A stretch of DNA of 64,000 nt from an uncultured Fibrobacteria bacterium (lineage in GTDB: Bacteria; Fibrobacterota; Fibrobacteria; UBA11236): positions 2,528,001-2,592,000 of the forward strand of contig OY970309.1 of assembly GCA_963716395.1 (NCBI GenBank), in the 5' to 3' direction. Positions 1 through 64,000 of this stretch are shown one piece after another. Numbering within the stretch: the stretch's first letter is position 1; the number at the start of each line of letters is the position of its first letter. The notes beneath the pieces are model-generated. The model did not search any database. It saw only the letters and a list, made by a program, of their open reading frames with translations, and had not been told where the DNA came from. A program made the translations under genes and the position numbers.

Positions 1-2
1 CC

Positions 3-950
3 GCGGAACGGGTGCGCATTTTGGACGGCTTGCGATCGGGGGCGCTGCGGCTGGTGGTGGGAACCCATGCCCTGCTCGCCTCCGACGTGCTTTTTCACGA
101 GCTGCGATTCCTCATCATCGACGAGCAGCATCGCTTCGGGGTGGATCAGCGTTCCGCCCTGGCCGCCAAAGGCCTCGAGCCCCACGTGCTTCTGCTCTCG
201 GCCACCCCCATCCCGCGCACCTTGGCGCAATCGTTGTACGGCGATCTCGACGTCATCGCCCTGACGGAAAAACCACCCGGCCGGCTGCCGGTGAAAACCC
301 GACTGGTTCCCGCCGACAAGGTTCCCGAAATGCTGGGCTTTCTGCGGCGTGAAACCCAAAACGGCAACCAGGCGTATTGGGTGGTGCCGCGCATTGAAGC
401 CGGCGATGCGGATTTTGGCGGCGAGGCCGGCGTCGAAACGGCCGTGCGGCGCCTGCGCAGCTTTTCCTCCGACTGGCGTGTCGAGGCGGTGCATGGCCGG
501 GTGCCCGCCGAGGCGCGTGAGCGCGCGTTGGCCGATTTTCGGGCCGGGGCGGTGCAGGCCTTGGTGGCCACCACGGTGATCGAAGTCGGCGTCGACGTGC
601 CGGCTGCCAACCTCATGGTGGTCGAAGGCGCGGAGCGATTCGGGCTGGCGCAATTGCACCAGTTACGCGGCCGGACGGGCCGGGGCCACCAGCAGGCCTG
701 GTGTTTTTTGCTGGCGCCCGAATCCGGGTGGCCCGACGACGCGGCCGGACGGCTGCGGGAATTCGCGGCGGTGGAAGACGGCTTTCGCATCGCCGAATTG
801 GATTTGCAACGCCGCGGCGCCGGTAACCTCGATGGGACGCAACAAAGCGGTTTCGGTAACCTGCGTTTCGCCGATGTATTGACGGATGCGGATTTACTGC
901 GATCCCTGCGCGCCCGCGCCGCGATCTGGCTGGACGCTCCGGCGGCTTGA
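3..950 (+). CDS. recG: ATP-dependent DNA helicase RecG (C-terminal part; 5' end outside window)
   Basis: GTHAL, IIDEQHRFGV, SATPIPRTL, ATTVIEVGVDVP, AERFGLAQLHQLRGR, DGFRIAELDLQRRGAG (TRG motif). Confidence 0.95.
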   Translation, partial: AERVRILDGLRSGALRLVVGTHALLASDVLFHELRFLIIDEQHRFGVDQRSALAAKGLEPHVLLLSATPIPRTLAQSLYGDLDVIALTEKPPGRLPVKTRLVPADKVPEMLGFLRRETQNGNQAYWVVPRIEAGDADFGGEAGVETAVRRLRSFSSDWRVEAVHGRVPAEARERALADFRAGAVQALVATTVIEVGVDVPAANLMVVEGAERFGLAQLHQLRGRTGRGHQQAWCFLLAPESGWPDDAAGRLREFAAVEDGFRIAELDLQRRGAGNLDGTQQSGFGNLRFADVLTDADLLRSLRARAAIWLDAPAA

Positions 951-1019
951 CGCCGGTTCCCGGGAAAAAACTCCACCAAAAATCCTGGCGGATCAAGTTC
1001 ATGGGGTCGCCCTGCGACG

Positions 1020-1219
1020 GCCAAGCGGGTTTTCAACACCGGTTTAGTAAATGTGGATTATCGCGTTTTGATTTTTAATTCAAAAAAAGCCATTAAACAT
1101 CAATAAACATGAAATGTTTAAAAAATGTTGGTTTCTAAAACTCAACAAAAACATCAAATCAACTTTGTATTGTTACCAACACCGAATCGGAAAACGAAAT
1201 CGCAACCAGGAGAACGTGC
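1020..1219 (+). promoter_or_regulatory. AT-rich control region of the eCIS operon with phased TAAACAT/ATGTTTA repeats and RBS
   Basis: Strongly AT-rich versus flanks. TAAACAT at 1094-1100 and 1104-1110, inverse ATGTTTA at 1114-1120. AGGAG Shine-Dalgarno just before ATG 1220. Confidence 0.55.
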
Positions 1220-2833
1220 ATGCCCACTTATTTGCATCCCGGTGTTTACGTCGAGGAGATCCCGAGCGGATCCAAGCCCATCGAAGGCGTCGGCACTTCG
1301 GTCGCCGCCTTCGTGGGTTACACCCTGCAAGGCCCCATGGACGAGCCCACTTTGATTTCGACGTGGGACGAGTATGAAAAAATTTTCGGGGGCATTCAGG
1401 ATGATGTTCCCGACAGCACCCTGGGGTTGCGAGATCCGATGGGCCACAGCGTGTACGCTTTTTTCCAGAACGGCGGCACCAGCGCCTATATCGTGCGCAC
1501 CACGGTAAAGGATTCCTCGGCGACCTCCGTCGGCAGCATCAACGACGGCGGATCACCGGCCACCAATTATGTCACCTTCACGGTGGCGAACCCGGGAAAG
1601 TGGGGTGATCACTTGAGGGTACGCATCACCCCGAAAGGTACGGTAGCTTCGCCGCCGGCATTCACAGGAACCACCCATTTCACCGTGGTCGTGGGCGAAG
1701 TCGACGACTCCGGAAATAATTTTTCGGCATTGGAAACTTACGGCGATGTCACCTTCGGCGGTTCCGACTCCACCAATATCGATCATGTCATCAGCGATGC
1801 TTCGAGCTTGATTCAGGTAGAGACCGCAGACGCCACCAATGCCTTGTCAAAGCTGGGGAGTCTGTACGCGACCGGGATCGCAGCCACGCCGCCTCAGAGC
1901 TACGTCGAGGTTTCCTTCGCCAACGGCGGCAACGGCACCCTTCCGGATCAAACCGCCTACGACAACGTCTTTGCGCTTTTCACCAAGATCCGCGACATCA
2001 ATATCATTCTCTTGCCGGGACAGGTCTGGCCTGACGGATCGGGCAATGCGGTGATCTCTTCGGCGATTTCGCATTGCGAAAGCATGAAAAGCCGCATGGT
2101 GCTGGTCGACGTGCACCAATCCAGCCTGCTTGGCGATGAGGAGACGGTCACCAACCTCTCGCTGCCCACCGACACCTATTGCGCTCTTTACTATCCGTGG
2201 GTCAAAGTGGCGAATCCGTTCTATAATCCCGACACCAATCCCGGCGCCGAACACACCGTCCTGGTGGCGCCTTCGGCTTTCGGCGCCGGCATGTGGGCCC
2301 GCACTGACGGCCGCCGCGGCGTATGGAAGGCCCCGGCCGGAGTGGAGACTTCACTTTTGGGCGTGGCCGGGCTCGAATTCACCGTCGAAGACGCGGAGCA
2401 GGATTACCTGAACCCGCTGGGTGTGAACGCGCTGCGGAAACTTCCCGGTTACGGCTCGGTGATTTGGGGCGCGCGCACCCTGGCCACCAAGGCCGATCCC
2501 GAGTGGCGCTACATTCCCGTGCGCCGCACCGCCATCTTCATTGAGCAAAGCGTGTATAACGGCATCCAATGGGCCGTGTTCGAACCCAATGACAGCCGCC
2601 TGTGGTCGGCCCTGCGGGTCAACATCGAATCGTTCATGAACGGACTCTTCCGCGCCGGCGCCTTTCAGGGCGACACGGCGGGCGACGCGTATTTCGTGCG
2701 CTGCGGCCTGGGTTCGACCATGGTGCAAGGCGACATCGATCGCGGCCAGGTGATCGTGGTCGTGGGCTTCGCGCCTTTGAAACCCGCCGAATTCGTGATC
2801 GTGAGAATCCAACAACAAGTTGCACAGCAATAA
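1220..2833 (+). CDS. Contractile tail sheath protein (Afp2/3/4-like)
   Basis: MPTYLHPGVYVEE N-terminus; YYPW, RGVWKAPAG, WGART, WRYIPVRR, WAVFEPN, FAPLKPAEFV. Confidence 0.95.
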   Translation: MPTYLHPGVYVEEIPSGSKPIEGVGTSVAAFVGYTLQGPMDEPTLISTWDEYEKIFGGIQDDVPDSTLGLRDPMGHSVYAFFQNGGTSAYIVRTTVKDSSATSVGSINDGGSPATNYVTFTVANPGKWGDHLRVRITPKGTVASPPAFTGTTHFTVVVGEVDDSGNNFSALETYGDVTFGGSDSTNIDHVISDASSLIQVETADATNALSKLGSLYATGIAATPPQSYVEVSFANGGNGTLPDQTAYDNVFALFTKIRDINIILLPGQVWPDGSGNAVISSAISHCESMKSRMVLVDVHQSSLLGDEETVTNLSLPTDTYCALYYPWVKVANPFYNPDTNPGAEHTVLVAPSAFGAGMWARTDGRRGVWKAPAGVETSLLGVAGLEFTVEDAEQDYLNPLGVNALRKLPGYGSVIWGARTLATKADPEWRYIPVRRTAIFIEQSVYNGIQWAVFEPNDSRLWSALRVNIESFMNGLFRAGAFQGDTAGDAYFVRCGLGSTMVQGDIDRGQVIVVVGFAPLKPAEFVIVRIQQQVAQQ

Positions 2834-2848
2834 CCCAGGAGCCACGCC

Positions 2849-3358
2849 ATGCCCGCACCGTTATTCACCGTCAACGCCTACCGCTACGACCCGTACCGCA
2901 CCTTCAAGTTCCAGATTCTCATCGACGGCAAACCCGTGGCCGGCCTGAAGAAAATGGGCGCCCTGAAAAAGAAAACCGAGGTGGTCAAATGGCGCACCGC
3001 CGGCGACCCTTCCAGCGAACGCCTATTGCCCGGCGGCACGAGTTGGGAACCGGTGGCGCTGGAACAGGGGCTGACCCATGATCCGGTGTTCGAGAACTGG
3101 GCCAACCTGGTCAACAATATCCAGGGCGATGCGGCCATGTCGCTCAAGAACTTCCGCAAAGATCTGGTCATCAATGTGCTCAACCTGCAAGGGCAGGTGG
3201 CCATTGCCTACAAGCTGTTCCGCGCCTGGGTGTCGGAATACCAGAGCCTGCCTGACTTCGACGCCGGCACGGTGAACGCGGTGGGCATTCAAACCATCAC
3301 CTTGCAACATGAGGGCTGGGAACGCGACGCCACCGTGCCCGAGCCGACCGAGACTTGA
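2849..3358 (+). CDS. Tail tube protein (T4 gp19-like; Afp1/5)
   Basis: RYDPYRTFKF, LEQGLTHD, FRKD..I, AWVSEYQ, TLQHEGWER; directly after the sheath. Confidence 0.93.
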   Translation: MPAPLFTVNAYRYDPYRTFKFQILIDGKPVAGLKKMGALKKKTEVVKWRTAGDPSSERLLPGGTSWEPVALEQGLTHDPVFENWANLVNNIQGDAAMSLKNFRKDLVINVLNLQGQVAIAYKLFRAWVSEYQSLPDFDAGTVNAVGIQTITLQHEGWERDATVPEPTET

Positions 3359-4188
3359 TCGACCGACGGCAGGCGAACATGCAGTTGCCCGGCGGATGGT
3401 GGGAAAACGGGCGGCGCCGGCGGGATTTTTCCTTCCGCGGCGTGAACGGCGCATTGGAACTGGCCCTGAACGAAGCCGTCGAAAGTGCCGCGTCCTGGCC
3501 CCAAGCCGTAACTTTGGCGTTAACCGCGGCTTTGGACCAATTGGGAGGCCGTTCCGCCGACCCCGCCGCCGTGGCCGGGCTGTGCGTGGCCGACCGCCAT
3601 TTTCTGCTGCGCCGATTACAAATCCACCTCGGCGAGGCGGAACTCTGGCGCCAGGGCGTATGCACGGCCTGCGGCGCCGCCTTTGACTTTCATGTGAGCT
3701 TGGAGGCGTTGCCGGTGGCCGAAGCCGGCGGGGAATTCCCTTTCGCAACCCTGCGCCGGGAAAACCGGGTGTTGCGCTTTCGCCTGCCTACCGGCGCGGA
3801 TCAAGAGGTCGTGGCCGGCCGCGACGATGAAGACGGCGCGCGTCGGGAATTGCTGCGCCGCTGTTGGGTCGCGGAGGGGGAAAGTGATCAGAACGCGGAT
3901 GCGGCCTTCGCGGCCGCGGCCTGGGAGCAAATCGAAGCGGCTTTGGAAGAGGTTTCTCCGGCCGTGATCACCGAAGCCGCGGCGGCCTGCCCCCAATGCG
4001 GGGCCGAAAACCGCGTGGAATTGGATCCCACCGACCTGCTGCGCCGCGGTACCGACCCGCTCTTGCGCGAAGTGCATCAATTGGCCTTGCATTACCACTG
4101 GAGCGAGGCCGACATCCTGGAATTACAGCGTCCGCGACGCCGGCGCTATCTCCACCTCATCGATCAGGCCCGGGGCTTTTCCGGCTAG
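3355..4188 (+). CDS. Tail/baseplate-hub assembly chaperone-like protein with two CxxC and a DUF6760-like C-terminus
   Basis: CTACG and CPQCG; FRLPTGAD; EVHQLALHYHWSEADILEL..RRRRY. Start may be ATG 3379. Confidence 0.7.
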   Translation: MIDRRQANMQLPGGWWENGRRRRDFSFRGVNGALELALNEAVESAASWPQAVTLALTAALDQLGGRSADPAAVAGLCVADRHFLLRRLQIHLGEAELWRQGVCTACGAAFDFHVSLEALPVAEAGGEFPFATLRRENRVLRFRLPTGADQEVVAGRDDEDGARRELLRRCWVAEGESDQNADAAFAAAAWEQIEAALEEVSPAVITEAAAACPQCGAENRVELDPTDLLRRGTDPLLREVHQLALHYHWSEADILELQRPRRRRYLHLIDQARGFSG

Positions 4189-4205
4189 GGCGCTCAGGCA
4201 AGACC

Positions 4206-5282
4206 ATGGGAATTTTATCCGCCGCCGTGCGCGAAGCCCGCCGTTCACAACCGCCCCCGGCGGGGCGGACGTATGCGGCGGCGTCCGCCGTAACTTCGGC
4301 ATTTACCTTGCCCGACGCGGCCGCCACGGCGGAAGCCTCCCTGTCGGTGACGCCAACGCAGAACTTTCAGAAGGAGGGGCGGTTTACGCCCCGAGAGGTG
4401 CCGTCGGACTCGCAGGCTTGGCAAGGCGCTGAGCCGCGGGTTCCCGGCCCATTAAAGGCAGAGTCCGGCCGCACGCCGGGTTCCTCTGCCGTGGATTCGG
4501 AAACGGATCGTCGTATGCATTCCGTGTGGCCTAGTACAAGGGAAGATGATAAGCGGTTGCAGCTTCCTGAAGTCTCAACTCCGTTGGATTCGTTCAATCG
4601 TCCGGTTTCGTCTGCGAGTATTCGCGGTGTGCCGTCTGTGATTGGCTCCGAGTCTGTGGACGTTCCTTCAGATCGAGATGCAAATTTGCCGATGCATGGA
4701 CCTGAGGAAAAGCTGTTGGGACGGCTTCCGGGCCCAGGCACCCCTTCTGAACCTTTCCCCGGCGCTGATTCGGCCGGGCTTTCGCGGCCTGCGGCCGACG
4801 CGTCGTTCCGGGTCGAGTCGCGGCCCGCGGAGGGCGCTGCGCGCAGCCCCACGGAAGCCGAAGCGCCGGCGCCCCGTTCCCCCGAGACCGCCGCCGGTTC
4901 CGTAACTCCGAAGATACGTACGGATTCCGCGGCCTCGCCGCCGCTTCCGCCAGCCGCGGCTTCCGTCTTGCCGGCGTCTCCCATAGCGGCGGTCCGGCCC
5001 GCGCCGGTGCCGAGCCCTTTGCGCCCGGCGGCCGGACCGGCCTTTCCGGCCGCACAAATCGAAGCGTGGGAGCATCGCCTGCAAGCTTTGGCCGATCGCC
5101 TCGAGGCCGTGGCCGGCCGCGAAATCGGCCGGCGGCTGCCGGGTTCCGCCGTCGCCTCGGGGCCGGTGGTGCGCATCGGCCAGGTCGACGTGTTCATCAC
5201 CGCGCCGGTCGTTCCGGCCAAGCCGGCGGCCGCGCAATCGGATCGCGCCTTCCTGAGCCGCAACTATTTGAGGCGGGTTTGA
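4206..5282 (+). CDS. Pro/Ala/Ser-rich disordered eCIS-associated protein
   Basis: Low complexity; C-terminal VVRIGQVDV and FLSRNYLRR; sits before the DUF4255 gene. Start chosen at ATG 4206. Confidence 0.65.
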   Translation: MGILSAAVREARRSQPPPAGRTYAAASAVTSAFTLPDAAATAEASLSVTPTQNFQKEGRFTPREVPSDSQAWQGAEPRVPGPLKAESGRTPGSSAVDSETDRRMHSVWPSTREDDKRLQLPEVSTPLDSFNRPVSSASIRGVPSVIGSESVDVPSDRDANLPMHGPEEKLLGRLPGPGTPSEPFPGADSAGLSRPAADASFRVESRPAEGAARSPTEAEAPAPRSPETAAGSVTPKIRTDSAASPPLPPAAASVLPASPIAAVRPAPVPSPLRPAAGPAFPAAQIEAWEHRLQALADRLEAVAGREIGRRLPGSAVASGPVVRIGQVDVFITAPVVPAKPAAAQSDRAFLSRNYLRRV

Positions 5283-5285
5283 ACC

Positions 5286-6305
5286 ATGGCCTTGGTGGCG
5301 TCGTCGTTGTCGCAGATCTGCAAGGCCATTTCGAGCTTTGTCAGCGCGGGCCTGAACACGGGCGGGGTCACCGTGTTCGTGACCTTGGGCAACCCCGGCG
5401 AATCCGTGGCGGGAGAAAGCGAAGGCCACCGCCTCAACCTGTTCTTCTTCCGCTTCGAAACCTATCAGTTCAACGCCGACGTGCTGCCGGGTGAGAATTT
5501 GCTGATGCGCATGCATTGCATCGTCACGCCCTTCGCCGTGCTCGAAGACAGCATCAGCGCGGGCGAAAACGATTTGCGGCTGGTGGGCGAAGTGCTGCGC
5601 ATCTTCCACGAACAGCCGGTGTTCCTGCTCAGCGCCGACTCCCAGCAATTCGAAGTGCAGGTGATTCTGCAAAACCTGGGATTGGATCAAATCAACCAGC
5701 TTTGGTCCACGCAAGGCGAAACCCTGTACCGCCCGTCGCTGTTATACGAAGTGTCGCTGGCGCCGGTGATCCCCAACAAAAAATCGGTGACCGCTCCCTT
5801 GGCCGGCGCCTTGGGCCTCGACGTCGAAGCCGATTTGGAGACGGTCGCGACGGGCAGCGTTGCGGCCGCGCCGCCGGACGTGGCGGCCGCGCGGGTCGAC
5901 ACCGCCCGCGAGGAGTGGGCGCCGCTCATTGCGTTCGTGTCGGGAGGCGCCTGCCTACAATCGGTGAGCTTCGCCCTGGGCAGCCCAGAGCTGTCCGCGT
6001 TCACGCCGGCGGTGTGGATTGCGGGGTTGTTGGGGGCCGCCGTGCAATTGCGCTGGGATGTCTGGGATTCGGTTTCGGGTTGGCAGACGCAGAGCAGCAC
6101 CACGCCCGCGACGGTTGCGACCGCGTCTCTGGATCCGGCGCAGGCCGCCTCGGCGACCACCGTTACCGCGGCGCTACCCTTTACCGAACATGCGGGCCAG
6201 GCCGTGCTCTATGCCGTGCGCAGCTATGCGCGCGGTTTTGACGGAACCAGCGTGACCGTGCGCAGCAACCCCTTACTGGTCAATCTGTACGCGGGGGGGC
6301 CATGA
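5286..6305 (+). CDS. DUF4255/Pvc16-like tail terminator (cap) with C-terminal extension
   Basis: LNLFFFRF, IVTPF, LVGEVLRIFHEQPV, INQLWS...YRPSLLYEVS pattern. Confidence 0.8.
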   Translation: MALVASSLSQICKAISSFVSAGLNTGGVTVFVTLGNPGESVAGESEGHRLNLFFFRFETYQFNADVLPGENLLMRMHCIVTPFAVLEDSISAGENDLRLVGEVLRIFHEQPVFLLSADSQQFEVQVILQNLGLDQINQLWSTQGETLYRPSLLYEVSLAPVIPNKKSVTAPLAGALGLDVEADLETVATGSVAAAPPDVAAARVDTAREEWAPLIAFVSGGACLQSVSFALGSPELSAFTPAVWIAGLLGAAVQLRWDVWDSVSGWQTQSSTTPATVATASLDPAQAASATTVTAALPFTEHAGQAVLYAVRSYARGFDGTSVTVRSNPLLVNLYAGGP

Positions 6306-7663
6306 TCGCGCCCACCCCGAAAGCTTCCCCCCTGGATAAAACGACCGCCGCGGATTTGCTCCCGGAATGGGAACGCCTGCAATTCCTGGGTTTTTGCCTG
6401 TCGCAAACCCGCCTGGGGCGGGAAATCCAGGCAACGGAACTGCGCCGCCTGCAGGAGTTGCAAAGCCAGGTCGACCAAGCGCGCGGCGACGGGGTGTGGA
6501 CGGCGGTACTGCCTGCGCCGTCGGCGGCTTTGTCGCCGCTCGAACTCGACGTGCTGGCTTGTGTGGTGGGCCCCGAAGTGGAGCCGCGTTTGGGTTGGAT
6601 GTATCAAACCCTGCAGCCGGGTATGGCGCACCCCTACCCGTCACGAGCCCTCATTCAGGAATTGCTGGCGCTGGATTCGCCCTGGGTGGAAAAACTGCAC
6701 GGGGCGCTGCTGCCGTCGGCGCCGCTGTGCGCCGGCCGATTGATCCGCGTCGAAGGCGAGCATCCCTACAAGCCCCTGACGCCCGAGCCGTGGATTGCGG
6801 CGCGCATTCTGGGCCGCGCCCAAAGCGATCCCCCGCCTCCCGGGGCCGTGGCCGTCAAGGTGCAGGCCACCTGGGAGACCTTGGTGTTACCCCCGTCGCG
6901 CAAGGCCATGCTGCGCGAATTCCTGTTATGGATCCGCCATCGCGAACGCGTGGTGAACCAATGGGGCGGCGGGGCGGTGGGCGGACCGGTGGCGCTGTTC
7001 TCGGGTCCGTCGGGCACGGGCAAAACTCTGGCGGCCTCGGTGATCGCGTCGGAATTGGGATGGCCCCTGTACCGCGTGGATCTCGGCCGGCTGGTGAGCA
7101 AATACATCGGCGAAACCGAGCAGAACCTGAACGCGCTTTTCGAAGCGGCGCATGGCCGGCCCATGGTCTTGCAATTCGACGAGGCCGACAGCCTATTCGC
7201 CAAACGCGGCGACGTGAAGGAAGCGCGCGATCGCTACGCCAACATGGAAGTCAGCCATTTGCTGGCCCGCATCGAGTCGCATGACGGCCCCTGCATTCTC
7301 ACCACCAATTTGCGCAAGCAATTGGATTCGGCGTTTTCGCGCCGCTTCCAGATGGTGCTGGAATTCCCGCGGCCCGACGCCCGTTCGCGCGCCCTCCTCT
7401 GGGCGCAATTGCTGCCGCCGCGCGCGCCGCGCGCTCCCGAAGTCGATCCGGAATTTTTAGGCTCGTCCGCCAGCCTGACCGGCGGTGGCATCCGCAATGC
7501 GGCCTTGCACGCCGCCTACATGGCCGCCGATCAAGACGGCCGCATCGAACTGCGTCATGTGGCGCTGGCGGTGTGGCGCGAAATCACCAAGGAAGGCCGC
7601 GAAGCTTCGTTTCAGGAGTTGGGGCCCTTGGCCGCGCATTTGCCGGAGAACCTGTATGATTGA
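6302..7663 (+). CDS. AAA+ ATPase (Afp15/Pvc15-like)
   Basis: Walker A GPSGTGKT, RVDLGRLVSKYIGETEQNL, Walker B FDEADSLF, DRYANMEVSHLL. Confidence 0.92.
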   Translation: MIAPTPKASPLDKTTAADLLPEWERLQFLGFCLSQTRLGREIQATELRRLQELQSQVDQARGDGVWTAVLPAPSAALSPLELDVLACVVGPEVEPRLGWMYQTLQPGMAHPYPSRALIQELLALDSPWVEKLHGALLPSAPLCAGRLIRVEGEHPYKPLTPEPWIAARILGRAQSDPPPPGAVAVKVQATWETLVLPPSRKAMLREFLLWIRHRERVVNQWGGGAVGGPVALFSGPSGTGKTLAASVIASELGWPLYRVDLGRLVSKYIGETEQNLNALFEAAHGRPMVLQFDEADSLFAKRGDVKEARDRYANMEVSHLLARIESHDGPCILTTNLRKQLDSAFSRRFQMVLEFPRPDARSRALLWAQLLPPRAPRAPEVDPEFLGSSASLTGGGIRNAALHAAYMAADQDGRIELRHVALAVWREITKEGREASFQELGPLAAHLPENLYD

Positions 7664-7889
7664 TATCACGCGTCTCCGCCTGCACTTGCCCGCGGGCTTC
7701 GAGCGCCGCGCCGCGCGCATCGCGCGCCTGGTGGGCGACGAACTGGCGCGCCTGCCGGTTGCTTCCGAAGTCCACGCGGATTCGCTGCATGTGCGCGGAC
7801 TCGAAATTTCCCCCGCGCTGTCGGACCGCCGCGCGGCGGCCCGCATCGCCTCCGCCATCCACCGCCAAGCCCAGGCACCGCAAGGTTAG
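7656..7889 (+). CDS. Small hypothetical eCIS protein (77 aa)
   Basis: MIDITRLRLHLPAG...ARLVGDELA...AARIASAI; overlaps the ATPase end; in frame with ORF 7485..7889. Confidence 0.6.
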   Translation: MIDITRLRLHLPAGFERRAARIARLVGDELARLPVASEVHADSLHVRGLEISPALSDRRAAARIASAIHRQAQAPQG

Positions 7890-7925
7890 ACGATGATAGT
7901 CCCGACGATGAAAGGAAAATGCTGA

Positions 7926-8576
7926 ATGGCCGCCAATGTCACCAAGGGATTTCTCGTTGAGTATGCGCTGGCCTTGCCGCCGCTGGTTTTGGTGTTCGAT
8001 TTCAACCCGCAAACCCTGGCGCGCAACCGCAGCATCACCATCACCACGGGCAGCACGCCGGCCACGCGCGGCGGCTACGACTTCGCCTTGCCCACGGAAA
8101 CGCCGCGGGTGGCGCAGGGCGTGTCGGTGGATCCCGAAAGCTTCGACGTCGACATTCTCCTCGACGCCACCGATCGCATGGAAACCGGCGATCCCATCGC
8201 CACCCAATTCGGCATCGAACCCGAGCTCGATACCTTGCGTTCCTTGGTGGAACCGAAAACCCAGGGTCCGGGCGGCTTTCAGATGCTGTCGAGCCTGGGC
8301 CTGGGCGGCGGCCGCGCCTTCCAGCGCTCCGAGTGCCCGTCGGTGGTGCTGTTCGTTTGGGGAACGCACGTGTTACCCATTTTTTTGAAAGGCATCGACG
8401 TGAGCGAAACCGCGCACATGCCCTCGCTCATTCCTTACCGCGCCACGGTGAAGCTGTCGATGCAGGTCATCGAAGGCAACAACCCGTTCTATACCGCCGA
8501 GAAAATCCGCCAGGTGGCGGGTGCGGCGCTGAACACGGGCCGCACCGTGGGCGTCGCCGTCGGAGGGCTCTTGTAA
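7926..8576 (+). CDS. CIS tube initiator protein (Afp7-like N-terminal domain)
   Basis: FDFNPQTL, ILLDATD, PSVVLFVWG, PYRATVKLSM. Confidence 0.8.
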   Translation: MAANVTKGFLVEYALALPPLVLVFDFNPQTLARNRSITITTGSTPATRGGYDFALPTETPRVAQGVSVDPESFDVDILLDATDRMETGDPIATQFGIEPELDTLRSLVEPKTQGPGGFQMLSSLGLGGGRAFQRSECPSVVLFVWGTHVLPIFLKGIDVSETAHMPSLIPYRATVKLSMQVIEGNNPFYTAEKIRQVAGAALNTGRTVGVAVGGLL

Positions 8577-8578
8577 CC

Positions 8579-8869
8579 ATGTTCAGCAAAGGCTCCCGCT
8601 ATGAAAACGCGCGTCCCTTCGCGGACGCCGCCGACGGTTCCACGGTTTTTTCCGGCGTGCGGGCGCGCGCCATCGGCCCGGCCACGGGCGTGGTGGAATA
8701 CGTGGTCAAGGCCGGAGACCGGCTCGACCTCTTGGCCCGCCACTTCTACAACAACCAACTCCTGTGGTGGCGCATCCTCGACGCCAATCCCGATTTGATC
8801 TTCGGCGGCGATCTCCAACTGGCGGATTCCGAAGGCGAAACCATTCTCATTCCCAAGGCCAAGGAATAG
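8579..8869 (+). CDS. LysM/tail-X-like small baseplate protein
   Basis: MFSKGSRY; YVVKAGDRLDLLARHFY...WWRILDANP...GETILIP. Confidence 0.85.
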   Translation: MFSKGSRYENARPFADAADGSTVFSGVRARAIGPATGVVEYVVKAGDRLDLLARHFYNNQLLWWRILDANPDLIFGGDLQLADSEGETILIPKAKE

Positions 8870-8870
8870 C

Positions 8871-10037
8871 ATGGCGCCCGCTTTGTTCGACTCCCAGACG
8901 CGCGCGCCGGCCGACTGCTCCATCAAGGTGGGTGCGGCCGGGCAGGAGATTACCGATCTCTACCCGTTCCTGATCGAAGTGACCGTGGAGACCAGCCGCA
9001 CCGAAGCCGCCACCGCCACCCTGACCTTCGAGACGCGGCGCGACGAGCAGGGGACGTGGGTGGTGCAGGACGCCGGAATTCTGCTGCCGTGGGAGCCCAT
9101 CGTCATCGCGGCCGTGTTCGGCGAACGCAGCGAAGAGGTGATGCGCGGCTATATCCGCCAGGTCAACACCGAGTATCCCGAAAACCAGGGTAGCGCGCAG
9201 GTTAAGGTGGAGTGCCAGGATACTTCCCTCCGCCTGGATCGCGTGCAACAGCGCAAAACCTGGGGCACCACCGATGCGCCCGTCACCGACCCGCAAATCG
9301 TGAATCAAATCCTGTCGGCCTATGACGGCGTTACCACGGCCTCGTCTCTGGGGACCGGGCAAGACGGTTTGATCAACATCAACCAGAACGAGTCGGATAT
9401 CCAATTCCTGAAAAAGCGGGCCGAGGTCAACGGCTACGAACTCATCTTCTCCGAGGGCCAGTTGTATTTCGGCCCTCTGCGCCTCGAAGCCGACGCGCAG
9501 GACAGCATATTGGTTTACGCCGGTCCCGATACGAATTGCCTGAGCTTCCGCGTCAGCGCCGACGGGCATTTGCCGGACGCGATCGCCTACGATATCCCGG
9601 ATGCCCAAGGCAGCGGAACGACTTCCAGCGACCCCATTCCGCCGAATCTGCATCGGCTGGGACCCACGCATGCCGACAGCAACGCGTCGGGACTGGAAAA
9701 CTTCGTGTGGAAGATGAGCGGCGAAGCCTCGGCCGACGGCGCCAGCGTGCAGAACCTGGCGCAGCAAAAGGCCAATGAATACGACATCCAGAAGGTGAAG
9801 GCCGAAGGCGAACTCGACGGCACCTTGTACGGCCACGTGCTCCAGGTCGGCTTGCCCGTGCCCGTGGATGGCCTGGGAGACTGGCTGTCGGGAACCTATT
9901 ACGTCGACAAGGTGAGCCACACCTTCAACGACAACGGCTACAAGCAGCGCTTCAACCTGTTGCGCAACGCCTTTGGCGACAATCTCGATTCTCTACCCGG
10001 CGGCGGCGTGCTGGGCGCGGTGTTGGGGGCGCTATGA
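8871..10037 (+). CDS. Baseplate hub protein (phage late control D / gp27-like)
   Basis: QNESDIQFLKKRAEVNGY, VPVDGLG..LSGTYYV..VSHTF...GYKQRF.L.RNA. Confidence 0.85.
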   Translation: MAPALFDSQTRAPADCSIKVGAAGQEITDLYPFLIEVTVETSRTEAATATLTFETRRDEQGTWVVQDAGILLPWEPIVIAAVFGERSEEVMRGYIRQVNTEYPENQGSAQVKVECQDTSLRLDRVQQRKTWGTTDAPVTDPQIVNQILSAYDGVTTASSLGTGQDGLININQNESDIQFLKKRAEVNGYELIFSEGQLYFGPLRLEADAQDSILVYAGPDTNCLSFRVSADGHLPDAIAYDIPDAQGSGTTSSDPIPPNLHRLGPTHADSNASGLENFVWKMSGEASADGASVQNLAQQKANEYDIQKVKAEGELDGTLYGHVLQVGLPVPVDGLGDWLSGTYYVDKVSHTFNDNGYKQRFNLLRNAFGDNLDSLPGGGVLGAVLGAL

Positions 10038-10864
10038 GCACCGAAGAGGAATTGATGCGCATGGTGCGCGCCTTGCGCGACCGCCATTTCGGCAAGTACC
10101 GCGGCTTTGTGGTCGACAACGCCGATCCCGACAAGCGCGGCCGGCTCAAGGTCAGCGTGCCCGCTTTGTTCGCGCAGGAGACCTTGGATTGGGCCTTGCC
10201 CTGTCTGCCCTTCGGCGGCTTGCAGGATCAAGGCCTGTTTGTCGTGCCGGATATCGGGGCGCAGGTATGGGTCGAATTCGAGAGCGGCGATCGCAACTAT
10301 CCGCTGTGGACCGGAACCTTCTGGCAGGCGCAGGGCGATGCGCCCAAAGACGCGGGCGGCAATGATCCCGATCCCACCGTGCGGGTCATCAAGACGGCGA
10401 AAGGGCATTTCCTTCTCTTCAACGACGCCGACAACGCCGAGCAAATCCATCTGGAGCACAGCGCCGGCGCCACGCTCGACATCGATGCGCACGGCACCAT
10501 GGTGTTGACCGACGCCGGTAACAACAGCGTGACCTTGGACGCGCAGAACAAAAAGATCGCCCTGGAAGACGCGAACAACAACACCGTGACCCTGGATTCC
10601 TCCGGTATCAAGTTGCAGGACGGCAACGGCAATTCCATCGAGATGAGCGCCAGCGGCGTGAAGATCTCGGGACAGCAAATCGTGCTCGACGGCACCCAGG
10701 TGGCGCTGGGCGGATCGGGCGGCGAGCCCATCATCAAGGGCCAGAGTTTTCTCACCTTGCTGGCCACGCACATCCATACCTGCCCGCCCACCGGCGGCCC
10801 GAGCACGCCGCCCATTCCGCAAGGCGAGATGAGCACCTTGTCGATGAAAGTAATGACATCCTGA
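10034..10864 (+). CDS. Baseplate spike (gpV / gp5 OB-fold + beta-helix, HxH apex)
   Basis: GKYRGFVVDNADPDKRGRLKVSVP, WALPCLP, VWVEFESGD; beta-repeats LTDAGNNSVTLD/LEDANNNTVTLD/LQDGNGNSIEM; THIHT. Confidence 0.9.
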   Translation: MSTEEELMRMVRALRDRHFGKYRGFVVDNADPDKRGRLKVSVPALFAQETLDWALPCLPFGGLQDQGLFVVPDIGAQVWVEFESGDRNYPLWTGTFWQAQGDAPKDAGGNDPDPTVRVIKTAKGHFLLFNDADNAEQIHLEHSAGATLDIDAHGTMVLTDAGNNSVTLDAQNKKIALEDANNNTVTLDSSGIKLQDGNGNSIEMSASGVKISGQQIVLDGTQVALGGSGGEPIIKGQSFLTLLATHIHTCPPTGGPSTPPIPQGEMSTLSMKVMTS

Positions 10865-10865
10865 T

Positions 10866-11252
10866 ATGGCGCAGCGGCTCACCGATCCCCCGTATCTGGA
10901 ATTTCCCCTGCGCATTCAAAGCGCGGGCGCGGTGCAGGCCGATCGCTCGCGCCATGTGCGCGATCAAATCGAACAGGTTTTGTTCACCTTACCCAATGAA
11001 CGCGTGTTCCGCCCCGACTTCGGCGCCGGGGTGCAGGCCTTGGTGTTCGAACCCAATGCATCGGCCATGTGGCTGGTGACGCGCAAACGGCTCATCTCCT
11101 CGCTGGCCCAGGCCTTGAGCGGCGACGTGGATCCGCGTTCCCTCGACGTCGACGTGACCGGCCAGGACGCCACCTTGAGCATCACCGTGTCGTACAGCCT
11201 CTCGACCCTGGGCGTGCGTGATTCCCAAACCTTCGCCCTGGGGGGTGGGTAA
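10866..11252 (+). CDS. GPW/gp25 sheath initiator (Afp9-like)
   Basis: IEQVLFTLPNERVFRPDFGAGV..LVFEPN. Confidence 0.9.
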   Translation: MAQRLTDPPYLEFPLRIQSAGAVQADRSRHVRDQIEQVLFTLPNERVFRPDFGAGVQALVFEPNASAMWLVTRKRLISSLAQALSGDVDPRSLDVDVTGQDATLSITVSYSLSTLGVRDSQTFALGGG

Positions 11253-11253
11253 C

Positions 11254-12441
11254 ATGGCCGATAACCCGCAAATCGATTTGGTGTTCCAGGGCCAATGCCC
11301 GGATTGCGCCGAGCGCGTGGCGGAAATGCCCCAGGCCCTGCCCGCCGTGGGCGACGACTTCGATTGGAATGTCCGCGACTTCGACTCGTTCCGCCGCTTC
11401 CTGCTCGAGGAATTGGCCGCGCGCTTTCCCGCACGCACGCGCTGGACGCCGGCCGACGTCGAAGTCGCCTTGGCCGAAGTGCTGGCCTTTGCGCTGGATC
11501 AACTTTCCGACGCCTTGGATCGCGTGGCTGCCGAAGGCGTGCTCGCCACTGCGCGCCGCCCCGAATCGGTGCGCCGGCTGCTGAATCTGATCGGCTATGA
11601 CGCGCTGGCCTTGGCGAACGCCGAGCGGAACAACTTTTTCAACCACCCGGTCACGCCCGGCGATACGCGCACGCCCGAGCAGCGCTTCGAGCAATTCTGG
11701 TCCGACAACCCGGCGGAAATGGAAGCGGCGCGCATCACGGGTCCGCGCGAAATCCACACCCAGCGTCGCATGGTCACGCTCGACGATTACGTCACCCGCC
11801 TCGAAGAACATCCGCTGGTGCTGCGCGCGCAGTCTTCTTCGGCCTGGAGCGGATCCTGGACGCGCGTGCAGGTGGCCGTGATCAATTGGCAGCGCCATGC
11901 GCTCGACGAAACCGGCGTAGTCTTTCCCGGGGATCTCTGGACCGAGGTCGCCAATTTTTACACCGAGCGCGGATTGGATGCGCCCAACCTCAGCGCGCTC
12001 ACCACCTTGCGCAGCGTCCTTATGCCCTATATTGATGCCTATCGCATGGCCGGCCAGGAAGTGGTGCTGCTGGACGCGGTGGAAGTCGGTATTCTCATTT
12101 CGCTCTCCATCGAAGTCGACGCCAATTATTTCCAGTCCGAAGTGCGCCGCGCCGTGGAGCAGGCCTTGGGCACGGGGCCCGGCGGCTTTTTCGAACCGGG
12201 TCGCCTGCAATTCGGCGAAGACCTGCATGCCGGAGATTTGTTCCAGACCTTGATGTCGCTCGACGGCGTCGACAACGTGTGCTTGAACCGCTTCAAACGC
12301 ATGGGCGATCAATATCCCGATGAAGCCGATTTTGGCCGCATCACCTTGAGCGGGCTCGAGGTCGCCATCTGCGACGACGATCCCCAGCATCCGGAACGCG
12401 GCTATTACCGGCTCAAGCTGGGCGGCGGACGCAAGGGTTAG
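11254..12441 (+). CDS. Short baseplate J-like wedge protein
   Basis: RDFDSFRR.LLE, D.LS..LDRVAAE..L.TARRPESVRRL..LIGY, RMVTLDDY, FEPGRLQFG, GVDNV. Confidence 0.8.
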   Translation: MADNPQIDLVFQGQCPDCAERVAEMPQALPAVGDDFDWNVRDFDSFRRFLLEELAARFPARTRWTPADVEVALAEVLAFALDQLSDALDRVAAEGVLATARRPESVRRLLNLIGYDALALANAERNNFFNHPVTPGDTRTPEQRFEQFWSDNPAEMEAARITGPREIHTQRRMVTLDDYVTRLEEHPLVLRAQSSSAWSGSWTRVQVAVINWQRHALDETGVVFPGDLWTEVANFYTERGLDAPNLSALTTLRSVLMPYIDAYRMAGQEVVLLDAVEVGILISLSIEVDANYFQSEVRRAVEQALGTGPGGFFEPGRLQFGEDLHAGDLFQTLMSLDGVDNVCLNRFKRMGDQYPDEADFGRITLSGLEVAICDDDPQHPERGYYRLKLGGGRKG

Positions 12442-12455
12442 CCGGGTAGGGAAGC

Positions 12456-15380
12456 ATGGCCGAAGACTTGACCCGTTGGAACCGCGCCGGACTCACGCGC
12501 TTCCGTTATATCGACGGCAATGCCGCGACGTATCTGGAATATTTGCGTGGCCTGTTGGCCGAGCGCTTTCCCGCCTGGGGTGAAGTACAGGCCGTGATAC
12601 CCGCCGATGAGACCGAAGCCGCAACCAAGCAGCGCCTCGAGGATCAATACGCCCAAACACCAGGCGATTTGCTCGCGGCCCTGCTGCGCACCTTTGCGCG
12701 CGCCACGCATATCCTCACCGAAACCGCCGATGCCTACGCCAACGAAGCCTATCTCGGCACGGCCACGCAATGGGACAACGTGCGCAAGCTGGTGGAGATG
12801 CTCGACTATCATCCCAGCCCGCCGGCTTCGGCTTTCACCACCTTGCTGCTCAACGCCAAAGAGGGCCAAAGCGGCGTGGTGTCAACGGGTTTCCAAATCA
12901 AATACGCGCCGGCCACGGGCGATCCCGTGGTGTTCGAAACCCTGGCCGACCTCACCGTCGATTCCACCCTCAACGCCTTGCACCCCAGCGAATACCTGCG
13001 CAACCCGGCGCGGCTCGGCGGCCATACCTTGGCGTTGGCCGGCAAGGTCGAAGATTTGAAAACCGGCGAACCGTTGGTGCTCGAAGACGAACGCAACGGA
13101 AATTTGCTGGCGTACATCATTCAAGGCGTGGCCGAAAGCGACGACGCGACCACGGTCACTGTCAATCCTCCGCTGTCGCATCAATTCGCGTCGGGCTATA
13201 CCCTCGTGCATGCGGTGGCCAAAGACAAGCTTTCGCCGCTGGCTCCCAAGGCGTCGGGCGCGGTGATTGCGCGCTCGCTGCAATTGACCGGCCCGACCAC
13301 GGGATTACAGGCGGGCGACGTGGTCATCGTGGGATCGCCGGGCAAAAAACCTTTTTACCAGCGCCTGCGCTATGTCGAGCCCACGCGCCTGGTGTTCACC
13401 GAAGACCTGGGCGAACTCGATCTCGACAACGCCACGGTGTCGCAACCCGTAACCCTGGCCGTGGCCCAGCACGGCCAGCGCAGCACCTCGGGCGGCAGCG
13501 TGCTCGGCATCGTGTACGCGGCCGGCGATTGGACGCGTCTGGCCGGGCTGTGGGCGGCGGATTCACGCCTGGCGGGCACGCAAAAAGTCTTGCCGATGTA
13601 TGAGGTGATGACGGCCAATTACGTCGCGGCCGGCACCAGCGTTTCGCCGCCCCCGGCTAACGCCAAGGCCGGCTTCACGGCTTTGACCTTGCGCTGGAAC
13701 CAGAACGAGGATCGCGTGTCGGCCGCCGGAGAATTTTACTTGAACAATCCCCAAACATTATTGGTGCCCCCGGTGTCGCCCGGGCCTTGGCAGGTGGACG
13801 CGTTTTTGCAGAAGTCTTCCGGGCATTTGCCCTCGACGGTGGTGACGAACCTGGCCAAGAAGGCCGCCGCGGGGGATTTGGCCGTGGTGGTCGAAGCCGG
13901 CCAAGCCGCCTGGTGCCGGCTGCAATCGGTGGCCAACGATTTGCAGCACGGCCAATCGCAATTGCGCGCCCAAGGCGGCTGGCAGGATCGGGGCGGCGGA
14001 CCGTTTTACCTGACCCGCACCACGGTGTATGCGCATTTCCAAACCCAGGCCCGCGTCTTGAATTGGACGGAAAACGATACGGCCATCACGGGGAAAATCG
14101 TGCCCGTCGCCGCCATTCCCGCTGCGTTGGCCAAGGGGCGCGTGCTGGTGGCCCAGAGCAACGGGGCGGCGGTCAAAACCACGGTGGCGCAATTGCATGC
14201 CGGCGCCAGTCCGCCGCAAATCATTCTGGCCGACGACGTACCCGACGGGTCCACCGTCAACTCGCTGGTGCTGGGCGGTAATGCCGTGCCGGCCGGGCAT
14301 GGCGAAACGCGATCGGAACGCGTGCTGGGCAGCGGCGACGCCACCCAGCTCAACATGTCTTTTCTGCTGCCCTTGTCGGGAATCTCTTTCGTGGCCGACG
14401 CCTCGCAGCCCAGCGGCGTGGCCGCGGCCATGGACGTCAAGGTCGACGGCGTGATTTGGAACCAGGTCGGCAACCTCAAGGATTCCGGTCCGGCCGATAT
14501 CGATTACACGGTGCGCATGACGGAAGACGGCTATGTCACCATCGGCTTCGGCGACGGCGTCAACGGCCGCCGCCTGCCCACGGGGACGAACAATGTGCGC
14601 GTCCAGTTCCGCCAGGGCGTGGGCGCAGCCGGGAATTTATCCGTGGGATCGCTGGTGAAACCGGTGAAGCCGCATCGCCTGCTTGAGTCCACCATGCCGG
14701 TCTCCCAGCCGTTGCCGGCTAGCGGCGGGGCCGACATGGAAGGCGTGGAATCGCTGCGCACCGACGCGCCGGCCACGGTGCTGACCTTGGAGCGCGCGGT
14801 GTCGCTCGACGATTTTGCCCTGCTCATGCGCGCCAACAGCAGCGTGGCGCAAGCGCGCGCCTTTTCGCTGCCCACGGGATTCGGCCAGCGCGAAAACATC
14901 GAAGTGGTGGTGATTCCCGCGGGCGGTGCGGCCTTCACGCCCGATCTCGCAGCCGCCTTGGAAAGTTATGCCTTAACCGCGGCGTTACCTGGGGTGCAGG
15001 TCAAGGCCAGCGCCTATGAGCCGGTCATCGTGTCGTTTTCCATCACCATCCGCGTGATCACTGCCGAGTTCGACGGCGACGCCGTGGCCGCCGAAGTGCG
15101 GTCGCAGCTCGCATCGGCTTTTGCTTTGCGGAGCCGCGGGCTGGGCCAGGCCTTGTACCAGGGTGACTTGTTTAAGGTGGTCGAAGGCGTCGAAGGCGTG
15201 GAGAACTCGGATTGCGTGATTCAATTCAATCCCGTGGGCCAAGCCCTGACCGAGCAGCCGCAGGTCGTGGCCGGGCCCGACGGCATGATCCGCATGCTGC
15301 GCCCGGGGGATCGGCAATGTTTGCATTTGGATCCTGTGCATCCTGTGGTTGATGTCACCGTGCAGGAATATTCGTTATGA
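12456..15380 (+). CDS. Large baseplate J-like protein (Afp11-like)
   Basis: ANEAYLGTATQ..VRKLVEMLDYHP, VVFET, FGDGVNGRRLPTG, G.G..GN, GGAD.E, RAVSLDDF, VEGVE. Confidence 0.88.
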   Translation: MAEDLTRWNRAGLTRFRYIDGNAATYLEYLRGLLAERFPAWGEVQAVIPADETEAATKQRLEDQYAQTPGDLLAALLRTFARATHILTETADAYANEAYLGTATQWDNVRKLVEMLDYHPSPPASAFTTLLLNAKEGQSGVVSTGFQIKYAPATGDPVVFETLADLTVDSTLNALHPSEYLRNPARLGGHTLALAGKVEDLKTGEPLVLEDERNGNLLAYIIQGVAESDDATTVTVNPPLSHQFASGYTLVHAVAKDKLSPLAPKASGAVIARSLQLTGPTTGLQAGDVVIVGSPGKKPFYQRLRYVEPTRLVFTEDLGELDLDNATVSQPVTLAVAQHGQRSTSGGSVLGIVYAAGDWTRLAGLWAADSRLAGTQKVLPMYEVMTANYVAAGTSVSPPPANAKAGFTALTLRWNQNEDRVSAAGEFYLNNPQTLLVPPVSPGPWQVDAFLQKSSGHLPSTVVTNLAKKAAAGDLAVVVEAGQAAWCRLQSVANDLQHGQSQLRAQGGWQDRGGGPFYLTRTTVYAHFQTQARVLNWTENDTAITGKIVPVAAIPAALAKGRVLVAQSNGAAVKTTVAQLHAGASPPQIILADDVPDGSTVNSLVLGGNAVPAGHGETRSERVLGSGDATQLNMSFLLPLSGISFVADASQPSGVAAAMDVKVDGVIWNQVGNLKDSGPADIDYTVRMTEDGYVTIGFGDGVNGRRLPTGTNNVRVQFRQGVGAAGNLSVGSLVKPVKPHRLLESTMPVSQPLPASGGADMEGVESLRTDAPATVLTLERAVSLDDFALLMRANSSVAQARAFSLPTGFGQRENIEVVVIPAGGAAFTPDLAAALESYALTAALPGVQVKASAYEPVIVSFSITIRVITAEFDGDAVAAEVRSQLASAFALRSRGLGQALYQGDLFKVVEGVEGVENSDCVIQFNPVGQALTEQPQVVAGPDGMIRMLRPGDRQCLHLDPVHPVVDVTVQEYSL

Positions 15381-16987
15381 ACGTAGAAGCCGATTTGGCC
15401 AACCAACTGTACCGATTGTTGCCGGGCGTGTTTCGCACGCGCGACAACCCGACCCTCGACACGAACGGCGGCGTCCTTGAACCCGGCGACTTGGCCCAAT
15501 GGCTGTCGGCCCAAGGCACCTTGCTCGACCGCGTGCATCGGACCTTGGTGCAAATGCTGTATGATCATTTTCCCGACGAAGCCGGCGACGACGCCAACGG
15601 CACGCCCCGCAGTTGCCAGCCCTGGCTGCTGCCGTATTTCGCCCAGTTGCTCGACGTATCCTTGGTGTCACCCGAGGTCGAGGGCCAGCGCGCCGAAGTC
15701 GCCAACGCCGTGGTCTGGCGCCAACGCAAGGGCACCTTGCCCTGTGTCGAAGACATCGCACGGCAAGTCGGGCAGCTCGAAGTCGAAATCCAGGAAGGCT
15801 GGCAGCGTGTGGCCGTCACCCCGCGCGTGGGCGATCCCCTATTGCCGGCCACAGCCCTGGGCGAAGCGCATGATCTAAACATGAACACCTTGCCGCCCAC
15901 CCGTCGGGCCTTGCATCCCGGCTTACCGGCGGCCACCATCGACTTTCGGCAATTGTCGCGCGCCGTACAATGCGATCCGTCCAATCCGGCCGCCCACACC
16001 ACCGTGTTTGCGGGTATGCCGGTGTCGTGGCGGCGCATCCATCCGCATGGCGCGCCCTGTTTACCCGGAAGTTACCAGGATTCCAGCCGCCGCGTGCCGG
16101 ATCTGCGCGACCCGGCCTGGAACCGCGGCCAATTCCATCCGCGCCGTTTGCTTTTGTTCTTTCCTCCGCCCGACGGTTTTTTCAGCCGCACGGCCTCCAG
16201 CGTTTTGTGGACCGATATTCAGGCCGAAAGCAATTTCGGGAATAGCCTGATTCAAATCCACACCGACACGTCCTCGTTCCATGGCGCGACGGTGCCGCGT
16301 GTGCGCTATGTCGGCCTCACGCCCGATCCCTTGCGCATCAAAGGGCCGATCACCTTGGCCGCCGACGCCGTCTACCATTTCGAAAACGTGTGGCTCGACA
16401 GTAACCTCGACGTGACGCATGGCAAAGCCGAATTCGTGGGTTGCGCCGTGCATAAAATAACGGTGCATGCCGCCGGCGTGAACGAACCGGCGCTTGACGC
16501 CCAAGACACCTTGATCCGCACCCTCCTCGTATCCAAGGCATTGGCGCGCCTCGAATACGTGACCGTGCTGCATGAACTCGTGGCCCAGGCCCTGCAAGCC
16601 AGCGATTGCATATTGCTGCCGGATCTGCACAAGGATTTGTCGGGCACGGCGCCGCCGGCCAGCGGCTGCCTGCGGTATTCGCGCCTTCCCGCTCAAACCT
16701 TTCCCTTGTCCTTGTCGCTTTTGCAAAGCAGCAATACCGACGCCCCGCCCTGGTTTTTCTCCACCCAATTCGGACAACCCGGCTGCGGAGTGCTGCACCC
16801 CGGCGCGGACCCCGCGCTACTGTCGGGCGCCGAAGACGGCGGCGAAATGGGGGCCTATCACGACCGGCGTTATGTGCTGCGGCAGCAGGCCATTGTCGAC
16901 AAGCTCGCCGATTATCTGCCGGTGGGATTGACCCCGGTGCTCATTCCCGATACCACCTTGTCCTGCCCGCCGCCGCGCGCCGTTTGA
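15377..16987 (+). CDS. Baseplate wedge / tail protein (P2 gpI-like N-terminus)
   Basis: LYRLLPGVFRTRD, CQPWLLPYFAQLL, RAEVANAV.WRQRKGT, GAEDGGEMGAYH...L.DYLPVGL; precedes the DUF6519 gene. Confidence 0.8.
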   Translation: MNVEADLANQLYRLLPGVFRTRDNPTLDTNGGVLEPGDLAQWLSAQGTLLDRVHRTLVQMLYDHFPDEAGDDANGTPRSCQPWLLPYFAQLLDVSLVSPEVEGQRAEVANAVVWRQRKGTLPCVEDIARQVGQLEVEIQEGWQRVAVTPRVGDPLLPATALGEAHDLNMNTLPPTRRALHPGLPAATIDFRQLSRAVQCDPSNPAAHTTVFAGMPVSWRRIHPHGAPCLPGSYQDSSRRVPDLRDPAWNRGQFHPRRLLLFFPPPDGFFSRTASSVLWTDIQAESNFGNSLIQIHTDTSSFHGATVPRVRYVGLTPDPLRIKGPITLAADAVYHFENVWLDSNLDVTHGKAEFVGCAVHKITVHAAGVNEPALDAQDTLIRTLLVSKALARLEYVTVLHELVAQALQASDCILLPDLHKDLSGTAPPASGCLRYSRLPAQTFPLSLSLLQSSNTDAPPWFFSTQFGQPGCGVLHPGADPALLSGAEDGGEMGAYHDRRYVLRQQAIVDKLADYLPVGLTPVLIPDTTLSCPPPRAV

Positions 16988-17009
16988 CCCAACTTTTTCC
17001 GAGGACACC

Positions 17010-20000
17010 ATGAAGACCCAAATCTCACGCAACAGCCTCCAGCCCGGCAAGCGTTACTCCGGCGTGTACCAGCAGCAGGGGCGGATGATCACCGACGCCG
17101 ATTGGAACGAGCTTACCGATCTCGACAAGCACCGGCTGTGGAACGCGTTGCGGGACGCCATCGGCAGCGGTGCGCCTACCGCCGGCGGCTTGGCCGTCAA
17201 CCCCGACAAAACCTTGCAGCCCGGCGTGCTCTATGCCGAAGGCGTGCCGGCCAAACTCGAAGGTGGCTCACCCGTGGCCTTCACCGCCCAGCCGGATTTT
17301 CCCGGGGCTCCGGCTTTGCCGGCCAACACGTTCACCTTGTATGCCGACGTCTGGGATCGCGCCGTGACTTCGCTGGAGGATTTGGTCTTGGTCGATCCGG
17401 GATTGCATGGGGCCGACACGTGCAGCCGCACGCAAACCATGCTGCAGGTGAAGTGGTGTCCCAACGCCGGCGATCCCGCGGACTTGAACAAAAATCCGCC
17501 CAAGGGCAACGGCCGGCTCGCGTTGCAATTGCGCACGACCTTTTCCGGCGGGGATCCCTGCGACCCCTGCGCGGCGCAGGTCAACGTCGACAACAAGGTG
17601 GGGAATTACCTGTTCCGCGTCGAAGTGCACGATCGCTACCAACAAGGCGGCCATGACTTTCTCGTGCTCAAATGGTCGCGCGACAACGGCTCCGAGCAAT
17701 ACCCGGTGGCGTCGGCGCCGCCCGATTTCAAACAGGGCGACTGGATTTACGAATTCTTCAACGACGTCACGGAGAAAAACCTGGGCGTGCATTTGGCCGC
17801 GGGATTTACCCCCTTGCGCGGCAAGCTGGTGGATGGCTACACCGTTCCCACCGCCCCCGCCGATCCCAAAACCTATGGGCGCCAATGGGACGGCTGTTGC
17901 ACCATTGACCTGACCGCCAAAACCTTGGCGGCCACCGCCACGCAGCCCGCCAAAGACAGAGGCGTGGCGTTGAGCACCACCTACGGGCTCGGAGCCCAAG
18001 GCCTGGTGACCTTGGGCGCTGCATTGCAAATCAATCTCGACTTGCTCGTCTTCAATTTGCAGTTGGATGGCTGCAACTTTGTGGCCGGCGACTATTGGCT
18101 GGCCACGGTGCGCGAAGCTACGCAAAGCGCGGGGGATTTCGTGCTGGGAACTTCGTTGACCTCCGGGGTCCCGCCCCTCGGCATTCACCACCATTATGTG
18201 TGGCTGGCCGACATCGACGGGTCGGGCGCGGTGATCGCGCCCACCGACGCGGAGAAGCGGCAATTCCATTTTCCGCCGCTGACCAATCTTCAGGCCTACG
18301 ACGTGGGGTTCACGAACAATTGCGCGACGCTGTTCACCGGCGCCCAAAACGTGCAGCAGGCGCTTGATGCGCTGTGCTTAATCGCTGCCGACGACATCGC
18401 CTATACCGTTCCAGGCTGCCCGGCGCCTTCGGTGGCGGCGTTGATGGCGGCCTCGGTGGCGGGGTGGCCCGATTTCGACGGTGACCACAAGGTTACGGTG
18501 AAAGACATGCTCGACGCTTTGCTGTGCAAACTGAGCGCTTCGTACCTGCCCTACAACGGCGCGATTCAGGGACCGCGCTGGACGGCGATTAAAAGCGAGG
18601 CCACGCCGTCGACCCCGCCGGGCACGGTGCAGCAAGCGCTCGACGATCTCGTGCAATACCTCGACTCCAAGGACATTCCGCATTATATGCAGAACTGCCC
18701 CGCGGGTTCGGAGCCCACGGTGCGTACGGCCTTGGGGTTGACCGGGGCGCAATACCCGGTCAGCGACATCTTGACCGCGCTGTTATGCCAGAAGCAGGCC
18801 GGGGGATCGAGCTGCTGCGTGTGCATCGGCCCGGGCGGCGACTTTCAGACCTTGCAAAACGCGCTCGACGCCTTCGCGGCCAATCCGGCGCCATGGACCG
18901 ATCTCATCCTATGCCTCAAGCCCGGCACCCACGTGCTGCTGGGTAACGTCGAAGTCACGGGCAAGCGTTCGGTGAAAATCACCGGATCGGGCACCTCGGC
19001 CAGCATCATCCAATTCCAGGGGGCGACTTTTCACATCCAGGCCCAGGAGATCGCTTTTGAAGATGTGGCCGTGGTCGCCACCCAGGCCGGTGGGCAACTG
19101 ATCCTGGAGGCGCCGTCGGTGTCGGCCGAAGATTCGCTGTTCCGGCGGGCGGGCAACAATCCCACCGCGCCCGCCTTGATCGCCGTGAACGCCGCGAGCA
19201 ATGGCGGCAGCGTGTTTTTCCAGAACAACACTTTGCAAAGCACCTGGCAGCGGGTGAGGCCCGGCATCAATCTCGGCAGTTATGCTCCGGTGTCCGTGGT
19301 GGGAGCCAAGACGGCGGCGGCATTCCAGAATTTGTTTGCCGATGAGACTTTGTCCGATCCCGACAAGTTCAACGCCGCCTTGATCGATCTTTCCAACCAA
19401 GTCGCGGCCCTGCCGCCAAGCACGCGCACCGCCTGGGTCCAGGCCGCGCCCAAAGCCTTGGCCGCGGCGCCGGCCAAGGCCAAAACCAAATCGGGGGCCA
19501 AATCGTCGCAGCACGCCTCGACGGCCAAGGCCAAAAAGGCTGCGCCGGCTCCGCTCAAAAGCGATGCGAAATCGGCGTCCTTCGCCATCAATGTCATCGG
19601 CAATATCACGTCGTTTCCGGTGATCCGGAACAACGGGGTCAACATCGTGGCCTCGACCCAGAATTTTTACACCCACCTCACCCAGGCCAAACTCAACCTG
19701 CCTTCGGTCCAGAGCGATTTGGCCGGCCTGGTGCTGGGTCTCATCGAATCGGGGTTCTGCCAGGCTTTGACTTTGAGTTCGATCCAAGTCGGCGGATCGC
19801 TGGCCTACAATACGGTGAATGGCGAGGTCGTGGTGCTCAACAACGGCGCGGCCGGAGCGGATATCGGCAAAAACGGCGTGCTGCAGCAGGTGGGGAGCCT
19901 CGTGGTGGCAAGCGTATCTCCCATCAGCGCCAACGGCGCCAAGTTGGATCTCGTGCACAATTCCATCGCGCGTTTTTCACAGCAGGTGCCGGCCGCCGCT

Positions 20001-20276
20001 ATCAGCAGCGGCCGGCTGGTTGCGGCGTTGCCGGCGTATTCCATTCTGAACGTGACGGAGAACGTATTCGGCAACGACGAGAATGCCTTGGCCGCGGGCG
20101 TGGTGCGGCTCAGCGGCAACCACTTCGCCGGCGACAAATCCTTGCCCGGAGCCACCCTGCTCGGCAACCAGTTTCTGGCCTTGGGCAACAGCGCGGATGC
20201 CGGGGCCGCCGGGCGCTATCACGCGGCGACGGTTTCGTTCGCCGCCAACCTGATGGTCTTGAGCGTGTTGGCTTAA
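17010..20276 (+). CDS. DUF6519 domain tail fibre with repeats and a C-terminal beta-helix-like region
   Basis: SR...KRYSGVYQQQGRMITDADWNE, YADVWDR.V, NYLFRVEVH, KWSRDNGS, GDYW, PLGIHHHY, FPPLT; repeated VQQALD-type motifs. Confidence 0.85.
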   Translation: MKTQISRNSLQPGKRYSGVYQQQGRMITDADWNELTDLDKHRLWNALRDAIGSGAPTAGGLAVNPDKTLQPGVLYAEGVPAKLEGGSPVAFTAQPDFPGAPALPANTFTLYADVWDRAVTSLEDLVLVDPGLHGADTCSRTQTMLQVKWCPNAGDPADLNKNPPKGNGRLALQLRTTFSGGDPCDPCAAQVNVDNKVGNYLFRVEVHDRYQQGGHDFLVLKWSRDNGSEQYPVASAPPDFKQGDWIYEFFNDVTEKNLGVHLAAGFTPLRGKLVDGYTVPTAPADPKTYGRQWDGCCTIDLTAKTLAATATQPAKDRGVALSTTYGLGAQGLVTLGAALQINLDLLVFNLQLDGCNFVAGDYWLATVREATQSAGDFVLGTSLTSGVPPLGIHHHYVWLADIDGSGAVIAPTDAEKRQFHFPPLTNLQAYDVGFTNNCATLFTGAQNVQQALDALCLIAADDIAYTVPGCPAPSVAALMAASVAGWPDFDGDHKVTVKDMLDALLCKLSASYLPYNGAIQGPRWTAIKSEATPSTPPGTVQQALDDLVQYLDSKDIPHYMQNCPAGSEPTVRTALGLTGAQYPVSDILTALLCQKQAGGSSCCVCIGPGGDFQTLQNALDAFAANPAPWTDLILCLKPGTHVLLGNVEVTGKRSVKITGSGTSASIIQFQGATFHIQAQEIAFEDVAVVATQAGGQLILEAPSVSAEDSLFRRAGNNPTAPALIAVNAASNGGSVFFQNNTLQSTWQRVRPGINLGSYAPVSVVGAKTAAAFQNLFADETLSDPDKFNAALIDLSNQVAALPPSTRTAWVQAAPKALAAAPAKAKTKSGAKSSQHASTAKAKKAAPAPLKSDAKSASFAINVIGNITSFPVIRNNGVNIVASTQNFYTHLTQAKLNLPSVQSDLAGLVLGLIESGFCQALTLSSIQVGGSLAYNTVNGEVVVLNNGAAGADIGKNGVLQQVGSLVVASVSPISANGAKLDLVHNSIARFSQQVPAAAISSGRLVAALPAYSILNVTENVFGNDENALAAGVVRLSGNHFAGDKSLPGATLLGNQFLALGNSADAGAAGRYHAATVSFAANLMVLSVLA

Positions 20277-20292
20277 AAAATCGGAGGGTGCA

Positions 20293-22032
20293 TTGCGGAT
20301 ATTCCGGAGCAAAACCAGAATCCGTCGCGGCGATGGCGGCGTTTCGGTCCCGGAATCCGGGCCCATCCCGGCTCCGGGTCAGCGCGAAAAGATCCGCCAG
20401 GTTTTAAACGGCGGCCGCGTGCAGGCCAAGCTTGAAGTCAGTGCGCCGGAAGACGCGAGCGAACGCGAAGCCGATCAGGTGGCCGAGCGGGTGATGCGGG
20501 CTCCGGATTCCCCGGGCGATCCGTCGGCGGCGCCGCCTCGGATCCAAAGAAAGTGCGCCGACTGCGAAGAGGAAGAGAAAAAAGATCAGGGCGTGGTACA
20601 CACCAAGGCCGGTGGTGCCGGCGCACAGGCAACCGGCGCCCCGGCCGCCGTGAACGCCGTGCGCTCCGGCGGCCATCCGCTGCCCGGCGCCGAACGCGCA
20701 TTTTTCGAGGCCCGCTTCGGCCGGAGTTTCGGCCAAGTGCAGTTGCATACCGATGCGGGCGCGGCCGACGCTTCACGCGCACTGCACGCCCAGGCCTTCA
20801 CCTATAAGAATCATATCGCCTTTGCAACGGGCCGTTATGCCCCGGGCACGGAGTCGGGACGGAAATTGCTGGCCCATGAGCTGACCCATGTCGTGCAGCA
20901 GAATTCCGGCGACGCCACGCAATTGCGGCGCTTTCCCGGTCCCCCGGCCGCTTTGCCGGCGCCGGTCCACACGCCTGCGCCCGCCTCCACGCCGAAGGCG
21001 CCTTTGCCTTTACCGCCGCACAAAAATCCCGCGACCCAGGCCAAAACCAGCGCTCCGGCTTTTTCGGTTTCCAAATCCAATTATCTCGCCCTGCTGTCGG
21101 TGGCTTTGGATCAGATGCAAGGCTCGTTGGTGGCGGCCAACACCTTGTCCGGTTTCGTGGAACCCATGCTGCGCGCCATGGCGGCCCATGCCGAGTGGAA
21201 GGATGCCGCGGGCAAGGTCGGCGGCGGGGACTTCGTGGAATACAAATTGCCTTGGGATCCCAAACGAAAATTGAAGTTGAAGCTCATTCTCGACGATCAA
21301 GACAAACCGCCATTGGCGGGGCTGTTTCATGCCACGGGCTCCGACGCGGCCACCATCACGCTGTTTATTCGCGCCAATGACGACGCCGACACCATGAGCC
21401 AAACCGCCTACCACGAATCCTTACATTTGATCACCTGGCTGCGCGGCAATTCTTCGGCGAAAAAACCGTTGGGCGATTCCATGGGGCTGAACTCTTCGCA
21501 AAAAGAGGTCTTGGACAACTTGAATATTCAGTCGCAAGCGCCCAAGTTGAAAGTCATCCGCCGCCGGGTGGAGCGCATCGCCGAAACCGTCAACGCTACG
21601 CGCGCTTCCGACAAGCAAATTCCCGCTGCCAAAATCGATTCCATGGCCGAATGGTTATTGCAGGAATACCTGGTGCGCATTGAATCGGAAGTGTATCGGC
21701 TTTTCGGGATTCAGGAACAAGTGAACAAGTTGCCTCCAGGCCAAGGCATGGTCTTCAAAGCCACCGATCCCGGTTCGTTTTTCAAGGCATCGGATGTCGA
21801 GATTTATCTCTTTGATCAAAGCGGTGTCTTCAAGCCCGAAGACAAAGCCGCCCTCACCGAACTGGATCTTCAGGACATCGCTGCCATCGCCAAAATTTTC
21901 GATGATGGCGTGGAGTGGCTGGTGAAAAGACGTTTCAGTTCCTTCGCCTTTCGCACGGAACACCGCCCCCAGGTGGAAATCTTGCAAATGCCTAAACGCA
22001 GCTTCGTGGATAAAATCCAACCCGCGGATTAA
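20293..22032 (+). CDS. DUF4157 (eCIS core) protein with C-terminal second HExxH domain; candidate effector
   Basis: QAKLEVS..D..EREAD..A; FFEARFG..F..V.LHT; AFT...IAF; LLAHELTHVVQQ (20875-20889); HESLH (21412-21426). TTG start after GGAGG. Confidence 0.85.
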   Translation: MRIFRSKTRIRRGDGGVSVPESGPIPAPGQREKIRQVLNGGRVQAKLEVSAPEDASEREADQVAERVMRAPDSPGDPSAAPPRIQRKCADCEEEEKKDQGVVHTKAGGAGAQATGAPAAVNAVRSGGHPLPGAERAFFEARFGRSFGQVQLHTDAGAADASRALHAQAFTYKNHIAFATGRYAPGTESGRKLLAHELTHVVQQNSGDATQLRRFPGPPAALPAPVHTPAPASTPKAPLPLPPHKNPATQAKTSAPAFSVSKSNYLALLSVALDQMQGSLVAANTLSGFVEPMLRAMAAHAEWKDAAGKVGGGDFVEYKLPWDPKRKLKLKLILDDQDKPPLAGLFHATGSDAATITLFIRANDDADTMSQTAYHESLHLITWLRGNSSAKKPLGDSMGLNSSQKEVLDNLNIQSQAPKLKVIRRRVERIAETVNATRASDKQIPAAKIDSMAEWLLQEYLVRIESEVYRLFGIQEQVNKLPPGQGMVFKATDPGSFFKASDVEIYLFDQSGVFKPEDKAALTELDLQDIAAIAKIFDDGVEWLVKRRFSSFAFRTEHRPQVEILQMPKRSFVDKIQPAD

Positions 22033-22045
22033 GCCGGCGCGCTTT

Positions 22046-25000
22046 ATGCAAACCTTCGCTCCGGCCAAAACCAAGTCGGCCGCCGGCCCTAGGCACCGCT
22101 CCGCGCCCGCCACCGTGGGCCCGCCCGTGCATCGCGCGCCTCCGCCTTGGGCGGACGCCGCGCTGACTTCGCTGGGCGTCCTAGCCAAACTCAAGGTGAG
22201 CCAACGCGATGAACCGGCCGAACAAGAAGCCAATCAGATTGCCGACCGCATCGTGGCCATGTCCGACTCTTCGGCGGCTACCGAAGCGCCGCCCAATGCG
22301 GCGGCGCCTCCGCCTTCGAGGCCGCCGCCGCCGGGGACGCCGGACGCTTCGTCCGGATCGTCGGCTTCTTCTTCTGCTGCGACTGCTGCGGGTTCGACTC
22401 CGCCGCTGAAACCCGTGAATCGGTATTTGCTGGCGGCCGGGTTGCACCGTTCCGAATGCGAGTCTTGCGAAGAAGAATCCGAACCCATGGTGCACACCTC
22501 GCGCGACCGCGATGCGCCGGACGAAACGCTGGCACGGCTCGGCGCGCGGGTTTTCGCCTTGCGGCAACGCGGTGCGCCGCTGCCGTCGGAGGTGCGCACC
22601 TTTATGGAGCCGCGTTTCGGCCGCGATTTTTCCGGCGTGCGCATTCATCTGGGCACCGAACCCGAGGCGCTCTCGCAATCTCTCCATGCGCGCGCCTTCA
22701 CCGTGGGCGAGCATATCGCTTTCGGACCCGGGCAATACCGTCCCGACACCGAAACGGGCCGCAAGCTGATCGCGCATGAGTTGACTCACGTGGTGCAGCA
22801 ACGCGGCGGGCAGCCCGCGGCGAAACAAGTCCCGGCCGTGCGTCCGGAAAAACCCAAGGTGCAGCGCGGCGTCATTTCCTGGCTCGGCGATCGGGCCTCG
22901 GATGTCGGCGGCGCCGTCTCCGACGCGGCCCACGATGTCGGTCACGCCGTTTCCAGCGCGGCCTCGGCCGTGGGAGGCGCGCTCGCCGATTTGGCTTGGG
23001 CCGCGGTGCGTGAATTGGCGCCGAGTCTGGAACCCATTTTGCGTGAAGGGCCGTTCAACTGGTTGAAGCGCCAGGTCGGCAACGCCTTCCACTCCCTCAT
23101 CAGTGCCGTGACAAGCCTGTTACCTCCGGGCGTGGTGCAGGTGTTGAATACCGTATTCGGCGGCCTGATGACGCGCGCCTCGCAAATCGTCGGCGCTTTG
23201 GCTTCGGGCGATTGCGGCCCGTTGTTCCAGGCCCTGCGCGATTTGAAAGACTTCATCAGCCAAGTGGCGGGCGAAGTCTGGGATAAGCTGGTCGACTTTC
23301 TCCATCCCATCGGCGATTTCTTTGCGCGTTTGTGGAACGGTTATGGCGCTCCGGCCGTGCAATGGTTGCGCGAATTCGCCGGCGAGGTGTGGCAGGTCAT
23401 TTCGGATTTGGGCCATGACATCTGGGAATGGATTCAACCTCTTCGCAACGGCGTTCGGAGAATTTGGAATTGGGTGAAAGAAAAGCTTTTCGGCCCCGAT
23501 GACGATTCTTCCGGAGAGAGTTCGGGCGGTATCATCCATTGGATCACCGAAAAAGCCGGCGAGGCCTGGGATTGGGTCAAAGAGCAAACCCGGCCGGTCT
23601 GGCAGCCGATTTCGCGCGCCCTCGCCACCGTGCGTTCGTTGATTCCGCCGGCCTTCATCCGCCGCCTGGGCGAATCATTCCAGCATCTGGGCGCGCAATT
23701 GAACCAGGCCGGCTCCAATCTCGGCGACGATGGCGACGACGTAGCGCAAAACCGCGCGGCCCTGGCTTCGGTGTTGCCTTCAGTGCAGCAGGTTTTGGCG
23801 GCCGCGCGCGGGGCCATCGTGTCGGCCAAGACCTGGGTGTTGGAAACTATGGGCTCGATGGCCTCGCAATTCAGCAACTTCCTCTCCGAGCTGCGCAACT
23901 CCAGCATATTCAGCCCGGTGGCCGGGGCGCTTGCGTGGCTTGAAGGCGTGGGCAATGATCTCAACTCCTGGGCGCAAGACAAGGTGGGCGGGCTGTTCGA
24001 TTTCGTCATCCGCGCCTTCGATTATGTCTCGCCTTTCATCGAAAAGATGGTGGAACTGGTGCGCCAGGTGATTGCGGTGATGGCCGACATTCTGCGTTTG
24101 CCCACGCTGATTCTCGGCAGCATCTGGAATCTCATTCCGGCCTGCATCCGCAACCCCATCCGCGACTTTTTCATCAACCAGATTTTGCGCCGCATTCCGG
24201 TGTTCAGCTTCCTGCTCGATCTGCCGGATCTCTGGGCCCGGGTCGAGGCCGTGGCTTTGCGCATTCTGCGCCAGGTATTTGTTGACGGCAATTTGGCCGG
24301 CGCCGCCTGGACTTTTTTCCGCAACATGCTGCGCCTCATCGGCATCCCACCCGAATTGGTGGTGTCGATTCTGGCCAAGGCGGCTTCGGCGCTGGGCGAC
24401 ATCCTCACCAATCCCATTCGTTTCCTCACCACCTTGCTGTCGGGCGTGGTGCACGGCTTCGGCCAGTTCTTCGATCATATCGGCACGCATCTTTTGAACG
24501 GCATCACGGGCTGGCTGTTCGGCGCCATGCAAGGTGCGGGCATCACGCCGCCGCATGAATTCAGCCTGCGATCCATACTCGGCATCGTGCTGCAAATCCT
24601 CGACATTTCCGTGGATCGGATTTTCGCGCGCCTGGCGCGGCGCGTGAGCCCCGAAATCGTGGCGCGCCTGCGCCAGGCCGTGAATATCGCCACGGGCGTA
24701 TGGGAATGGGTGGCCGTGCTCATTAACGAAGGCCCAGGCGGCCTCTGGCGCCTGGTGCAGGATCGGCTCAGCAACCTGTGGAGCACCGTGATCAGCACGG
24801 CCATCAGTTGGATTACGCAACGGGTGATCGCCGCGGGCATCCGCTGGCTGGCGGGCTTTCTCGACATCTCGGGCATCATGCCGGTGATCAATACCTTGAT
24901 CGCCGTTTATCGCGCCATCCAAAGCGCCGTGGCCTATATCCGGCAAATCCTCGAAGTGGTGAACACGGCCCTCGACGGCATCGGTGCCATGGCGCGCGGC

Positions 25001-26401
25001 GATCCGGGGCCGGCCGCGAATTTCGTCGAGCGCGCCCTGGCGGGCATCGTGCCCGTGGCCATCGGCTTCGTGGCCAACCAGGTGGGCCTGGGCGACATCA
25101 GCGCGCGCATCCGCGAAGTGATCGAAGGCGTGCGCGCCATGGTCGATCAAGCCATCGACTGGCTCATCGACCGGGCTTTGCGGGCCGGCCGCGCCTTTCT
25201 CGACATGTTGCGGCGCGGGGTGACCGCGGTGCGCGGCGGCGTGGCGGCCCTGCGCCAGTGGTGGCGCAGCCGGCGGACGTTTCGCACCGACAGCGGGGAA
25301 GAGCACTCCCTGTATTTCACCGGGAGCGGAGGTTCGGCGCGCCTGATGATTGCCAGCGATCCGCAGCCGTATCAAACCTTCATCGCCGGAGTCGATGTCC
25401 CCGCCTCCAAACGCGCGGACAAACAAGAGGCCCTGCGCATTGCGGGAGAGTTGGATACGGCCGTTCGCGCGGCCGCGGCTCCGGCGGCGGGAAGCGGCGC
25501 GGCTGCAACCGGCGGAGGTGCCGTCGCCGTAGACCCTTCGACGCAGATCAATCAGCTGTTGGCCGATTTGGCATCGGTCACCGCGCGCTTCATACCCGCC
25601 AACCGAAACCGATCCAGCGTGCCGGTTTTCGGCCCAAGGGTCGGCGGATTCGGAAGTTCGGTGCGCGAATCCGTGTTGGGCCCCGATCGCCTGGAAACCG
25701 GAAGCACGCCTTCGGTGGAGGATAATCCGCATTGGCAGGCCTTACGGGCCAGGCGGCAGGGAGGCCGTTCCTACTTCGTGCGCGGGCATTTGCTCAACCA
25801 CCATTTGGGTGGGCCGGGTAACACCTGGGATAACTTGACGCCGATGTTCCAGGATGACAACGGGGCCTTTGAACGGGGATTCGAAGCGCCCGTCAAGGAT
25901 GCGGTGCGCGGCGGCCGGGCGGTCAATTTTATCGTCACGGCCAGTTACGGCCGTTCGCCCAATCCGAATATGGCAACGCTCCGCCGGGGAGGCGTCCGCG
26001 ATCAGGCGGTGGCGCGGATCATGGAGGCGGAACAATTCGTTCCGACCGGGGTGACGGCTTCCGCGAAGTTTACGGACCAGCCCTCGCAATCGCCGGTGAG
26101 CCCCGATCCGAAACCGTTCCCATTCACTTTTCCGACCACGCAAGACGCTTACGATCTGGAAGGTGCGCCCCGGGAAAACCGCTGGCTTTCCGATATGAAC
26201 GCCGAGCAAATCCAAAGCGACTTCGGGGTGACGGCTACGCAGGCGAGTGCGATTGCCGCGGCCCTGCATTCCAGCCCCGCGCCCCGAACCTGGGAGGCGT
26301 TGCGCGACGCCTACCACGCCGTGGACGGGCGGCTGGCGCTGGGAGCGTTGGATGGTATTCAAAACTCCGAGCGCTTCAACGTGCGGTTGTTCAGCCGATA
26401 A
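22046..26401 (+). CDS. DUF4157 protein with long helical region, C-terminal non-specific (His-Me) endonuclease and HhH-like tail; candidate effector
   Basis: MEPRFGRDFSGVRIH, LIAHELTHVVQQ (22775-22789); Trp-periodic helical middle; RGHLLNHHLGGPG...NLTP (from 25781). Confidence 0.85.
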   Translation: MQTFAPAKTKSAAGPRHRSAPATVGPPVHRAPPPWADAALTSLGVLAKLKVSQRDEPAEQEANQIADRIVAMSDSSAATEAPPNAAAPPPSRPPPPGTPDASSGSSASSSAATAAGSTPPLKPVNRYLLAAGLHRSECESCEEESEPMVHTSRDRDAPDETLARLGARVFALRQRGAPLPSEVRTFMEPRFGRDFSGVRIHLGTEPEALSQSLHARAFTVGEHIAFGPGQYRPDTETGRKLIAHELTHVVQQRGGQPAAKQVPAVRPEKPKVQRGVISWLGDRASDVGGAVSDAAHDVGHAVSSAASAVGGALADLAWAAVRELAPSLEPILREGPFNWLKRQVGNAFHSLISAVTSLLPPGVVQVLNTVFGGLMTRASQIVGALASGDCGPLFQALRDLKDFISQVAGEVWDKLVDFLHPIGDFFARLWNGYGAPAVQWLREFAGEVWQVISDLGHDIWEWIQPLRNGVRRIWNWVKEKLFGPDDDSSGESSGGIIHWITEKAGEAWDWVKEQTRPVWQPISRALATVRSLIPPAFIRRLGESFQHLGAQLNQAGSNLGDDGDDVAQNRAALASVLPSVQQVLAAARGAIVSAKTWVLETMGSMASQFSNFLSELRNSSIFSPVAGALAWLEGVGNDLNSWAQDKVGGLFDFVIRAFDYVSPFIEKMVELVRQVIAVMADILRLPTLILGSIWNLIPACIRNPIRDFFINQILRRIPVFSFLLDLPDLWARVEAVALRILRQVFVDGNLAGAAWTFFRNMLRLIGIPPELVVSILAKAASALGDILTNPIRFLTTLLSGVVHGFGQFFDHIGTHLLNGITGWLFGAMQGAGITPPHEFSLRSILGIVLQILDISVDRIFARLARRVSPEIVARLRQAVNIATGVWEWVAVLINEGPGGLWRLVQDRLSNLWSTVISTAISWITQRVIAAGIRWLAGFLDISGIMPVINTLIAVYRAIQSAVAYIRQILEVVNTALDGIGAMARGDPGPAANFVERALAGIVPVAIGFVANQVGLGDISARIREVIEGVRAMVDQAIDWLIDRALRAGRAFLDMLRRGVTAVRGGVAALRQWWRSRRTFRTDSGEEHSLYFTGSGGSARLMIASDPQPYQTFIAGVDVPASKRADKQEALRIAGELDTAVRAAAAPAAGSGAAATGGGAVAVDPSTQINQLLADLASVTARFIPANRNRSSVPVFGPRVGGFGSSVRESVLGPDRLETGSTPSVEDNPHWQALRARRQGGRSYFVRGHLLNHHLGGPGNTWDNLTPMFQDDNGAFERGFEAPVKDAVRGGRAVNFIVTASYGRSPNPNMATLRRGGVRDQAVARIMEAEQFVPTGVTASAKFTDQPSQSPVSPDPKPFPFTFPTTQDAYDLEGAPRENRWLSDMNAEQIQSDFGVTATQASAIAAALHSSPAPRTWEALRDAYHAVDGRLALGALDGIQNSERFNVRLFSR

Positions 26402-26446
26402 GGTGGAGCATCATTTGGTAGCATTGCCGATTGCGCACGGCTCCCC

Positions 26447-26881
26447 ATGAATCCATCCGAGCATCCAAGTGAAGCAGCGACTTCGCCGGCCGGCCCGGGA
26501 GGTGGAATGCCGGGCAATGCGGAGTCGGCAAAAAAACCCACGACCCGCCACGGCTCCGATCCCCTCGTCTTTGCCGCCTTGCAATGGCCGGCTCTCGTCG
26601 GACTGCTCGCACCTGCGCATTCCCTCTGGGCCGCCGCCGCCAAAGTGCTGCTCGCCCTATGGTTGTTGGCTTTGCAAAGCGCCGCCTTTCGCGGCCGCTA
26701 TCAGCGTCTGCCGGCCTTCGGATTTTCGGTGCTGATGAACAACGCGCTCTTCGTCGGGTTCTGGCTGGCGCACCGGCCTATGGCGCGCTGGATTTGGGGA
26801 GGTCTGCTTTTCTTCTTCATGCTGAGCAGTATCGGCTTGGCGCGCAAAATTCCGTGCGCGGAAAATTCTTCGGACCTTTGA
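26447..26881 (+). CDS. Small hypothetical membrane protein (about 4 hydrophobic segments)
   Basis: Hydrophobic stretches after a polar N-terminus; no recognisable motif. Confidence 0.5.
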   Translation: MNPSEHPSEAATSPAGPGGGMPGNAESAKKPTTRHGSDPLVFAALQWPALVGLLAPAHSLWAAAAKVLLALWLLALQSAAFRGRYQRLPAFGFSVLMNNALFVGFWLAHRPMARWIWGGLLFFFMLSSIGLARKIPCAENSSDL

Positions 26882-27041
26882 GGTGGTCGTCGGCCTTCCG
26901 GGATCAACCGGGGGCGGAATGAGTCCGGTTTGTAAACCGGATGGCTTCCGGCCTCAGGCCAAAATGGCAAAAACCCCTGCGCATTTTGGCAGGAAAATTT
27001 CGCGGTAACCAATGTAATCCCGGTGGTAAATTGGCCGGCGA

Positions 27042-27734
27042 ATGGATGCCTGGCATATCCACACCATCGCGGCCCTGGGGTTTTTGGGCATCTTCGCCTT
27101 TCCCCTGGCCGTCGGCGCTTTGAGCAGCGTCACGCATTGCGCGGCCATGTGCGGTCCCATTCATTTTTTTCTGGCGCAGCGCGGCGGCCCCGGAAATTTG
27201 TGGTTCTATCACGCCGGGCGGCTGGTGACCTATACCGCGCTCGGCGCCGTAATGGCTGCGGTCGGCGTCAGCGGGCGCCATGCCATGGGAAGCTCGTTCA
27301 TGGGTTGGCTTTGGGTGGCGCTGTATGTGTTGATGGCGCTCAAACTTTTGGGAATTCCGTTGTGGCCCGCGGCTTTGAGTCTGCGCTATGGCCGTTGGGT
27401 GCAGGAACGGCTGCGGCCTTTGCAAAGGCAAAACGGCCGCGGCGCCGCGCTTTTCTTTCCCTTGGGGTTAACCGCGGGGTTTCTGCCCTGCGCCACCACG
27501 CAAACCGGGCTGGCCTGGTCGGCCGGATCGGGAAACGTGGTTTTTGGAGGCGTGGGCATGTTGCTGCTTGGCGCAGCGACCTTGCCGTTATTCGCTGCGC
27601 CGCGCCGTCTTTGGATCAGCAAGGGCGGGCATTTTCATCAGGCCCTGGCCCTTGCCTTATTGGCGTTTGCCGCCTGGAAAATTTACGGCCTGGTTTTTGC
27701 GTTGCCTCACGGCATCACGCTTTTATGCAGTTGA
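27042..27734 (+). CDS. Sulfite exporter TauE/SafE (DsbD_2)-type membrane protein associated with cbb3 clusters
   Basis: HCAAMCGPI, YHAGRLVTY..LG, GFLPC. Confidence 0.85.
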   Translation: MDAWHIHTIAALGFLGIFAFPLAVGALSSVTHCAAMCGPIHFFLAQRGGPGNLWFYHAGRLVTYTALGAVMAAVGVSGRHAMGSSFMGWLWVALYVLMALKLLGIPLWPAALSLRYGRWVQERLRPLQRQNGRGAALFFPLGLTAGFLPCATTQTGLAWSAGSGNVVFGGVGMLLLGAATLPLFAAPRRLWISKGGHFHQALALALLAFAAWKIYGLVFALPHGITLLCS

Positions 27735-27749
27735 GGAGAGGGAGTCGTT

Positions 27750-28295
27750 ATGTCGCAGAGCGATGAAGGAATGGGAAACCAACGCGTCGCGGAATTCTTT
27801 TTTCTGGCGCTGATCATCGGAATCGGTACGCCGGTCGCGGTGTTGTGGGGCGCGAATGACGGCGAACGCATGGCCGCCGAAGCTTATCCGCAGCAAAAAG
27901 CCGTCGCCGCACCGGCTCCGGCCCAGTCCAAAGACATGTATTTGGCGACGCCGGCCAGCATCGCCGAAGGCAAATCGCTTTTTCAACAGAATTGCACGCC
28001 GTGCCATGGTGTCAACGCCGACGGCAAAGGTCCGGCCGCTGTGTCGCTGACGCCGCCGCCGCGCAACTTTACCGATCCCAAAGCGAAGTGGACGCGCAGC
28101 CGCGCTCCGCTCGACATCTTCAAAACCCTGGCCGAAGGCAGTCCGGGCACGGGCATGGTTTCCTTTGCCGCCGCCCTCACCGTGCCGCAACGCTGGGCCC
28201 TGGTGCATTATATCGGCACCTTGCCCGGGGTAACCGGCCAGTTTACCCCGATCGATGAAGCTACGGCCGAAAAACTCGCCGGCGGAAAGCCCTGA
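27750..28295 (+). CDS. Membrane-anchored mono-haem cytochrome c
   Basis: N-terminal TM; CTPCHG...G.GP, PPPRNFT, GSPGTGM..F, RWALV.Y. Confidence 0.88.
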   Translation: MSQSDEGMGNQRVAEFFFLALIIGIGTPVAVLWGANDGERMAAEAYPQQKAVAAPAPAQSKDMYLATPASIAEGKSLFQQNCTPCHGVNADGKGPAAVSLTPPPRNFTDPKAKWTRSRAPLDIFKTLAEGSPGTGMVSFAAALTVPQRWALVHYIGTLPGVTGQFTPIDEATAEKLAGGKP

Positions 28296-28489
28296 TGTCG
28301 GTCTTTTACCTGCTCATTCCCGTTTCGGTGGCCGTGGCGGCCGGTTTTGTGCTGATATGTGTCATGGCCATCCGCTCCGGCCAATTCGACGATCTCGAAA
28401 GCCCGCGCTGGCGCGTGCTGTTCGACGAGAAAAAAACGGAGGCCCCGAATCCCTCGAATCTTAACCCCGCGGAGAATAAAGCGTCATGA
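28295..28489 (+). CDS. ccoS: cbb3 oxidase maturation protein CcoS
   Basis: LLIPVS...F..AIRSGQFDDLESP..R.L. Confidence 0.9.
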   Translation: MSVFYLLIPVSVAVAAGFVLICVMAIRSGQFDDLESPRWRVLFDEKKTEAPNPSNLNPAENKAS

Positions 28490-30658
28490 CCAAGGTTCGC
28501 TACGACGACAAGATTGTCAAAATGTTCCTGCAAGCAACCCTGTTCTGGGGCGCGGTGGGTATGCTGGCCGGATTGACATTGGCCCTGCAATTGGCCGACT
28601 GGCATTTCAACTTCATGAAGTACGTCAATTTCGGCCGCCTGCGCCCGCTGCACACCAACGCCGTGATCTTCGCTTTCGCCGGCAATGCGATTTTCTGCGG
28701 CGTGTACTACTCCATCCAACGTCTGCTCAAGGTTCGCCTCTACAGCGACCTCTTGTCGCGCATTCATTTCTGGGGTTGGCAACTCATCATCTTGCTGGGA
28801 GGGGTCGGCTTTTTGTTCGGCATCACAACCGGGGAGGAATATGCCGAACTGGAATGGCCGCTCGACCTCGCCTTGGCCGTGATTTGGCTCATCTTCGCCT
28901 ATAACTTTTTCGCCACTTTGCTGCGCCGGCGCGAAAGGCACCTGTACGTGGCCATTTGGTTTTACATCGCCACCCTCATCACCATCACGCTCCTGCATGT
29001 GGTGCGCTCGCTGGAAATTCCGGTATCGCTGTTCAAAAGCTATCCCGTCTACGCGGGCGTGCAAGACGCCCTGGTGCAATGGTGGTACGGCCACAACGCG
29101 GTGGGCTTTTTCCTGACCACGCCTTTTCTGGGCATCATGTATTACTTCGTGCCCAAGGCCGCGGGGCGGCCGGTGTATTCGTACCGGCTTTCCATCATGC
29201 ATTTCTGGGCCCTGGTTTTTCTCTACATCTGGGCCGGTCCGCATCACCTGCTTTACACCGCCTTACCCGACTGGGCGCAAGACACGGGCATGGTGTTTTC
29301 GGTGATGCTGCTGGCGCCTTCGTGGGGCGGCATGATCAATGGCCTGCTGACGTTGCGCGGCGCCTGGGATAAGTTGCGCACCGAGCCCGTGCTCAAGTTC
29401 TTCGCGGCCTCCATCACCTTTTACGGCATGTCGACTTTCGAAGGTCCGCTCATGGCCATCAAGATCGGTGAATGCGCTCTCGCATTACACCGACTGGACC
29501 ATCGCGCATGTGCATGATGGCGCCCTGGGCTGGGTCGGCCTGATGATCTTCGGTATGATTTATTGGCTGGTGCCGCGGCTCTGGCGCACCAAGCTCTACA
29601 GCCAAGCCATGGCCAACGCACATTTCTGGTTGGCCCTGGTGGGTATTCTCTTTTACGTCGTGTCGCATGTGGGTCTCCGGCATCACCCAGGGGTTGATGT
29701 GGAAAGAATTCACCCCCGACGGCCTGCTGGCCTATCCCAGTTTCGTCGACATCGTGACCAAACTCAATCCGTTTTATTGGGGGCGGGCTTTCGGCGGCTT
29801 CCTCTACCTCTGCGGCTTGGTGGTGATGATCGTCAACGTGTGGCGCACGGCGAAGGCCGGCAGCTTTGCCGACGAAGAAGTCACCGTGCCCGATGCGGTT
29901 CCAGCCGCGACATGCTACCCAGCCACTGGCATGCGGTGCTGGAACGTAAGCCTTTGCTGCTGGGAATGATCGCTCTGTTGGTGGTGCTCATCGGCGGGAT
30001 CGTCGAGATGGTGCCGACTTTCCTCATTCGCAGCAACATCCCCACTATCGCCTCGGTGAAACCTTATACGCCGCTCGAACTCGAGGGGCGCGACATCTAT
30101 TTGCGCGAAGGCTGCTACAACTGCCATTCGCAGATGATCCGGCCCTTCCGCGACGAAGTCGAACGCTACGGCGAATATTCCAAACCCGGCGAATTCGTAT
30201 ATGACCATCCTTTTCAATGGGGATCCAAGCGCAACGGGCCCGACCTGCAGCGCGTGGGCGGCAAGTACAGCGATCTCTGGCATATCCGCCATCTGGATGA
30301 TCCGCGCTCGACTTCGCCCGGATCCATCATGCCGAGCTTCCATTTTCTGCTGGGCGAGAGACTGGACCTCAGCCTGCTGCCGCGCAAAATCAAGGTGATG
30401 CGCGAACTGGGCGTGCCCTATTCCGATTCGGTGGAGCACAATGCCATCGCGCTGGCCGAGGCCCAGGCCCAGGGTATCGCCGACGATTTGCAGCCCGAAG
30501 GGTTCAAGAATATGGCCGACAAAGAAGTCGTGGCGCTGATCGCCTACTTGCAGCGGCTCGGCACCGATATCAAAAGTCAAAATGTCGCCGCGGCCCCCGC
30601 TCCAGCGGAAGGGGTGGCCGCTTCCCCATCAAACCAAAAAGCAGGAGATTCACCATGA
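28486..30658 (+). pseudogene. ccoN: Fused cbb3 oxidase subunits I/II (CcoNO), interrupted by three apparent 1-nt indels (error or pseudogene)
   Basis: FGRLRPLHTN, QWWYGHNAVGF, WAGPHH, HVH.GALGW in successive frames; Cco[23 protein letters not shown]. Frame switches near 29464, 29666 and ~29900. Confidence 0.85.
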
Positions 30659-30852
30659 CAAATCTGGTACTGGAAAATGCGGGGCTCACGCTGTGGCCCA
30701 TTCTTTCTCTCTTCATCTTCGGTACGGCGTGCATCGCCATGGTGCTGTGGGTGTGCCGGTCCGGCTCTTCCCATCTCTATCGTCAGTTGGGTCAGATGGC
30801 CCTGGACGACGCCGGCGCCGCGCCCAAGCGCCCGACGGTCGGGGAGAAATAA
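30655..30852 (+). CDS. ccoQ: cbb3 oxidase subunit CcoQ-like small membrane protein
   Basis: 65 aa, single TM, between ccoNO and ccoP. Confidence 0.7.
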
Positions 30853-30855
30853 GCC

Positions 30856-31446
30856 ATGGCCGAAGATATCATTCTCGATCACGGCAACGATTACGACGGG
30901 ATCAAGGAATACGACAATCCCTTGCCGCAATGGTTCGTGATGATGTTTTACGGCTGCATCGTCTTCGCCTTTCTGTACATGGGGTATTACACCGGCAAGA
31001 CCTGGGGTCTGGTCAAGGCCACGGGGCTGAGTCCGAATCTGGTGTATAGTGGAACCCGCTATGCGTTGCTGGTGCGTGAGGCCGACAAAGACCGCGCCGA
31101 TCATCCCTTTGTGGCGCCGCAGGGCGCGGCCCTGATGGCATTTCTCAAGTCGCCGGAGAATATTTCCCGCGGCGAGGGGCTGTTCAAGGCCAATTGCGTG
31201 CCGTGCCACGGCGAGCAGGCGCAGGGTATCATCGGGCCCAACCTCACCGACAAATATTGGCTGCACGGCGGCCAGCCGGCCGACATCATCCACAGCATCT
31301 CCTATGGCTGGAAAGACAAGGGCATGCCCACGTGGCTGCCCGTACTGGGGCCGGAAAAAGTGCATTGGCTGGCGGCGTACGTGTTGAGCCTCCAAGGTCG
31401 GCACGTCGATCATCCCAAGCCGCCACAAGGGGTATTGGTGCCGTGA
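30856..31446 (+). CDS. ccoP: cbb3 oxidase subunit III (mono-haem CcoP)
   Basis: YDGIKEYDNPLPQW; CVPCHG; GPNLTDKYWLHGG; KGMP.W. Confidence 0.9.
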   Translation: MAEDIILDHGNDYDGIKEYDNPLPQWFVMMFYGCIVFAFLYMGYYTGKTWGLVKATGLSPNLVYSGTRYALLVREADKDRADHPFVAPQGAALMAFLKSPENISRGEGLFKANCVPCHGEQAQGIIGPNLTDKYWLHGGQPADIIHSISYGWKDKGMPTWLPVLGPEKVHWLAAYVLSLQGRHVDHPKPPQGVLVP

Positions 31447-32885
31447 GTCCGGAAGCTCCCGGCGCGCCGAAAGCCGTTCCCGTCAAGATGGGCCTGGCCG
31501 AAAACGATGTCCAATCGACCATCGGGTCCGGCGGCAAGCGCGTCTGGATTTACGCCCGCGAAGTGGCGGGGCATTTCACCCAGCGGCGCACGGCTGTAGC
31601 CTGGGTGCTGCTTCTGCTCTATCTCGGCGTGCCCTGGGTGCATTGGAACGGATTGCCGCTGGTGCAGCTCGACATTTTCTCCCGCCGCCTGCTGGTGCTC
31701 GGCCACTCGTATTATCCGCAGGACCTCAAATTGTTTCTGCCCGGTTTTCTCGCCTTTATCGTGGTCGTGTTTCTGGTCACGGCCACTTGGGGACGCATCT
31801 GGTGCGGCTGGGCCTGTCCGCAAACCGTGTTTTTGCAATTCATCTTCGGGCCCATCGAAAAATGGGTTGAAGGCCGGGCTTCGGTGCGCAAGGCGCGTGA
31901 CGCCGCGGGTTTTTCCTGGGACTGGGTGTGGCGGAAAATCGTCAAAGAGGTCCTGTTTCTGCTGGTGGCTTTCGGCATCAGCAATACGGCGCTGGCCTAT
32001 TTGTGGGGCCGCGACAATGTGTTATGGGCGTTGACGCATCCACCGTCCGACAACCCCACGGGCTTTGCATTCATGCTCGCTTTTGCGCTGGTATTCTATT
32101 GGGTGTTTGCCTATTTCCGCGAGCAGGCCTGCGTGCTCATCTGCCCCTATGCCCGCTTTCAAAGCGTGCTGCTCGATGAGAGCAGTTTGACCGTGGCCTA
32201 TGACACCCGGCGCGGCGAACCGCGCGGTCGCGGCCAAAAGGGCCGCCGCGAAGGCCTGGGCGACTGCGTAAATTGCGGCCATTGTGTGGCGGTTTGTCCC
32301 ACGGGCATCGACATCCGCAAGGGACAGCAATTGGAATGCATCGGGTGTACCCGCTGCATCGATGCCTGCGACTCGATCATGACCGCTTGGAAAAAGCCCC
32401 AGGGGCTGATCCGCTACACTTCGCTGGCCGGCCTCGACGGTGAATCCCGCCCGGGCATACGCCCACGCCAAATCGCCTACGGCGCCCTGGCCGCCGTGCT
32501 GGGAGCGTTCTCTCTTATTCTCATCGTCACACGGCCGGTGGTGGCGGTCGATGTGGCGCGGCGTGGCTTCAACCCCTACACCCACGTGGGCGCCGACTCG
32601 ATTCTCAATACCTTCACCGTGCAGGTGCGCAACAAAGACGTCATGCGCCACACCTTCTCCCTCGACTTTGACGAATCCGCGCCGGCTCGGCAAAACTGGC
32701 AGGATCGTCGCTTCGCCGTAGGCGCCGGGCAATTACAGACCCTCCCCTTGGACATCGTGATCCGGCGCGACGCCTTCCGGCAAGGGGAGCGCGTGCTGCA
32801 TTTGATTTTGCGCGGCGACGGCGGGATCGACCGCAAATTCGACGCCACCTTGATCGGCCCGTTCGGGGCCGGAGACACGCCATGA
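31443..32885 (+). CDS. ccoG: cbb3 accessory ferredoxin-like protein CcoG
   Basis: GRIWCGWACPQTV, REQAC...CPY, CVNCGHCVAVCPTGIDIR, CIGCTRCIDAC. GTG start overlaps the ccoP stop. Confidence 0.93.
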   Translation: MSPEAPGAPKAVPVKMGLAENDVQSTIGSGGKRVWIYAREVAGHFTQRRTAVAWVLLLLYLGVPWVHWNGLPLVQLDIFSRRLLVLGHSYYPQDLKLFLPGFLAFIVVVFLVTATWGRIWCGWACPQTVFLQFIFGPIEKWVEGRASVRKARDAAGFSWDWVWRKIVKEVLFLLVAFGISNTALAYLWGRDNVLWALTHPPSDNPTGFAFMLAFALVFYWVFAYFREQACVLICPYARFQSVLLDESSLTVAYDTRRGEPRGRGQKGRREGLGDCVNCGHCVAVCPTGIDIRKGQQLECIGCTRCIDACDSIMTAWKKPQGLIRYTSLAGLDGESRPGIRPRQIAYGALAAVLGAFSLILIVTRPVVAVDVARRGFNPYTHVGADSILNTFTVQVRNKDVMRHTFSLDFDESAPARQNWQDRRFAVGAGQLQTLPLDIVIRRDAFRQGERVLHLILRGDGGIDRKFDATLIGPFGAGDTP

Positions 32886-33418
32886 ATCCCGAAACCGGAC
32901 CGGCCACAAGCAAAACCAAAAAAGGTGGTGTGGCGCCGTGGATGTGGTTCCTGGGAACCAGCGCTACGCTGACCCTCGTGATCAACAGCCTATTCGCCTA
33001 TGTCGCCGTGCGCCACGGGCCGGGGTTGGTGCGCGAGGATTATTACCAGGCGGGCTTGCACTGGGATCAGCGCCGGGCGCGGGAAACGGGTTTCGATTCG
33101 CTGGGAATCGGTTTGGCTTTGCGGCCCGACGCCGACACCTTGGTGGTCGAAGGCAGCGCCGCCCAGGCCGTGGAACCGTCGACGGCGCGGCGGTTGGGCG
33201 GATATGCCCTGGAATTGGATTTGCGCCGACCCGATGATGCCGATGCCGATCGCGACCTGCATTTTTCACCGCCCGTCGTCACCGCCGGCGGCTCGCTGCA
33301 ATGGCGCACGGTTACTTCCCCGTTACGTCGGGGCAGGTGGGATTGCCGCGTCGTGTTCCGGCAAAACGGGCAGGCGCGGATGGAGCGTTCCTTCGAATAT
33401 TTCGCGGCGCCGGAATGA
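32882..33418 (+). CDS. ccoH: FixH/CcoH family protein
   Basis: N-terminal TM then LVREDYYQAG; RRP....D; GRW; between ccoG and ccoI. Confidence 0.75.
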   Translation: MNPETGPATSKTKKGGVAPWMWFLGTSATLTLVINSLFAYVAVRHGPGLVREDYYQAGLHWDQRRARETGFDSLGIGLALRPDADTLVVEGSAAQAVEPSTARRLGGYALELDLRRPDDADADRDLHFSPPVVTAGGSLQWRTVTSPLRRGRWDCRVVFRQNGQARMERSFEYFAAPE

Positions 33419-35991
33419 TCCGGCCGGCGGCGGTACGGATCTCACCTCCGGCTACCGACATGCCTGCATGGCCGCAGGGGACCGCGGGAACGATGGGGCA
33501 GGAGCGAAAAATGTTTCGAATGAATCCGTCTGCCCCCGCGGAAAAAACCGCTTTTCCGGCCGCGGCGGTGTGCCGGCATTGCGGCGCCGATTTACTGGGG
33601 ATTGGATCCTCCGCTGCGGCCCAGGCCGGGTTTTGCTGCGAAGGCTGCCGCATCGTCTACGGCCTGCTGGCGGATCGCGAAGACGGCCGCTATTATGAAT
33701 TGCTGCGCCTGGAAAAAAACCGCGCCCCGCGCGGCGGGTTGTCGCGGGAATACCGCGAATTCTTGGAGGCGCTGAAAAATCCGGAGGCGTTGAAACTCCT
33801 GGGGCATTGGCAGGGCGATGTGCACCGCCTGACCTTGGCCTGCGACGACATGCAATGCGCGGCCTGCGGCTGGCTCATGGAGCGCGAACTGGCCGGCCGC
33901 GAAGGCGTGCTCGACTACCAGGTCGATTTCATCCACGGCGAAATCGACCTTTGCTATGACGCCCGGCGCACCGCCTTGGCTGCGGTGCTCGTCGACATCG
34001 GCCGTTTCGGCTACGCCTTCAGACCCAGAGCCGTTGCAGCCGCGCGCCCCCAGTTGAACCGCGACGCCTGGATGCGCCTGGCGGTGGCCGGCGCCTGCTT
34101 CGCCAACGCCATGGCCTTAGCAGCCGGGCCTTATTTCGGATTGAAGGTCGGTATCGAAGACGAATGGCGTCGGATGCTGGGCCTGTGGGCCTTTGTCAGC
34201 GCGCTTCCGGCCGTATTGTATTCGGCTTTTCCCTTTTACCGCGGGGCGTGGCGCGCCGTGCGCTCGCGCAGTTTCACGATCGACGTCACGGTTTCCATCG
34301 GAATCCTGCTCACCTTCGGCGTGTCGCTGGTGGCGGTTTGGGGGGGCGGTTCGGCCAATTATGCCGACTCGTTGGCGGGCCTGGTTTTTTTTCTGTTGCT
34401 CGGCCGCCTAGCGGTGCGGCGCTTCGAAGGCGGCTTGCTGCTGCGCGGCCGCTGGTATGAAGCCCTGCGTCCGGAGGCGGTGCGCGCCCTGCGCCAAGGC
34501 GAATTTACGCTCACGCCTTTGGACCAAGTCGTGGCCGGCGATACCGTGGAAATCGCGGCCGGGGCCTACCTTCCGGTCGACGGTCCGGCACTGCACTCCG
34601 GTATGGTGGACACAGCGTTATTGACCGGCGAAGATCGGCCGCGTGCGGTCGCCGCCGGCGATTTTCTCTTCGCCGGTTACCGCGTGCTGGGGAAAAGCCT
34701 GCGCCTGCGCGTTGCCAATCCGCATCTCAATACCCGGGCCGAAGGCTTGCGCCGGGCCTTGGAATCGCTGGCGGAGCGCAAGCAACGCCGCGTTCTCCGC
34801 CGCGATCGCGTCGCCTTGGCCTTCACCACCACGGTGATCCTGGCCGCGGCGCTGACCGTGTTTTTACATCGGCAGCAGGGTTGGGAGCGCGCGTTCAGTA
34901 TGGCGGGCGCGGTGTTCATCGTTTCGTGTTCGTGCGCGCTGGCGCTGTCGGTTCCCGTCAGCCGCGGATTGGGCCTCTTGCGCGCTCACCGCCTGGGATT
35001 TCATTTCCGTGCGCAGGAGACCTTGGAGCGCTTGCGCGACATCCAAGGCGTGCTGTTCGACAAAACCGGAACCCTCACCTTCAGCCGCCGCCGCGTCACC
35101 CGCTGGCAATGGGTGCCGGGAGCGGCGGGGGAAATCCGCGCTTCCATTCTCGGGGGCCTGAAATGCATGACCGGCATGAGCTTCCATCCCGTTTCGGCCG
35201 CGGTACATGCCGGCCTGGAGGAAGGTAGCGCCGAAGTAACGGGGTTTTCGGAATGGCCCCACTTCGGCGTGCAGGCTACGCTGGCCGCAGCGCCGTTCAC
35301 CCGGCTTTGCCTGTGCCGGTACGGCGCCTGGGTAGAACCGAACGGCGCGTTTGCCGCCCTGCAATTATGCGTACCGTCAGCAGCGGAATTGCCGGCGGGA
35401 CCGCCTCCGCAGGCCTGTCTGTTCGTCGACCGGCGCCTGGCCGCTTGCATTTGGCTCAGCGAAGAAATCAAACCCGGGGTGGCCGAATTGCTGGCGGGGT
35501 TGAGCCGACTCGGCATCCGCACCTTGTTGCTTTCCGGCGATCATCCCGAGCGGGTCGAAGCGTTTGCACGGCGTTGCGGATTCCCTGAATTCCGCGGCGG
35601 ATTGAGCCCCGAGGAAAAACAAGTGGAGGCCCGAAAATTCCAACGGCAATACGGTGCGGCCTTGGCCGTAGGCGACGGATTCAATGACAGTCTGCTGTTC
35701 GGCGAGGCCGAATTGGCCCTGGCCGTGCAGGGAGCGGCCGGATCGATGGCCGAAAACGCCGATGTGTTCATGACGGGACAAAACCCCGAATCGCTGCTCA
35801 GCCTCTTTCGCATTGCCCGCGGCGTGCGCCGCAGTTTGCGCAACAGCTATATCGTGTCCGGCATTTACAACTCCGCGGCCATCACCTTGGCCGTGGCCGG
35901 ATTCGTTTCGCCCTTGCTGGCTGCCATTCTGATGCCGTTCGCCAGCCTCTCCATCTGCGCCACGGCCTGGCTATCGGTGCCGCGGCGCTGA
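33415..35991 (+). CDS. ccoI: Heavy-metal P1B-type ATPase CcoI/FixI
   Basis: CRHCG, FCCEGC, CAAC, TGE, SCSCAL, DKTGT, LSGD, GDGFND, YN. Start uncertain (33415-33520). Confidence 0.88.
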   Translation: MIRPAAVRISPPATDMPAWPQGTAGTMGQERKMFRMNPSAPAEKTAFPAAAVCRHCGADLLGIGSSAAAQAGFCCEGCRIVYGLLADREDGRYYELLRLEKNRAPRGGLSREYREFLEALKNPEALKLLGHWQGDVHRLTLACDDMQCAACGWLMERELAGREGVLDYQVDFIHGEIDLCYDARRTALAAVLVDIGRFGYAFRPRAVAAARPQLNRDAWMRLAVAGACFANAMALAAGPYFGLKVGIEDEWRRMLGLWAFVSALPAVLYSAFPFYRGAWRAVRSRSFTIDVTVSIGILLTFGVSLVAVWGGGSANYADSLAGLVFFLLLGRLAVRRFEGGLLLRGRWYEALRPEAVRALRQGEFTLTPLDQVVAGDTVEIAAGAYLPVDGPALHSGMVDTALLTGEDRPRAVAAGDFLFAGYRVLGKSLRLRVANPHLNTRAEGLRRALESLAERKQRRVLRRDRVALAFTTTVILAAALTVFLHRQQGWERAFSMAGAVFIVSCSCALALSVPVSRGLGLLRAHRLGFHFRAQETLERLRDIQGVLFDKTGTLTFSRRRVTRWQWVPGAAGEIRASILGGLKCMTGMSFHPVSAAVHAGLEEGSAEVTGFSEWPHFGVQATLAAAPFTRLCLCRYGAWVEPNGAFAALQLCVPSAAELPAGPPPQACLFVDRRLAACIWLSEEIKPGVAELLAGLSRLGIRTLLLSGDHPERVEAFARRCGFPEFRGGLSPEEKQVEARKFQRQYGAALAVGDGFNDSLLFGEAELALAVQGAAGSMAENADVFMTGQNPESLLSLFRIARGVRRSLRNSYIVSGIYNSAAITLAVAGFVSPLLAAILMPFASLSICATAWLSVPRR

Positions 35992-36219
35992 GGCTCGACG
36001 GCGGCTTACGCCGTGTTCAATCTCCTTCGGCAAACTAGGGAACAAGTCACACCCACCGAATCGGCCACACGGCAGGCTCATTCGCCGCGCCCTGAGTCGG
36101 GTTCCCGAATTCTTGTCGGGGGATGGTTCCCGATCCTACCGAGGGATGTTGAAGGTCCGGCGGGGCATGGCCTGGTCGGAAAAACGGAATCGGAAGATTT
36201 TAATCTTGCATGGGGCTGA

Positions 36220-37245
<1,026 letters not shown>

Positions 37246-37336
37246 GAGTGCGCGACGGGCGAAGCGGTGGAAGCCGCAGCGATCGATCCTGCTCCCTTAA
37301 CTACTTTTGCCGTGGTTTTTCCAGGCGGTTTTTGAC

Positions 37337-40564
<3,228 letters not shown>

Positions 40565-40625
40565 GACCCGCGCGGAACGGGCGGGTACGCCTGCAGCTGC
40601 GTCGTATCTTGGTAAACTGATTTGC

Positions 40626-42410
40626 ATGTTCTCCCGAAGGATTGAAGTGAAGCGCTTGTGGTGGCTGCTGGCCCCGTTTTTGGGCGGCTGCGTCTACTTC
40701 AACACCTATTTCAACGCCAACAAGGCCTACGAACAGGCCTTGCGCATGCGCGAAGAACGCCTCGAGAAGAACCCGGAAGACACGGTGCTTTTGTCCAACG
40801 ACGAGAAACTGAAGCTTGAACGTTGCATCACCAAGTGCTCCAAGGTGCTCGAACTGTATCCCGACAAACTGAAATACGCCCCCAAGGCCTTGTTCTTGAT
40901 GGGGGAGAGCTATTTGCTGGAACAGGACTATTTGCACGCCGTGGAGAAATACGAGGAGTTGTTGCGCTATTATCCCAAGGCCGAGGAAGCGCCGCTGGCC
41001 GAAGTGCATCGCGCCAAAGCCGTGTATCTCGAAGGCCAGTCCCTCAAAGCCAAATCGCTGCTCAGCGACATCCTGGCCCGCAAACCTTCCGGAAAGGTGC
41101 GCCGCGAAGCCTTGTTGCTCAAGGCCCAGATGGCGATGAGCGACAGCTCCAGCGATTCCGCTTTGGTCGATTACGAAACGCTACTGGCCGAAGGCGGTTT
41201 GACCCGCGAAGAACGCGCCCAGGCGCATTGGGAAGCGGCGCGCATGGCCTTTGATTTGGGGCAATGGGAGCGGGCCCGCGGCCACGCCTTGGCCAAGGAG
41301 CGTTTCGCTCTGCCAACGCCCATGCTGTACCGCAATGAAAAACTGGCCCTGCAATGTCTGTATCACGAAAAACGTTTCCGCGAAGGCATCACCGAAGGCC
41401 AGGCCATGGAAAGGCGCAAACAGTTTTATAAGTACCGCCCGGAAATCCAATTGCTGATCGCCCAGGGTTATGCCGGAGAGGGGGATTGGGCCTCGGCCGA
41501 GCGCCTGTTCCGCGGCGTACCGCCCTTGTCTCCGCATTCGGCGCTGGCCGCCGAAGCGTTTTACCGCATCGGGGATCATTGGCTCAACGTTGCCCATCGC
41601 GAAGACTCGGCGCGCGTGTATTTCGATTCGGCTGCGGCCGCAGGCTCGGTCTACGAGTATGGGCGTCTGGCCGAGGAGAAATCCAAAGCGCTTTCGCGCC
41701 TGTCCGAATTGCGGACCATCCCGGCGGATTCCAGCGATCCGCAATCCCAGAACTTCATGATCTCCGAGCTCTTCCTGTTCGATTTGAACCAGGTCGACAG
41801 CGCGGTGTCACGCCTGACCCGCATCGTGCAAAGCCCGCGCTTCGATTCCACCTATACCATGCGCGCGGCCTATGCCCTGGCCTACATCGACGAAACGTAT
41901 TTGCGCGACACGGTGAAAAGCGATTCCATGTACCGCTATGTGTTGCAGCATTTCCCCCACACCGAATGGGCCAAGCAGTCCCAGAAGAACCTGGGCATGA
42001 CGCCCACCGTGGTCACCGCGGAAGACAGCGCGAAAACGCTTTTCCTGGCTGCGGAAAAACGGCGCTTCGACGGCGCCGACCTCGACAGCGTGGTGATTCC
42101 GGCCTACCGCCAGGTCGCCGAACTATTTCCGCAAACCCAGCATGCGGCCCAGGCTCTCTACGTCATCGCGAAGTTGAATGAAAAGCTGGCGGATCAACAG
42201 CCGCCGGTGCCGGGCAGCCTCGATTCGGCCAAGGCCGAGTATGCCGATTTGCGCAAGCACTATTCCAATACGCCGTACGGCGAAGTCGCGACGGAAAAAC
42301 TCGCCGCGGCCGGTGTGTACTCCCTGCCCAGCGCGTCGACTTCGGCCCCCGGCGCCGTAGCCGGACATGAGGAGCATGCCGTCAAACCCGAGGACGATGA
42401 TCTCTACTGA
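40626..42410 (+). CDS. Tetratricopeptide-repeat lipoprotein
   Basis: Lipobox LGGC followed by VYFNTYFNA; multiple TPR-like helices (ALFLMGESY, EAFYRIG, AAYALAYI, FP.T). Confidence 0.8.
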   Translation: MFSRRIEVKRLWWLLAPFLGGCVYFNTYFNANKAYEQALRMREERLEKNPEDTVLLSNDEKLKLERCITKCSKVLELYPDKLKYAPKALFLMGESYLLEQDYLHAVEKYEELLRYYPKAEEAPLAEVHRAKAVYLEGQSLKAKSLLSDILARKPSGKVRREALLLKAQMAMSDSSSDSALVDYETLLAEGGLTREERAQAHWEAARMAFDLGQWERARGHALAKERFALPTPMLYRNEKLALQCLYHEKRFREGITEGQAMERRKQFYKYRPEIQLLIAQGYAGEGDWASAERLFRGVPPLSPHSALAAEAFYRIGDHWLNVAHREDSARVYFDSAAAAGSVYEYGRLAEEKSKALSRLSELRTIPADSSDPQSQNFMISELFLFDLNQVDSAVSRLTRIVQSPRFDSTYTMRAAYALAYIDETYLRDTVKSDSMYRYVLQHFPHTEWAKQSQKNLGMTPTVVTAEDSAKTLFLAAEKRRFDGADLDSVVIPAYRQVAELFPQTQHAAQALYVIAKLNEKLADQQPPVPGSLDSAKAEYADLRKHYSNTPYGEVATEKLAAAGVYSLPSASTSAPGAVAGHEEHAVKPEDDDLY

Positions 42411-42813
42411 ACGCCTGCGCGGCGTTCAGCGCATCACCCGAAAGGCGTCGGTCGTGGCGATCGCCGGCGTCTTGTTCGCCTGCGCGGCGCCCCACCCGGT
42501 GAATTCCGATCGCGCCGGAACCGATGTGGAAACGGGAAGGATTTCCTATTACGCCCTCGATTTTCAGGGGCGTCGTACGGCCAGTGGCGAGCGCTTCGAC
42601 GTACATGCGTTTACCGCCGCCCATCGCTCCTTCCCCTTCGGCACGCGGTTGCGCGTCACCAATCTGGCAAACGGACGCAGCGTGGTGGTGCGGGTGAACG
42701 ATCGCGGGCCGTGGAAATCCGGCCGTATCCTGGATGTTTCCCCGGCCGCGGCGCGCAAGCTGGGTTTTCTGGGACGCGGCACGGTGCGCGCCCGCATCGT
42801 CGTGCTGCGTTGA
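42397..42813 (+). CDS. rlpA: RlpA-like (DPBB) lipoprotein, septal lytic transglycosylase family
   Basis: Lipobox LFAC; TASGERFD..FTAAHR..PFGT..VTN..NG..V.VRVNDRGP...ILDVS. Confidence 0.9.
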   Translation: MISTERLRGVQRITRKASVVAIAGVLFACAAPHPVNSDRAGTDVETGRISYYALDFQGRRTASGERFDVHAFTAAHRSFPFGTRLRVTNLANGRSVVVRVNDRGPWKSGRILDVSPAAARKLGFLGRGTVRARIVVLR

Positions 42814-42823
42814 ACCTTGGGAT

Positions 42824-44026
42824 TCAAGCCGGCGGTTTGCGGGGAAGCGCCGACACCGCAGGCAGCGGCAGCCGGCGCGGCAGGCGCTGGCCTTTCCAGG
42901 TAAAGCTCCCGCGGCTGCCGGCGACCACGGCCGCCAGAATGACGGGCACATGCAACAAGGCGGTGAGGGGGAAAAACCGCAGCAGCCGCCTCAGTTCGAA
43001 ATCGCGCAGCCCTTGCCGCATCACCGCATAATCGGCCAGCGTTTTTACGCTGAATCCCGCCACCGCCACCCAGGCGAAGCGCGCGTCGTGCAAGCCTGCC
43101 AAAAGCAGAATCGGGACCGCGGCATAGAACAAAAAAATCGCGGCGAGAAAGGCGGCTTGCCGGGGACGGTATAATCCGCATTTGCTGGCCCAGCGCTTGC
43201 GCTGTTCCCAGAAATGTTGCCACGATTCCGGCGGCGCCGTGCGCACGCGCGCTTCCGGGGCCGTGCAAAAACGAATGCGCCAGCGGCCGGTGGCGTGGAT
43301 TTCTTGCAACACGAAATCATCGTCTCCGCTGACCACGCGGCCGTGTTTGCCGAAGGCGGCGGCTGCGTCAAAGGCCTGGCGGCGGTAGGCCAGATTGTTG
43401 GCGTTGGCATGTACGGGAAAACCCAATCCCACCAGGGCCGCCGACACCACGCCGTAGGAAATGAACTCCAGGGCCTGGGTGCCGCGGCCCCAATCGAATC
43501 CGGTCGCCGGCTCTTCATAACACGTGAGCCCCAGCACCATGCCGACCGAAGGGGAGAACTCGCGGCTCAAACCGGAAAGCCAATGCGGGCCCATGCGGCA
43601 ATCGGCGTCGGTGGTGGCGATCCAGGTGCCGCGCGCCAATTCCAGCCCCAGGAGTAAGGCGTTTTTTTTGGGACTGATCCCCGCGGCGGTTTGCGTCACG
43701 TGCGTCGTTTCGAGGCGGCCCGGAAATCGCCGCGCGTAATCGGCCAACACCGCGGACGTGCCATCTTGGGAGCGGTCATCGACGATCACAATTTGCAGGC
43801 GGTCCTGGGGATATTCCTGCCCCAACAGGGCGTCGAGCAATCCGGGCAAATTGGATTCTTCGTTGCGCGCCGCGACCAGCACCGTAACCGATTCGGGCGG
43901 CGGCTTTTCCGCGGACGCACTTTCCCGGGAGCGCAGCCGCCGCAGTCCGCGTTGCAACCATAAGTCAAGCAAGGCGTAACCCGCACAGGCGGCGACGAAG
44001 ATCGATGCCGGAATCCAGAAGGTCAT
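42824..44026 (-). CDS. Glycosyltransferase family 2 (membrane-bound)
   Basis: VAARNEE, VDDRSQDGT, KKNAL, TTDADC, SGDD, QRKRW; C-terminal TMs. Confidence 0.9.
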   Translation of the reverse strand: MTFWIPASIFVAACAGYALLDLWLQRGLRRLRSRESASAEKPPPESVTVLVAARNEESNLPGLLDALLGQEYPQDRLQIVIVDDRSQDGTSAVLADYARRFPGRLETTHVTQTAAGISPKKNALLLGLELARGTWIATTDADCRMGPHWLSGLSREFSPSVGMVLGLTCYEEPATGFDWGRGTQALEFISYGVVSAALVGLGFPVHANANNLAYRRQAFDAAAAFGKHGRVVSGDDDFVLQEIHATGRWRIRFCTAPEARVRTAPPESWQHFWEQRKRWASKCGLYRPRQAAFLAAIFLFYAAVPILLLAGLHDARFAWVAVAGFSVKTLADYAVMRQGLRDFELRRLLRFFPLTALLHVPVILAAVVAGSRGSFTWKGQRLPRRLPLPAVSALPRKPPA

Positions 44027-44128
44027 GGCTGCTTTAATATACCGTGCACAGACGATGTCCAGGGAATGGAGTCGTTGCCGCCTTCGTTTTGACGGCGCCG
44101 CCTGTGGCTGTTTAGCTTTGGTCGCGTC

Positions 44129-44695
44129 TTGAATCTTCCGGTCTATTCCATATTGAGCGGCCCGGTGCACCAGGTTTTGGAAGCCGAGGCCTCCGCATCC
44201 CAAGAGCTCGTTGACGCCGGCGGCGTGGGACAGGTCACCGCGCGGGTAGATTCCACGCCTTTGGCCGGCGAGGCCGTACTGGTTCGGGGAGTGGCCCAGG
44301 GCCGGCTGGCCGGGGACTGCGGGCGCTGTCTGGAAAATCTGGAACAGCCATTTGAGGTTCGCTTTAACCTATTGCTGGAAAAGAGAACAGCTTCGGGACT
44401 GGAATGGGGCGAAGAGGCCGAAGACGCCGGTGTGGAAGACTATCGGGCGCTTCTGGGGCCGGATGTTACGGATATTTCACTTGATCACATGATTGCGGAA
44501 CAGGTGTTGCTGAATTATAATTTGCACCCTCTTCCGGCTCTGGATGCGCAACAACGCTGCGTGCAATGTGGCAAGTTGGCGCCTGGCGCCGTGGAGACCC
44601 GGAAAGCGGACAGGGTCGATCCCCGCTGGAGCAGGCTGAAATCCTTGCGGGATTCCGGCGGAGAAACCGGCCTGCGCCCCCCGGAAGCGTCTTAA
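44129..44695 (+). CDS. yceD: YceD/DUF177 family protein
   Basis: CGRCLE, C..CG, DPRW..LK; upstream of rpmF. Confidence 0.85.
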   Translation: MNLPVYSILSGPVHQVLEAEASASQELVDAGGVGQVTARVDSTPLAGEAVLVRGVAQGRLAGDCGRCLENLEQPFEVRFNLLLEKRTASGLEWGEEAEDAGVEDYRALLGPDVTDISLDHMIAEQVLLNYNLHPLPALDAQQRCVQCGKLAPGAVETRKADRVDPRWSRLKSLRDSGGETGLRPPEAS

Positions 44696-44725
44696 AGTCT
44701 TTTTACCAGGAGCGGGGAGAATCAC

Positions 44726-44905
44726 ATGGCAGTTCCAAAGCGAAAAACTTCGACGGCACGCCGCGACAAACGGAAAACGCATTGGAAGTTGACCGCTCCG
44801 GCCGTCACCAAATGCGCCCATTGCGGCCAGGTGAAAATGGCCCATCGCGTTTGCGGTAATTGCGGGTTCTACGGCAACGTCGAAGTGCGCCAGCCCGCGG
44901 AGTAA
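44726..44905 (+). CDS. rpmF: 50S ribosomal protein L32 (absent from the ORF track, 59 aa)
   Basis: Translated by eye: MAVPKRKTSTARRDKRKTHWKLTAPAVTKCAHCGQVKMAHRVCGNCGFYGNVEVRQPAE; GGAG RBS. Confidence 0.95.
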   Translation: MAVPKRKTSTARRDKRKTHWKLTAPAVTKCAHCGQVKMAHRVCGNCGFYGNVEVRQPAE

Positions 44906-44921
44906 CCTCTCACATTTCGTT

Positions 44922-45884
44922 ATGATTCGAATCGCATTAGACGCGATGGGGGGGGATTACGCCCCCGATGCCGTGGTGCAAGGCGCGATATTGGCCGCTC
45001 GGGAGGCCGATGGCCGTTTCGGCATTGTATTGGCTGGACCGCAAGAGTCGCTCAACCCCCTGCTCGCAAAGTACGACGCCCAAGCGTTGAATATCGAGGT
45101 GTTCCACGCCCCGGACCTCGTGGGCATGGACGATTCGCCCACATCGGTGCTGAAGAACAAACCCAATTCGGGGCTGGTGGCCTGCGTGCAATTGCAAAAG
45201 GCCGGAAAAGTGCAGGCCAGCATTTCGGCCGGCAATTCCGGCGCCATGATGGCCGCCTGCCTCATGATTCTGGGGCGCGTGGGGCAAATTTCCCGGCCGG
45301 CCATCGCTTGCCTCATGCCGGCATGGGAGAAGAAAACCCTGGTGCTCGATTGCGGCGCCAACGTCGACGAAAAGCCGTCGACTTTGGTGCATTTCGGCAT
45401 TTGCGGATCGGTGTATGCCGAGGAAGTTCTGGGTCGCAAAAATCCCAAGGTCGGATTGCTCAACATGGGCGAAGAGGAGAAAAAAGGACCCGAGACCTTG
45501 CAGGAGGCGCATCAATTGCTGAAGGCCGCGCCCCTGAACTTCATCGGCAATGTCGAAGGCCGCGATCTGTTGAAGGGCGATGTCGATGTGGTGGTCACGC
45601 CCGGATATACCGGCAACGTCGTGCTTAAATTGATGGAAGGCTTTTACGAATACCACGTCAAATTGTTCGGCGATGCCGACTCGCCGGCCGGCCGCCAATT
45701 TCTGCATGATTGGGATTATTCCAATTTTGGCGCCGCTCTCTTGCTGGGCTTGAACGGAACCGGCCTTATCACTCATGGACGCGCCGACGCCAAGGCCATC
45801 AAGAACGGGTTGGAAGCGGCGTACCGACAGGTCGAATCCGGTATCGTCGAGAAAATTGCAGCCCAACTCGCCCGGGTGGCCTGA
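44922..45884 (+). CDS. plsX: Phosphate acyltransferase PlsX
   Basis: IALDAMGGDYAP, SAGNSGA, LDCGAN, LLNMGEEEKKG, FIGNVEG, GYTGNVVLK. Confidence 0.95.
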   Translation: MIRIALDAMGGDYAPDAVVQGAILAAREADGRFGIVLAGPQESLNPLLAKYDAQALNIEVFHAPDLVGMDDSPTSVLKNKPNSGLVACVQLQKAGKVQASISAGNSGAMMAACLMILGRVGQISRPAIACLMPAWEKKTLVLDCGANVDEKPSTLVHFGICGSVYAEEVLGRKNPKVGLLNMGEEEKKGPETLQEAHQLLKAAPLNFIGNVEGRDLLKGDVDVVVTPGYTGNVVLKLMEGFYEYHVKLFGDADSPAGRQFLHDWDYSNFGAALLLGLNGTGLITHGRADAKAIKNGLEAAYRQVESGIVEKIAAQLARVA

Positions 45885-45889
45885 GCGGC

Positions 45890-46840
45890 ATGGGGGCGAT
45901 TGTCCAGGGCCTGGGGATCTTCGTTCCCGATCGCATTCTGACCAACGCTGAGCTCGAGCGCATGGTCGACACCTCGGATGCGTGGATTACGTCGCGCACC
46001 GGCATTCGCGAGCGGCGCATCCTTCCCGCAGAAAGTTCCTGGCTCGCTTCGGACCTCGGGGCCGCCGCCGCTCTCCAGGCTTTGCAGCGCGCGGGATTGC
46101 CGCCCGAAGCGGTGCAGGGCATCATCGTGGGCGCCGTGTCTCCCGACAAACAATTTCCGGCCACGGCCTGCTTCATCCAGGAGAAAATCGGGGCCAAGAA
46201 CGCCTTCGCCTTCGACCTCACCGCCGCCTGCGCGGGCTTCGTCTACGGCGTGAATCTGGCGGCGCATTTCATCGAAGCCGGCCAATGCGAGCATGTGCTG
46301 GTCATCGGCGCCGAACTGCTGTCGCGCGTGGTGGATTGGAGCGATCGCAACACCTGCATCCTGTTCGGCGATGCCGGCGGCGCAGCCGTGCTCGGCCGCG
46401 GACCCAAGGACCGCGGCGTGCTGCGATCGCTTTTGCGCAGCGACGGGGCTCATGCCGACATTCTCTATCTCGACCAGGCCGGCGAACCCGGTCATGCCAT
46501 GCGCATGGACGGCAAGCAGGTCTTCAAGTTGGCCGTTTCCGCCGTTTCGGCCGTGGTGCGCGACACGTTGGCAGCGGAAGGTTTGCGCCCGGCCGATCTC
46601 GATTTGCTGGTGCTGCACCAGGCCAATGTCCGCATTCTCAACGCCATTGCCGAAAAGCTGGAGTTGCCCGCGGAAAAAATGATCGTGAACGTCGATCGCT
46701 ACGGCAACACCTCTTCGGCGTCGGTGCCCTTGGCCTTATATGAGGCCGAACAGACCGGAAGGCTCAAGCCGGGAATGCTGGTGGCCCTGGCCGCGGTGGG
46801 CGGCGGCATGAGCTGGGGCTGTAACCTGGTGCGTTGGTAA
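45890..46840 (+). CDS. fabH: Beta-ketoacyl-ACP synthase III
   Basis: DTSDAWITSRTGIRERR, AACAGF, DRNTCILFGD, HQAN.RI, GNTSSAS. Confidence 0.95.
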   Translation: MGAIVQGLGIFVPDRILTNAELERMVDTSDAWITSRTGIRERRILPAESSWLASDLGAAAALQALQRAGLPPEAVQGIIVGAVSPDKQFPATACFIQEKIGAKNAFAFDLTAACAGFVYGVNLAAHFIEAGQCEHVLVIGAELLSRVVDWSDRNTCILFGDAGGAAVLGRGPKDRGVLRSLLRSDGAHADILYLDQAGEPGHAMRMDGKQVFKLAVSAVSAVVRDTLAAEGLRPADLDLLVLHQANVRILNAIAEKLELPAEKMIVNVDRYGNTSSASVPLALYEAEQTGRLKPGMLVALAAVGGGMSWGCNLVRW

Positions 46841-46908
46841 GGGTCCGTTAAGAAATAACTGCGTTACAGCGAGGGCGAATGTAGCGGTTATTGCTTAACG
46901 GACCCTTA
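46838..46908. repeat. 71-nt long inverted repeat (REP/MITE-like hairpin) between fabH and fabD
   Basis: TAAGGGTCCGTTAAG (46838-46852) is the exact reverse complement of CTTAACGGACCCTTA (46894-46908); pairing continues AATAAC/GTTATT. Confidence 0.8.
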
Positions 46909-46950
46909 GTGCGGGGTAGAAATCAATTTGCATTTTGAATTGAAGCAGAC

Positions 46951-47868
46951 ATGACCCATCGAATTCTTCTTTTCCCCGGCCAAGGCTCGCAATATCCGGG
47001 CATGGGCAAAAAACTTTCCGAAAGCCACGTGGGTGCCAAGTGCCTGCTTGACCAGGCTTGCGAGGTATTGGGTTTTGATTTGGCGGATTGCATGTGGAAT
47101 GGCCCCGAGGCTGGGTTGAACGCCACGGAAAACACGCAGCCGGCGCTGTTCACGGTTTCGATGATGACCATGGAATGGCTGCGGGAACGCGGCACGACAT
47201 TTGACTTTGCCGCCGGACATTCGTTGGGTGAATACTCCGCGTTGTGTGCGGCCGGCGTCTTTTCCTTCGCCGACGGCTTGCGCCTGGTCCGTTTGCGGGG
47301 CGAAGGCATGGCCCGCGCCGGCCGCGCGCGCCCCGGCGCCATGGCGGCCGTACTAGGCCTCGAACGCGAGAAGCTGGAAGCGGCGTTGCAGGCGGCTGCG
47401 ACGGACGGCATCGTAACCGCGGCGAATTTCAACAGCCCGACCCAGATCGTGATCTCGGGCGAAAGCGCCGCGGTCGCAGCGGCCGAAACGCGGTGCGTCG
47501 AGGCGGGCGCCAAGAAGGTGGTGCGGTTGCCGGTGAGCGGGGCTTTTCACTCGCCGCTGATGCAATCGGCCGCCGATGAATTGGGCCGCGGACTCGCTGC
47601 GGTGCGATTTGCCGCGCCGCGCGTTCCCATTCTCACCAATGTGGACGCCCGCGAAGAAAGCGACCCCGAACGCTTGAAAGCCGGGTTGCTGCGGCAGCTC
47701 ACCGCGCCCGTGCGTTGGGTCGAAGCGATGCAGCGCGCCGAGGCATTGGGCGTGGACGAAGGCTGGGAAGTCGGGGCGGGCAAGGTGCTGACGGGGCTGA
47801 TGCGCGGCATCACCCGTACCATTAAGGTGACCCCGGTCGAGAACCCCGAAGACGGGGCGGCGGCGTAG
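46951..47868 (+). CDS. fabD: Malonyl-CoA:ACP transacylase
   Basis: FPGQGSQ, TQPAL, GHSLGEY, ANFNS, VSGAFHS, PVRW. Confidence 0.95.
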   Translation: MTHRILLFPGQGSQYPGMGKKLSESHVGAKCLLDQACEVLGFDLADCMWNGPEAGLNATENTQPALFTVSMMTMEWLRERGTTFDFAAGHSLGEYSALCAAGVFSFADGLRLVRLRGEGMARAGRARPGAMAAVLGLEREKLEAALQAAATDGIVTAANFNSPTQIVISGESAAVAAAETRCVEAGAKKVVRLPVSGAFHSPLMQSAADELGRGLAAVRFAAPRVPILTNVDAREESDPERLKAGLLRQLTAPVRWVEAMQRAEALGVDEGWEVGAGKVLTGLMRGITRTIKVTPVENPEDGAAA

Positions 47869-47892
47869 GCCGCGAAACGGCGGGAGGTTGCG

Positions 47893-48639
47893 ATGATCGA
47901 TCTCAAAGGACAAACAGCCCTGGTGACGGGCGCCAGCCGCGGATTGGGATTCGCCATTGCCCAACGCCTGGCGCGCCAAGGCGCGACCGTGCATGTGGTG
48001 GCCCGCAGCTTCGAGGCCGTGCAGGCCGCCGCGCACAACCTGGCCGCCGAAACCGGGGCTTCGGTGCATGCCCATGCGGCCGATCTGGGCGATTCCGCCG
48101 CCACGCAGTCCCTGTTCGAAACCGTGCTGCGGCTCAGCCCGTCGCTGGAAATCCTGGTCAACAATGCCGGCATCACGCGCGACGGATTGCTGCTGCGCAT
48201 GAAAGACGAAGACTTCGATGAAGTGCTGCGCACCAATCTGCGTTCGGTGTTTCTCTGTACCCGGGCGGCGCTGAAGACCATGATCCGCCAGAAATACGGA
48301 CGCGTGGTGAACCTCTCCTCCATCGTGGGCGTACACGGCCAGGCCGGCCAGGCCAATTACGCCGCCTCGAAGGCCGGCATCATCGGCTTCACCAAAAGCG
48401 TTGCCAAAGAGGTGGCCTCGCGCAACATTACCTGCAATGCGGTGGCCCCGGGTTTCATCGACTCCGACATGACGCGCGCCTTGAATGCAACCCAGCAGGC
48501 CGGTATTCTGGCCTCGATTCCCCAGGGACGCATGGGCAGGCCCGAGGAGGTCGCCGATGTGGCCGCTTTTCTCGCGGCGCGGGAGTCGGGATATATCACC
48601 GGACAGGTGCTCGGTATTGACGGAGGTTTGGGGATTTAA
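47893..48639 (+). CDS. fabG: 3-oxoacyl-ACP reductase
   Basis: TGASRGLG, NNAGITRD, NYAASKAG, APGFI. Confidence 0.95.
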   Translation: MIDLKGQTALVTGASRGLGFAIAQRLARQGATVHVVARSFEAVQAAAHNLAAETGASVHAHAADLGDSAATQSLFETVLRLSPSLEILVNNAGITRDGLLLRMKDEDFDEVLRTNLRSVFLCTRAALKTMIRQKYGRVVNLSSIVGVHGQAGQANYAASKAGIIGFTKSVAKEVASRNITCNAVAPGFIDSDMTRALNATQQAGILASIPQGRMGRPEEVADVAAFLAARESGYITGQVLGIDGGLGI

Positions 48640-48723
48640 GACATCCTGGCAACAATTCGATGGATGCACGTTTCGGGGTTTTGTCGCCACCCGCCGATTT
48701 TGAAGGAGAGACGGGTTTCGGTT

Positions 48724-48732
48724 TGTTATATT
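48724..48732 (+). promoter_or_regulatory. Putative extended -10 element upstream of acpP
   Basis: TGtTATATT about 40 nt upstream of the acpP ATG. Confidence 0.4.
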
Positions 48733-48772
48733 AACCCAACATTTTTGCGACGCCCCTTCGAAGGAGACTGGA

Positions 48773-49009
48773 ATGTCGGACGAAATCATGCAGAAAATCA
48801 CCAAGGTGATTGTCGAGAAGCTCGGCGTGACCGAAGATCAGGTTAAACCCGGTGCCGCTTTTGTCGAAGACCTCGGCGCCGATTCCCTCGATCAGGTGGA
48901 ATTGGTCATGGCCTTGGAAGACGAATTCGACATCGAAATTCCCGACGAAGACGCCGAAAAACTCAAAAAGGTGAGCGATGTCATCACCTATGTGACGTCC
49001 AAAGCCTGA
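48773..49009 (+). CDS. acpP: Acyl carrier protein
   Basis: [30 protein letters not shown]. Confidence 0.97.
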
Positions 49010-49037
49010 TTTCCCTTGTCTCCCATTTTCCGGAAAG

Positions 49038-49070
49038 AAGGCACTACGATCCCTCGGTAGTGCCTTTATC
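49038..49070 (+). terminator. Stem-loop after acpP (terminator-like or processing site)
   Basis: AAGGCACTAC-N9-GTAGTGCCTT followed by TATC; weak U-tract. Confidence 0.55.
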
Positions 49071-49079
49071 ATATTCAGG

Positions 49080-49832
49080 ATGGTACTTGGACTGATTCGG
49101 CGCCTGTTCTGGCGCCGCCCCGGCGCCGCGCGGCTCGCCGAATTGGAGCGGGTGCTGGAATATCGCTTTCGCGATCCCGGGCATCTGCGCATGGCGCTGT
49201 CGCATCGCTCCTATGTCAACACGTTGAATCCGCGTCCGCCTTCCAACGAAAGGTTGGAATTTCTCGGCGACGCGATTTTAAACGCCGTCGTCACCGATTA
49301 TCTCTTCCACCACAATCCCGATTCCGAAGAGGGCCGGCTTTCGCAGATGAAGTCGTTGGTGGTGAGCGCCAAGGTGTTGGAGTTGTGCGCGATCGAATGG
49401 AATTTGGGGAAATACATTCTCCTGAGCAAGGCCGAGGAGAAAAGCGGCGGGCGCAATCGGCAAAGCATTTTGGCCGATTCCTTTGAAGCCGTGCTCGGCG
49501 CCGTGTTCCTCGACGGCGGCTACCCCGCGGTGACGCAGTTGGTGCATTCCACTTTGGTGCCGATGATGGACGACGTGCTGGCCGACGCCGACTTCGCCAA
49601 TTACAAGAGCCTGCTGCTCGAATTCACCCAAGGGCGCGGGTACGGCATACCCGCCTATGAAGTGGTGCGGGCCTCCGGTCCCGAGCATCGCAAGGCCTTC
49701 GTGGTGGCCGTGAAGGTGCAGGGGCGCGAATGGGGACGCGGCGAAGGCGCCTCAAAAAAATCGGCGGAGCAGGCCGGTGCGCGCATGGCTCTGGCCGCCT
49801 TGTCGCCGGACCGGGAAATCGAAGAGGCATGA
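49080..49832 (+). CDS. rnc: Ribonuclease III
   Basis: NERLEFLGDA, LADSFEAVLGAVFLD, dsRBD NYKS.L.E..Q...G.G.SKK.AEQ. Confidence 0.96.
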   Translation: MVLGLIRRLFWRRPGAARLAELERVLEYRFRDPGHLRMALSHRSYVNTLNPRPPSNERLEFLGDAILNAVVTDYLFHHNPDSEEGRLSQMKSLVVSAKVLELCAIEWNLGKYILLSKAEEKSGGRNRQSILADSFEAVLGAVFLDGGYPAVTQLVHSTLVPMMDDVLADADFANYKSLLLEFTQGRGYGIPAYEVVRASGPEHRKAFVVAVKVQGREWGRGEGASKKSAEQAGARMALAALSPDREIEEA

Positions 49833-50674
49833 GCCGGCCTTGGCGTCTGCTCTTCACGGGGCGGCAAAGCGGCGCCTTCAATATGGCCGCCGACGCCGCG
49901 GTGCTGCACGCGGTGGAGGCCGGGGGTTCCCCGCCTACGCTGCGGTTGTACGGCTGGGATCCCCCGTGCGTCAGCCTCGGTCATTTTCAAAATGCTCCGG
50001 CCGAACTCGACTCCGCAGCCCTGTGCCGACGGGGGTGGGATTGGGTGAAGCGCCCCACGGGGGGGCGCGCCGTGTTGCACGTCGACGAAATCACCTATTC
50101 CTTGGCCCTGCGGCAAGACGCCGCGCCCTGGGGTGCCACCCTGCGGTCGTCGCATGCGCGCATCGGGCAAGCCTGGGCGCAGGCTCTGGCAGCCTATGCG
50201 GTGCGCGTGGCCGACGGGGACATCGACGCGGCGCGCGCGCCCGCCGGGCCGGGCGGAGCGAGGCCGTGTTTCGCCAGCACAGCGCGCGACGAATTGTCGC
50301 ATGCGGGCCGCAAGGTGGTGGGGTCGGCGCAGCGCCGGACGCGCGGCGCCCTGCTGCAGCACGGATCGATTCCGCTGACGCAGGCGCATGAAGACCTGGT
50401 CGACGTGCTGCGCATTTGTGATGAAGATCGTGACCGATATCGTAAAGAAATCCGGTCTCATGCCGTGTCGCTCCGTGAAATCGGTCCCGTGCCGCCGGCA
50501 CCCGAAGCGTGGATGCGTGAATTGGCGGCGTCGTTTTGCACCGCGCTGGGCGTGGCGGCCGCACCGGGCGATTTTTCCGACGCCGAGAGCGATCGCCTCC
50601 GGCAAGGAGTCGCCGAACATCAAGCGCGCCAGCGGGAGTTTTTTGCGCTGGAGCCCGCGGTGATGCGGGCTTAA
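49829..50674 (+). CDS. Lipoate-protein ligase / octanoyltransferase (LipM/LplA-like)
   Basis: NMAAD, TLRLYGW, SLGHFQ, RPTGGRAVLH, CF, KVVGSAQ, LQHGSI. Confidence 0.88.
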   Translation: MSRPWRLLFTGRQSGAFNMAADAAVLHAVEAGGSPPTLRLYGWDPPCVSLGHFQNAPAELDSAALCRRGWDWVKRPTGGRAVLHVDEITYSLALRQDAAPWGATLRSSHARIGQAWAQALAAYAVRVADGDIDAARAPAGPGGARPCFASTARDELSHAGRKVVGSAQRRTRGALLQHGSIPLTQAHEDLVDVLRICDEDRDRYRKEIRSHAVSLREIGPVPPAPEAWMRELAASFCTALGVAAAPGDFSDAESDRLRQGVAEHQARQREFFALEPAVMRA

Positions 50675-50758
50675 CGCGTTGGCGCCACGCCTTTCCCTGG
50701 CGGAAAGGCGCCATTCCCGCCGCCAGGAGTTAAATTTCCACCTCTTTCGAGGATAAAT

Positions 50759-52462
50759 TTGCCCGCACCGGTTTCCGCGCCCGCTTCGCTCGCGCCCTTG
50801 ATTGTACAGGGCGACATGACCTTGCTGCTGGAAGCCGCGCACCCCTTGCACGACGAGGTGCGCGACGCCATCGCCGTATTCACCGAATTGGTGAAAAGCC
50901 CCGAGCACGTACACACCTACGGCATTTCCCATCTCTCGCTGTGGAACGCCGCGTCAGCCGGGCATTCGTCGCACGAGGTGCTGGAAACCTTGCGGAAATA
51001 TTCGCGCTACCCGTTGCCCTCCAACGTGATTTATGAAATCGAAACCTTCATGGATCGCTACGGCCAGGTGCGCCTACGTCGCGAAAACAACGCCTTGTGG
51101 CTCGAAGCCGAAGATCCGAAGTTGCTGGAAGAAATCTGCCGCCACCGCGAAATTGCGGTCTACCTGGCCGAGCCCGCCCGCCAGGGCAAGGCACAGTTGC
51201 TCCCGCATTGCCGCGGACCCATCAAGGTGGCGTTGACCCAAATCGGGTTTCCCGCCGAGGATTTGGCGGGCTACGCCCAAGGCACGCCGCTCGCGGTCGA
51301 TTTGCGCACCACCACTTTGGCGGGACAACCGCTCCAGGTGCGCGATTATCAGGAGTCGGCCGCGCGCGTCTTCCATGCCGGCGGCAGCGAAAAAGGTGGA
51401 TCGGGCGTGGTGGTGCTGCCCTGCGGCGCGGGCAAAACCTTGGTGGGTCTGGCGGTGCTGGCGCGCTGCCGGTGCCACACCTTGGTTCTGACCACCAATG
51501 TCACCGCGGCGCGGCAATGGATTCGCGAGATCCTCGATAAGACCACGTTGACCGCGGATCAGGTCTCGGAATACACCGGCGATTCCAAAACCATCGCGCC
51601 CGTCACCGTGGCCACCTACCAGATTCTGACCTACCGCAAGCGCAAGACCGAAGAGTTTCCGCATTTCGACATCTTCCAGAACAAAGCCTGGGGCCTCATC
51701 ATTTATGACGAGGTGCATTTGCTCCCCGCCCCGGTATTCCGGATTTCAGCCGACATGCAGGCCACGCGACGCTTGGGTTTGACGGCCACCTTGGTGCGTG
51801 AAGATGGCCGCCAAAAAGAAGTCTTCTCGCTCATCGGCCCGAAAAAATTTGAAGTGCCGTGGAAGGTGTTGGAGCAGCAGGGGTGGATCGCCGTCGCCGT
51901 ATGCACCGAAATCCGCGTGCCCTTGCGCGCCAGCGAGCGCATGACCTACGCCATGGCCGACCTGCGCCGCAAAACCGTACTGGCCTCCACCAACCCGGAA
52001 AAAATCCCGGTGGTCAAGGAATTGATCCGCCGCCATGTCGGCGATCGCATTTTGATCATCGGGCAATACCTCGATCAGCTCGACATGCTCCAGGATATCC
52101 TTTCCGCGCCGCTGATTACGGGCTCCACGCCCAACAGCGAACGCGAGCAGCTCTATCACGCCTTTCGCACCGGGGCGATTTCGTTGCTGATCGTTTCCAA
52201 GGTGGGAAACTTCGCGGTCGACATTCCCGACGCCAATGTTCTGATTCAGGTGTCGGGAACTTTCGGCAGCCGGCAGGAAGAGGCGCAGCGCCTGGGCCGC
52301 ATCCTCCGGCCCAAGGTCAACGGTTCAAAAGCGCATTTTTACACGTTGATCACGCGCGACACCAAGGAGCAGGAATTCGGCATGAACCGGCAACTCTTTC
52401 TCGTGGAGCAGGGCTATGCCTACACGGTGGCGGAATGGAGGGATTATGTGGTCAACGGGTAA
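50759..52462 (+). CDS. XPB/Ssl2-like DNA repair helicase
   Basis: PLIVQGD..LLLE, ELVKSPEH.HTY, LPCGAGKT, DEVH, LGLTATLVREDG, SGTFGSRQEEAQRLGRILRPK. Confidence 0.92.
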   Translation: MPAPVSAPASLAPLIVQGDMTLLLEAAHPLHDEVRDAIAVFTELVKSPEHVHTYGISHLSLWNAASAGHSSHEVLETLRKYSRYPLPSNVIYEIETFMDRYGQVRLRRENNALWLEAEDPKLLEEICRHREIAVYLAEPARQGKAQLLPHCRGPIKVALTQIGFPAEDLAGYAQGTPLAVDLRTTTLAGQPLQVRDYQESAARVFHAGGSEKGGSGVVVLPCGAGKTLVGLAVLARCRCHTLVLTTNVTAARQWIREILDKTTLTADQVSEYTGDSKTIAPVTVATYQILTYRKRKTEEFPHFDIFQNKAWGLIIYDEVHLLPAPVFRISADMQATRRLGLTATLVREDGRQKEVFSLIGPKKFEVPWKVLEQQGWIAVAVCTEIRVPLRASERMTYAMADLRRKTVLASTNPEKIPVVKELIRRHVGDRILIIGQYLDQLDMLQDILSAPLITGSTPNSEREQLYHAFRTGAISLLIVSKVGNFAVDIPDANVLIQVSGTFGSRQEEAQRLGRILRPKVNGSKAHFYTLITRDTKEQEFGMNRQLFLVEQGYAYTVAEWRDYVVNG

Positions 52463-53969
52463 CGTCCCCGCTACGGGGTGGCGGAAGACCGCCGCGCTGG
52501 CGTTGGTCCTGGGGGGGCTGGCGGTTTCGGCCGGGGCGCAGGAAATTCACGCCTGCTATCGGCAATTGGACAACGGCCTCAAGGTCATCATTTATCCGCG
52601 CCACCGCAATCCCATCGTGGCTTGCCGGCTGTTTTACGTGACGGGATCGGTACACTCGGCGCCGGGCCGCGTGGGCATCGCCCATTTGCTCGAACATCTG
52701 CTCTTCAAGGGAACGCGCAAGGTCGGCACGCATGATTCCACCAAGGATCTGGCCATCGAAGCCAAAATCGATACCCTGATGGATACCATCGACGCCTTGG
52801 GTGCGCCCGATTCGCTGCGCAAGGCCGCGCTCATGCACCGTTACGATTCGCTGCTGACCGAGCAACGCAAATACCTGATGCCTTACGAACTGTGGGGCGC
52901 GTACGAGAAGGCCGGCGGCACCGATCTCAACGCCTTCACCGCCGATTTGATGACGGCGTATTTCGTCACCCTGCCGCGCAACAAGGTCGAACTCTTTTTT
53001 TGGCTCGAAGCCGACCGCATGCAACATGCGGTGTTCCGCGAATTCTACCCCGAGCGCGACGTGGTGATGGAAGAGCGCCGCATGCGCGTTGACGATAGTC
53101 CCACGGGCCGTTATTGGGAAAGTCTGCTGGGCGTGTTTTACGAAGCCCATCCCTACCGTTTTCCCACCATCGGCTATCCTTCCGACCTGCACCATCTGTC
53201 CCGGCGCGAAGCCGAGCAGCAATATCGCCGGTATTATAAGCCCAACAACGCCATCCTGGTCCTGGCCGGCGACGTCGACACGACCTGGGCTCTGGAGAAG
53301 ATTCGGCAGTATTTCGGGTCCATTCCGCGCGGCGAAGAATTTCCGCCCGTGGTCACCCAAGAGCCGGTACCGGCCGGGGAGAAGCGCCTGACCGTGCGCC
53401 GCAATGATGCCAACCCTCGGCTTGACATCCTGTTTCACACGCCGGGCTATCCCAACCCCGATTTGCCCGCTCTCGACATCGCCGAAGCCGTCTTGTCGGG
53501 GCACAGCGGACGTCTGTATCGCAAGCTGGTCTCGGAGAAGAAGCTGGCGATCGACGCCTCGGCCGGCAATGACGTGGAGTTGTACACCTCGAATTTCCAG
53601 GTGTCGGTGGACCTCGACGGCAATCCGCCCATCGACCAGGTGGAGAAAGCCACCTGGGAAGTGCTTGACAGCATGACCAAGACGCCGATTTCGCCGCGCG
53701 AACTCGAACGCGCGCGCAATCAGGTCTATGCCAACAGTGTGCGCCAGGGCGAAGATCTCGAAAACCTGGCCACCGAATTGGCGTCGTGGGAAATGCGCGG
53801 AAGCTGGCAGGATATCAACCGCTTTCCCGCCGCCGTCCGCAAGGTCACGGCCGAGCAGGTACGCGCGGTGTGCGCCAAATATTTCCGCGACGATTGGGCG
53901 ACTCTCGGAGAGATTCTGCCGCGGCCGGGCGACTCCTCCGAAGCCGCCGCGAACGGAGGTGGAAAATGA
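52446..53969 (+). CDS. Exported M16 family zinc peptidase (catalytic subunit)
   Basis: Signal peptide; inverted zinc motif HLLEH, NAFT, LEADRM, ERDVVMEERRMR, Y.PNNA.L..AGD. Confidence 0.9.
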   Translation: MWSTGNVPATGWRKTAALALVLGGLAVSAGAQEIHACYRQLDNGLKVIIYPRHRNPIVACRLFYVTGSVHSAPGRVGIAHLLEHLLFKGTRKVGTHDSTKDLAIEAKIDTLMDTIDALGAPDSLRKAALMHRYDSLLTEQRKYLMPYELWGAYEKAGGTDLNAFTADLMTAYFVTLPRNKVELFFWLEADRMQHAVFREFYPERDVVMEERRMRVDDSPTGRYWESLLGVFYEAHPYRFPTIGYPSDLHHLSRREAEQQYRRYYKPNNAILVLAGDVDTTWALEKIRQYFGSIPRGEEFPPVVTQEPVPAGEKRLTVRRNDANPRLDILFHTPGYPNPDLPALDIAEAVLSGHSGRLYRKLVSEKKLAIDASAGNDVELYTSNFQVSVDLDGNPPIDQVEKATWEVLDSMTKTPISPRELERARNQVYANSVRQGEDLENLATELASWEMRGSWQDINRFPAAVRKVTAEQVRAVCAKYFRDDWATLGEILPRPGDSSEAAANGGGK

Positions 53970-55412
53970 AATGCGCCATGACCGTATTGGGGCTGGGTCT
54001 CGGTGTCCTCCAGGCAGCGCCGCCGATTCCCCCGGGTTATTCCGAGATCAAATTTCCGACCTGGACGTATCAGCCGCCGAATCCCAAGGAATACCGGGTG
54101 GAACTGAAAGACGGCGTGGTGGCCTATCTGGTTCCCGATTCCACACTGGATCTGGTGCAATTGTCGCTGTATTGCGGCCGCCCCAACGTGCCGCGCAAAC
54201 CCGCCGACGTGGCGGCGCTCGATCTCTATTCCGCATTGCTGAAAAGCGGCGGCACCCGGCAATTGACGCCGGAACAACTCGAAGACAGTCTGGAATTCAC
54301 CGCGGCGTCGGTGTCGGCCAACCTGGGCAATTATCAGAACGAAGCTGCGTTCGACGCTTTGGGGAAAGATGCCGACGCCATGCTGCATCTGCTCCCGCAA
54401 GTGGTTTTGCAGCCGCGCCTCGATCCGCAGGTGTTCAAGCTGCAGCAGCGCGATCTCCTCGAAGCGATCCAGCACCGCTATTCCAAGCCGCGCGGCGTCA
54501 TGGGCGTGGCCTATGAACGCGTCATGCAGGGCAGTCATCCGCTCAATTGGACGGCCGACTGAAAAAGAGGTCGAGACCCTGACGCCCGCGGCGCTCAAGC
54601 CCTTGGCCGGCAGGGGATTCACCCGCAAAGGCATGGTGCTGGCCGTGGCCGGCCGCTTTAACCGCGCCGACATGATCCGCCGGTTGAACGACTTGGTTTC
54701 CCAATTTCCCGCCGGAGGAAAAGACGAGGCGGTGCCGGCTTTCAAAGGCCCACGCCCGCCCGGCGTATACCTGGTGGACAAACCTTTCTCCCAAGCCACC
54801 ATCCGCATCGGCGCGCCCGGCGTGCAAAGACCCGACCCCGACTATTACCGCCTGGTGGTGGCCAGCTACATCTTCGGCGACGGCGGCTTTACTTCGCGCC
54901 TGATGAAGCGCGTGCGCATCGACGAAGGCCTGGCCTACGGCATCGGCAGCGAAATCGAAAGCGATTACCACCGCCGGGGCACGGTGTACGCCGGATTGCA
55001 GACCAAGGCGCCCACCGGCGCCTACGCCATCAAATTGGTGTTCGAAGAAATGCGGCGTATGGCCCGCGACGGCATCACCGACGACGAATTGGCCAAAGCC
55101 AAAGACGGGTTGCTGAAAAGCCTGCCCTCGCTCTTCGACACGCCTCTCAATACGGCGCGCCTTTTCGCCCAGGGCGAGCTTTGGCAGCGCAAGCCCGATC
55201 ATTTCCGCGAATACGAAAAGCGGATCAAGGCCATGACCCGGGCCGAAGTCGAAGCCACTTTCCGCAAGTATTTCAATCCCGACTCCATGCGCATCGTGGT
55301 GGTGGGGCCCAAAGACATTTTGCTGCAACGCGACGATGCGCACAAAGTATCGCTGGCGGATTTCGGCAAAATCGTCGAGCTCACCCCGGACGAACTGGAT
55401 CGACGCGAATGA
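53966..55412 (+). pseudogene. Exported M16 family peptidase partner subunit with one apparent +1 frameshift near 54554
   Basis: N-half 53966-54562 and C-half (GGFTSRL..VRIDEGLAY) in another frame; removing one G restores W-T-P-T-E-K-E-V. Confidence 0.8.
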
Positions 55413-56659
55413 GCGCGGACCTGCGGCGCGTCGTGGTCACGGGCCTGGGTACCGTGAACCCGCTGGGGCTTTCGGTGGAGGAATTCTGGACGAACCTCGC
55501 GGCCGGCAAGTCCGGCGTGCGCCTCATCGATCGCTTCGACAGCAGCACGTTTTCCAGCCGCATCGCGGGGCTGGTTCCCGACTTCGATCCGCTGCCGTTT
55601 TTTCAGGACGCGAAGATGGCGCGGCGCCTGGATCGGGCCATCACCTATGCCGGAGTGGCCGGCCACCAGGCCTTGCGCGATGCGGGGTTGGAGGCGGGGG
55701 CGTATGATCCCGAACGCGTGGGCGTCTATTTCGGCAGCGGCATGGGCGGCGTGGGCACCTTCGAAGCCGACACCGAAGTCAAGGCCGCGCGCGGCCATAA
55801 GCGCGTGTCGCCGTTCTTCGTGCCCATGATCCTGCCCAATACGGCCTCGGGGTATTTCAGCATCGAGCACGGTTTCATGGGGCCCAATTACGCCGCGGTC
55901 TCGGCCTGCGCCAGCGCCAACCATGCGCTGGGCGAAGCCTTCCACGCGCTGCGGCGCGGCGACGCCGACGTCATTTTCGCCGGCGGCACCGAAGCGGCGG
56001 TGGTGGCGGTGGTGGTGGCCGGTTTCGCCAACATGAAAGCGCTGTCGACCCGCAACGACGATCCCCAAGGCGCGTCGCGGCCGTGGGACCAGGGACGCGA
56101 TGGATTCGTCATGGCCGAAGGCGCCGCCGTGCTCTGCCTCGAAGGGCTGGAGCACGCGCAACGGCGCGGGGCCCGCATTTACGCCGAGTTCGCGGGATTC
56201 GGTCAAAGCAGCGACGGATATCACATTACCGCCCCCCACCCCGAGGGGCGGGGCGGCTGCCTGGCCATGCAAGCCGCGCTGCGCAGCGCCGCCATGAATC
56301 CCGAGGAGATCGATCTCGTGAATGCGCACGGAACTTCGACGCCGCTCGGCGATATCGGCGAAACCAAGGCCCTGAAAAAATGCTTCGGCGCCCACGCCCG
56401 ACGGCTCATGGTGCATTCGACCAAATCCCTAATCGGCCACGCGCTGGGGGCGGCGGGGGCCATTGAAGCCGTGGCCGCTTTGCTGGCCCTGCACCGCGGT
56501 GTGGTGCATCCGACGTTGAACCTGCACGAGCCCGATCCCGAATGCGATCTCGATTACGTACCCAACCGGACGCGCGAAGCCCGGGTGCGCGCCGTACTCT
56601 CCAACTCTTTCGGCTTCGGCGGGCACAACGCCACGGTGATTCTGAAACGCTTCGGCTAG
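55409..56659 (+). CDS. fabF: Beta-ketoacyl-ACP synthase II
   Basis: RRVVVTGLG, SACAS, SRPWD..RDGFV..EG, NAHGTST, KSLIGH.LGAAG, SNSFGFGGHN. Confidence 0.96.
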   Translation: MSADLRRVVVTGLGTVNPLGLSVEEFWTNLAAGKSGVRLIDRFDSSTFSSRIAGLVPDFDPLPFFQDAKMARRLDRAITYAGVAGHQALRDAGLEAGAYDPERVGVYFGSGMGGVGTFEADTEVKAARGHKRVSPFFVPMILPNTASGYFSIEHGFMGPNYAAVSACASANHALGEAFHALRRGDADVIFAGGTEAAVVAVVVAGFANMKALSTRNDDPQGASRPWDQGRDGFVMAEGAAVLCLEGLEHAQRRGARIYAEFAGFGQSSDGYHITAPHPEGRGGCLAMQAALRSAAMNPEEIDLVNAHGTSTPLGDIGETKALKKCFGAHARRLMVHSTKSLIGHALGAAGAIEAVAALLALHRGVVHPTLNLHEPDPECDLDYVPNRTREARVRAVLSNSFGFGGHNATVILKRFG

Positions 56660-56671
56660 GATTGCCTTTCC

Positions 56672-57604
56672 ATGCCGACTCCGCGCCACGCCTTGGCCGT
56701 GCGCACCCCGCCTCGGGCCACCGCCGTTTCGCCTTGGGTGGTGGCGGCCTTGACGGTCCTGACGGTCCTGGCGGCGTTGGGGTGTTCGCCCTCGTTTGCC
56801 GATCCGCCGGCGCCCCCCACCGCGCCGCGCATCAGCCCCGGCCAGCGGGATTACTGCAACCTGCTGTATGGCTGCGATCTGCCACGGCCGCCCGGGTTCT
56901 GCCCGGCACCCGACGTCTTGGGCAAACCCGATTTCGACTTCGACAGCACGCGTTGTTCCGAAGCCCGCACCTTGGATGGCCGCGGGGTCAAGCCCACCAA
57001 TCCCGTGGTGGGATTCCAGTTGTACCGTTTTCTCGGCTTGGAATACCGCGTGGTGTACTGGGCCAGCGACACCTTGCCGCTGTCGGTGGCGCGGCTGGAA
57101 TTTCTGCTGCAGGATTTACCCTTGGCCGCCCGGCTCGTCAGCCATTACCAGGATGAGCCTTACACCGCGCAATATCTCGACGCGGCGCACACCTATTTCC
57201 AGGGGACCAAGGGAAAACATTTGTGGGGACAGGCGCGTTTGATTTCGGGTTCGACGGCCGAAAAGCATCTCTTTTATTTCGGCACCGGGACGGCCGAGAT
57301 CGCCTTTTGGACGCTCAAGGGGCCGGCTCTGCTCGACTTCAGCTATTGGCCCGTTGACGGGACCAAACCGGGCGTGGGGTATCGCATGAAGTTGTTGGTG
57401 TTTCCCGGCAACGGTTTCATCAATGCCATCATGAACCTCGGGCTGTTTAAAAAAGTGGTGATCGGCAAGGTGCGCGAAGTGCTCGATGACATTACCGCCA
57501 CCGCGCATAAGTTGGCCCAAACCGGCGGCGCCGATTTGCTGCAAAGCCCGCAATGGACTCCCGACGAAAAAAAGAAAATCGCCGCCTTTCTGAAACTGCC
57601 ATGA
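56672..57604 (+). CDS. Hypothetical exported protein, possible lipoprotein
   Basis: Hydrophobic N-terminus ending LGC; Cys-containing N-domain; genome-typical codon usage; ATGA overlap with next gene. Confidence 0.6.
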   Translation: MPTPRHALAVRTPPRATAVSPWVVAALTVLTVLAALGCSPSFADPPAPPTAPRISPGQRDYCNLLYGCDLPRPPGFCPAPDVLGKPDFDFDSTRCSEARTLDGRGVKPTNPVVGFQLYRFLGLEYRVVYWASDTLPLSVARLEFLLQDLPLAARLVSHYQDEPYTAQYLDAAHTYFQGTKGKHLWGQARLISGSTAEKHLFYFGTGTAEIAFWTLKGPALLDFSYWPVDGTKPGVGYRMKLLVFPGNGFINAIMNLGLFKKVVIGKVREVLDDITATAHKLAQTGGADLLQSPQWTPDEKKKIAAFLKLP

Positions 57605-58281
57605 CGGAGCCCGCGGAAGATTTTCCGGACGATGCGGATTCTGCCGCCGATCGCTTCGCTTTCAAGCTGACTCCGGCGCGGCGGGCCCTGCTGCAACGGG
57701 TGGTGTCGCAGCGCACCCGCCATTTCACCTTGGTGCTCGAAGACCTGAAAGACCCGCACAACATCAGTGCCGTCATCCGCACCTGCGAAGTGTTCGGTTT
57801 TCAAGACGTGCATGTGATCCAAGAGGTGAACCCCTACCGCGTTTCGCGTTCGGTGCTGAAGGGCAGTTACAAGTGGCTCGACATCTTCTGCCACGCCAAG
57901 CGCCAGCATTGCCTCGAACGCCTGCGCGGCCGGGGCTACCGCATCGCCGTGGCGTCGACCGCGGCCGAAACCTCGTTGTACGATTTGGATCTTTCCGCGC
58001 CCACGGCGTTTTACCTCGGGTCGGAAACTTTGGGGAACCATCCCGATACTTTGGCGCAATCCGACCTGCGCTTTCGCATTCCGCAGCAGGGCTTCACCGA
58101 AAGCCTGAACGTGTCGGTGTGTGCGGGCGTGATCATGGCCACCTTGGATCGCTGGCTGCACCAGCAGGGACGGGAGCGCTATGCGCTATCGGAGGCCGAC
58201 CAGGCCGCACTGCTGCGCGTGTTTTACGAGCGCAGCGCGCTCGGGGTCGATGGCCGGTCGCCCCTGCACGAGCTGGACTGA
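57601..58281 (+). CDS. trmH: TrmH/SpoU RNA methyltransferase
   Basis: VLEDLKDPHNISAVIRTCE.FG, GSE..G, IPQQGFTESLNVSV. Confidence 0.88.
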   Translation: MTEPAEDFPDDADSAADRFAFKLTPARRALLQRVVSQRTRHFTLVLEDLKDPHNISAVIRTCEVFGFQDVHVIQEVNPYRVSRSVLKGSYKWLDIFCHAKRQHCLERLRGRGYRIAVASTAAETSLYDLDLSAPTAFYLGSETLGNHPDTLAQSDLRFRIPQQGFTESLNVSVCAGVIMATLDRWLHQQGRERYALSEADQAALLRVFYERSALGVDGRSPLHELD

Positions 58282-58284
58282 GCG

Positions 58285-59337
58285 CTAACCGGCGGCAGCC
58301 GTCGTGGCGGCGGCGGACAGCACCAGGTTTTCGGTGGCCTCCCAGCCGAGGCATTCGTCGGTCACCGAAACCCCGTAGCGTAATTGCGAAACGTCGGCCG
58401 GAATTTTCTGGTTGCCCGCGAAGAGATGGCTTTCGACCATGGCGCCCACCAAGGCGCGGTTGCCCTCCCGGCGCTGCTCCAGCACGCTGTTCCACACCGC
58501 GGCCTGCTGTTCGTGGCGCTTGCCGGTGTTGCCGTGGCTGCAATCGATCACCAGGCGCGGGTCGAGCCCGGCCTGGGTCAGCGCGCGCGTGGCCGCGGCC
58601 ACGCTGGCCGGGTCGTAGTTGGGGTGGGCGCGTCCCCCGCGCAGCACCAGGTGGCCGTAAGCGTTGCCGTTGGTTTTGACGATGCAGGTACGGCCGTCGC
58701 CGTCCAAACCGAGAAAGCTGTGCGCGCCGCGCGAGGCATGCAGCGCGTCGATGGCCACCTGCACGTTCCCGTCGGTGCCGTTCTTGAACCCCACGGGCAT
58801 GGAAAGCCCGCTGGCCATTTGCCGGTGGGTTTGCGATTCGGTGGTGCGCGCGCCGATGGCGGCCCAGCTCACCAGGTCGGCGATGTATTGGGGCACGATG
58901 GGGTCGAGGAACTCCGAGGCCGCCGGCACGCCCAGCGCGTTGAGGCGCAGCAGCAGGCGGCGCGCTTCGCGCAAGCCGGTGGAGATGTCGCCCGAGTCGT
59001 CGAGATGCGGGTCATAGATGAAACCCTTCCAGCCCACGGTGGTGCGCGGCTTTTCGAAATACACGCGCATCACCAGGAACACGTCTTCCGCGACGCGTTC
59101 CCGTAGTCGGCCAATCTTTTCGCCATATTCCAGCGCGGCTTCGGGGTCGTGGATGGAGCAGGGCCCGAGGATGGCCAACAGGCGCGTGTCTTCGCCGCGC
59201 AGAATGCGCTGGATCGCGGCGCGCGCCGCGACCACCGTCGCGTTCGCGGCTTCGTCCATGGGAAAGGCGCCTTTGAGTTCGGCGGGTGAGATCAAGGGAA
59301 TGGTTTCCCGAATGTTGAGGTTTTCAGTGCGTTGCAT
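58285..59337 (-). CDS. 3-deoxy-7-phosphoheptulonate (DAHP) synthase, class I-alpha (AroF/G/H type)
   Basis: GPCSIHD, MRVYFEKPRTTVGWKG, IGARTTESQTHR, GFKNGTDG, IDCSHGN, MVESH, YGVSVTD.C. Confidence 0.95.
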   Translation of the reverse strand: MQRTENLNIRETIPLISPAELKGAFPMDEAANATVVAARAAIQRILRGEDTRLLAILGPCSIHDPEAALEYGEKIGRLRERVAEDVFLVMRVYFEKPRTTVGWKGFIYDPHLDDSGDISTGLREARRLLLRLNALGVPAASEFLDPIVPQYIADLVSWAAIGARTTESQTHRQMASGLSMPVGFKNGTDGNVQVAIDALHASRGAHSFLGLDGDGRTCIVKTNGNAYGHLVLRGGRAHPNYDPASVAAATRALTQAGLDPRLVIDCSHGNTGKRHEQQAAVWNSVLEQRREGNRALVGAMVESHLFAGNQKIPADVSQLRYGVSVTDECLGWEATENLVLSAAATTAAAG

Positions 59338-59361
59338 GGTTTTCTCTTTTCTGCGGCCCGG

Positions 59362-59391
59362 CAACAAAAAACCCCCGGGCTTCCGGGGGTT
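59362..59391 (-). terminator. Attenuator terminator upstream of DAHP synthase
   Basis: Minus strand AACCCCCGG-AAGC-CCGGGGG-TTTTTTGTTG. Confidence 0.88.
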
Positions 59392-59420
59392 GTGACACTT
59401 GGCTCGCGCGCGCCAATGCC

Positions 59421-59477
59421 TTAACCCCCGGGGGTGACCCGCCAGAAGTAAAAGCCGAAAGCGCGCCGGGAATTCAT
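59421..59477 (-). CDS. Attenuation leader peptide MNSRRAFGFYFWRVTPGG (Phe/Tyr/Trp-rich)
   Basis: 18-codon ORF with F-G-F-Y-F-W run directly upstream of a terminator and DAHP synthase. Confidence 0.85.
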   Translation of the reverse strand: MNSRRAFGFYFWRVTPGG

Positions 59478-59486
59478 TTCCCTTTT

Positions 59487-59515
59487 AATATATCGCTGCG
59501 GCGCCGGGCCGTCAA
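59487..59515 (-). promoter_or_regulatory. Sigma70-type promoter for leader peptide and DAHP synthase
   Basis: Minus strand TTGACG-17 nt-TATATT. Confidence 0.75.
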
Positions 59516-59558
59516 TCTTTCCGCGCCCCATTTTTGCCACTCCGGGTATCCGGCGGTT

Positions 59559-60542
59559 TCACCAATTGCCGGGCTGCCAGACGCTGCGCAGCCAGGCATG
59601 TTTGTGAAGTTTGCGCAATAATGCTTCCGGTAACCGCGGCAGGTCGGAAACGGCGGTGTTCGCTTCGGCCTGCGCCGCATTGCGGATGCCCGGAATCACG
59701 GTCGACACCGCCGGATGCGCCAGGGCAAAGCCGATAGCGGCCTGGGGCAAGGTATAGCCGCTGCCGTCGAGGTCTTTTTGCAGGGCGCGGACGCGCGCCA
59801 CGGTGCGGGTCAAACGGTCGCCGCGAAAATACTCGTTGCGGAAATCGCCCGCGGGAAAGCGGGTTTCCTCGGTGAACTTGCCGGTCAGCGAACCTTCATC
59901 GAAGACCACGCGCACGATGATGCCCACGCCGGTTTCCGCGGCCGCGGGCAACAGTTCGGAGGCCGGCTCCTGTTCGAAAATGTTGTAGATAACCTGCACG
60001 ACGTCGACAAAACCCTTGCGCATCAAATCGAGGACGCAGTTTTGATCCTGCTCCGGGGTCGAAACACCCACCGCGCGGATTTTTCCCTGCTTCTTCAGCT
60101 TGACCAAGGTTTCCAGCGGAGCGGGGTTTTTGTTCCAGGCGCGGGTCCAGGTGTGCAATTGCAGCAGGTCGATACAATCGACGCCGAGATTGCGCAACCG
60201 TTCCTCGACGTTTTCGCGCAGGTATTCGGCCGGATAATTCACGTGCATGTCGTCGTAGGGCGAGGGCGGCCAGTTCTCGCCGGCCTGCGGCGGAGTTTTG
60301 GTGGCCACGAAAATTTTCTCCCGGCGCAGGCGCAGAAATTTTCCGATCACGCGTTCGCTGGTCCCGCGACCGTACACCTGCGCCGTGTCGATGAAGTTCA
60401 CGCCCAGATCCGCGGCGCGATGCAAGGCCGCCAGCGAATCTTCTTCGCTTTGCCCGCCCCAGCTCGAGCCGCCCAGGGCCCAGGCTCCGAAGCCGATTTC
60501 CGACACCCGCATTCCGGTTTTACCGAGTTCCCGATATTGCAT
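59559..60542 (-). CDS. Aldo/keto reductase
   Basis: [47 protein letters not shown]. Confidence 0.93.
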
Positions 60543-60689
60543 GACGATACCCCTCCCGTCCTGGAAAAGGAAAAATTAATTGCGTGCGGACCGATGCACG
60601 CAGATAGGAATGAAGTCGCTCTCCGCTCCGCCCGCAGCCGCGTCGGATTCCGCTTGCTAACTTTCATGCCCTGGCCAAGGACGGAGATC

Positions 60690-63209
60690 TTGCCGCGTTA
60701 CCACCCCAAAGAAATCGAGCCCAAGTGGCAGGAATACTGGCTGCGCCATAAAACCTTCCGGGCCGAAATGCGCCCGGGCCGGCCCAAGTTCTATTGCCTC
60801 GACATGTTTCCCTACCCGTCGGGCAACGGGTTGCATGTGGGCCACCCCGAAGGCTATACCGCCACCGACATCGTGTGCCGCTACAAACGGATGTGCGGCT
60901 TCAACGTCTTGCATCCCATGGGCTGGGATGCCTTCGGCTTGCCGGCCGAACAGCATGCCATCAAAACCGGCACGCATCCGGCCGTGACCACGCAAAAGAA
61001 CATCGACAATTTCCGCCGGCAAATCCGCTCCTTGGGTTTCAGCTACGACTGGGATCGCGAAATCAGCACCTGCGACCCGGCGTATTTCCAGTGGACGCAA
61101 TGGATTTTCAAGCAATTGTTTGAAAGCTGGTATGATGCCGAAACCGACAAGGCTCGCTCCATACGCGATTTGCCGCCGGCCGTGACGGCGCGAGGGTCTG
61201 CCGCCATGGCTGACTTTATTCGCGTGCACCGGCTGGCCTATATCGCCGAAGCTCCGGTGTGGTGGTGCCAGGAATTGGGCACGGTGCTGGCCAATGAAGA
61301 GGTGAGCGACGGCAAATCCGAACGCGGTGGACACCCGTGTGAACGCCGGCCCCTGCGCCAATGGGTGTTGCGCATCACGGCCTATGCCGAAAGGCTGTTG
61401 CGCGATCTCGACGGTCTGGATTGGCCCGAGCCCATCAAAATCATGCAGCGCCATTGGATTGGCCGCTCCGAAGGCGCCGAAGTCGATTTTCGCCTCGACG
61501 GGCGTTCTGAAGCCTTGCGCGTGTTCACCACCCGGCCCGACACTCTGTTCGGCGCCACTTTCATGGTGGTGGCGCCGGAGCATCCGTTGCTCGACGCGCT
61601 GACGATGCCGGAGCAGCGCGAGGCGGTCGCCGAGTACCGGCGGCAGGCCGGCGCCAAAAGCGATTTGGAGCGCGGCCTCGAACGCGAAAAAACCGGGGTG
61701 TTCACGGGCGGTTATGCCGTCAATCCCGTGAACGGCGCGCGCATTCCCGTATGGACCGCGGATTACGTCATGATGGGCTATGGCACCGGCGCCATCATGG
61801 CCGTGCCCGCGCATGACGAGCGCGACTACGCCTTTGCGCAAGCCATGCGCCTGCCCATCGTCGAGGTGATTTCCGGCGGCGACATCGCCCAAGCGGCTTA
61901 TATCGGCGACGGAACCTTGGTGAACTCGGATTTTCTCGACGGCCTGGGCGTAGACGCGGCCAAACAACGCATGATCGCTTGGCTGCAGGAAAAAGGCGCG
62001 GGCCAGGCGCGGGTGCAATACAAGTTGCGCGACTGGCTGTTCTCGCGGCAGCGCTATTGGGGCGAGCCATTTCCCATCGTGCATGGCGCCGACGGCCCCG
62101 AGGCCGTGCCCGATTCCGAATTGCCGGTGACCTTGCCCGACCTGGCCGATTATACGCCCACCGGAACCTTTGAACCGCCGCTGTCCAAGGCCACGGGCTG
62201 GGTCGATTACGCGCCGGGCAAAAGACGCGAACTCAACACCATGCCGCAATGGGCCGGGTCGAGCTGGTATTTCCTGCGCTTTCTCGACCCCCACAACGCG
62301 CAGGCGGCCTTCAGCCCCGAAGCCGAGCGCTACTGGATGCCGGTGGATTTGTACATCGGCGGCGCCGAACATGCGGTGCTGCATCTGCTGTACGCGCGCT
62401 TCTGGCACAAGGTGCTGTTCGATTTGGGGCATGTGTCCACGCCCGAGCCTTTTCACAAGCTGGTGAACCAAGGGTTGATTCTCGGCGAAGACGGCGAAAA
62501 GATGTCGAAGTCGCGCGGCAACGTCGTCAACCCCGACGAGGTGATCGACAGCCATGGCGCCGACGCCATGCGGCTGTACGAAATGTTCATGGGGCCGCTC
62601 GAACGGGTGAAGCCCTGGCAAACCGCGGGCATTGAGGGGTTGTGGCGCTTTCTCAACCGCGTCTGGCGCGTGACCGCCGGCGACGAGAAAGAAGCGGTGA
62701 CCGTCCGGGAGGACACGCCGCCCGAAGAGCTGCTGCGGGCCGCACATCGCTGCATCAAAAAAGTCACCGAAGATCTCGACGGCTTGCGATTCAACACCGC
62801 CATCTCCGCTATGATGGTCTTTGCCGGCGAGCTTTCCGCCGCGTTGGAGCGCGATGGGTTCGCCTACCGCGCGACGGCCGAAATCGCCATCAAGCTTCTG
62901 TCTCCCTTCGCCCCGCACATCGCCGAGGAGCTCTGGCAGACGCTCGGCCATGCGCAATCCCTGGCCTATGAGCCCTGGCCCGCCTGGGACGCGGACCGGG
63001 TGACGGAAAACGAGGTCGAGGTGGTGTTCCAGACCAACGGCAAGGTGCGCGCCCGCGCCCTGCTTCCCAAGGGGCTGGCGGCGGCCGATCTTGAAGCCCG
63101 TGCCCGGAGCCATGAGAAATTCGCCGCGCATCTGGTGGATCAAAACGTGATCAAGGTCATCGTCGTTCCCGATAAATTGGCGAATTTCGTGGTGCGTCCC
63201 AAGGGCTGA
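60690..63209 (+). CDS. leuS: Leucine--tRNA ligase
   Basis: [59 protein letters not shown]. Likely TTG start at 60690 (or ATG 60666). Confidence 0.96.
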
Positions 63210-63404
63210 AGTTTCGCCCCCGGCGGTCCGACCCAGCGCTCGGGCCGGGGTATGGGAACTTGGGCTTAACTACAAAGTGAACGCAGAGCGCATCACCACG
63301 CTTCAAGGCGTGGATTCGTCGGGTTGATTTTCCTCTTCGCTCTTATTTTTACGGGTAAACCGGAGCCCAATCTCCGGGCCGTCACATCGCCAGGGGAGTA
63401 ATCC

Positions 63405-64000
63405 GTGGGCCGGTACTTGCATGCCTTCTTCGCGCACAACGGTTTCGCCGCCTTTTCCGGACGGGGTTTCTGGGCTCGTTGGTTCTGGCGCCGGATTTTA
63501 TTGCTTGGAGGAGCCGTCGCCGTTTGGGGTGGGGGAAGCGCCCTGGCCGCAGTGCCAGGCTTTTTTCCCGCGCCGAATGCCGTGGGTATTCCCGCCGACG
63601 CGCCTTTGCGGATTACGTTGCCGGGAAAAACCGCGTTGAATTATCACGGCCAATTGCAGGTTTTTGACGCGGCCACCGATCATGCTGTTTTCACCTTGAA
63701 CTTAAACCGATCCCAACCCGATTCCACCAATCCCGCCAATTGGCCGTTTCACGATTCCATCGCCGGGACTGCGGTGAACCAATGGCCCATGGTCATCGTC
63801 GATTCCGAGGCCTATATCTCCTTGCATTCCCATCCGTTGCAGTACGGGACCACCTACTATGTGCAAATGGATAGCGGCATGCTGGCCCTGCCTCCTGGAA
63901 CGACCTTTTCCGGCATTCACGACAAAACCACCTGGCGGTTCACCACCGCGCCGGCCCCCCAGAAAGGGTTGAGTGCCTACACCGTCGCGGCCGACGGCAG
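63405..64000 (+). CDS. Secreted protein with Ig-like domain, probably followed by a pectinesterase-like domain (3' truncated)
   Basis: Open frame from GTG 63405 (GGGGAG RBS) to window end; signal-like LLLGGAVAVWGGGSALA; FPAPNA, LQYGTTYYV, WRFTT; ends TVAADG. Confidence 0.65.
   Translation, partial: MGRYLHAFFAHNGFAAFSGRGFWARWFWRRILLLGGAVAVWGGGSALAAVPGFFPAPNAVGIPADAPLRITLPGKTALNYHGQLQVFDAATDHAVFTLNLNRSQPDSTNPANWPFHDSIAGTAVNQWPMVIVDSEAYISLHSHPLQYGTTYYVQMDSGMLALPPGTTFSGIHDKTTWRFTTAPAPQKGLSAYTVAADG

Follow-up and report, generated by a model that had tools for sequence, protein, structure and literature searches.

The closest described relatives of the locus reported here form an eCIS subtype combining DUF6519 (eBAP5) with Tail_P2_I, defined in a bioinformatic catalogue (Nat Commun 2026, PMC12923769). 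The catalogue gives DUF6519 the role of fibre anchor (eBAP5), downstream of Tail_P2_I, and proposes from AlphaFold modelling that Tail_P2_I is the eBAP5 adaptor. The subtype is already catalogued and experimentally unstudied: supplements of the catalogue aside, we found no member with a solved structure or tested function. For AlgoCIS, the cargos Cgo1 and Cgo2 are reported to be loaded into the tube via their N-terminal region with Alg15 (bioRxiv 10.64898/2026.05.27.728243).

In a 64,000-nucleotide stretch of DNA (the window), we found an intact operon for a phage-tail-like contractile injection system (CIS) with two toxin-like cargo genes which, judged by its sequence, is a member of the eCIS superfamily with DUF6519 and neither a prophage nor a T6SS. 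The reading that we prefer, with a probability of roughly 60%, is a complete, apparently functional eCIS lineage II system of the DUF6519 (eBAP5) and Tail_P2_I subtype, horizontally acquired and with the release and delivery mechanism proposed below.

An intact operon of 18 co-directional genes

Using ORF reading and searches of the locus proteins against Pfam, NCBIfam and PHROGs profiles, we delimited 18 intact, co-directional genes over ~25 kb of the forward strand (Table 1), from the start of the sheath gene (1220) to the end of the last DUF4157 gene (26401). The first-pass annotation had called a compact, complete CIS locus with exactly these ends. Its list of about 18 packed genes stood in outline, but it had missed the 77-aa gene, which fills an apparent intergenic gap, had set three starts wrongly (now 3379, 4206 and 11254) and needed correction for the LysM gene (8579-8869). 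All gaps between the genes are 45 nt or less, and the several ATGA overlaps it had mentioned correspond to three 4-nt overlaps (cap/ATPase, hub/spike and long J-like wedge/Tail_P2_I), next to one of 8 nt. Third-position GC of the 18 ORFs is host-like. Within the locus we detected no PAAR gene, lysis cassette, Tss genes or homologues of Afp12, Afp13 and Afp14, and no convincing membrane anchor or transmembrane adaptor among its proteins. The same 18-gene architecture is seen in named relatives; related loci share the order J-like wedge, Tail_P2_I, DUF6519, DUF4157, and DUF6519 lies ~16 kb downstream of the sheath gene in all five genomes checked. The leader upstream of the operon gave no match to a sigma-70-type consensus or to Rfam. 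The 144-aa ORF behind it has a single strongly hydrophobic segment, no match in related loci and no family in Pfam and PHROGs searches.

Table 1. Features of the CIS locus and its borders (window positions; E-values unless stated otherwise)
Feature	Length (aa)	Coordinates	Strand	Basis
AT-rich leader, putative promoter/regulatory region		1040..1219	+	direct reading; function inferred only
Contractile sheath (Cis2/Afp2-4 equivalent)	537	1220..2833	+	PF17482 5.7e-12; PF04984 4.3e-9; phrog_23 'tail sheath' 1.8e-61
Inner tube (Cis1/Afp1 equivalent)	169	2849..3358	+	PF06841 Phage_T4_gp19 3.7e-36; TIGR02241 107.6 bits (cut-off 62.4)
T4_baseplate-family protein, zinc-ribbon-like	269	3379..4188	+	PF12322 0.006 itself, relatives match; phrog_150 'baseplate hub' 5e-4
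Pro/Ala/Ser-rich protein	358	4206..5282	+	A 17%, P 14%, S 11%; conserved C-terminal motif
Tail terminator/cap (Afp16/Cis16 equivalent)	339	5286..6305	+	PF14065 Pvc16_N 2e-17, 64 bits (cut-off 27)
AAA+ ATPase (Afp15/Cis15 equivalent)	453	6302..7663	+	PF00004 9.5e-26; PF22977 WHD 2e-6
Conserved small gene, no assigned role	77	7656..7889	+	ORF reading and blastp
Tube initiator/adaptor (Afp5/Cis5 equivalent)	216	7926..8576	+	PF19266 CIS_tube 3.2e-5, sub-threshold (24.2 bits, cut-off 27)
LysM/tail-X-like baseplate protein	96	8579..8869	+	PF05489 Phage_tail_X 1.8e-4; phrog_7145 'baseplate wedge subunit' 2.2e-12
gp27-like hub, N-terminal half of split VgrG	388	8871..10037	+	NF033848 VgrG_rel, positions 5-183 of 547, 6.3e-9; phrog_52 'tail protein' 1.6e-10
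gp5-like spike, C-terminal half of split VgrG	276	10034..10864	+	PF04717 Phage_base_V 9.9e-23; NF033848 positions 376-543 of 547, 2e-11
gp25-like wedge	128	10866..11252	+	PF04965 GPW_gp25 5.6e-12
Short baseplate-J-like wedge	395	11254..12441	+	TIGR02243 1.3e-20 (73.6 bits, under cut-off 155.8); phrog_6 'baseplate wedge subunit' 6.5e-8
Long baseplate-J-like wedge (Afp11/Cis11 equivalent)	974	12456..15380	+	TIGR02243 2.1e-39 (135.6 bits, under cut-off 155.8); phrog_219 1.9e-22; phrog_6 2.6e-19
Tail_P2_I baseplate protein, proposed fibre adaptor	536	15377..16987	+	PF09684 1.9e-6, 28.2 bits (cut-off 20.6)
DUF6519 (eBAP5) putative tail fibre	1088	17010..20276	+	PF20129 1.2e-16, 60.9 bits (cut-off 22.4)
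Cargo 1	579	20293..22032	+	PF13699 eCIS_core/DUF4157 4e-29
Cargo 2, Tme-like	1451	22046..26401	+	PF13699 2.8e-32
Uncertain hydrophobic ORF, may not be part of the system	144	26447..26881	+	translation

Tail, baseplate and fibre proteins

PHROGs returned phage-tail homologues for every structural gene. The best solved relative of the sheath is S. coelicolor Cis2 (8bky, 2.4e-84, residues 1-532 against 1-524), followed by that of a haloarchaeal T6SS-like CIS (9ezm, 2.7e-81). PF12322 is matched by 28 of the 36 aligned members of the family of the 269-aa protein (best 2.6e-18); C95, C98, C204 and C207 are invariant and make up two CxxC pairs, and a profile search gave no PDB relative. The protein sits in what we take to be the tail assembly chaperone slot of the myophage P2 gene order. 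Next to it, the Pro/Ala/Ser-rich protein belongs to no Pfam or PHROG family, its C-terminal motif recurs in most of 30 related loci (missing in 4 of the 30 picked ORFs), and its position makes it a candidate tail-length determinator. The Walker A motif of the AAA+ ATPase lies at residue 235. For the 77-aa gene, which has no PHROG family, blastp against the ORFs of 80 named loci found matches in 19 (E up to 0.01, best 1.4e-19), and the initiator shares 44-78% identity with the syntenic gene of related loci. It weighs against our preferred reading that the CIS_tube, TIGR02243 and PF13930 matches of the locus's own proteins stay under the curated cut-offs.

Residues 1 to ~809 of the DUF6519 protein are conserved among relatives, and a homologue search with its distal 489 aa (residues 600-1088) found none. 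Following the bioinformatic catalogue, we regard it as a putative fibre with a lineage-specific distal part.

Two DUF4157 cargos

The two DUF4157 proteins that had been claimed are borne out by strong PF13699 matches and are the only DUF4157 genes in the genome; likewise, the cap gene is its single Pvc16_N match, and no structural paralogues of the locus genes occur elsewhere in it, which points to one CIS of this kind in the genome. The two cargos share an N-terminal motif, a layout of N-terminal region, DUF4157 and C-terminal domain, and a conserved HExxH in the DUF4157 domain. In cargo 1, a low-complexity N-terminal region and DUF4157 precede a C-terminal HExxH domain that has no Pfam family and no PDB relative. 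A search of 1.84 billion proteins yielded 75 representatives of this domain (E up to 0.001); HExxH is invariant in its alignment, 27 of whose 32 members carry eCIS_core, and cargo 1 is a predicted zinc metallopeptidase. Cargo 2 consists of an N-terminal region, DUF4157, a tape-measure-like centre, an Endonuclease_NS_2-like DNase and a helix-hairpin-helix tail. Nine of the ten PHROG families that it matches are tape-measure families (best phrog_58, 1.3e-18). Its own PF13930 match (5.9e-5) is below the cut-off; it has 134 relatives, and among the matches listed PF13930 is found in 35 of 120. RGH and Asn motifs are conserved in the nuclease, and we found no immunity gene for the DNase in the locus.

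Genomic setting and horizontal origin

As the first-pass annotation had stated, the locus lies between housekeeping genes, with recG upstream (farther out ffh, rimM, trmD and ilvC) and DsbD_2, cbb3 oxidase (cco) genes, carB, fab genes and leuS downstream. It had also reported no mobility genes, and we found neither these nor a tRNA or flanking or att-like repeats at the locus, and no integrase or lysis genes nearby. Linked capsid or terminase genes, or TssJLM-type genes elsewhere, had been named as evidence against an eCIS: the former are absent within 20 kb upstream and 37 kb downstream, whereas TssM-type genes do exist, in a complete canonical T6SS (TssM, TssK, TssA, TssB, TssC, Hcp, TssF, TssG) ~755 kb away. 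Being unlinked and equipped with a sheath and Hcp of its own, this T6SS leaves the CIS finding standing. An FCB-group host, possibly from Fibrobacterota, had been suggested; the FCB group is supported and Fibrobacterota probable, with 26 matches to T9SS C-terminal domains in the genome (19 over the cut-off) and 11 strong TIGR02147 'Fsuc_second' paralogues.

The description of the locus as domesticated was not supported. The sheath is present in none of 11 congeners, and the locus occupies a variable recG-carB gap, which in one congener (G005) measures ~1.5 kb. Its proteins are ~40-83% identical to those of loci from Pseudomonadota, Thermodesulfobacteriota and Acidobacteriota, but 20-49% to those of same-family loci; in the sheath tree this locus clusters with loci of these three phyla and falls outside the Streptomyces/Kitasatospora clade. 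Absence from congeners, the variable gap and nearest relatives in other phyla together indicate horizontal acquisition, and the locus appears to have been gained from another phylum. The first-pass annotation knew of no characterised eCIS in Fibrobacterota; CIS loci are not rare there (among 296 genomes of the phylum, Pvc16_N in 45 and DUF6519 in 10).

Proposed mode of action and alternatives

The combination of DUF4255, an Afp15-like ATPase and DUF4157, put forward as a marker of eCISs, marks the CIS superfamily and not its mode of action: DUF4157 proteins also occur in haloarchaeal T6SS-like and Streptomyces CISs, so the trio is not diagnostic of an extracellular mode. We nevertheless infer that this CIS acts extracellularly. 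In our model, the baseplate (split VgrG hub and spike, gp25, two J-like wedges, Tail_P2_I and the LysM protein) would nucleate a tube-and-sheath tail. The P/A-rich protein, the tape-measure-like cargo or both would determine how long it grows, and the Pvc16_N terminator would close its end, while the AAA+ ATPase may aid loading of the two cargos into the tube lumen via their low-complexity N-terminal regions. Particles would be released, probably through producer lysis, and would then attach to a target surface by the DUF6519 fibre, contract and eject the cargo. Cargo 2 would deliver its DNase, with the hydrophobic tape-measure-like centre possibly helping to cross the target membrane, and cargo 1 the predicted metallopeptidase.

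Several observations count against an extracellular reading. The nearest solved sheath comes from the S. coelicolor CIS, which is cytoplasmic, a membrane-anchored haloarchaeal system likewise uses DUF4157 cargos (PMC11566945), the sole characterised Tme-type system works in its producer's development (PMC11126660), and the locus contains neither a detectable lysis cassette nor a DNase immunity gene.

A less probable reading, though one with a real chance, is a cytoplasmic CIS as in Streptomyces, which under stress would fire within or at the envelope of its own producer; the DNase would then cause death, lysis or eDNA release benefiting kin. The full-length sheath match to S. coelicolor Cis2 and a DNase without adjacent immunity gene are consistent with it, as is the S. 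davawensis Tme, which has the same DUF4157, tape-measure-like and endonuclease layout and drives both its producer's development and the release of eDNA (PMC11126660). However, a DUF6519/eBAP5 fibre gene follows Tail_P2_I here, whereas Streptomyces CIS clusters are described as lacking a fibre and having a membrane protein instead (PMC10066040); the locus has no transmembrane adaptor, its VgrG is split rather than a single ORF as reported for subtype IId (PMC6899500), and the sheath tree argues against it too.

There is a small chance of a membrane-anchored, contact-dependent T6SS-like system, comparable to Halogeometricum or T6SS subtype iv: the haloarchaeal system, second-best in the sheath search, secretes DUF4157 proteins (PMC11566945), but the locus encodes a fibre and no membrane-anchor candidate, and the genome already has its canonical T6SS. 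The chance is slim that the acquired island is silent or decaying and serves no function at present, as its absence from all 11 congeners would allow. Against this, none of the 18 ORFs is disrupted, their junctions are tight or overlap, third-position GC is like that of the host, and catalytic motifs are kept: Walker A, the HExxH of each DUF4157 domain and of the C-terminal domain in cargo 1, and RGH and Asn of the nuclease. The tail module of a defective prophage, or an R-type tailocin, would fit the phage-tail homologues and the sheath, tube, chaperone-like, tape-measure-like, terminator order, which is similar to that of P2, but is most improbable in view of Pvc16_N, the Afp15-type ATPase, the DUF4157 cargos and the absence of capsid, terminase, integrase, lysis and tRNA genes and of att-like repeats nearby.

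Comparison with known systems

Like the catalogued eBAP5 loci, this locus carries DUF6519 at the N-terminus of a large protein encoded directly downstream of the Tail_P2_I and J-like wedge genes, and DUF4157 genes at the 3' end. It differs in its probable Fibrobacterota host, as the catalogue ties eBAP5 mainly to Actinobacteriota (PMC12923769), and in the distal fibre part for which we found no homologue.

Judged from its published description (Nat Commun 2024, PMC11126660), S. davawensis Tme resembles cargo 2 in being the largest ORF of its cluster and in having an N-terminal DUF4157, a centre remotely akin to phage tape-measure proteins that contains hydrophobic helices and, at the C-terminus, an endonuclease bearing a (D)RGH-type motif. 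Unlike cargo 2, which is encoded at the 3' end, Tme has 2247 aa and is encoded upstream of the baseplate genes, in a cluster with a PAAR-like tip.

AlgoCIS of Algoriphagus machipongonensis likewise pairs a short with a long cargo (498 and 1228 aa, against 579 and 1451 aa here), in both of which DUF4157 lies between an N-terminal region and a C-terminal domain (bioRxiv 10.64898/2026.05.27.728243), and has an AAA+ ATPase and a Pvc16-type cap. Its sheath is more distant (7adz, 9.9e-45, C-terminal part only), and its baseplate and fibre types differ, with Alg12/Alg13-type parts.

The S. coelicolor CIS, also of lineage II, provides the best full-length solved sheath relative, but its cluster lacks a fibre gene (PMC10066040), and it employs the membrane protein CisA and acts in the cytoplasm, in contrast to the fibre gene and split VgrG found here. 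Finally, the lineage I systems Afp and PVC of Serratia and Photorhabdus share sheath, tube, gp25, J-like protein, ATPase and cap, and their sheath C-terminal domains match (Pvc2 3.3e-47, Afp3 2.7e-45), whereas this locus has one sheath gene instead of three, a split VgrG, DUF4157-type cargos and no detected counterparts of Afp12, Afp13 and Afp14.

An intact contractile injection operon that belongs to a catalogued subtype

The locus is a real and intact operon for a contractile injection system (CIS) of an already catalogued subtype. The first-pass annotation had placed such an operon here, and an unbroken series of long ORFs is found on the forward strand; matches to Pfam, NCBIfam and PHROGs agree, and we therefore confirm both the observation and its boundaries. 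Three gene starts were reset to in-frame start codons lying right after the preceding stop and one extra small gene was added, giving 18 genes with gaps of at most 45 nt, three overlaps of 4 nt and one of 8 nt. Third-position GC (0.69-0.83) is typical of host coding DNA. Curated Pfam cut-offs were exceeded for the sheath, the gp19-type tube, Pvc16_N, AAA, Phage_base_V, gp25, Tail_P2_I, DUF6519 and, in two genes, eCIS_core, and PHROGs were in agreement for every structural gene. For sheath and tube, PF17482, PF04984 and PF06841 all scored above their cut-offs, while the Pvc16_N terminator reached 64 bits (cut-off 27) and the Afp15-type AAA+ ATPase 91 bits, their genes adjoining with a 4-nt overlap. 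The two DUF4157 (eCIS_core) genes at the 3' end, which are the sole two in the genome, scored 101 and 111 bits against a cut-off of 22. DUF6519 (PF20129) was matched by residues 1-153 of the fibre protein with 60.9 bits (cut-off 22.4), and the fibre gene starts 22 nt past the Tail_P2_I gene. VgrG is split, the NCBIfam model VgrG_rel (547 positions) being matched at positions 5-183 by one ORF and at 376-543 by the next. Two adjacent ORFs resemble the baseplate-J-type model TIGR02243 (E 1.3e-20 and 2.1e-39, both under that model's cut-off) and also match PHROG wedge families. In phmmer searches of the PDB, the longer of these two, J_long, had no match at E<=0.01, and the fibre protein had one weak match (E 0.075).

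Coordinates of the CIS operon, its neighbours and related features elsewhere in the host genome (G000)
Feature	Coordinates	Strand	Length or domain
Variable recG-carB gap	window 950-37300		36 kb
AT-rich stretch	window 1040-1219		~180 nt
CIS operon	window 1220-26401	+	18 genes
Sheath	window 1220-2833		
T4_baseplate-like protein	window 3379-4188		
Pro/Ala/Ser-rich protein	window 4206-5282		
Small gene overlapping the ATPase stop	window 7656-7889		77 aa
J-like ORF, short	window 11254-12441		
J-like ORF, J_long	window 12456-15380		
Fibre (DUF6519) protein	window 17010-20276		
Cargo 1	window 20293-22032		579 aa
Cargo 2	window 22046-26401		1451 aa
DUF4157 of cargo 2	residues 178-255		PF13699
orf144	window 26447-26881		144 aa
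Fused ccoN-ccoO, split frame	window 28486-30658 (break near 29468-29517)		
XPB/Rad25-type helicase	window 50759-52462		ERCC3_RAD25_C, Helicase_C_3, ResIII
Fsuc_second paralogue	L122:11285-12250	-	
PAAR + Peptidase_M23 protein	G000:C1 54,773-56,491 (L135:6773-8491)		
PAAR + Peptidase_M23 protein	G000:C1 1,180,984-1,182,813 (L136:6984-8813)		
Canonical T6SS	G000:C1 about 3,309,500-3,323,300 (L137)		

Several genes had been left unnamed in the first pass. The T4_baseplate-like protein carries two invariant CxxC pairs; its own match to PF12322 (T4_baseplate) is weak (0.006), while 28 of 36 aligned relatives from related loci match this family (best 2.6e-18), and a profile search of the PDB returned noise alone. 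The Pro/Ala/Ser-rich protein belongs to no family. In most of the 30 related loci examined this motif-bearing C-terminus is found again, and the 4/30 picked ORFs without it probably represent a wrongly picked frame. Sheath, tube, this pair of genes and the terminator follow an order which we take to mirror P2 FI-FII-E-T-U, and because of this gene order we infer, by analogy, that the first of the pair may be a chaperone-like protein and the second a length determinator. The small gene overlapping the ATPase stop has blastp matches in 19 loci.

The stretch directly upstream of the sheath gene is strikingly AT-rich amid 60-63% GC and is likely the regulatory region of the operon. It matched no Rfam family, no sigma-70-type promoter was detected ahead of the sheath gene, and terminator-like sites occurred at chance level. 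Between the last cargo gene and a DsbD_2 gene lies orf144, a hydrophobic ORF that belongs to no family and is missing from related CIS loci and congeners, for which reasons its reading as an immunity protein or holin was dropped. Further downstream, the fused ccoN-ccoO gene of the cbb3 oxidase is split, COX1 positions 1-331 lying in one ORF and positions 333-397 together with FixO in an overlapping ORF in a different frame; the break reflects either a frameshifted gene or a misassembly. The window also encodes, amid housekeeping genes, a helicase of the XPB/Rad25 type, which is probably uncommon in bacteria.

The host and its separate T6SS

Matches to the T9SS C-terminal sorting domain (26, of which 19 were over the cut-off, versus 0 in 14 control genomes) support placement of the host in the FCB group. 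The family TIGR02147/DUF4423 (Fsuc_second), which we take to be a Fibrobacter succinogenes paralogous family, has eleven strong paralogues scattered over the genome; one of them lies 8 kb upstream of the window. Given these two signals and the make-up of the host phylum in our collection (296 species genomes, among them one genus of 101 species), Fibrobacterota, initially raised as a possibility, is the likely affiliation. A CarB tree with 15 other rows grouped the window with its two congeners alone and left the rest as a polytomy, distorted by stop-to-stop ORFs, so that the phylum was not resolved by it. The genome is closed and measures 3.75 Mb, the window being its positions 2,528,001-2,592,000, versus 1.9-2.7 Mb in 11 congeners, and the species appears to have acquired much extra DNA compared with the rest of its genus. 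In a search of sequencing runs for sampled words, one DNA run contained a small share of them (0.19) and no RNA run turned up. Within the phylum, Pvc16_N occurs in 45/296 genomes and DUF6519 in 10/296, so CIS loci are not unusual there; the portions of the full-text literature on Fibrobacter and contractile injection systems that were available contained no paper about such a system.

Genes of the TssJLM type elsewhere in the genome had been named beforehand as an observation that would count against the CIS assignment. T6SS genes are present, as a complete canonical cluster (TssK, TssM, TssA, TssB, TssC, Hcp, TssF and TssG) about 755 kb from the CIS locus, yet this cluster is unlinked and self-sufficient; it is therefore a system separate from the CIS locus, and the assignment stands. 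None of the classical T6SS parts (TssB/TssC sheath, Hcp, TssJLM) was found within the operon, and Pfam scans detected no capsid or terminase gene in the 20 kb upstream or 37 kb downstream. The locus likewise has no PAAR gene. The two PAAR ORFs of the genome encode a near-duplicate pair of orphan PAAR + Peptidase_M23 proteins, both outside the locus, each followed by small family-less ORFs that are possible immunity genes. These proteins are probably T6SS effectors; since a canonical T6SS exists, we rejected as a default the idea that they serve as tips of the CIS. A DUF772 transposase gene lies near one of the two.

Distribution and origin of the locus

The genome has a single match to Pvc16_N, only the two DUF4157 genes and no paralogues of the structural genes, and thus carries this one CIS locus; a sheath protein search of the 11 congeners (74-100% complete, 1.9-2.7 Mb) yielded a match in 0/11. 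The recG-carB interval is a variable region: it spans ~1.5 kb in the congener G005, where the gene order downstream of carB is the same as in the window, and ~6.5 kb in the congener G004, and in the window it holds the CIS locus, the whole cbb3/fixGHI oxidase cluster and an aldo-keto reductase. The DsbD_2 gene, here the first gene of the cbb3 cluster, is found in congeners on another contig or ~40 kb from recG (G007).

A scan of species-representative genomes returned 591 sheath relatives, and the best 80 of them were retained. The gene order is the same throughout in loci of Rhodocyclaceae, Desulfobulbus, Ideonella, Syntrophus, Nitrosomonas, Marinobacter, Holophagales and others, with identities of 31%-83% across structural genes, mostly at least 40%, whereas two genomes of the host's own family (G013 and G017) have the same architecture at just 20-49% identity. 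A 79-row sheath tree built with FastTree places the window inside a clade of 34 rows with SH-like support 98, whose members come from Pseudomonadota, Thermodesulfobacteriota, Acidobacteriota, Nitrospinota and one Chitinispirillaceae MAG. The three kin sheaths retained by the full-length filter lie outside this clade; the same filter had removed the partial kin loci L085 and L087-L090 from the tree. The island has 63.4% GC versus 59.8% genome-wide and is not flagged by composition, its tetranucleotide distance being at the 85th percentile, and no mobility genes, tRNA or flanking repeats mark an insertion site around it. From the absence of the locus in congeners, its nearer relatives in other phyla and its near-host composition, we conclude that it was most likely acquired horizontally and has since ameliorated. 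The earlier description of the locus as domesticated, in the sense of an ancestral element, is not supported in view of the congener search, the variable recG-carB gap and the closer relatives in other phyla.

Two modular cargo proteins

Cargo 1 and cargo 2, the two DUF4157 proteins, each start with a low-complexity region and have in common a short motif upstream of DUF4157, the domain itself being 34% identical between them. Cargo 2 is the largest ORF in the locus and the last gene of the operon. Its residues ~294-1093 are matched by nine PHROG tape-measure families (best 1.3e-18), and its centre contains three hydrophobic segments. The C-terminal domain matches Endonuclea_NS_2 (PF13930) at 5.9e-5 and 23.7 bits, below the cut-off of 27. 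Residues 260-1240, used as a query, returned 134 relatives; among the 120 listed, most have eCIS_core, 35 have PF13930 and 5 have HHH_3. In a 13-sequence alignment, the His of an RGH motif, two Asn and one Glu are invariant.

For the C-terminal domain of cargo 1 (~340 aa), a search of 1.84 billion proteins gave 75 representatives at E<=0.001. eCIS_core is present in 27/32 members of its alignment, the only other Pfam match being one weak SprT-like hit, and a profile search of the PDB found no relative. An HExxH motif is invariant in the alignment, which suggests that this may be a zincin-type effector domain.

Comparison with known systems

The core set of the eCIS/CIS superfamily (Chen 2019, Geller 2021; eCIS, extracellular CIS) is present: sheath, tube, terminator, ATPase, gp25, J-like protein, VgrG-like spike and DUF4157. 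By the same core-set criterion, the DUF4255/Pvc16_N terminator and the Afp15-type AAA+ ATPase are both absent from classical T6SS and phages. The DUF6519 domain has been described as eBAP5, a fibre baseplate-anchor domain of 658 genes that usually follow Tail_P2_I, such loci being presented there as a previously missed eCIS subtype (PMC12923769); our locus, with DUF6519 at the N-terminus of a large protein encoded after Tail_P2_I, fits this description. No solved structure or tested function was found for any member of this clade. In the scheme of Chen et al., as far as the text of PMC6899500 sets it out, the locus fits lineage II, and it has no Afp14 homologue. [quoted passage not shown] Its other features point to different subtypes: the lack of PAAR would fit IIb, the sole subtype described without that gene, the two J-like ORFs (known by sub-cut-off TIGR02243 and PHROG matches) would fit IIa and IIc, described with two afp11 copies, and the fibre and P2_I genes would fit IIa and IIb, described with afp12/13-like genes.

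This gene content is that of a CIS. Among solved sheaths, those of S. coelicolor (Cis2, 8bky, 2.4e-84, full length) and of a haloarchaeal T6SS-like CIS (9ezm, 2.7e-81) come closest, whereas the Afp, PVC, AlgoCIS and tCIS sheaths match in the C-terminal domain only, and gene content alone therefore does not prove extracellular action. The nearest of these are themselves distant, Kitasatospora and Streptomyces sheaths from the genome scan being 36-37% identical, so that near-identity to a characterised system was not found. As described in PMC10066040 and PMC6899500, the Streptomyces-type cytoplasmic CIS (IId) has no fibre gene, a contiguous VgrG and a CisA-type membrane adaptor; in contrast, our locus has a fibre gene, a split VgrG and no transmembrane adaptor. 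An extracellular mode would agree with the fibre gene, which the Streptomyces clusters are reported to lack (PMC10066040), and with the lack of a membrane-anchor candidate in the locus, but those characterised relatives that come closest by sheath or cargo work within the producing cell or upon it, and neither lysis genes nor an immunity gene are visible in the locus.

Taken by description, the architecture of cargo 2 is like that of Tme, which has been characterised as an effector in the S. davawensis system (PMC11126660). The features given there for Tme, an N-terminal DUF4157, the status of largest ORF and a tape-measure-like centre with hydrophobic helices, are all present in cargo 2, and Tme-like effectors are described as ending in an EndA-like endonuclease with DRGH and H-N-N motifs (PMC11126660). 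Gene position and size differ, the cargo 2 gene ending its operon.

Nothing in the locus overturns current understanding. To a catalogued subtype it adds a cargo with a putative DNase of the Tme-like kind and one with an unclassified HExxH domain, in a probable Fibrobacterota species. The eBAP5/Tail_P2_I clade is abundant in environmental genomes, and this member, compact and intact in a closed genome and equipped with two clearly modular cargos, the predicted DNase and the HExxH protein, would be a sensible choice for structural studies or for engineering through C-terminal domain swaps. It also documents how a complete 25-kb nanomachine has passed from one phylum to another, entering a lineage whose near relatives do not have it, and it is co-resident with a canonical T6SS; Chen et al. 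report that eCIS and T6SS are seldom found in one genome (PMC6899500). A broader joint reading, to which we give only about one chance in four, is that in the lineage-II eBAP5-type clade a cargo 2-type protein (DUF4157, tape-measure-like region and DNase) would replace the missing Afp14 as tail ruler and also be ejected as membrane-crossing device and toxin, that the HExxH domain of cargo 1 would found a new zincin effector family, and that the entire cassette would travel from phylum to phylum in one piece. If so, a Fibrobacterota genome already running a T6SS would be a natural system in which to ask why both weapons are kept.

The arrangement DUF4157, long linker, toxin domain is described as typical by Geller et al. 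(PMC8213781). The closest parallel for the pair of cargos is AlgoCIS, for which the cargo N-terminal region is reported to be needed for tube-lumen loading and an AAA+ protein is implicated; its pattern of one short and one long cargo, each consisting of an N-terminal region, DUF4157 and a C-terminal domain, is the pattern of our locus (bioRxiv 10.64898/2026.05.27.728243).

Follow-up and report, generated by a model that had tools for sequence, protein, structure and literature searches.

We analyzed a 64,000-nucleotide window from the genome of an uncultured Fibrobacteria bacterium, in which a 1451-aa protein with a DUF4157 domain, a long tape-measure-like module and a C-terminal nuclease is encoded at the 3' end of an eCIS cluster. 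Our preferred reading, with a probability of roughly 60%, is that this protein is an eCIS cargo toxin of the tape-measure-related effector type rather than a ruler of particle length. This effector class is already known in Streptomyces (Tme, Nagakubo 2024), and the present protein is another member. On this reading, its module is either descended from phage tape-measure proteins or a close imitation of them.

Domain architecture and gene cluster

The protein comprises the following features.

22046-26401, + strand: 1451-aa toxin open reading frame at the 3' end of the eCIS cluster
22046..22570, + strand: Ala/Pro/Ser-rich N-terminal region, residues 1-175 (33 Ala, 24 Pro and 20 Ser of 175)
22577..22810, + strand: DUF4157/eCIS_core domain with HExxH (HELTH), residues 178-255 (Pfam PF13699, E 2.8e-32)
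22874..25270, + strand: all-helical, amphipathic, Trp-rich tape-measure-like module, residues ~277-1075 (PHROG matches, AlphaFold2, hydrophobic moment)
23279..23602, + strand: Trp ladder 1, residues 412-519 (Trp positions, gaps, conservation)
24317..25174, + strand: hydrophobic core of the module, residues 758-1043 (tblastn to a Streptomyces clavuligerus plasmid protein)
24701..24847, + strand: Trp ladder 2, residues 886-934 (Trp gaps, predicted helix)
25643..26125, + strand: EndA/NucA-like His-Me finger nuclease, residues ~1200-1360, limits estimated (Pfam, Foldseek)

The cluster (1220-26401) encodes sheath, tube, Pvc16_N, AAA, CIS_tube, spike, baseplate J, P2_I and DUF6519 proteins and is closed at its 3' end by two eCIS_core genes. 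Four neighbouring genes are considered below.

3355..4188, + strand: Zn-ribbon protein of 277 aa, encoded behind the tube gene (phrog_150, E 5.4e-4; PF12322, E 6.7e-3)
4206..5282, + strand: low-complexity protein of 358 aa, occupying the slot that follows the tube and Zn-ribbon genes
6302..7663, + strand: AAA+ ATPase, Afp15/Alg15-like (PF00004, E 9.5e-26)
20293..22032, + strand: shorter of the two DUF4157 cargo genes (579 aa), immediately upstream of the toxin gene (PF13699, E 4e-29)

The match of PF13699 to the 1451-aa protein scored 111 bits, where the cut-off is 22. From residue 45, this protein and the upstream 579-aa protein have a motif and the domain following it in common (37% identity, E 6e-30). 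The Ala/Pro/Ser-rich region is probably a cargo-loading sequence, by analogy with the N-terminus of AlgoCIS Cgo1 and Cgo2, whose loading is reported to require a disordered N-terminus (preprint 10.64898/2026.05.27.728243). The AAA+ ATPase is a probable cargo loader, judging from Alg15 as described in the same preprint. Of 295 other genomes, 7 had homologues of the Zn-ribbon protein, with every inspected one lying in an eCIS locus, and the post-tube gene in two loci (G241 and G239) encodes a phrog_508 chaperone. The Zn-ribbon protein is possibly an assembly factor in the place where other loci carry a tail assembly chaperone.

Pfam PF13930 matched the C-terminal nuclease domain with an E-value of 7.3e-4 and 20.2 bits, under its cut-off of 27. 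The AlphaFold2 model of this domain (pLDDT 86) gave EndA (3owv, E 7.5e-5) as the best Foldseek match, followed by NucA, EsaD, Sda1 and Serratia nuclease. The active-site residues are H1248 in a VRGH motif, N1263, N1272 and E1280, and this H/N/N/E set was invariant in 36/36 sequences.

Similarity of the module to phage tape measures

A sequence-only reading of this DNA had described positions 22860-25270, corresponding to residues 272-1075, as tape-measure-like, and profile searches bore this out. Ten PHROG tape-measure families matched residues ~294-1093 (best E 1.3e-18), accounting for 10 of the 13 PHROG matches of the protein. All 26 homologues tested matched at least three tape-measure PHROGs at E <= 1e-5, and their matches were confined to tail/tape-measure families plus one endolysin family, whereas none of four other DUF4157 cargo proteins (889-1100 aa) matched any PHROG at E <= 0.01.

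These matches could also arise if the module were a translocation or pore-forming helical domain of the polymorphic-toxin kind, without tape-measure ancestry, that merely shares composition with tape measures (long amphipathic helices, hydrophobic stretches and aromatic spacing). Consistent with this explanation, no Pfam tape-measure family matched the protein at E <= 0.01, and when residues 540-1100 were compared by tblastn with 50,697 phage records, no match reached E <= 1e-3. Scanning viral contigs by pattern confirmed no relative. The PHROG alignments also fell on varying parts of the module from homologue to homologue, and such shifts of register are as compatible with repeat-like or compositional similarity as with strict homology. 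However, HMMER E-values reached 1e-18 to 1e-23 almost exclusively with tape-measure families, and the DUF4157 cargo proteins lacking PHROG matches are likewise long and rich in helices.

AlphaFold2, with a 67-row alignment, predicted 28 helices in the module, with 697 of 855 residues helical (82%), at moderate confidence (mean pLDDT 70.6, pTM 0.48). The long amphipathic region with hydrophobic patches noted earlier was evident: the mean helical hydrophobic moment was 0.373 compared to 0.223 +/- 0.013 in 300 shuffles (z 11.9), and three 19-residue windows (675-693, 936-954 and 997-1015) had Kyte-Doolittle values >= 1.6. Searches with the model revealed no significant structural neighbours (best E 0.02 in BFVD and 0.77 in the PDB), and VIA-align gave Z <= 9.1, on generic helical hairpins.

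Spacing of tryptophan residues

Residues 272-1075 contain 31 of the 36 Trp residues of the whole protein (3.86% vs 0.77% elsewhere). Three Trp pairs 11 residues apart had been pointed out in the sequence-only reading, and all were located, at residues 449, 508 and 901. Trp-Trp pairs at lag 11 numbered five, where chance would give 1.15 (p 0.0045 from 2000 shuffles, a single-lag value uncorrected for the 40 lags); lag-34 pairs were enriched as well (6 pairs, p 0.0005). Nearest-neighbour gaps measured 9-12 residues in 10 of 30 cases (p 0.0005; 20000 shuffles). Fourier analysis over periods of 2 to 40 gave its strongest signal at 11.25 residues, and the power in the 10.5-11.5 band was matched by 3 of 1000 permutations (p 0.003), in agreement with the proposed period of ~11 residues.

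The ladders are local (residues 430-519 and 886-934), do not span the module and together cover only ~160 of its ~800 residues. Ladder 1 consists of W412, 430, 440, 449, 460, 462, 474, 476, 499, 508, 510 and 519, located on the AlphaFold2-predicted helices 390-462, 464-482, 496-514 and 516-532; W430/440/449/460 share a single predicted 73-residue helix. In ladder 2 (W886, 888, 901, 912, 922 and 934; gaps of 13, 11, 10 and 12), W901/912/922/934 share a single predicted 42-residue helix. Among 67 sequences, 14 of the 31 Trp residues were invariant and 23 were at least 90% conserved.

An 11-residue aromatic periodicity is a trait of some phage tape measures, where it has been linked with chaperone binding (PMC5099701), and the ladder thus argues against a toxin domain of other ancestry. 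The invariant Trp stripe on one helix face also agrees with a mimic that packs the lumen, in which the module would stow the 1451-residue toxin near the true ruler as extended helices, with the stripe turned toward a chaperone or the wall of the tube, and would have no role at the target membrane. The link to chaperone binding, the reported scaling of AlgoCIS cargo load with lumen volume (preprint 10.64898/2026.05.27.728243) and the coexistence of the module with CIS_TMP in other loci favour such packing. However, DUF4157 cargo of ~1000 aa elsewhere does without the module, and a conserved hydrophobic core, which also occurs in a toxin without a CIS neighbourhood, points to a function on the target side. 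We regard packing as the sole role of the module as improbable.

Homologues and the shared hydrophobic core

At E <= 0.001, 253 relatives of the module were found; among the 119 of these listed, identities were 47-70% and 115 carried PF13699. The module measured 765-807 aa in 67 sequences, while its flanks varied (N-termini 85-488 aa, C-termini 309-518 aa). eCIS genes adjoined the homologue in 7/7 genomic loci fetched.

The hydrophobic core contains the windows 936-954 and 997-1015 and is the best-modelled part of the module (pLDDT 80-90). By tblastn, it matched a Streptomyces clavuligerus plasmid protein (E 5e-35), the two being 34.5% identical across 287 aa. This 1322-aa protein has neither DUF4157 nor a tape-measure PHROG match, no CIS genes lie within 20 kb of it, and its gene is followed by a DUF6301 gene. 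These features favour a toxin domain unrelated to tape measures. Two plasmid homologues had no eCIS genes over the same distance of 20 kb. In the other direction, an independent group inferred a tape-measure relation for Tme (PMC11126660), and we consider the unrelated toxin domain unlikely.

Determination of particle length

The sequence-only reading had also proposed a ruler-toxin fusion, in which the module would line the tube lumen, set its length (at 0.15 nm per residue, ~120 nm) and be ejected with the nuclease. Its remark that Afp14 is missing was upheld for the Afp14-type family: a search of the complete 3.75-Mb genome with PF19268 (CIS_TMP) returned nothing at E <= 1 and was positive in three control genomes. 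Enzymatic domains can occur in phage tape measures. The PHROG matches would suit a ruler, as would the module length, constant within about 3%, since conservation at ~794 aa is also what a ruler would show. The 11-residue Trp periodicity, shared with some phage tape measures (PMC5099701), agrees with it too. Lineage II eCIS generally lack afp14, and the available part of that source names no ruler (PMC6899500). The authors of the Tme study argue for a tape-measure-like position and binding to baseplate proteins (PMC11126660).

However, the module keeps the same length where a dedicated CIS_TMP is present, as PF19268 adjoins the homologue in three related loci (L006/G296 and G287, 584 and 576 aa; the third, G165). 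The gene order of the window recurs in three same-lineage loci, G253 (whose tube is 77.5% identical), G181 and G178; their cargo lacks the module, and all three retain the tube-proximal slot gene (355, 327 and 336 aa). The slot proteins have common termini, starting with MG[YI]xS and ending with IGxIxV..P...SRxYLRR; a 358-aa form is on record, and the 358-aa protein matched no family. Because a dedicated CIS_TMP coexists with the module and same-lineage loci without the module keep the slot gene, the module is not favoured as the ruler.

The position of the gene, at the 3' cargo end after a fibre-like gene and not between the tube and baseplate genes, and the N-terminal region in common with the neighbouring cargo also argue against a fusion. 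AlphaFold2 packed the module helices back as hairpins instead of one rod, a weak argument from a monomer prediction. A Sle1/2 deletion mutant is reported to form particles without structural defect (PMC13277306), and in AlgoCIS a separate protein, Alg14, is the ruler (preprint 10.64898/2026.05.27.728243). We consider the fusion a poor prospect; the module probably does not set particle length, and we infer that the 358-aa slot protein (4206-5282) may be the better ruler candidate of this eCIS lineage.

Proposed route of delivery

Loading, ejection and membrane action of the cargo toxin are proposed here by analogy. The AAA+ ATPase would thread the 1451-aa protein into the tube lumen, beside its 579-aa DUF4157 neighbour, and the module would hold the long chain as lumen-compatible extended helices. 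Contraction would eject the protein, the module would then associate with or insert into the target membrane, and the nuclease would thereby get to DNA. A membrane translocation domain delivering the nuclease, the alternative offered in the sequence-only reading, is a plausible identity for the module, in agreement with the hypothesis for Tme (PMC11126660).

Comparison with known systems

Tme (BN159_7576) of the Streptomyces davawensis CIS combines DUF4157, tape-measure homology, transmembrane helices and an EndA-like nuclease, and co-purifies with the spike and tube initiator (PMC11126660). By its published description, it resembles our protein in the N-terminal DUF4157, the long remote tape-measure homology with hydrophobic helices, the C-terminal nuclease, which is EndA-like and has an active site of the RGH/H-N-N type, and being the largest ORF of its own CIS cluster. 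Tme differs in being 2247 aa long and described as ~70% disordered, compared to 1451 aa with a helical module here. The tme gene lies just upstream of baseplate genes, whereas the gene here is at the 3' end, where the other DUF4157 gene and a fibre-like gene precede it. The Pfam match of our nuclease is to PF13930 and not to the EndA family, although its best fold match is still EndA.

The lumen of AlgoCIS contains two DUF4157 cargo proteins, Cgo1 and Cgo2 (PMC8894135). As in our cluster, a short and a long DUF4157 gene are adjacent (498/1228 aa there, 579/1451 aa here), the N-terminal regions are common to both proteins, and an AAA+ ATPase is encoded. AlgoCIS differs in its separate Afp14-type ruler, Alg14 (526 aa), whereas our genome has no PF19268 match; the available text of PMC8894135 and the preprint reports neither tape-measure likeness nor a nuclease for Cgo2.

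Phage tape measures with 11/18-residue Trp/Phe repeats, such as the TP901-1 TMP (PMC5099701), are likewise nearly all helical, with 11-residue aromatic spacing, internal hydrophobic segments and PHROG profile similarity. Unlike them, our protein is encoded outside the chaperone-to-baseplate interval, has DUF4157 before and a nuclease behind the module, carries ladders along a limited part of it and has no Pfam tape-measure match.

Sle1 and Sle2, from the phage-tail-like particle of Streptomyces lividans (PMC13277306), have DUF4157 on a separate protein and a functional domain that is not a nuclease. By description, they share with our protein a tape-measure-related helical effector tied to DUF4157 and a modular, exchangeable C-terminal functional domain, and they are reported to reach lipid membranes.

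Position of the gene in the eCIS cluster

Pfam searches placed a single extracellular contractile injection system (eCIS) cluster at 1220-26401 on the plus strand of the window. It encodes, from 5' to 3', sheath, tube, Pvc16_N, AAA+ ATPase, CIS_tube, a LysM/tail-X protein, a spike OB domain, baseplate proteins, P2_I, DUF6519 and then two eCIS_core (DUF4157) genes, after which cbb3 oxidase genes begin. The gene under study closes the cluster.

22046-26401, plus strand: module-bearing gene encoding P0001 (1451 aa), last gene of the cluster; the finding concerns residues 272-1075

P0001 is the largest ORF product of the cluster (1451 aa vs 1088 aa for the second-largest plus-strand ORF), and an identical 1451-aa protein is already on record. 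In the Pfam order its gene is not directly upstream of the baseplate genes but downstream of P2_I, DUF6519 and the second eCIS_core gene, and in the gene order it lies outside both the chaperone-to-baseplate slot and the Afp14 slot before the ATPase. The ruler-type slots are occupied by genes 3355-4188 and 4206-5282 in the window, and by CIS_TMP (PF19268, the Pfam family of Afp14-type tape measures) in two related loci, L006 and G287.

A 128-aa ORF (10866-11252) was observed between the spike and baseplate genes, with no PAAR-sized ORF adjoining, and a 78-aa ORF (7660-7896) after the ATPase has same-place counterparts of 82-86 aa in the genomes G253, G181 and G178. The ORF downstream of the P0001 gene (26447-26881) had no family match, and nothing corresponding to it follows the L006 homologue, so no immunity gene was identified. 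Among the oxidase genes, that of subunit I (COX1) is seemingly split at 28486-30658: ORF 28486-29517 covers COX1 profile positions 1-331 of 436, and the overlapping ORF 29468-30658 carries positions 333-397 joined in frame to a FixO (CcoO) domain. A frameshift, an error in sequencing or a natural ccoN-ccoO junction could each account for the split.

Terminal domains of P0001

Residues 1-175 of P0001 are rich in Ala, Pro and Ser, and from this composition the N-terminus is presumed to be disordered. They are followed by an eCIS_core/DUF4157 domain with a HELTH motif at residues 178-255 (PF13699, E 2.8e-32). The upstream gene (20293-22032) encodes a 579-aa protein that has both the N-terminal motif and this domain in common with P0001 (37% identity, E 6e-30). 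The C-terminal part of this neighbour contains a second HExxH-like motif, HESLH, which recalls the metalloprotease motifs described for AlgoCIS Cgo1 in its DUF4157 and C-terminal domain (PMC8894135).

Behind the helical module, AlphaFold2 predicted short strands at residues 1077-1104. The predicted fold of residues 1100-1451 (pLDDT 86) was most similar in Foldseek to EndA of S. pneumoniae (3owv, E 7.5e-5), followed by NucA, EsaD, Sda1 and the Serratia nuclease. H1248 in the VRGH motif, together with G1247, L1249, N1263, N1272 and E1280, was invariant in 36/36 sequences. We assign the C-terminal part as a predicted EndA-related nuclease with a catalytic His and a metal-binding Asn. P0001 itself scored under the curated cut-off of PF13930 Endonuclea_NS_2 (20.2 vs 27 bits); the precomputed PF13930 label is carried by 35/119 homologues among the matches listed.

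Trp ladders of the helical module

The sequence-only reading had described a long amphipathic region with hydrophobic patches and Trp pairs spaced 11 residues apart. All three Trp motifs that it quoted were found, at residues 449, 508 and 901. The module region contains 31 Trp (3.86% vs 0.77% in the rest of P0001), and five Trp pairs at lag 11 were counted vs 1.15 expected (p 0.0045, a single-lag value without correction for the 40 lags shown). Pairs at lag 34 were likewise enriched, and 10/30 nearest-neighbour Trp gaps measured 9-12 residues (p 0.0005). Periodicity analysis, which the same reading had proposed, gave a top period of 11.25 between 2 and 40 residues, reached by 3 of 1000 permutations. 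Two ladders, at residues 412-519 and 886-934, account for the periodicity, which does not extend over the whole 800 residues. In the 67-row alignment, 14/31 Trp were invariant and 23/31 at least 90% conserved.

AlphaFold2 run on this alignment predicted 28 helices comprising 697/855 residues, the longest of 73 residues (mean pLDDT 70.6, pTM 0.48), with W901/912/922/934 on one helix and W430/440/449/460 on another. The helical hydrophobic moment was above that of shuffles (z 11.9), and three 19-residue windows at KD 1.65-1.87 were hydrophobic enough to be membrane candidates. The motifs, Trp statistics, conservation, helix prediction and hydrophobic moment together show that the description of the module is accurate beyond chance. 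The module is also a discrete unit of conserved length: across 67 sequences (47-71% identity) it spans 765-807 residues, with a median of 794, and its flanks vary.

Tape-measure likeness

Ten PHROG (phage protein family profile) families annotated as tail length tape measure matched P0001 at residues ~294-1093 (best E 1.3e-18), and all 26 homologues tested, out of 66 aligned, matched at least three tape-measure PHROGs at E <= 1e-5. The controls were natural proteins: none of four DUF4157 cargo proteins of 889-1100 aa matched a tape-measure PHROG, nor did a Streptomyces protein with the core only. The tape-measure-like character claimed for the region is thus supported at profile level, and we take this likeness as real. 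The PHROG alignments land on varying parts of the module, a pattern that repeats or composition would also produce.

Pfam tape-measure families did not match P0001 at E <= 0.01, tblastn against phage records returned no matching phage protein, and 367 pattern stretches matched in a viral contig scan yielded 0 confirmed relatives. Sequence searches of the PDB (phmmer with P0001, hmmsearch with the homologue alignment) found nothing relevant, and an NCBIfam search nothing useful. When the module model was used as a query, the best E was 0.77 in the PDB fold search and 0.02 in BFVD, where the weak rows include many tape-measure and minor-tail models, none significant. In a VIA-align comparison with 48,161 chains, Z stayed at or below 9.1, on generic helical hairpins at model residues 322-436 only. 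As BFVD, PDB and VIA-align gave no significant neighbour, the module received no fold assignment. ESM Atlas look-alikes (scores 0.76-0.78) were uninformative. Some phage tape measures are described as having Trp/Phe repeats of 11 or 18 residues and hydrophobic regions (PMC5099701). Judged from the profiles, common descent of the module with tape measures is probable, not proven.

Comparison of loci: ruler or cargo

The sequence-only reading had further noted that Afp14 is absent and proposed either a fusion of ruler and toxin or a translocation domain for the nuclease. The absence was confirmed: PF19268 found nothing in the window's genome at E <= 1, yet found G287, G165 and G296. The result agrees with the reported general absence of afp14 in lineage II eCIS (PMC6899500). 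In the three related loci where PF19268 CIS_TMP was found, it adjoins a module homologue.

L006/G296: CIS_TMP, 584 aa, PF19268 E 1.4e-82
G287: CIS_TMP, 576 aa, PF19268 E 1.6e-115
G165: CIS_TMP, PF19268 E 5.6e-96

The module therefore cannot be the sole ruler in these loci. The L006 homologue (P0012) is among the 67 sequences and has a module of standard length; L006 was the one locus returned by a genome-contig scan with a single protein, a search that an alignment query would extend further. Conversely, the loci of G253, G181 and G178 share the lineage and gene order of the window and encode DUF4157 cargo without the module. The G253 tube is 77.5% identical to that of the window; the G253 genome is 95% complete, and the scoring of module absence took two candidates per genome only.

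With the module present beside CIS_TMP in three loci and missing from three of the same lineage, a ruler-toxin fusion in the Afp14-less window system is improbable. We consider equally improbable a broader version, in which a tape-measure-derived cargo toxin such as P0001 would double as, or cooperate with, the length determinant in lineage II eCIS, its invariant 11-residue Trp stripe docking along the tube lumen. If true, a single protein would set both particle length and toxin payload, a true ruler-toxin fusion. By analogy, P0001 is most likely lumen cargo, in which the tape-measure-derived module would serve the packing and membrane passage of the EndA-like nuclease. The comparison of loci provides a clean argument for such modules as cargo, not rulers.

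A positional tape-measure candidate

The second of the ruler-type slots holds a low-complexity protein with counterparts in other loci.

4206-5282: slot protein, 358 aa, low-complexity, after the tube and Zn-ribbon genes
L064:8177-9244, minus strand: slot counterpart
L060:4952-5935: slot counterpart
L062:5045-6055: slot counterpart

G253, G181 and G178 all keep a low-complexity slot protein of 327-355 aa after the tube and Zn-ribbon genes. The family is common only at its termini, starting with MG[YI]xS and ending with IGxIxV..P...SRxYLRR. PHROG, NCBIfam and PDB searches gave no family match, 207 other genomes of the class gave only two chance-level matches, and a slot-family profile retrieved 4 proteins only from the protein collection. 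At the same place, more distant loci encode a phrog_508 tail assembly chaperone (E 1e-9 to 1e-10) and then a low-complexity protein of 387-569 aa. Because its place after the tube and Zn-ribbon genes is kept in same-lineage loci, the slot protein is a positional candidate for the tape measure of this Afp14-less eCIS. The comparison thus puts forward this unnamed gene of 327-358 aa as a candidate ruler for Afp14-less eCIS.

The 277-aa Zn-ribbon protein (3355-4188) that follows the tube gene has two CxxC pairs, weak matches to phrog_150 'baseplate hub' and Pfam T4_baseplate, and homologues in 7/295 other genomes of the phylum sample; in more distant eCIS loci its position is taken by the phrog_508 chaperone.

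Relatives of the module, also outside eCIS

We found 253 relatives of the module at E <= 0.001; those named among the matches listed belong mostly to Burkholderiales and other Pseudomonadota, Desulfobulbus and Verrucomicrobiales. A match was also present in 35 plasmid records, 20 of them from Streptomyces, whose proteins have only residues 758-1107 in common with P0001. A 1322-aa protein of an S. clavuligerus plasmid (L066:18096-22559) shares only residues 758-1043, the hydrophobic core. It lacks DUF4157, no CIS gene was seen within 20 kb, and a DUF6301 gene comes after it. Its N-terminus is disordered, it contains a charged helical part, and its C-terminal part looks like a putative restriction-endonuclease-type toxin. 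A Sinorhizobium plasmid homologue (L067:19297-23363) spans residues 219-1105 and matches tape-measure PHROGs; here, too, the search within 20 kb showed no eCIS gene. Upstream of its long ORF the homologue continues in another frame (ORF 19297-19863), and the gene may be frameshifted.

Since these plasmid homologues have no eCIS genes nearby, the core behaves as a portable toxin-delivery part. Its portability favours a target-side role at the membrane over a purely structural one, and the module is a candidate carrier of large payloads in injection-system engineering.

Comparison with known systems

Geller et al. 2021 (PMC8213781) noted that DUF4157 can be separated from toxin domains by linkers of more than 1000 residues. 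In AlgoCIS, two DUF4157 cargo proteins are described in the lumen (PMC8894135); its ruler is a separate protein, Alg14, for which 0.229 nm per residue is given, and its N-terminal loading sequence needs the ATPase (preprint 10.64898/2026.05.27.728243). Cgo-type cargo traits are present in P0001 and its cluster: an N-terminus presumed disordered from its composition, DUF4157, a variable C-terminal part, paired genes and a cluster AAA+ ATPase. Sle1 is reported to be tape-measure-related with a DUF4157 partner, Sle2, and double-deletion particles to be without apparent defect (PMC13277306).

The closest description is that of Tme, the tapemeasure-related effector of the S. davawensis CIS (Nagakubo et al. 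2024, PMC11126660). Tme combines DUF4157 with a region of remote tape-measure homology, for which transmembrane helices are predicted, and with an EndA-like nuclease. Tme co-purifies with the spike and tube initiator, and its authors propose membrane insertion after ejection; the sole mutant obtained, with a stop before the nuclease, still formed particles of ~200 nm (PMC11126660). Compared by description, P0001 shares with Tme DUF4157, tape-measure profile homology, a predicted EndA-type nuclease and the rank of largest cluster ORF. The effector class of P0001 is already in print, and its gene position differs: tme lies immediately upstream of the baseplate genes, whereas the P0001 gene is the last of its cluster. 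Our analysis carries this class beyond the actinobacterial CIS in which it has so far been described, to a family that is large and tightly conserved. It also sharpens the anatomy of the class: the module has a conserved length of ~794 residues and contains two invariant Trp ladders, and its hydrophobic core is found outside CIS neighbourhoods as well.
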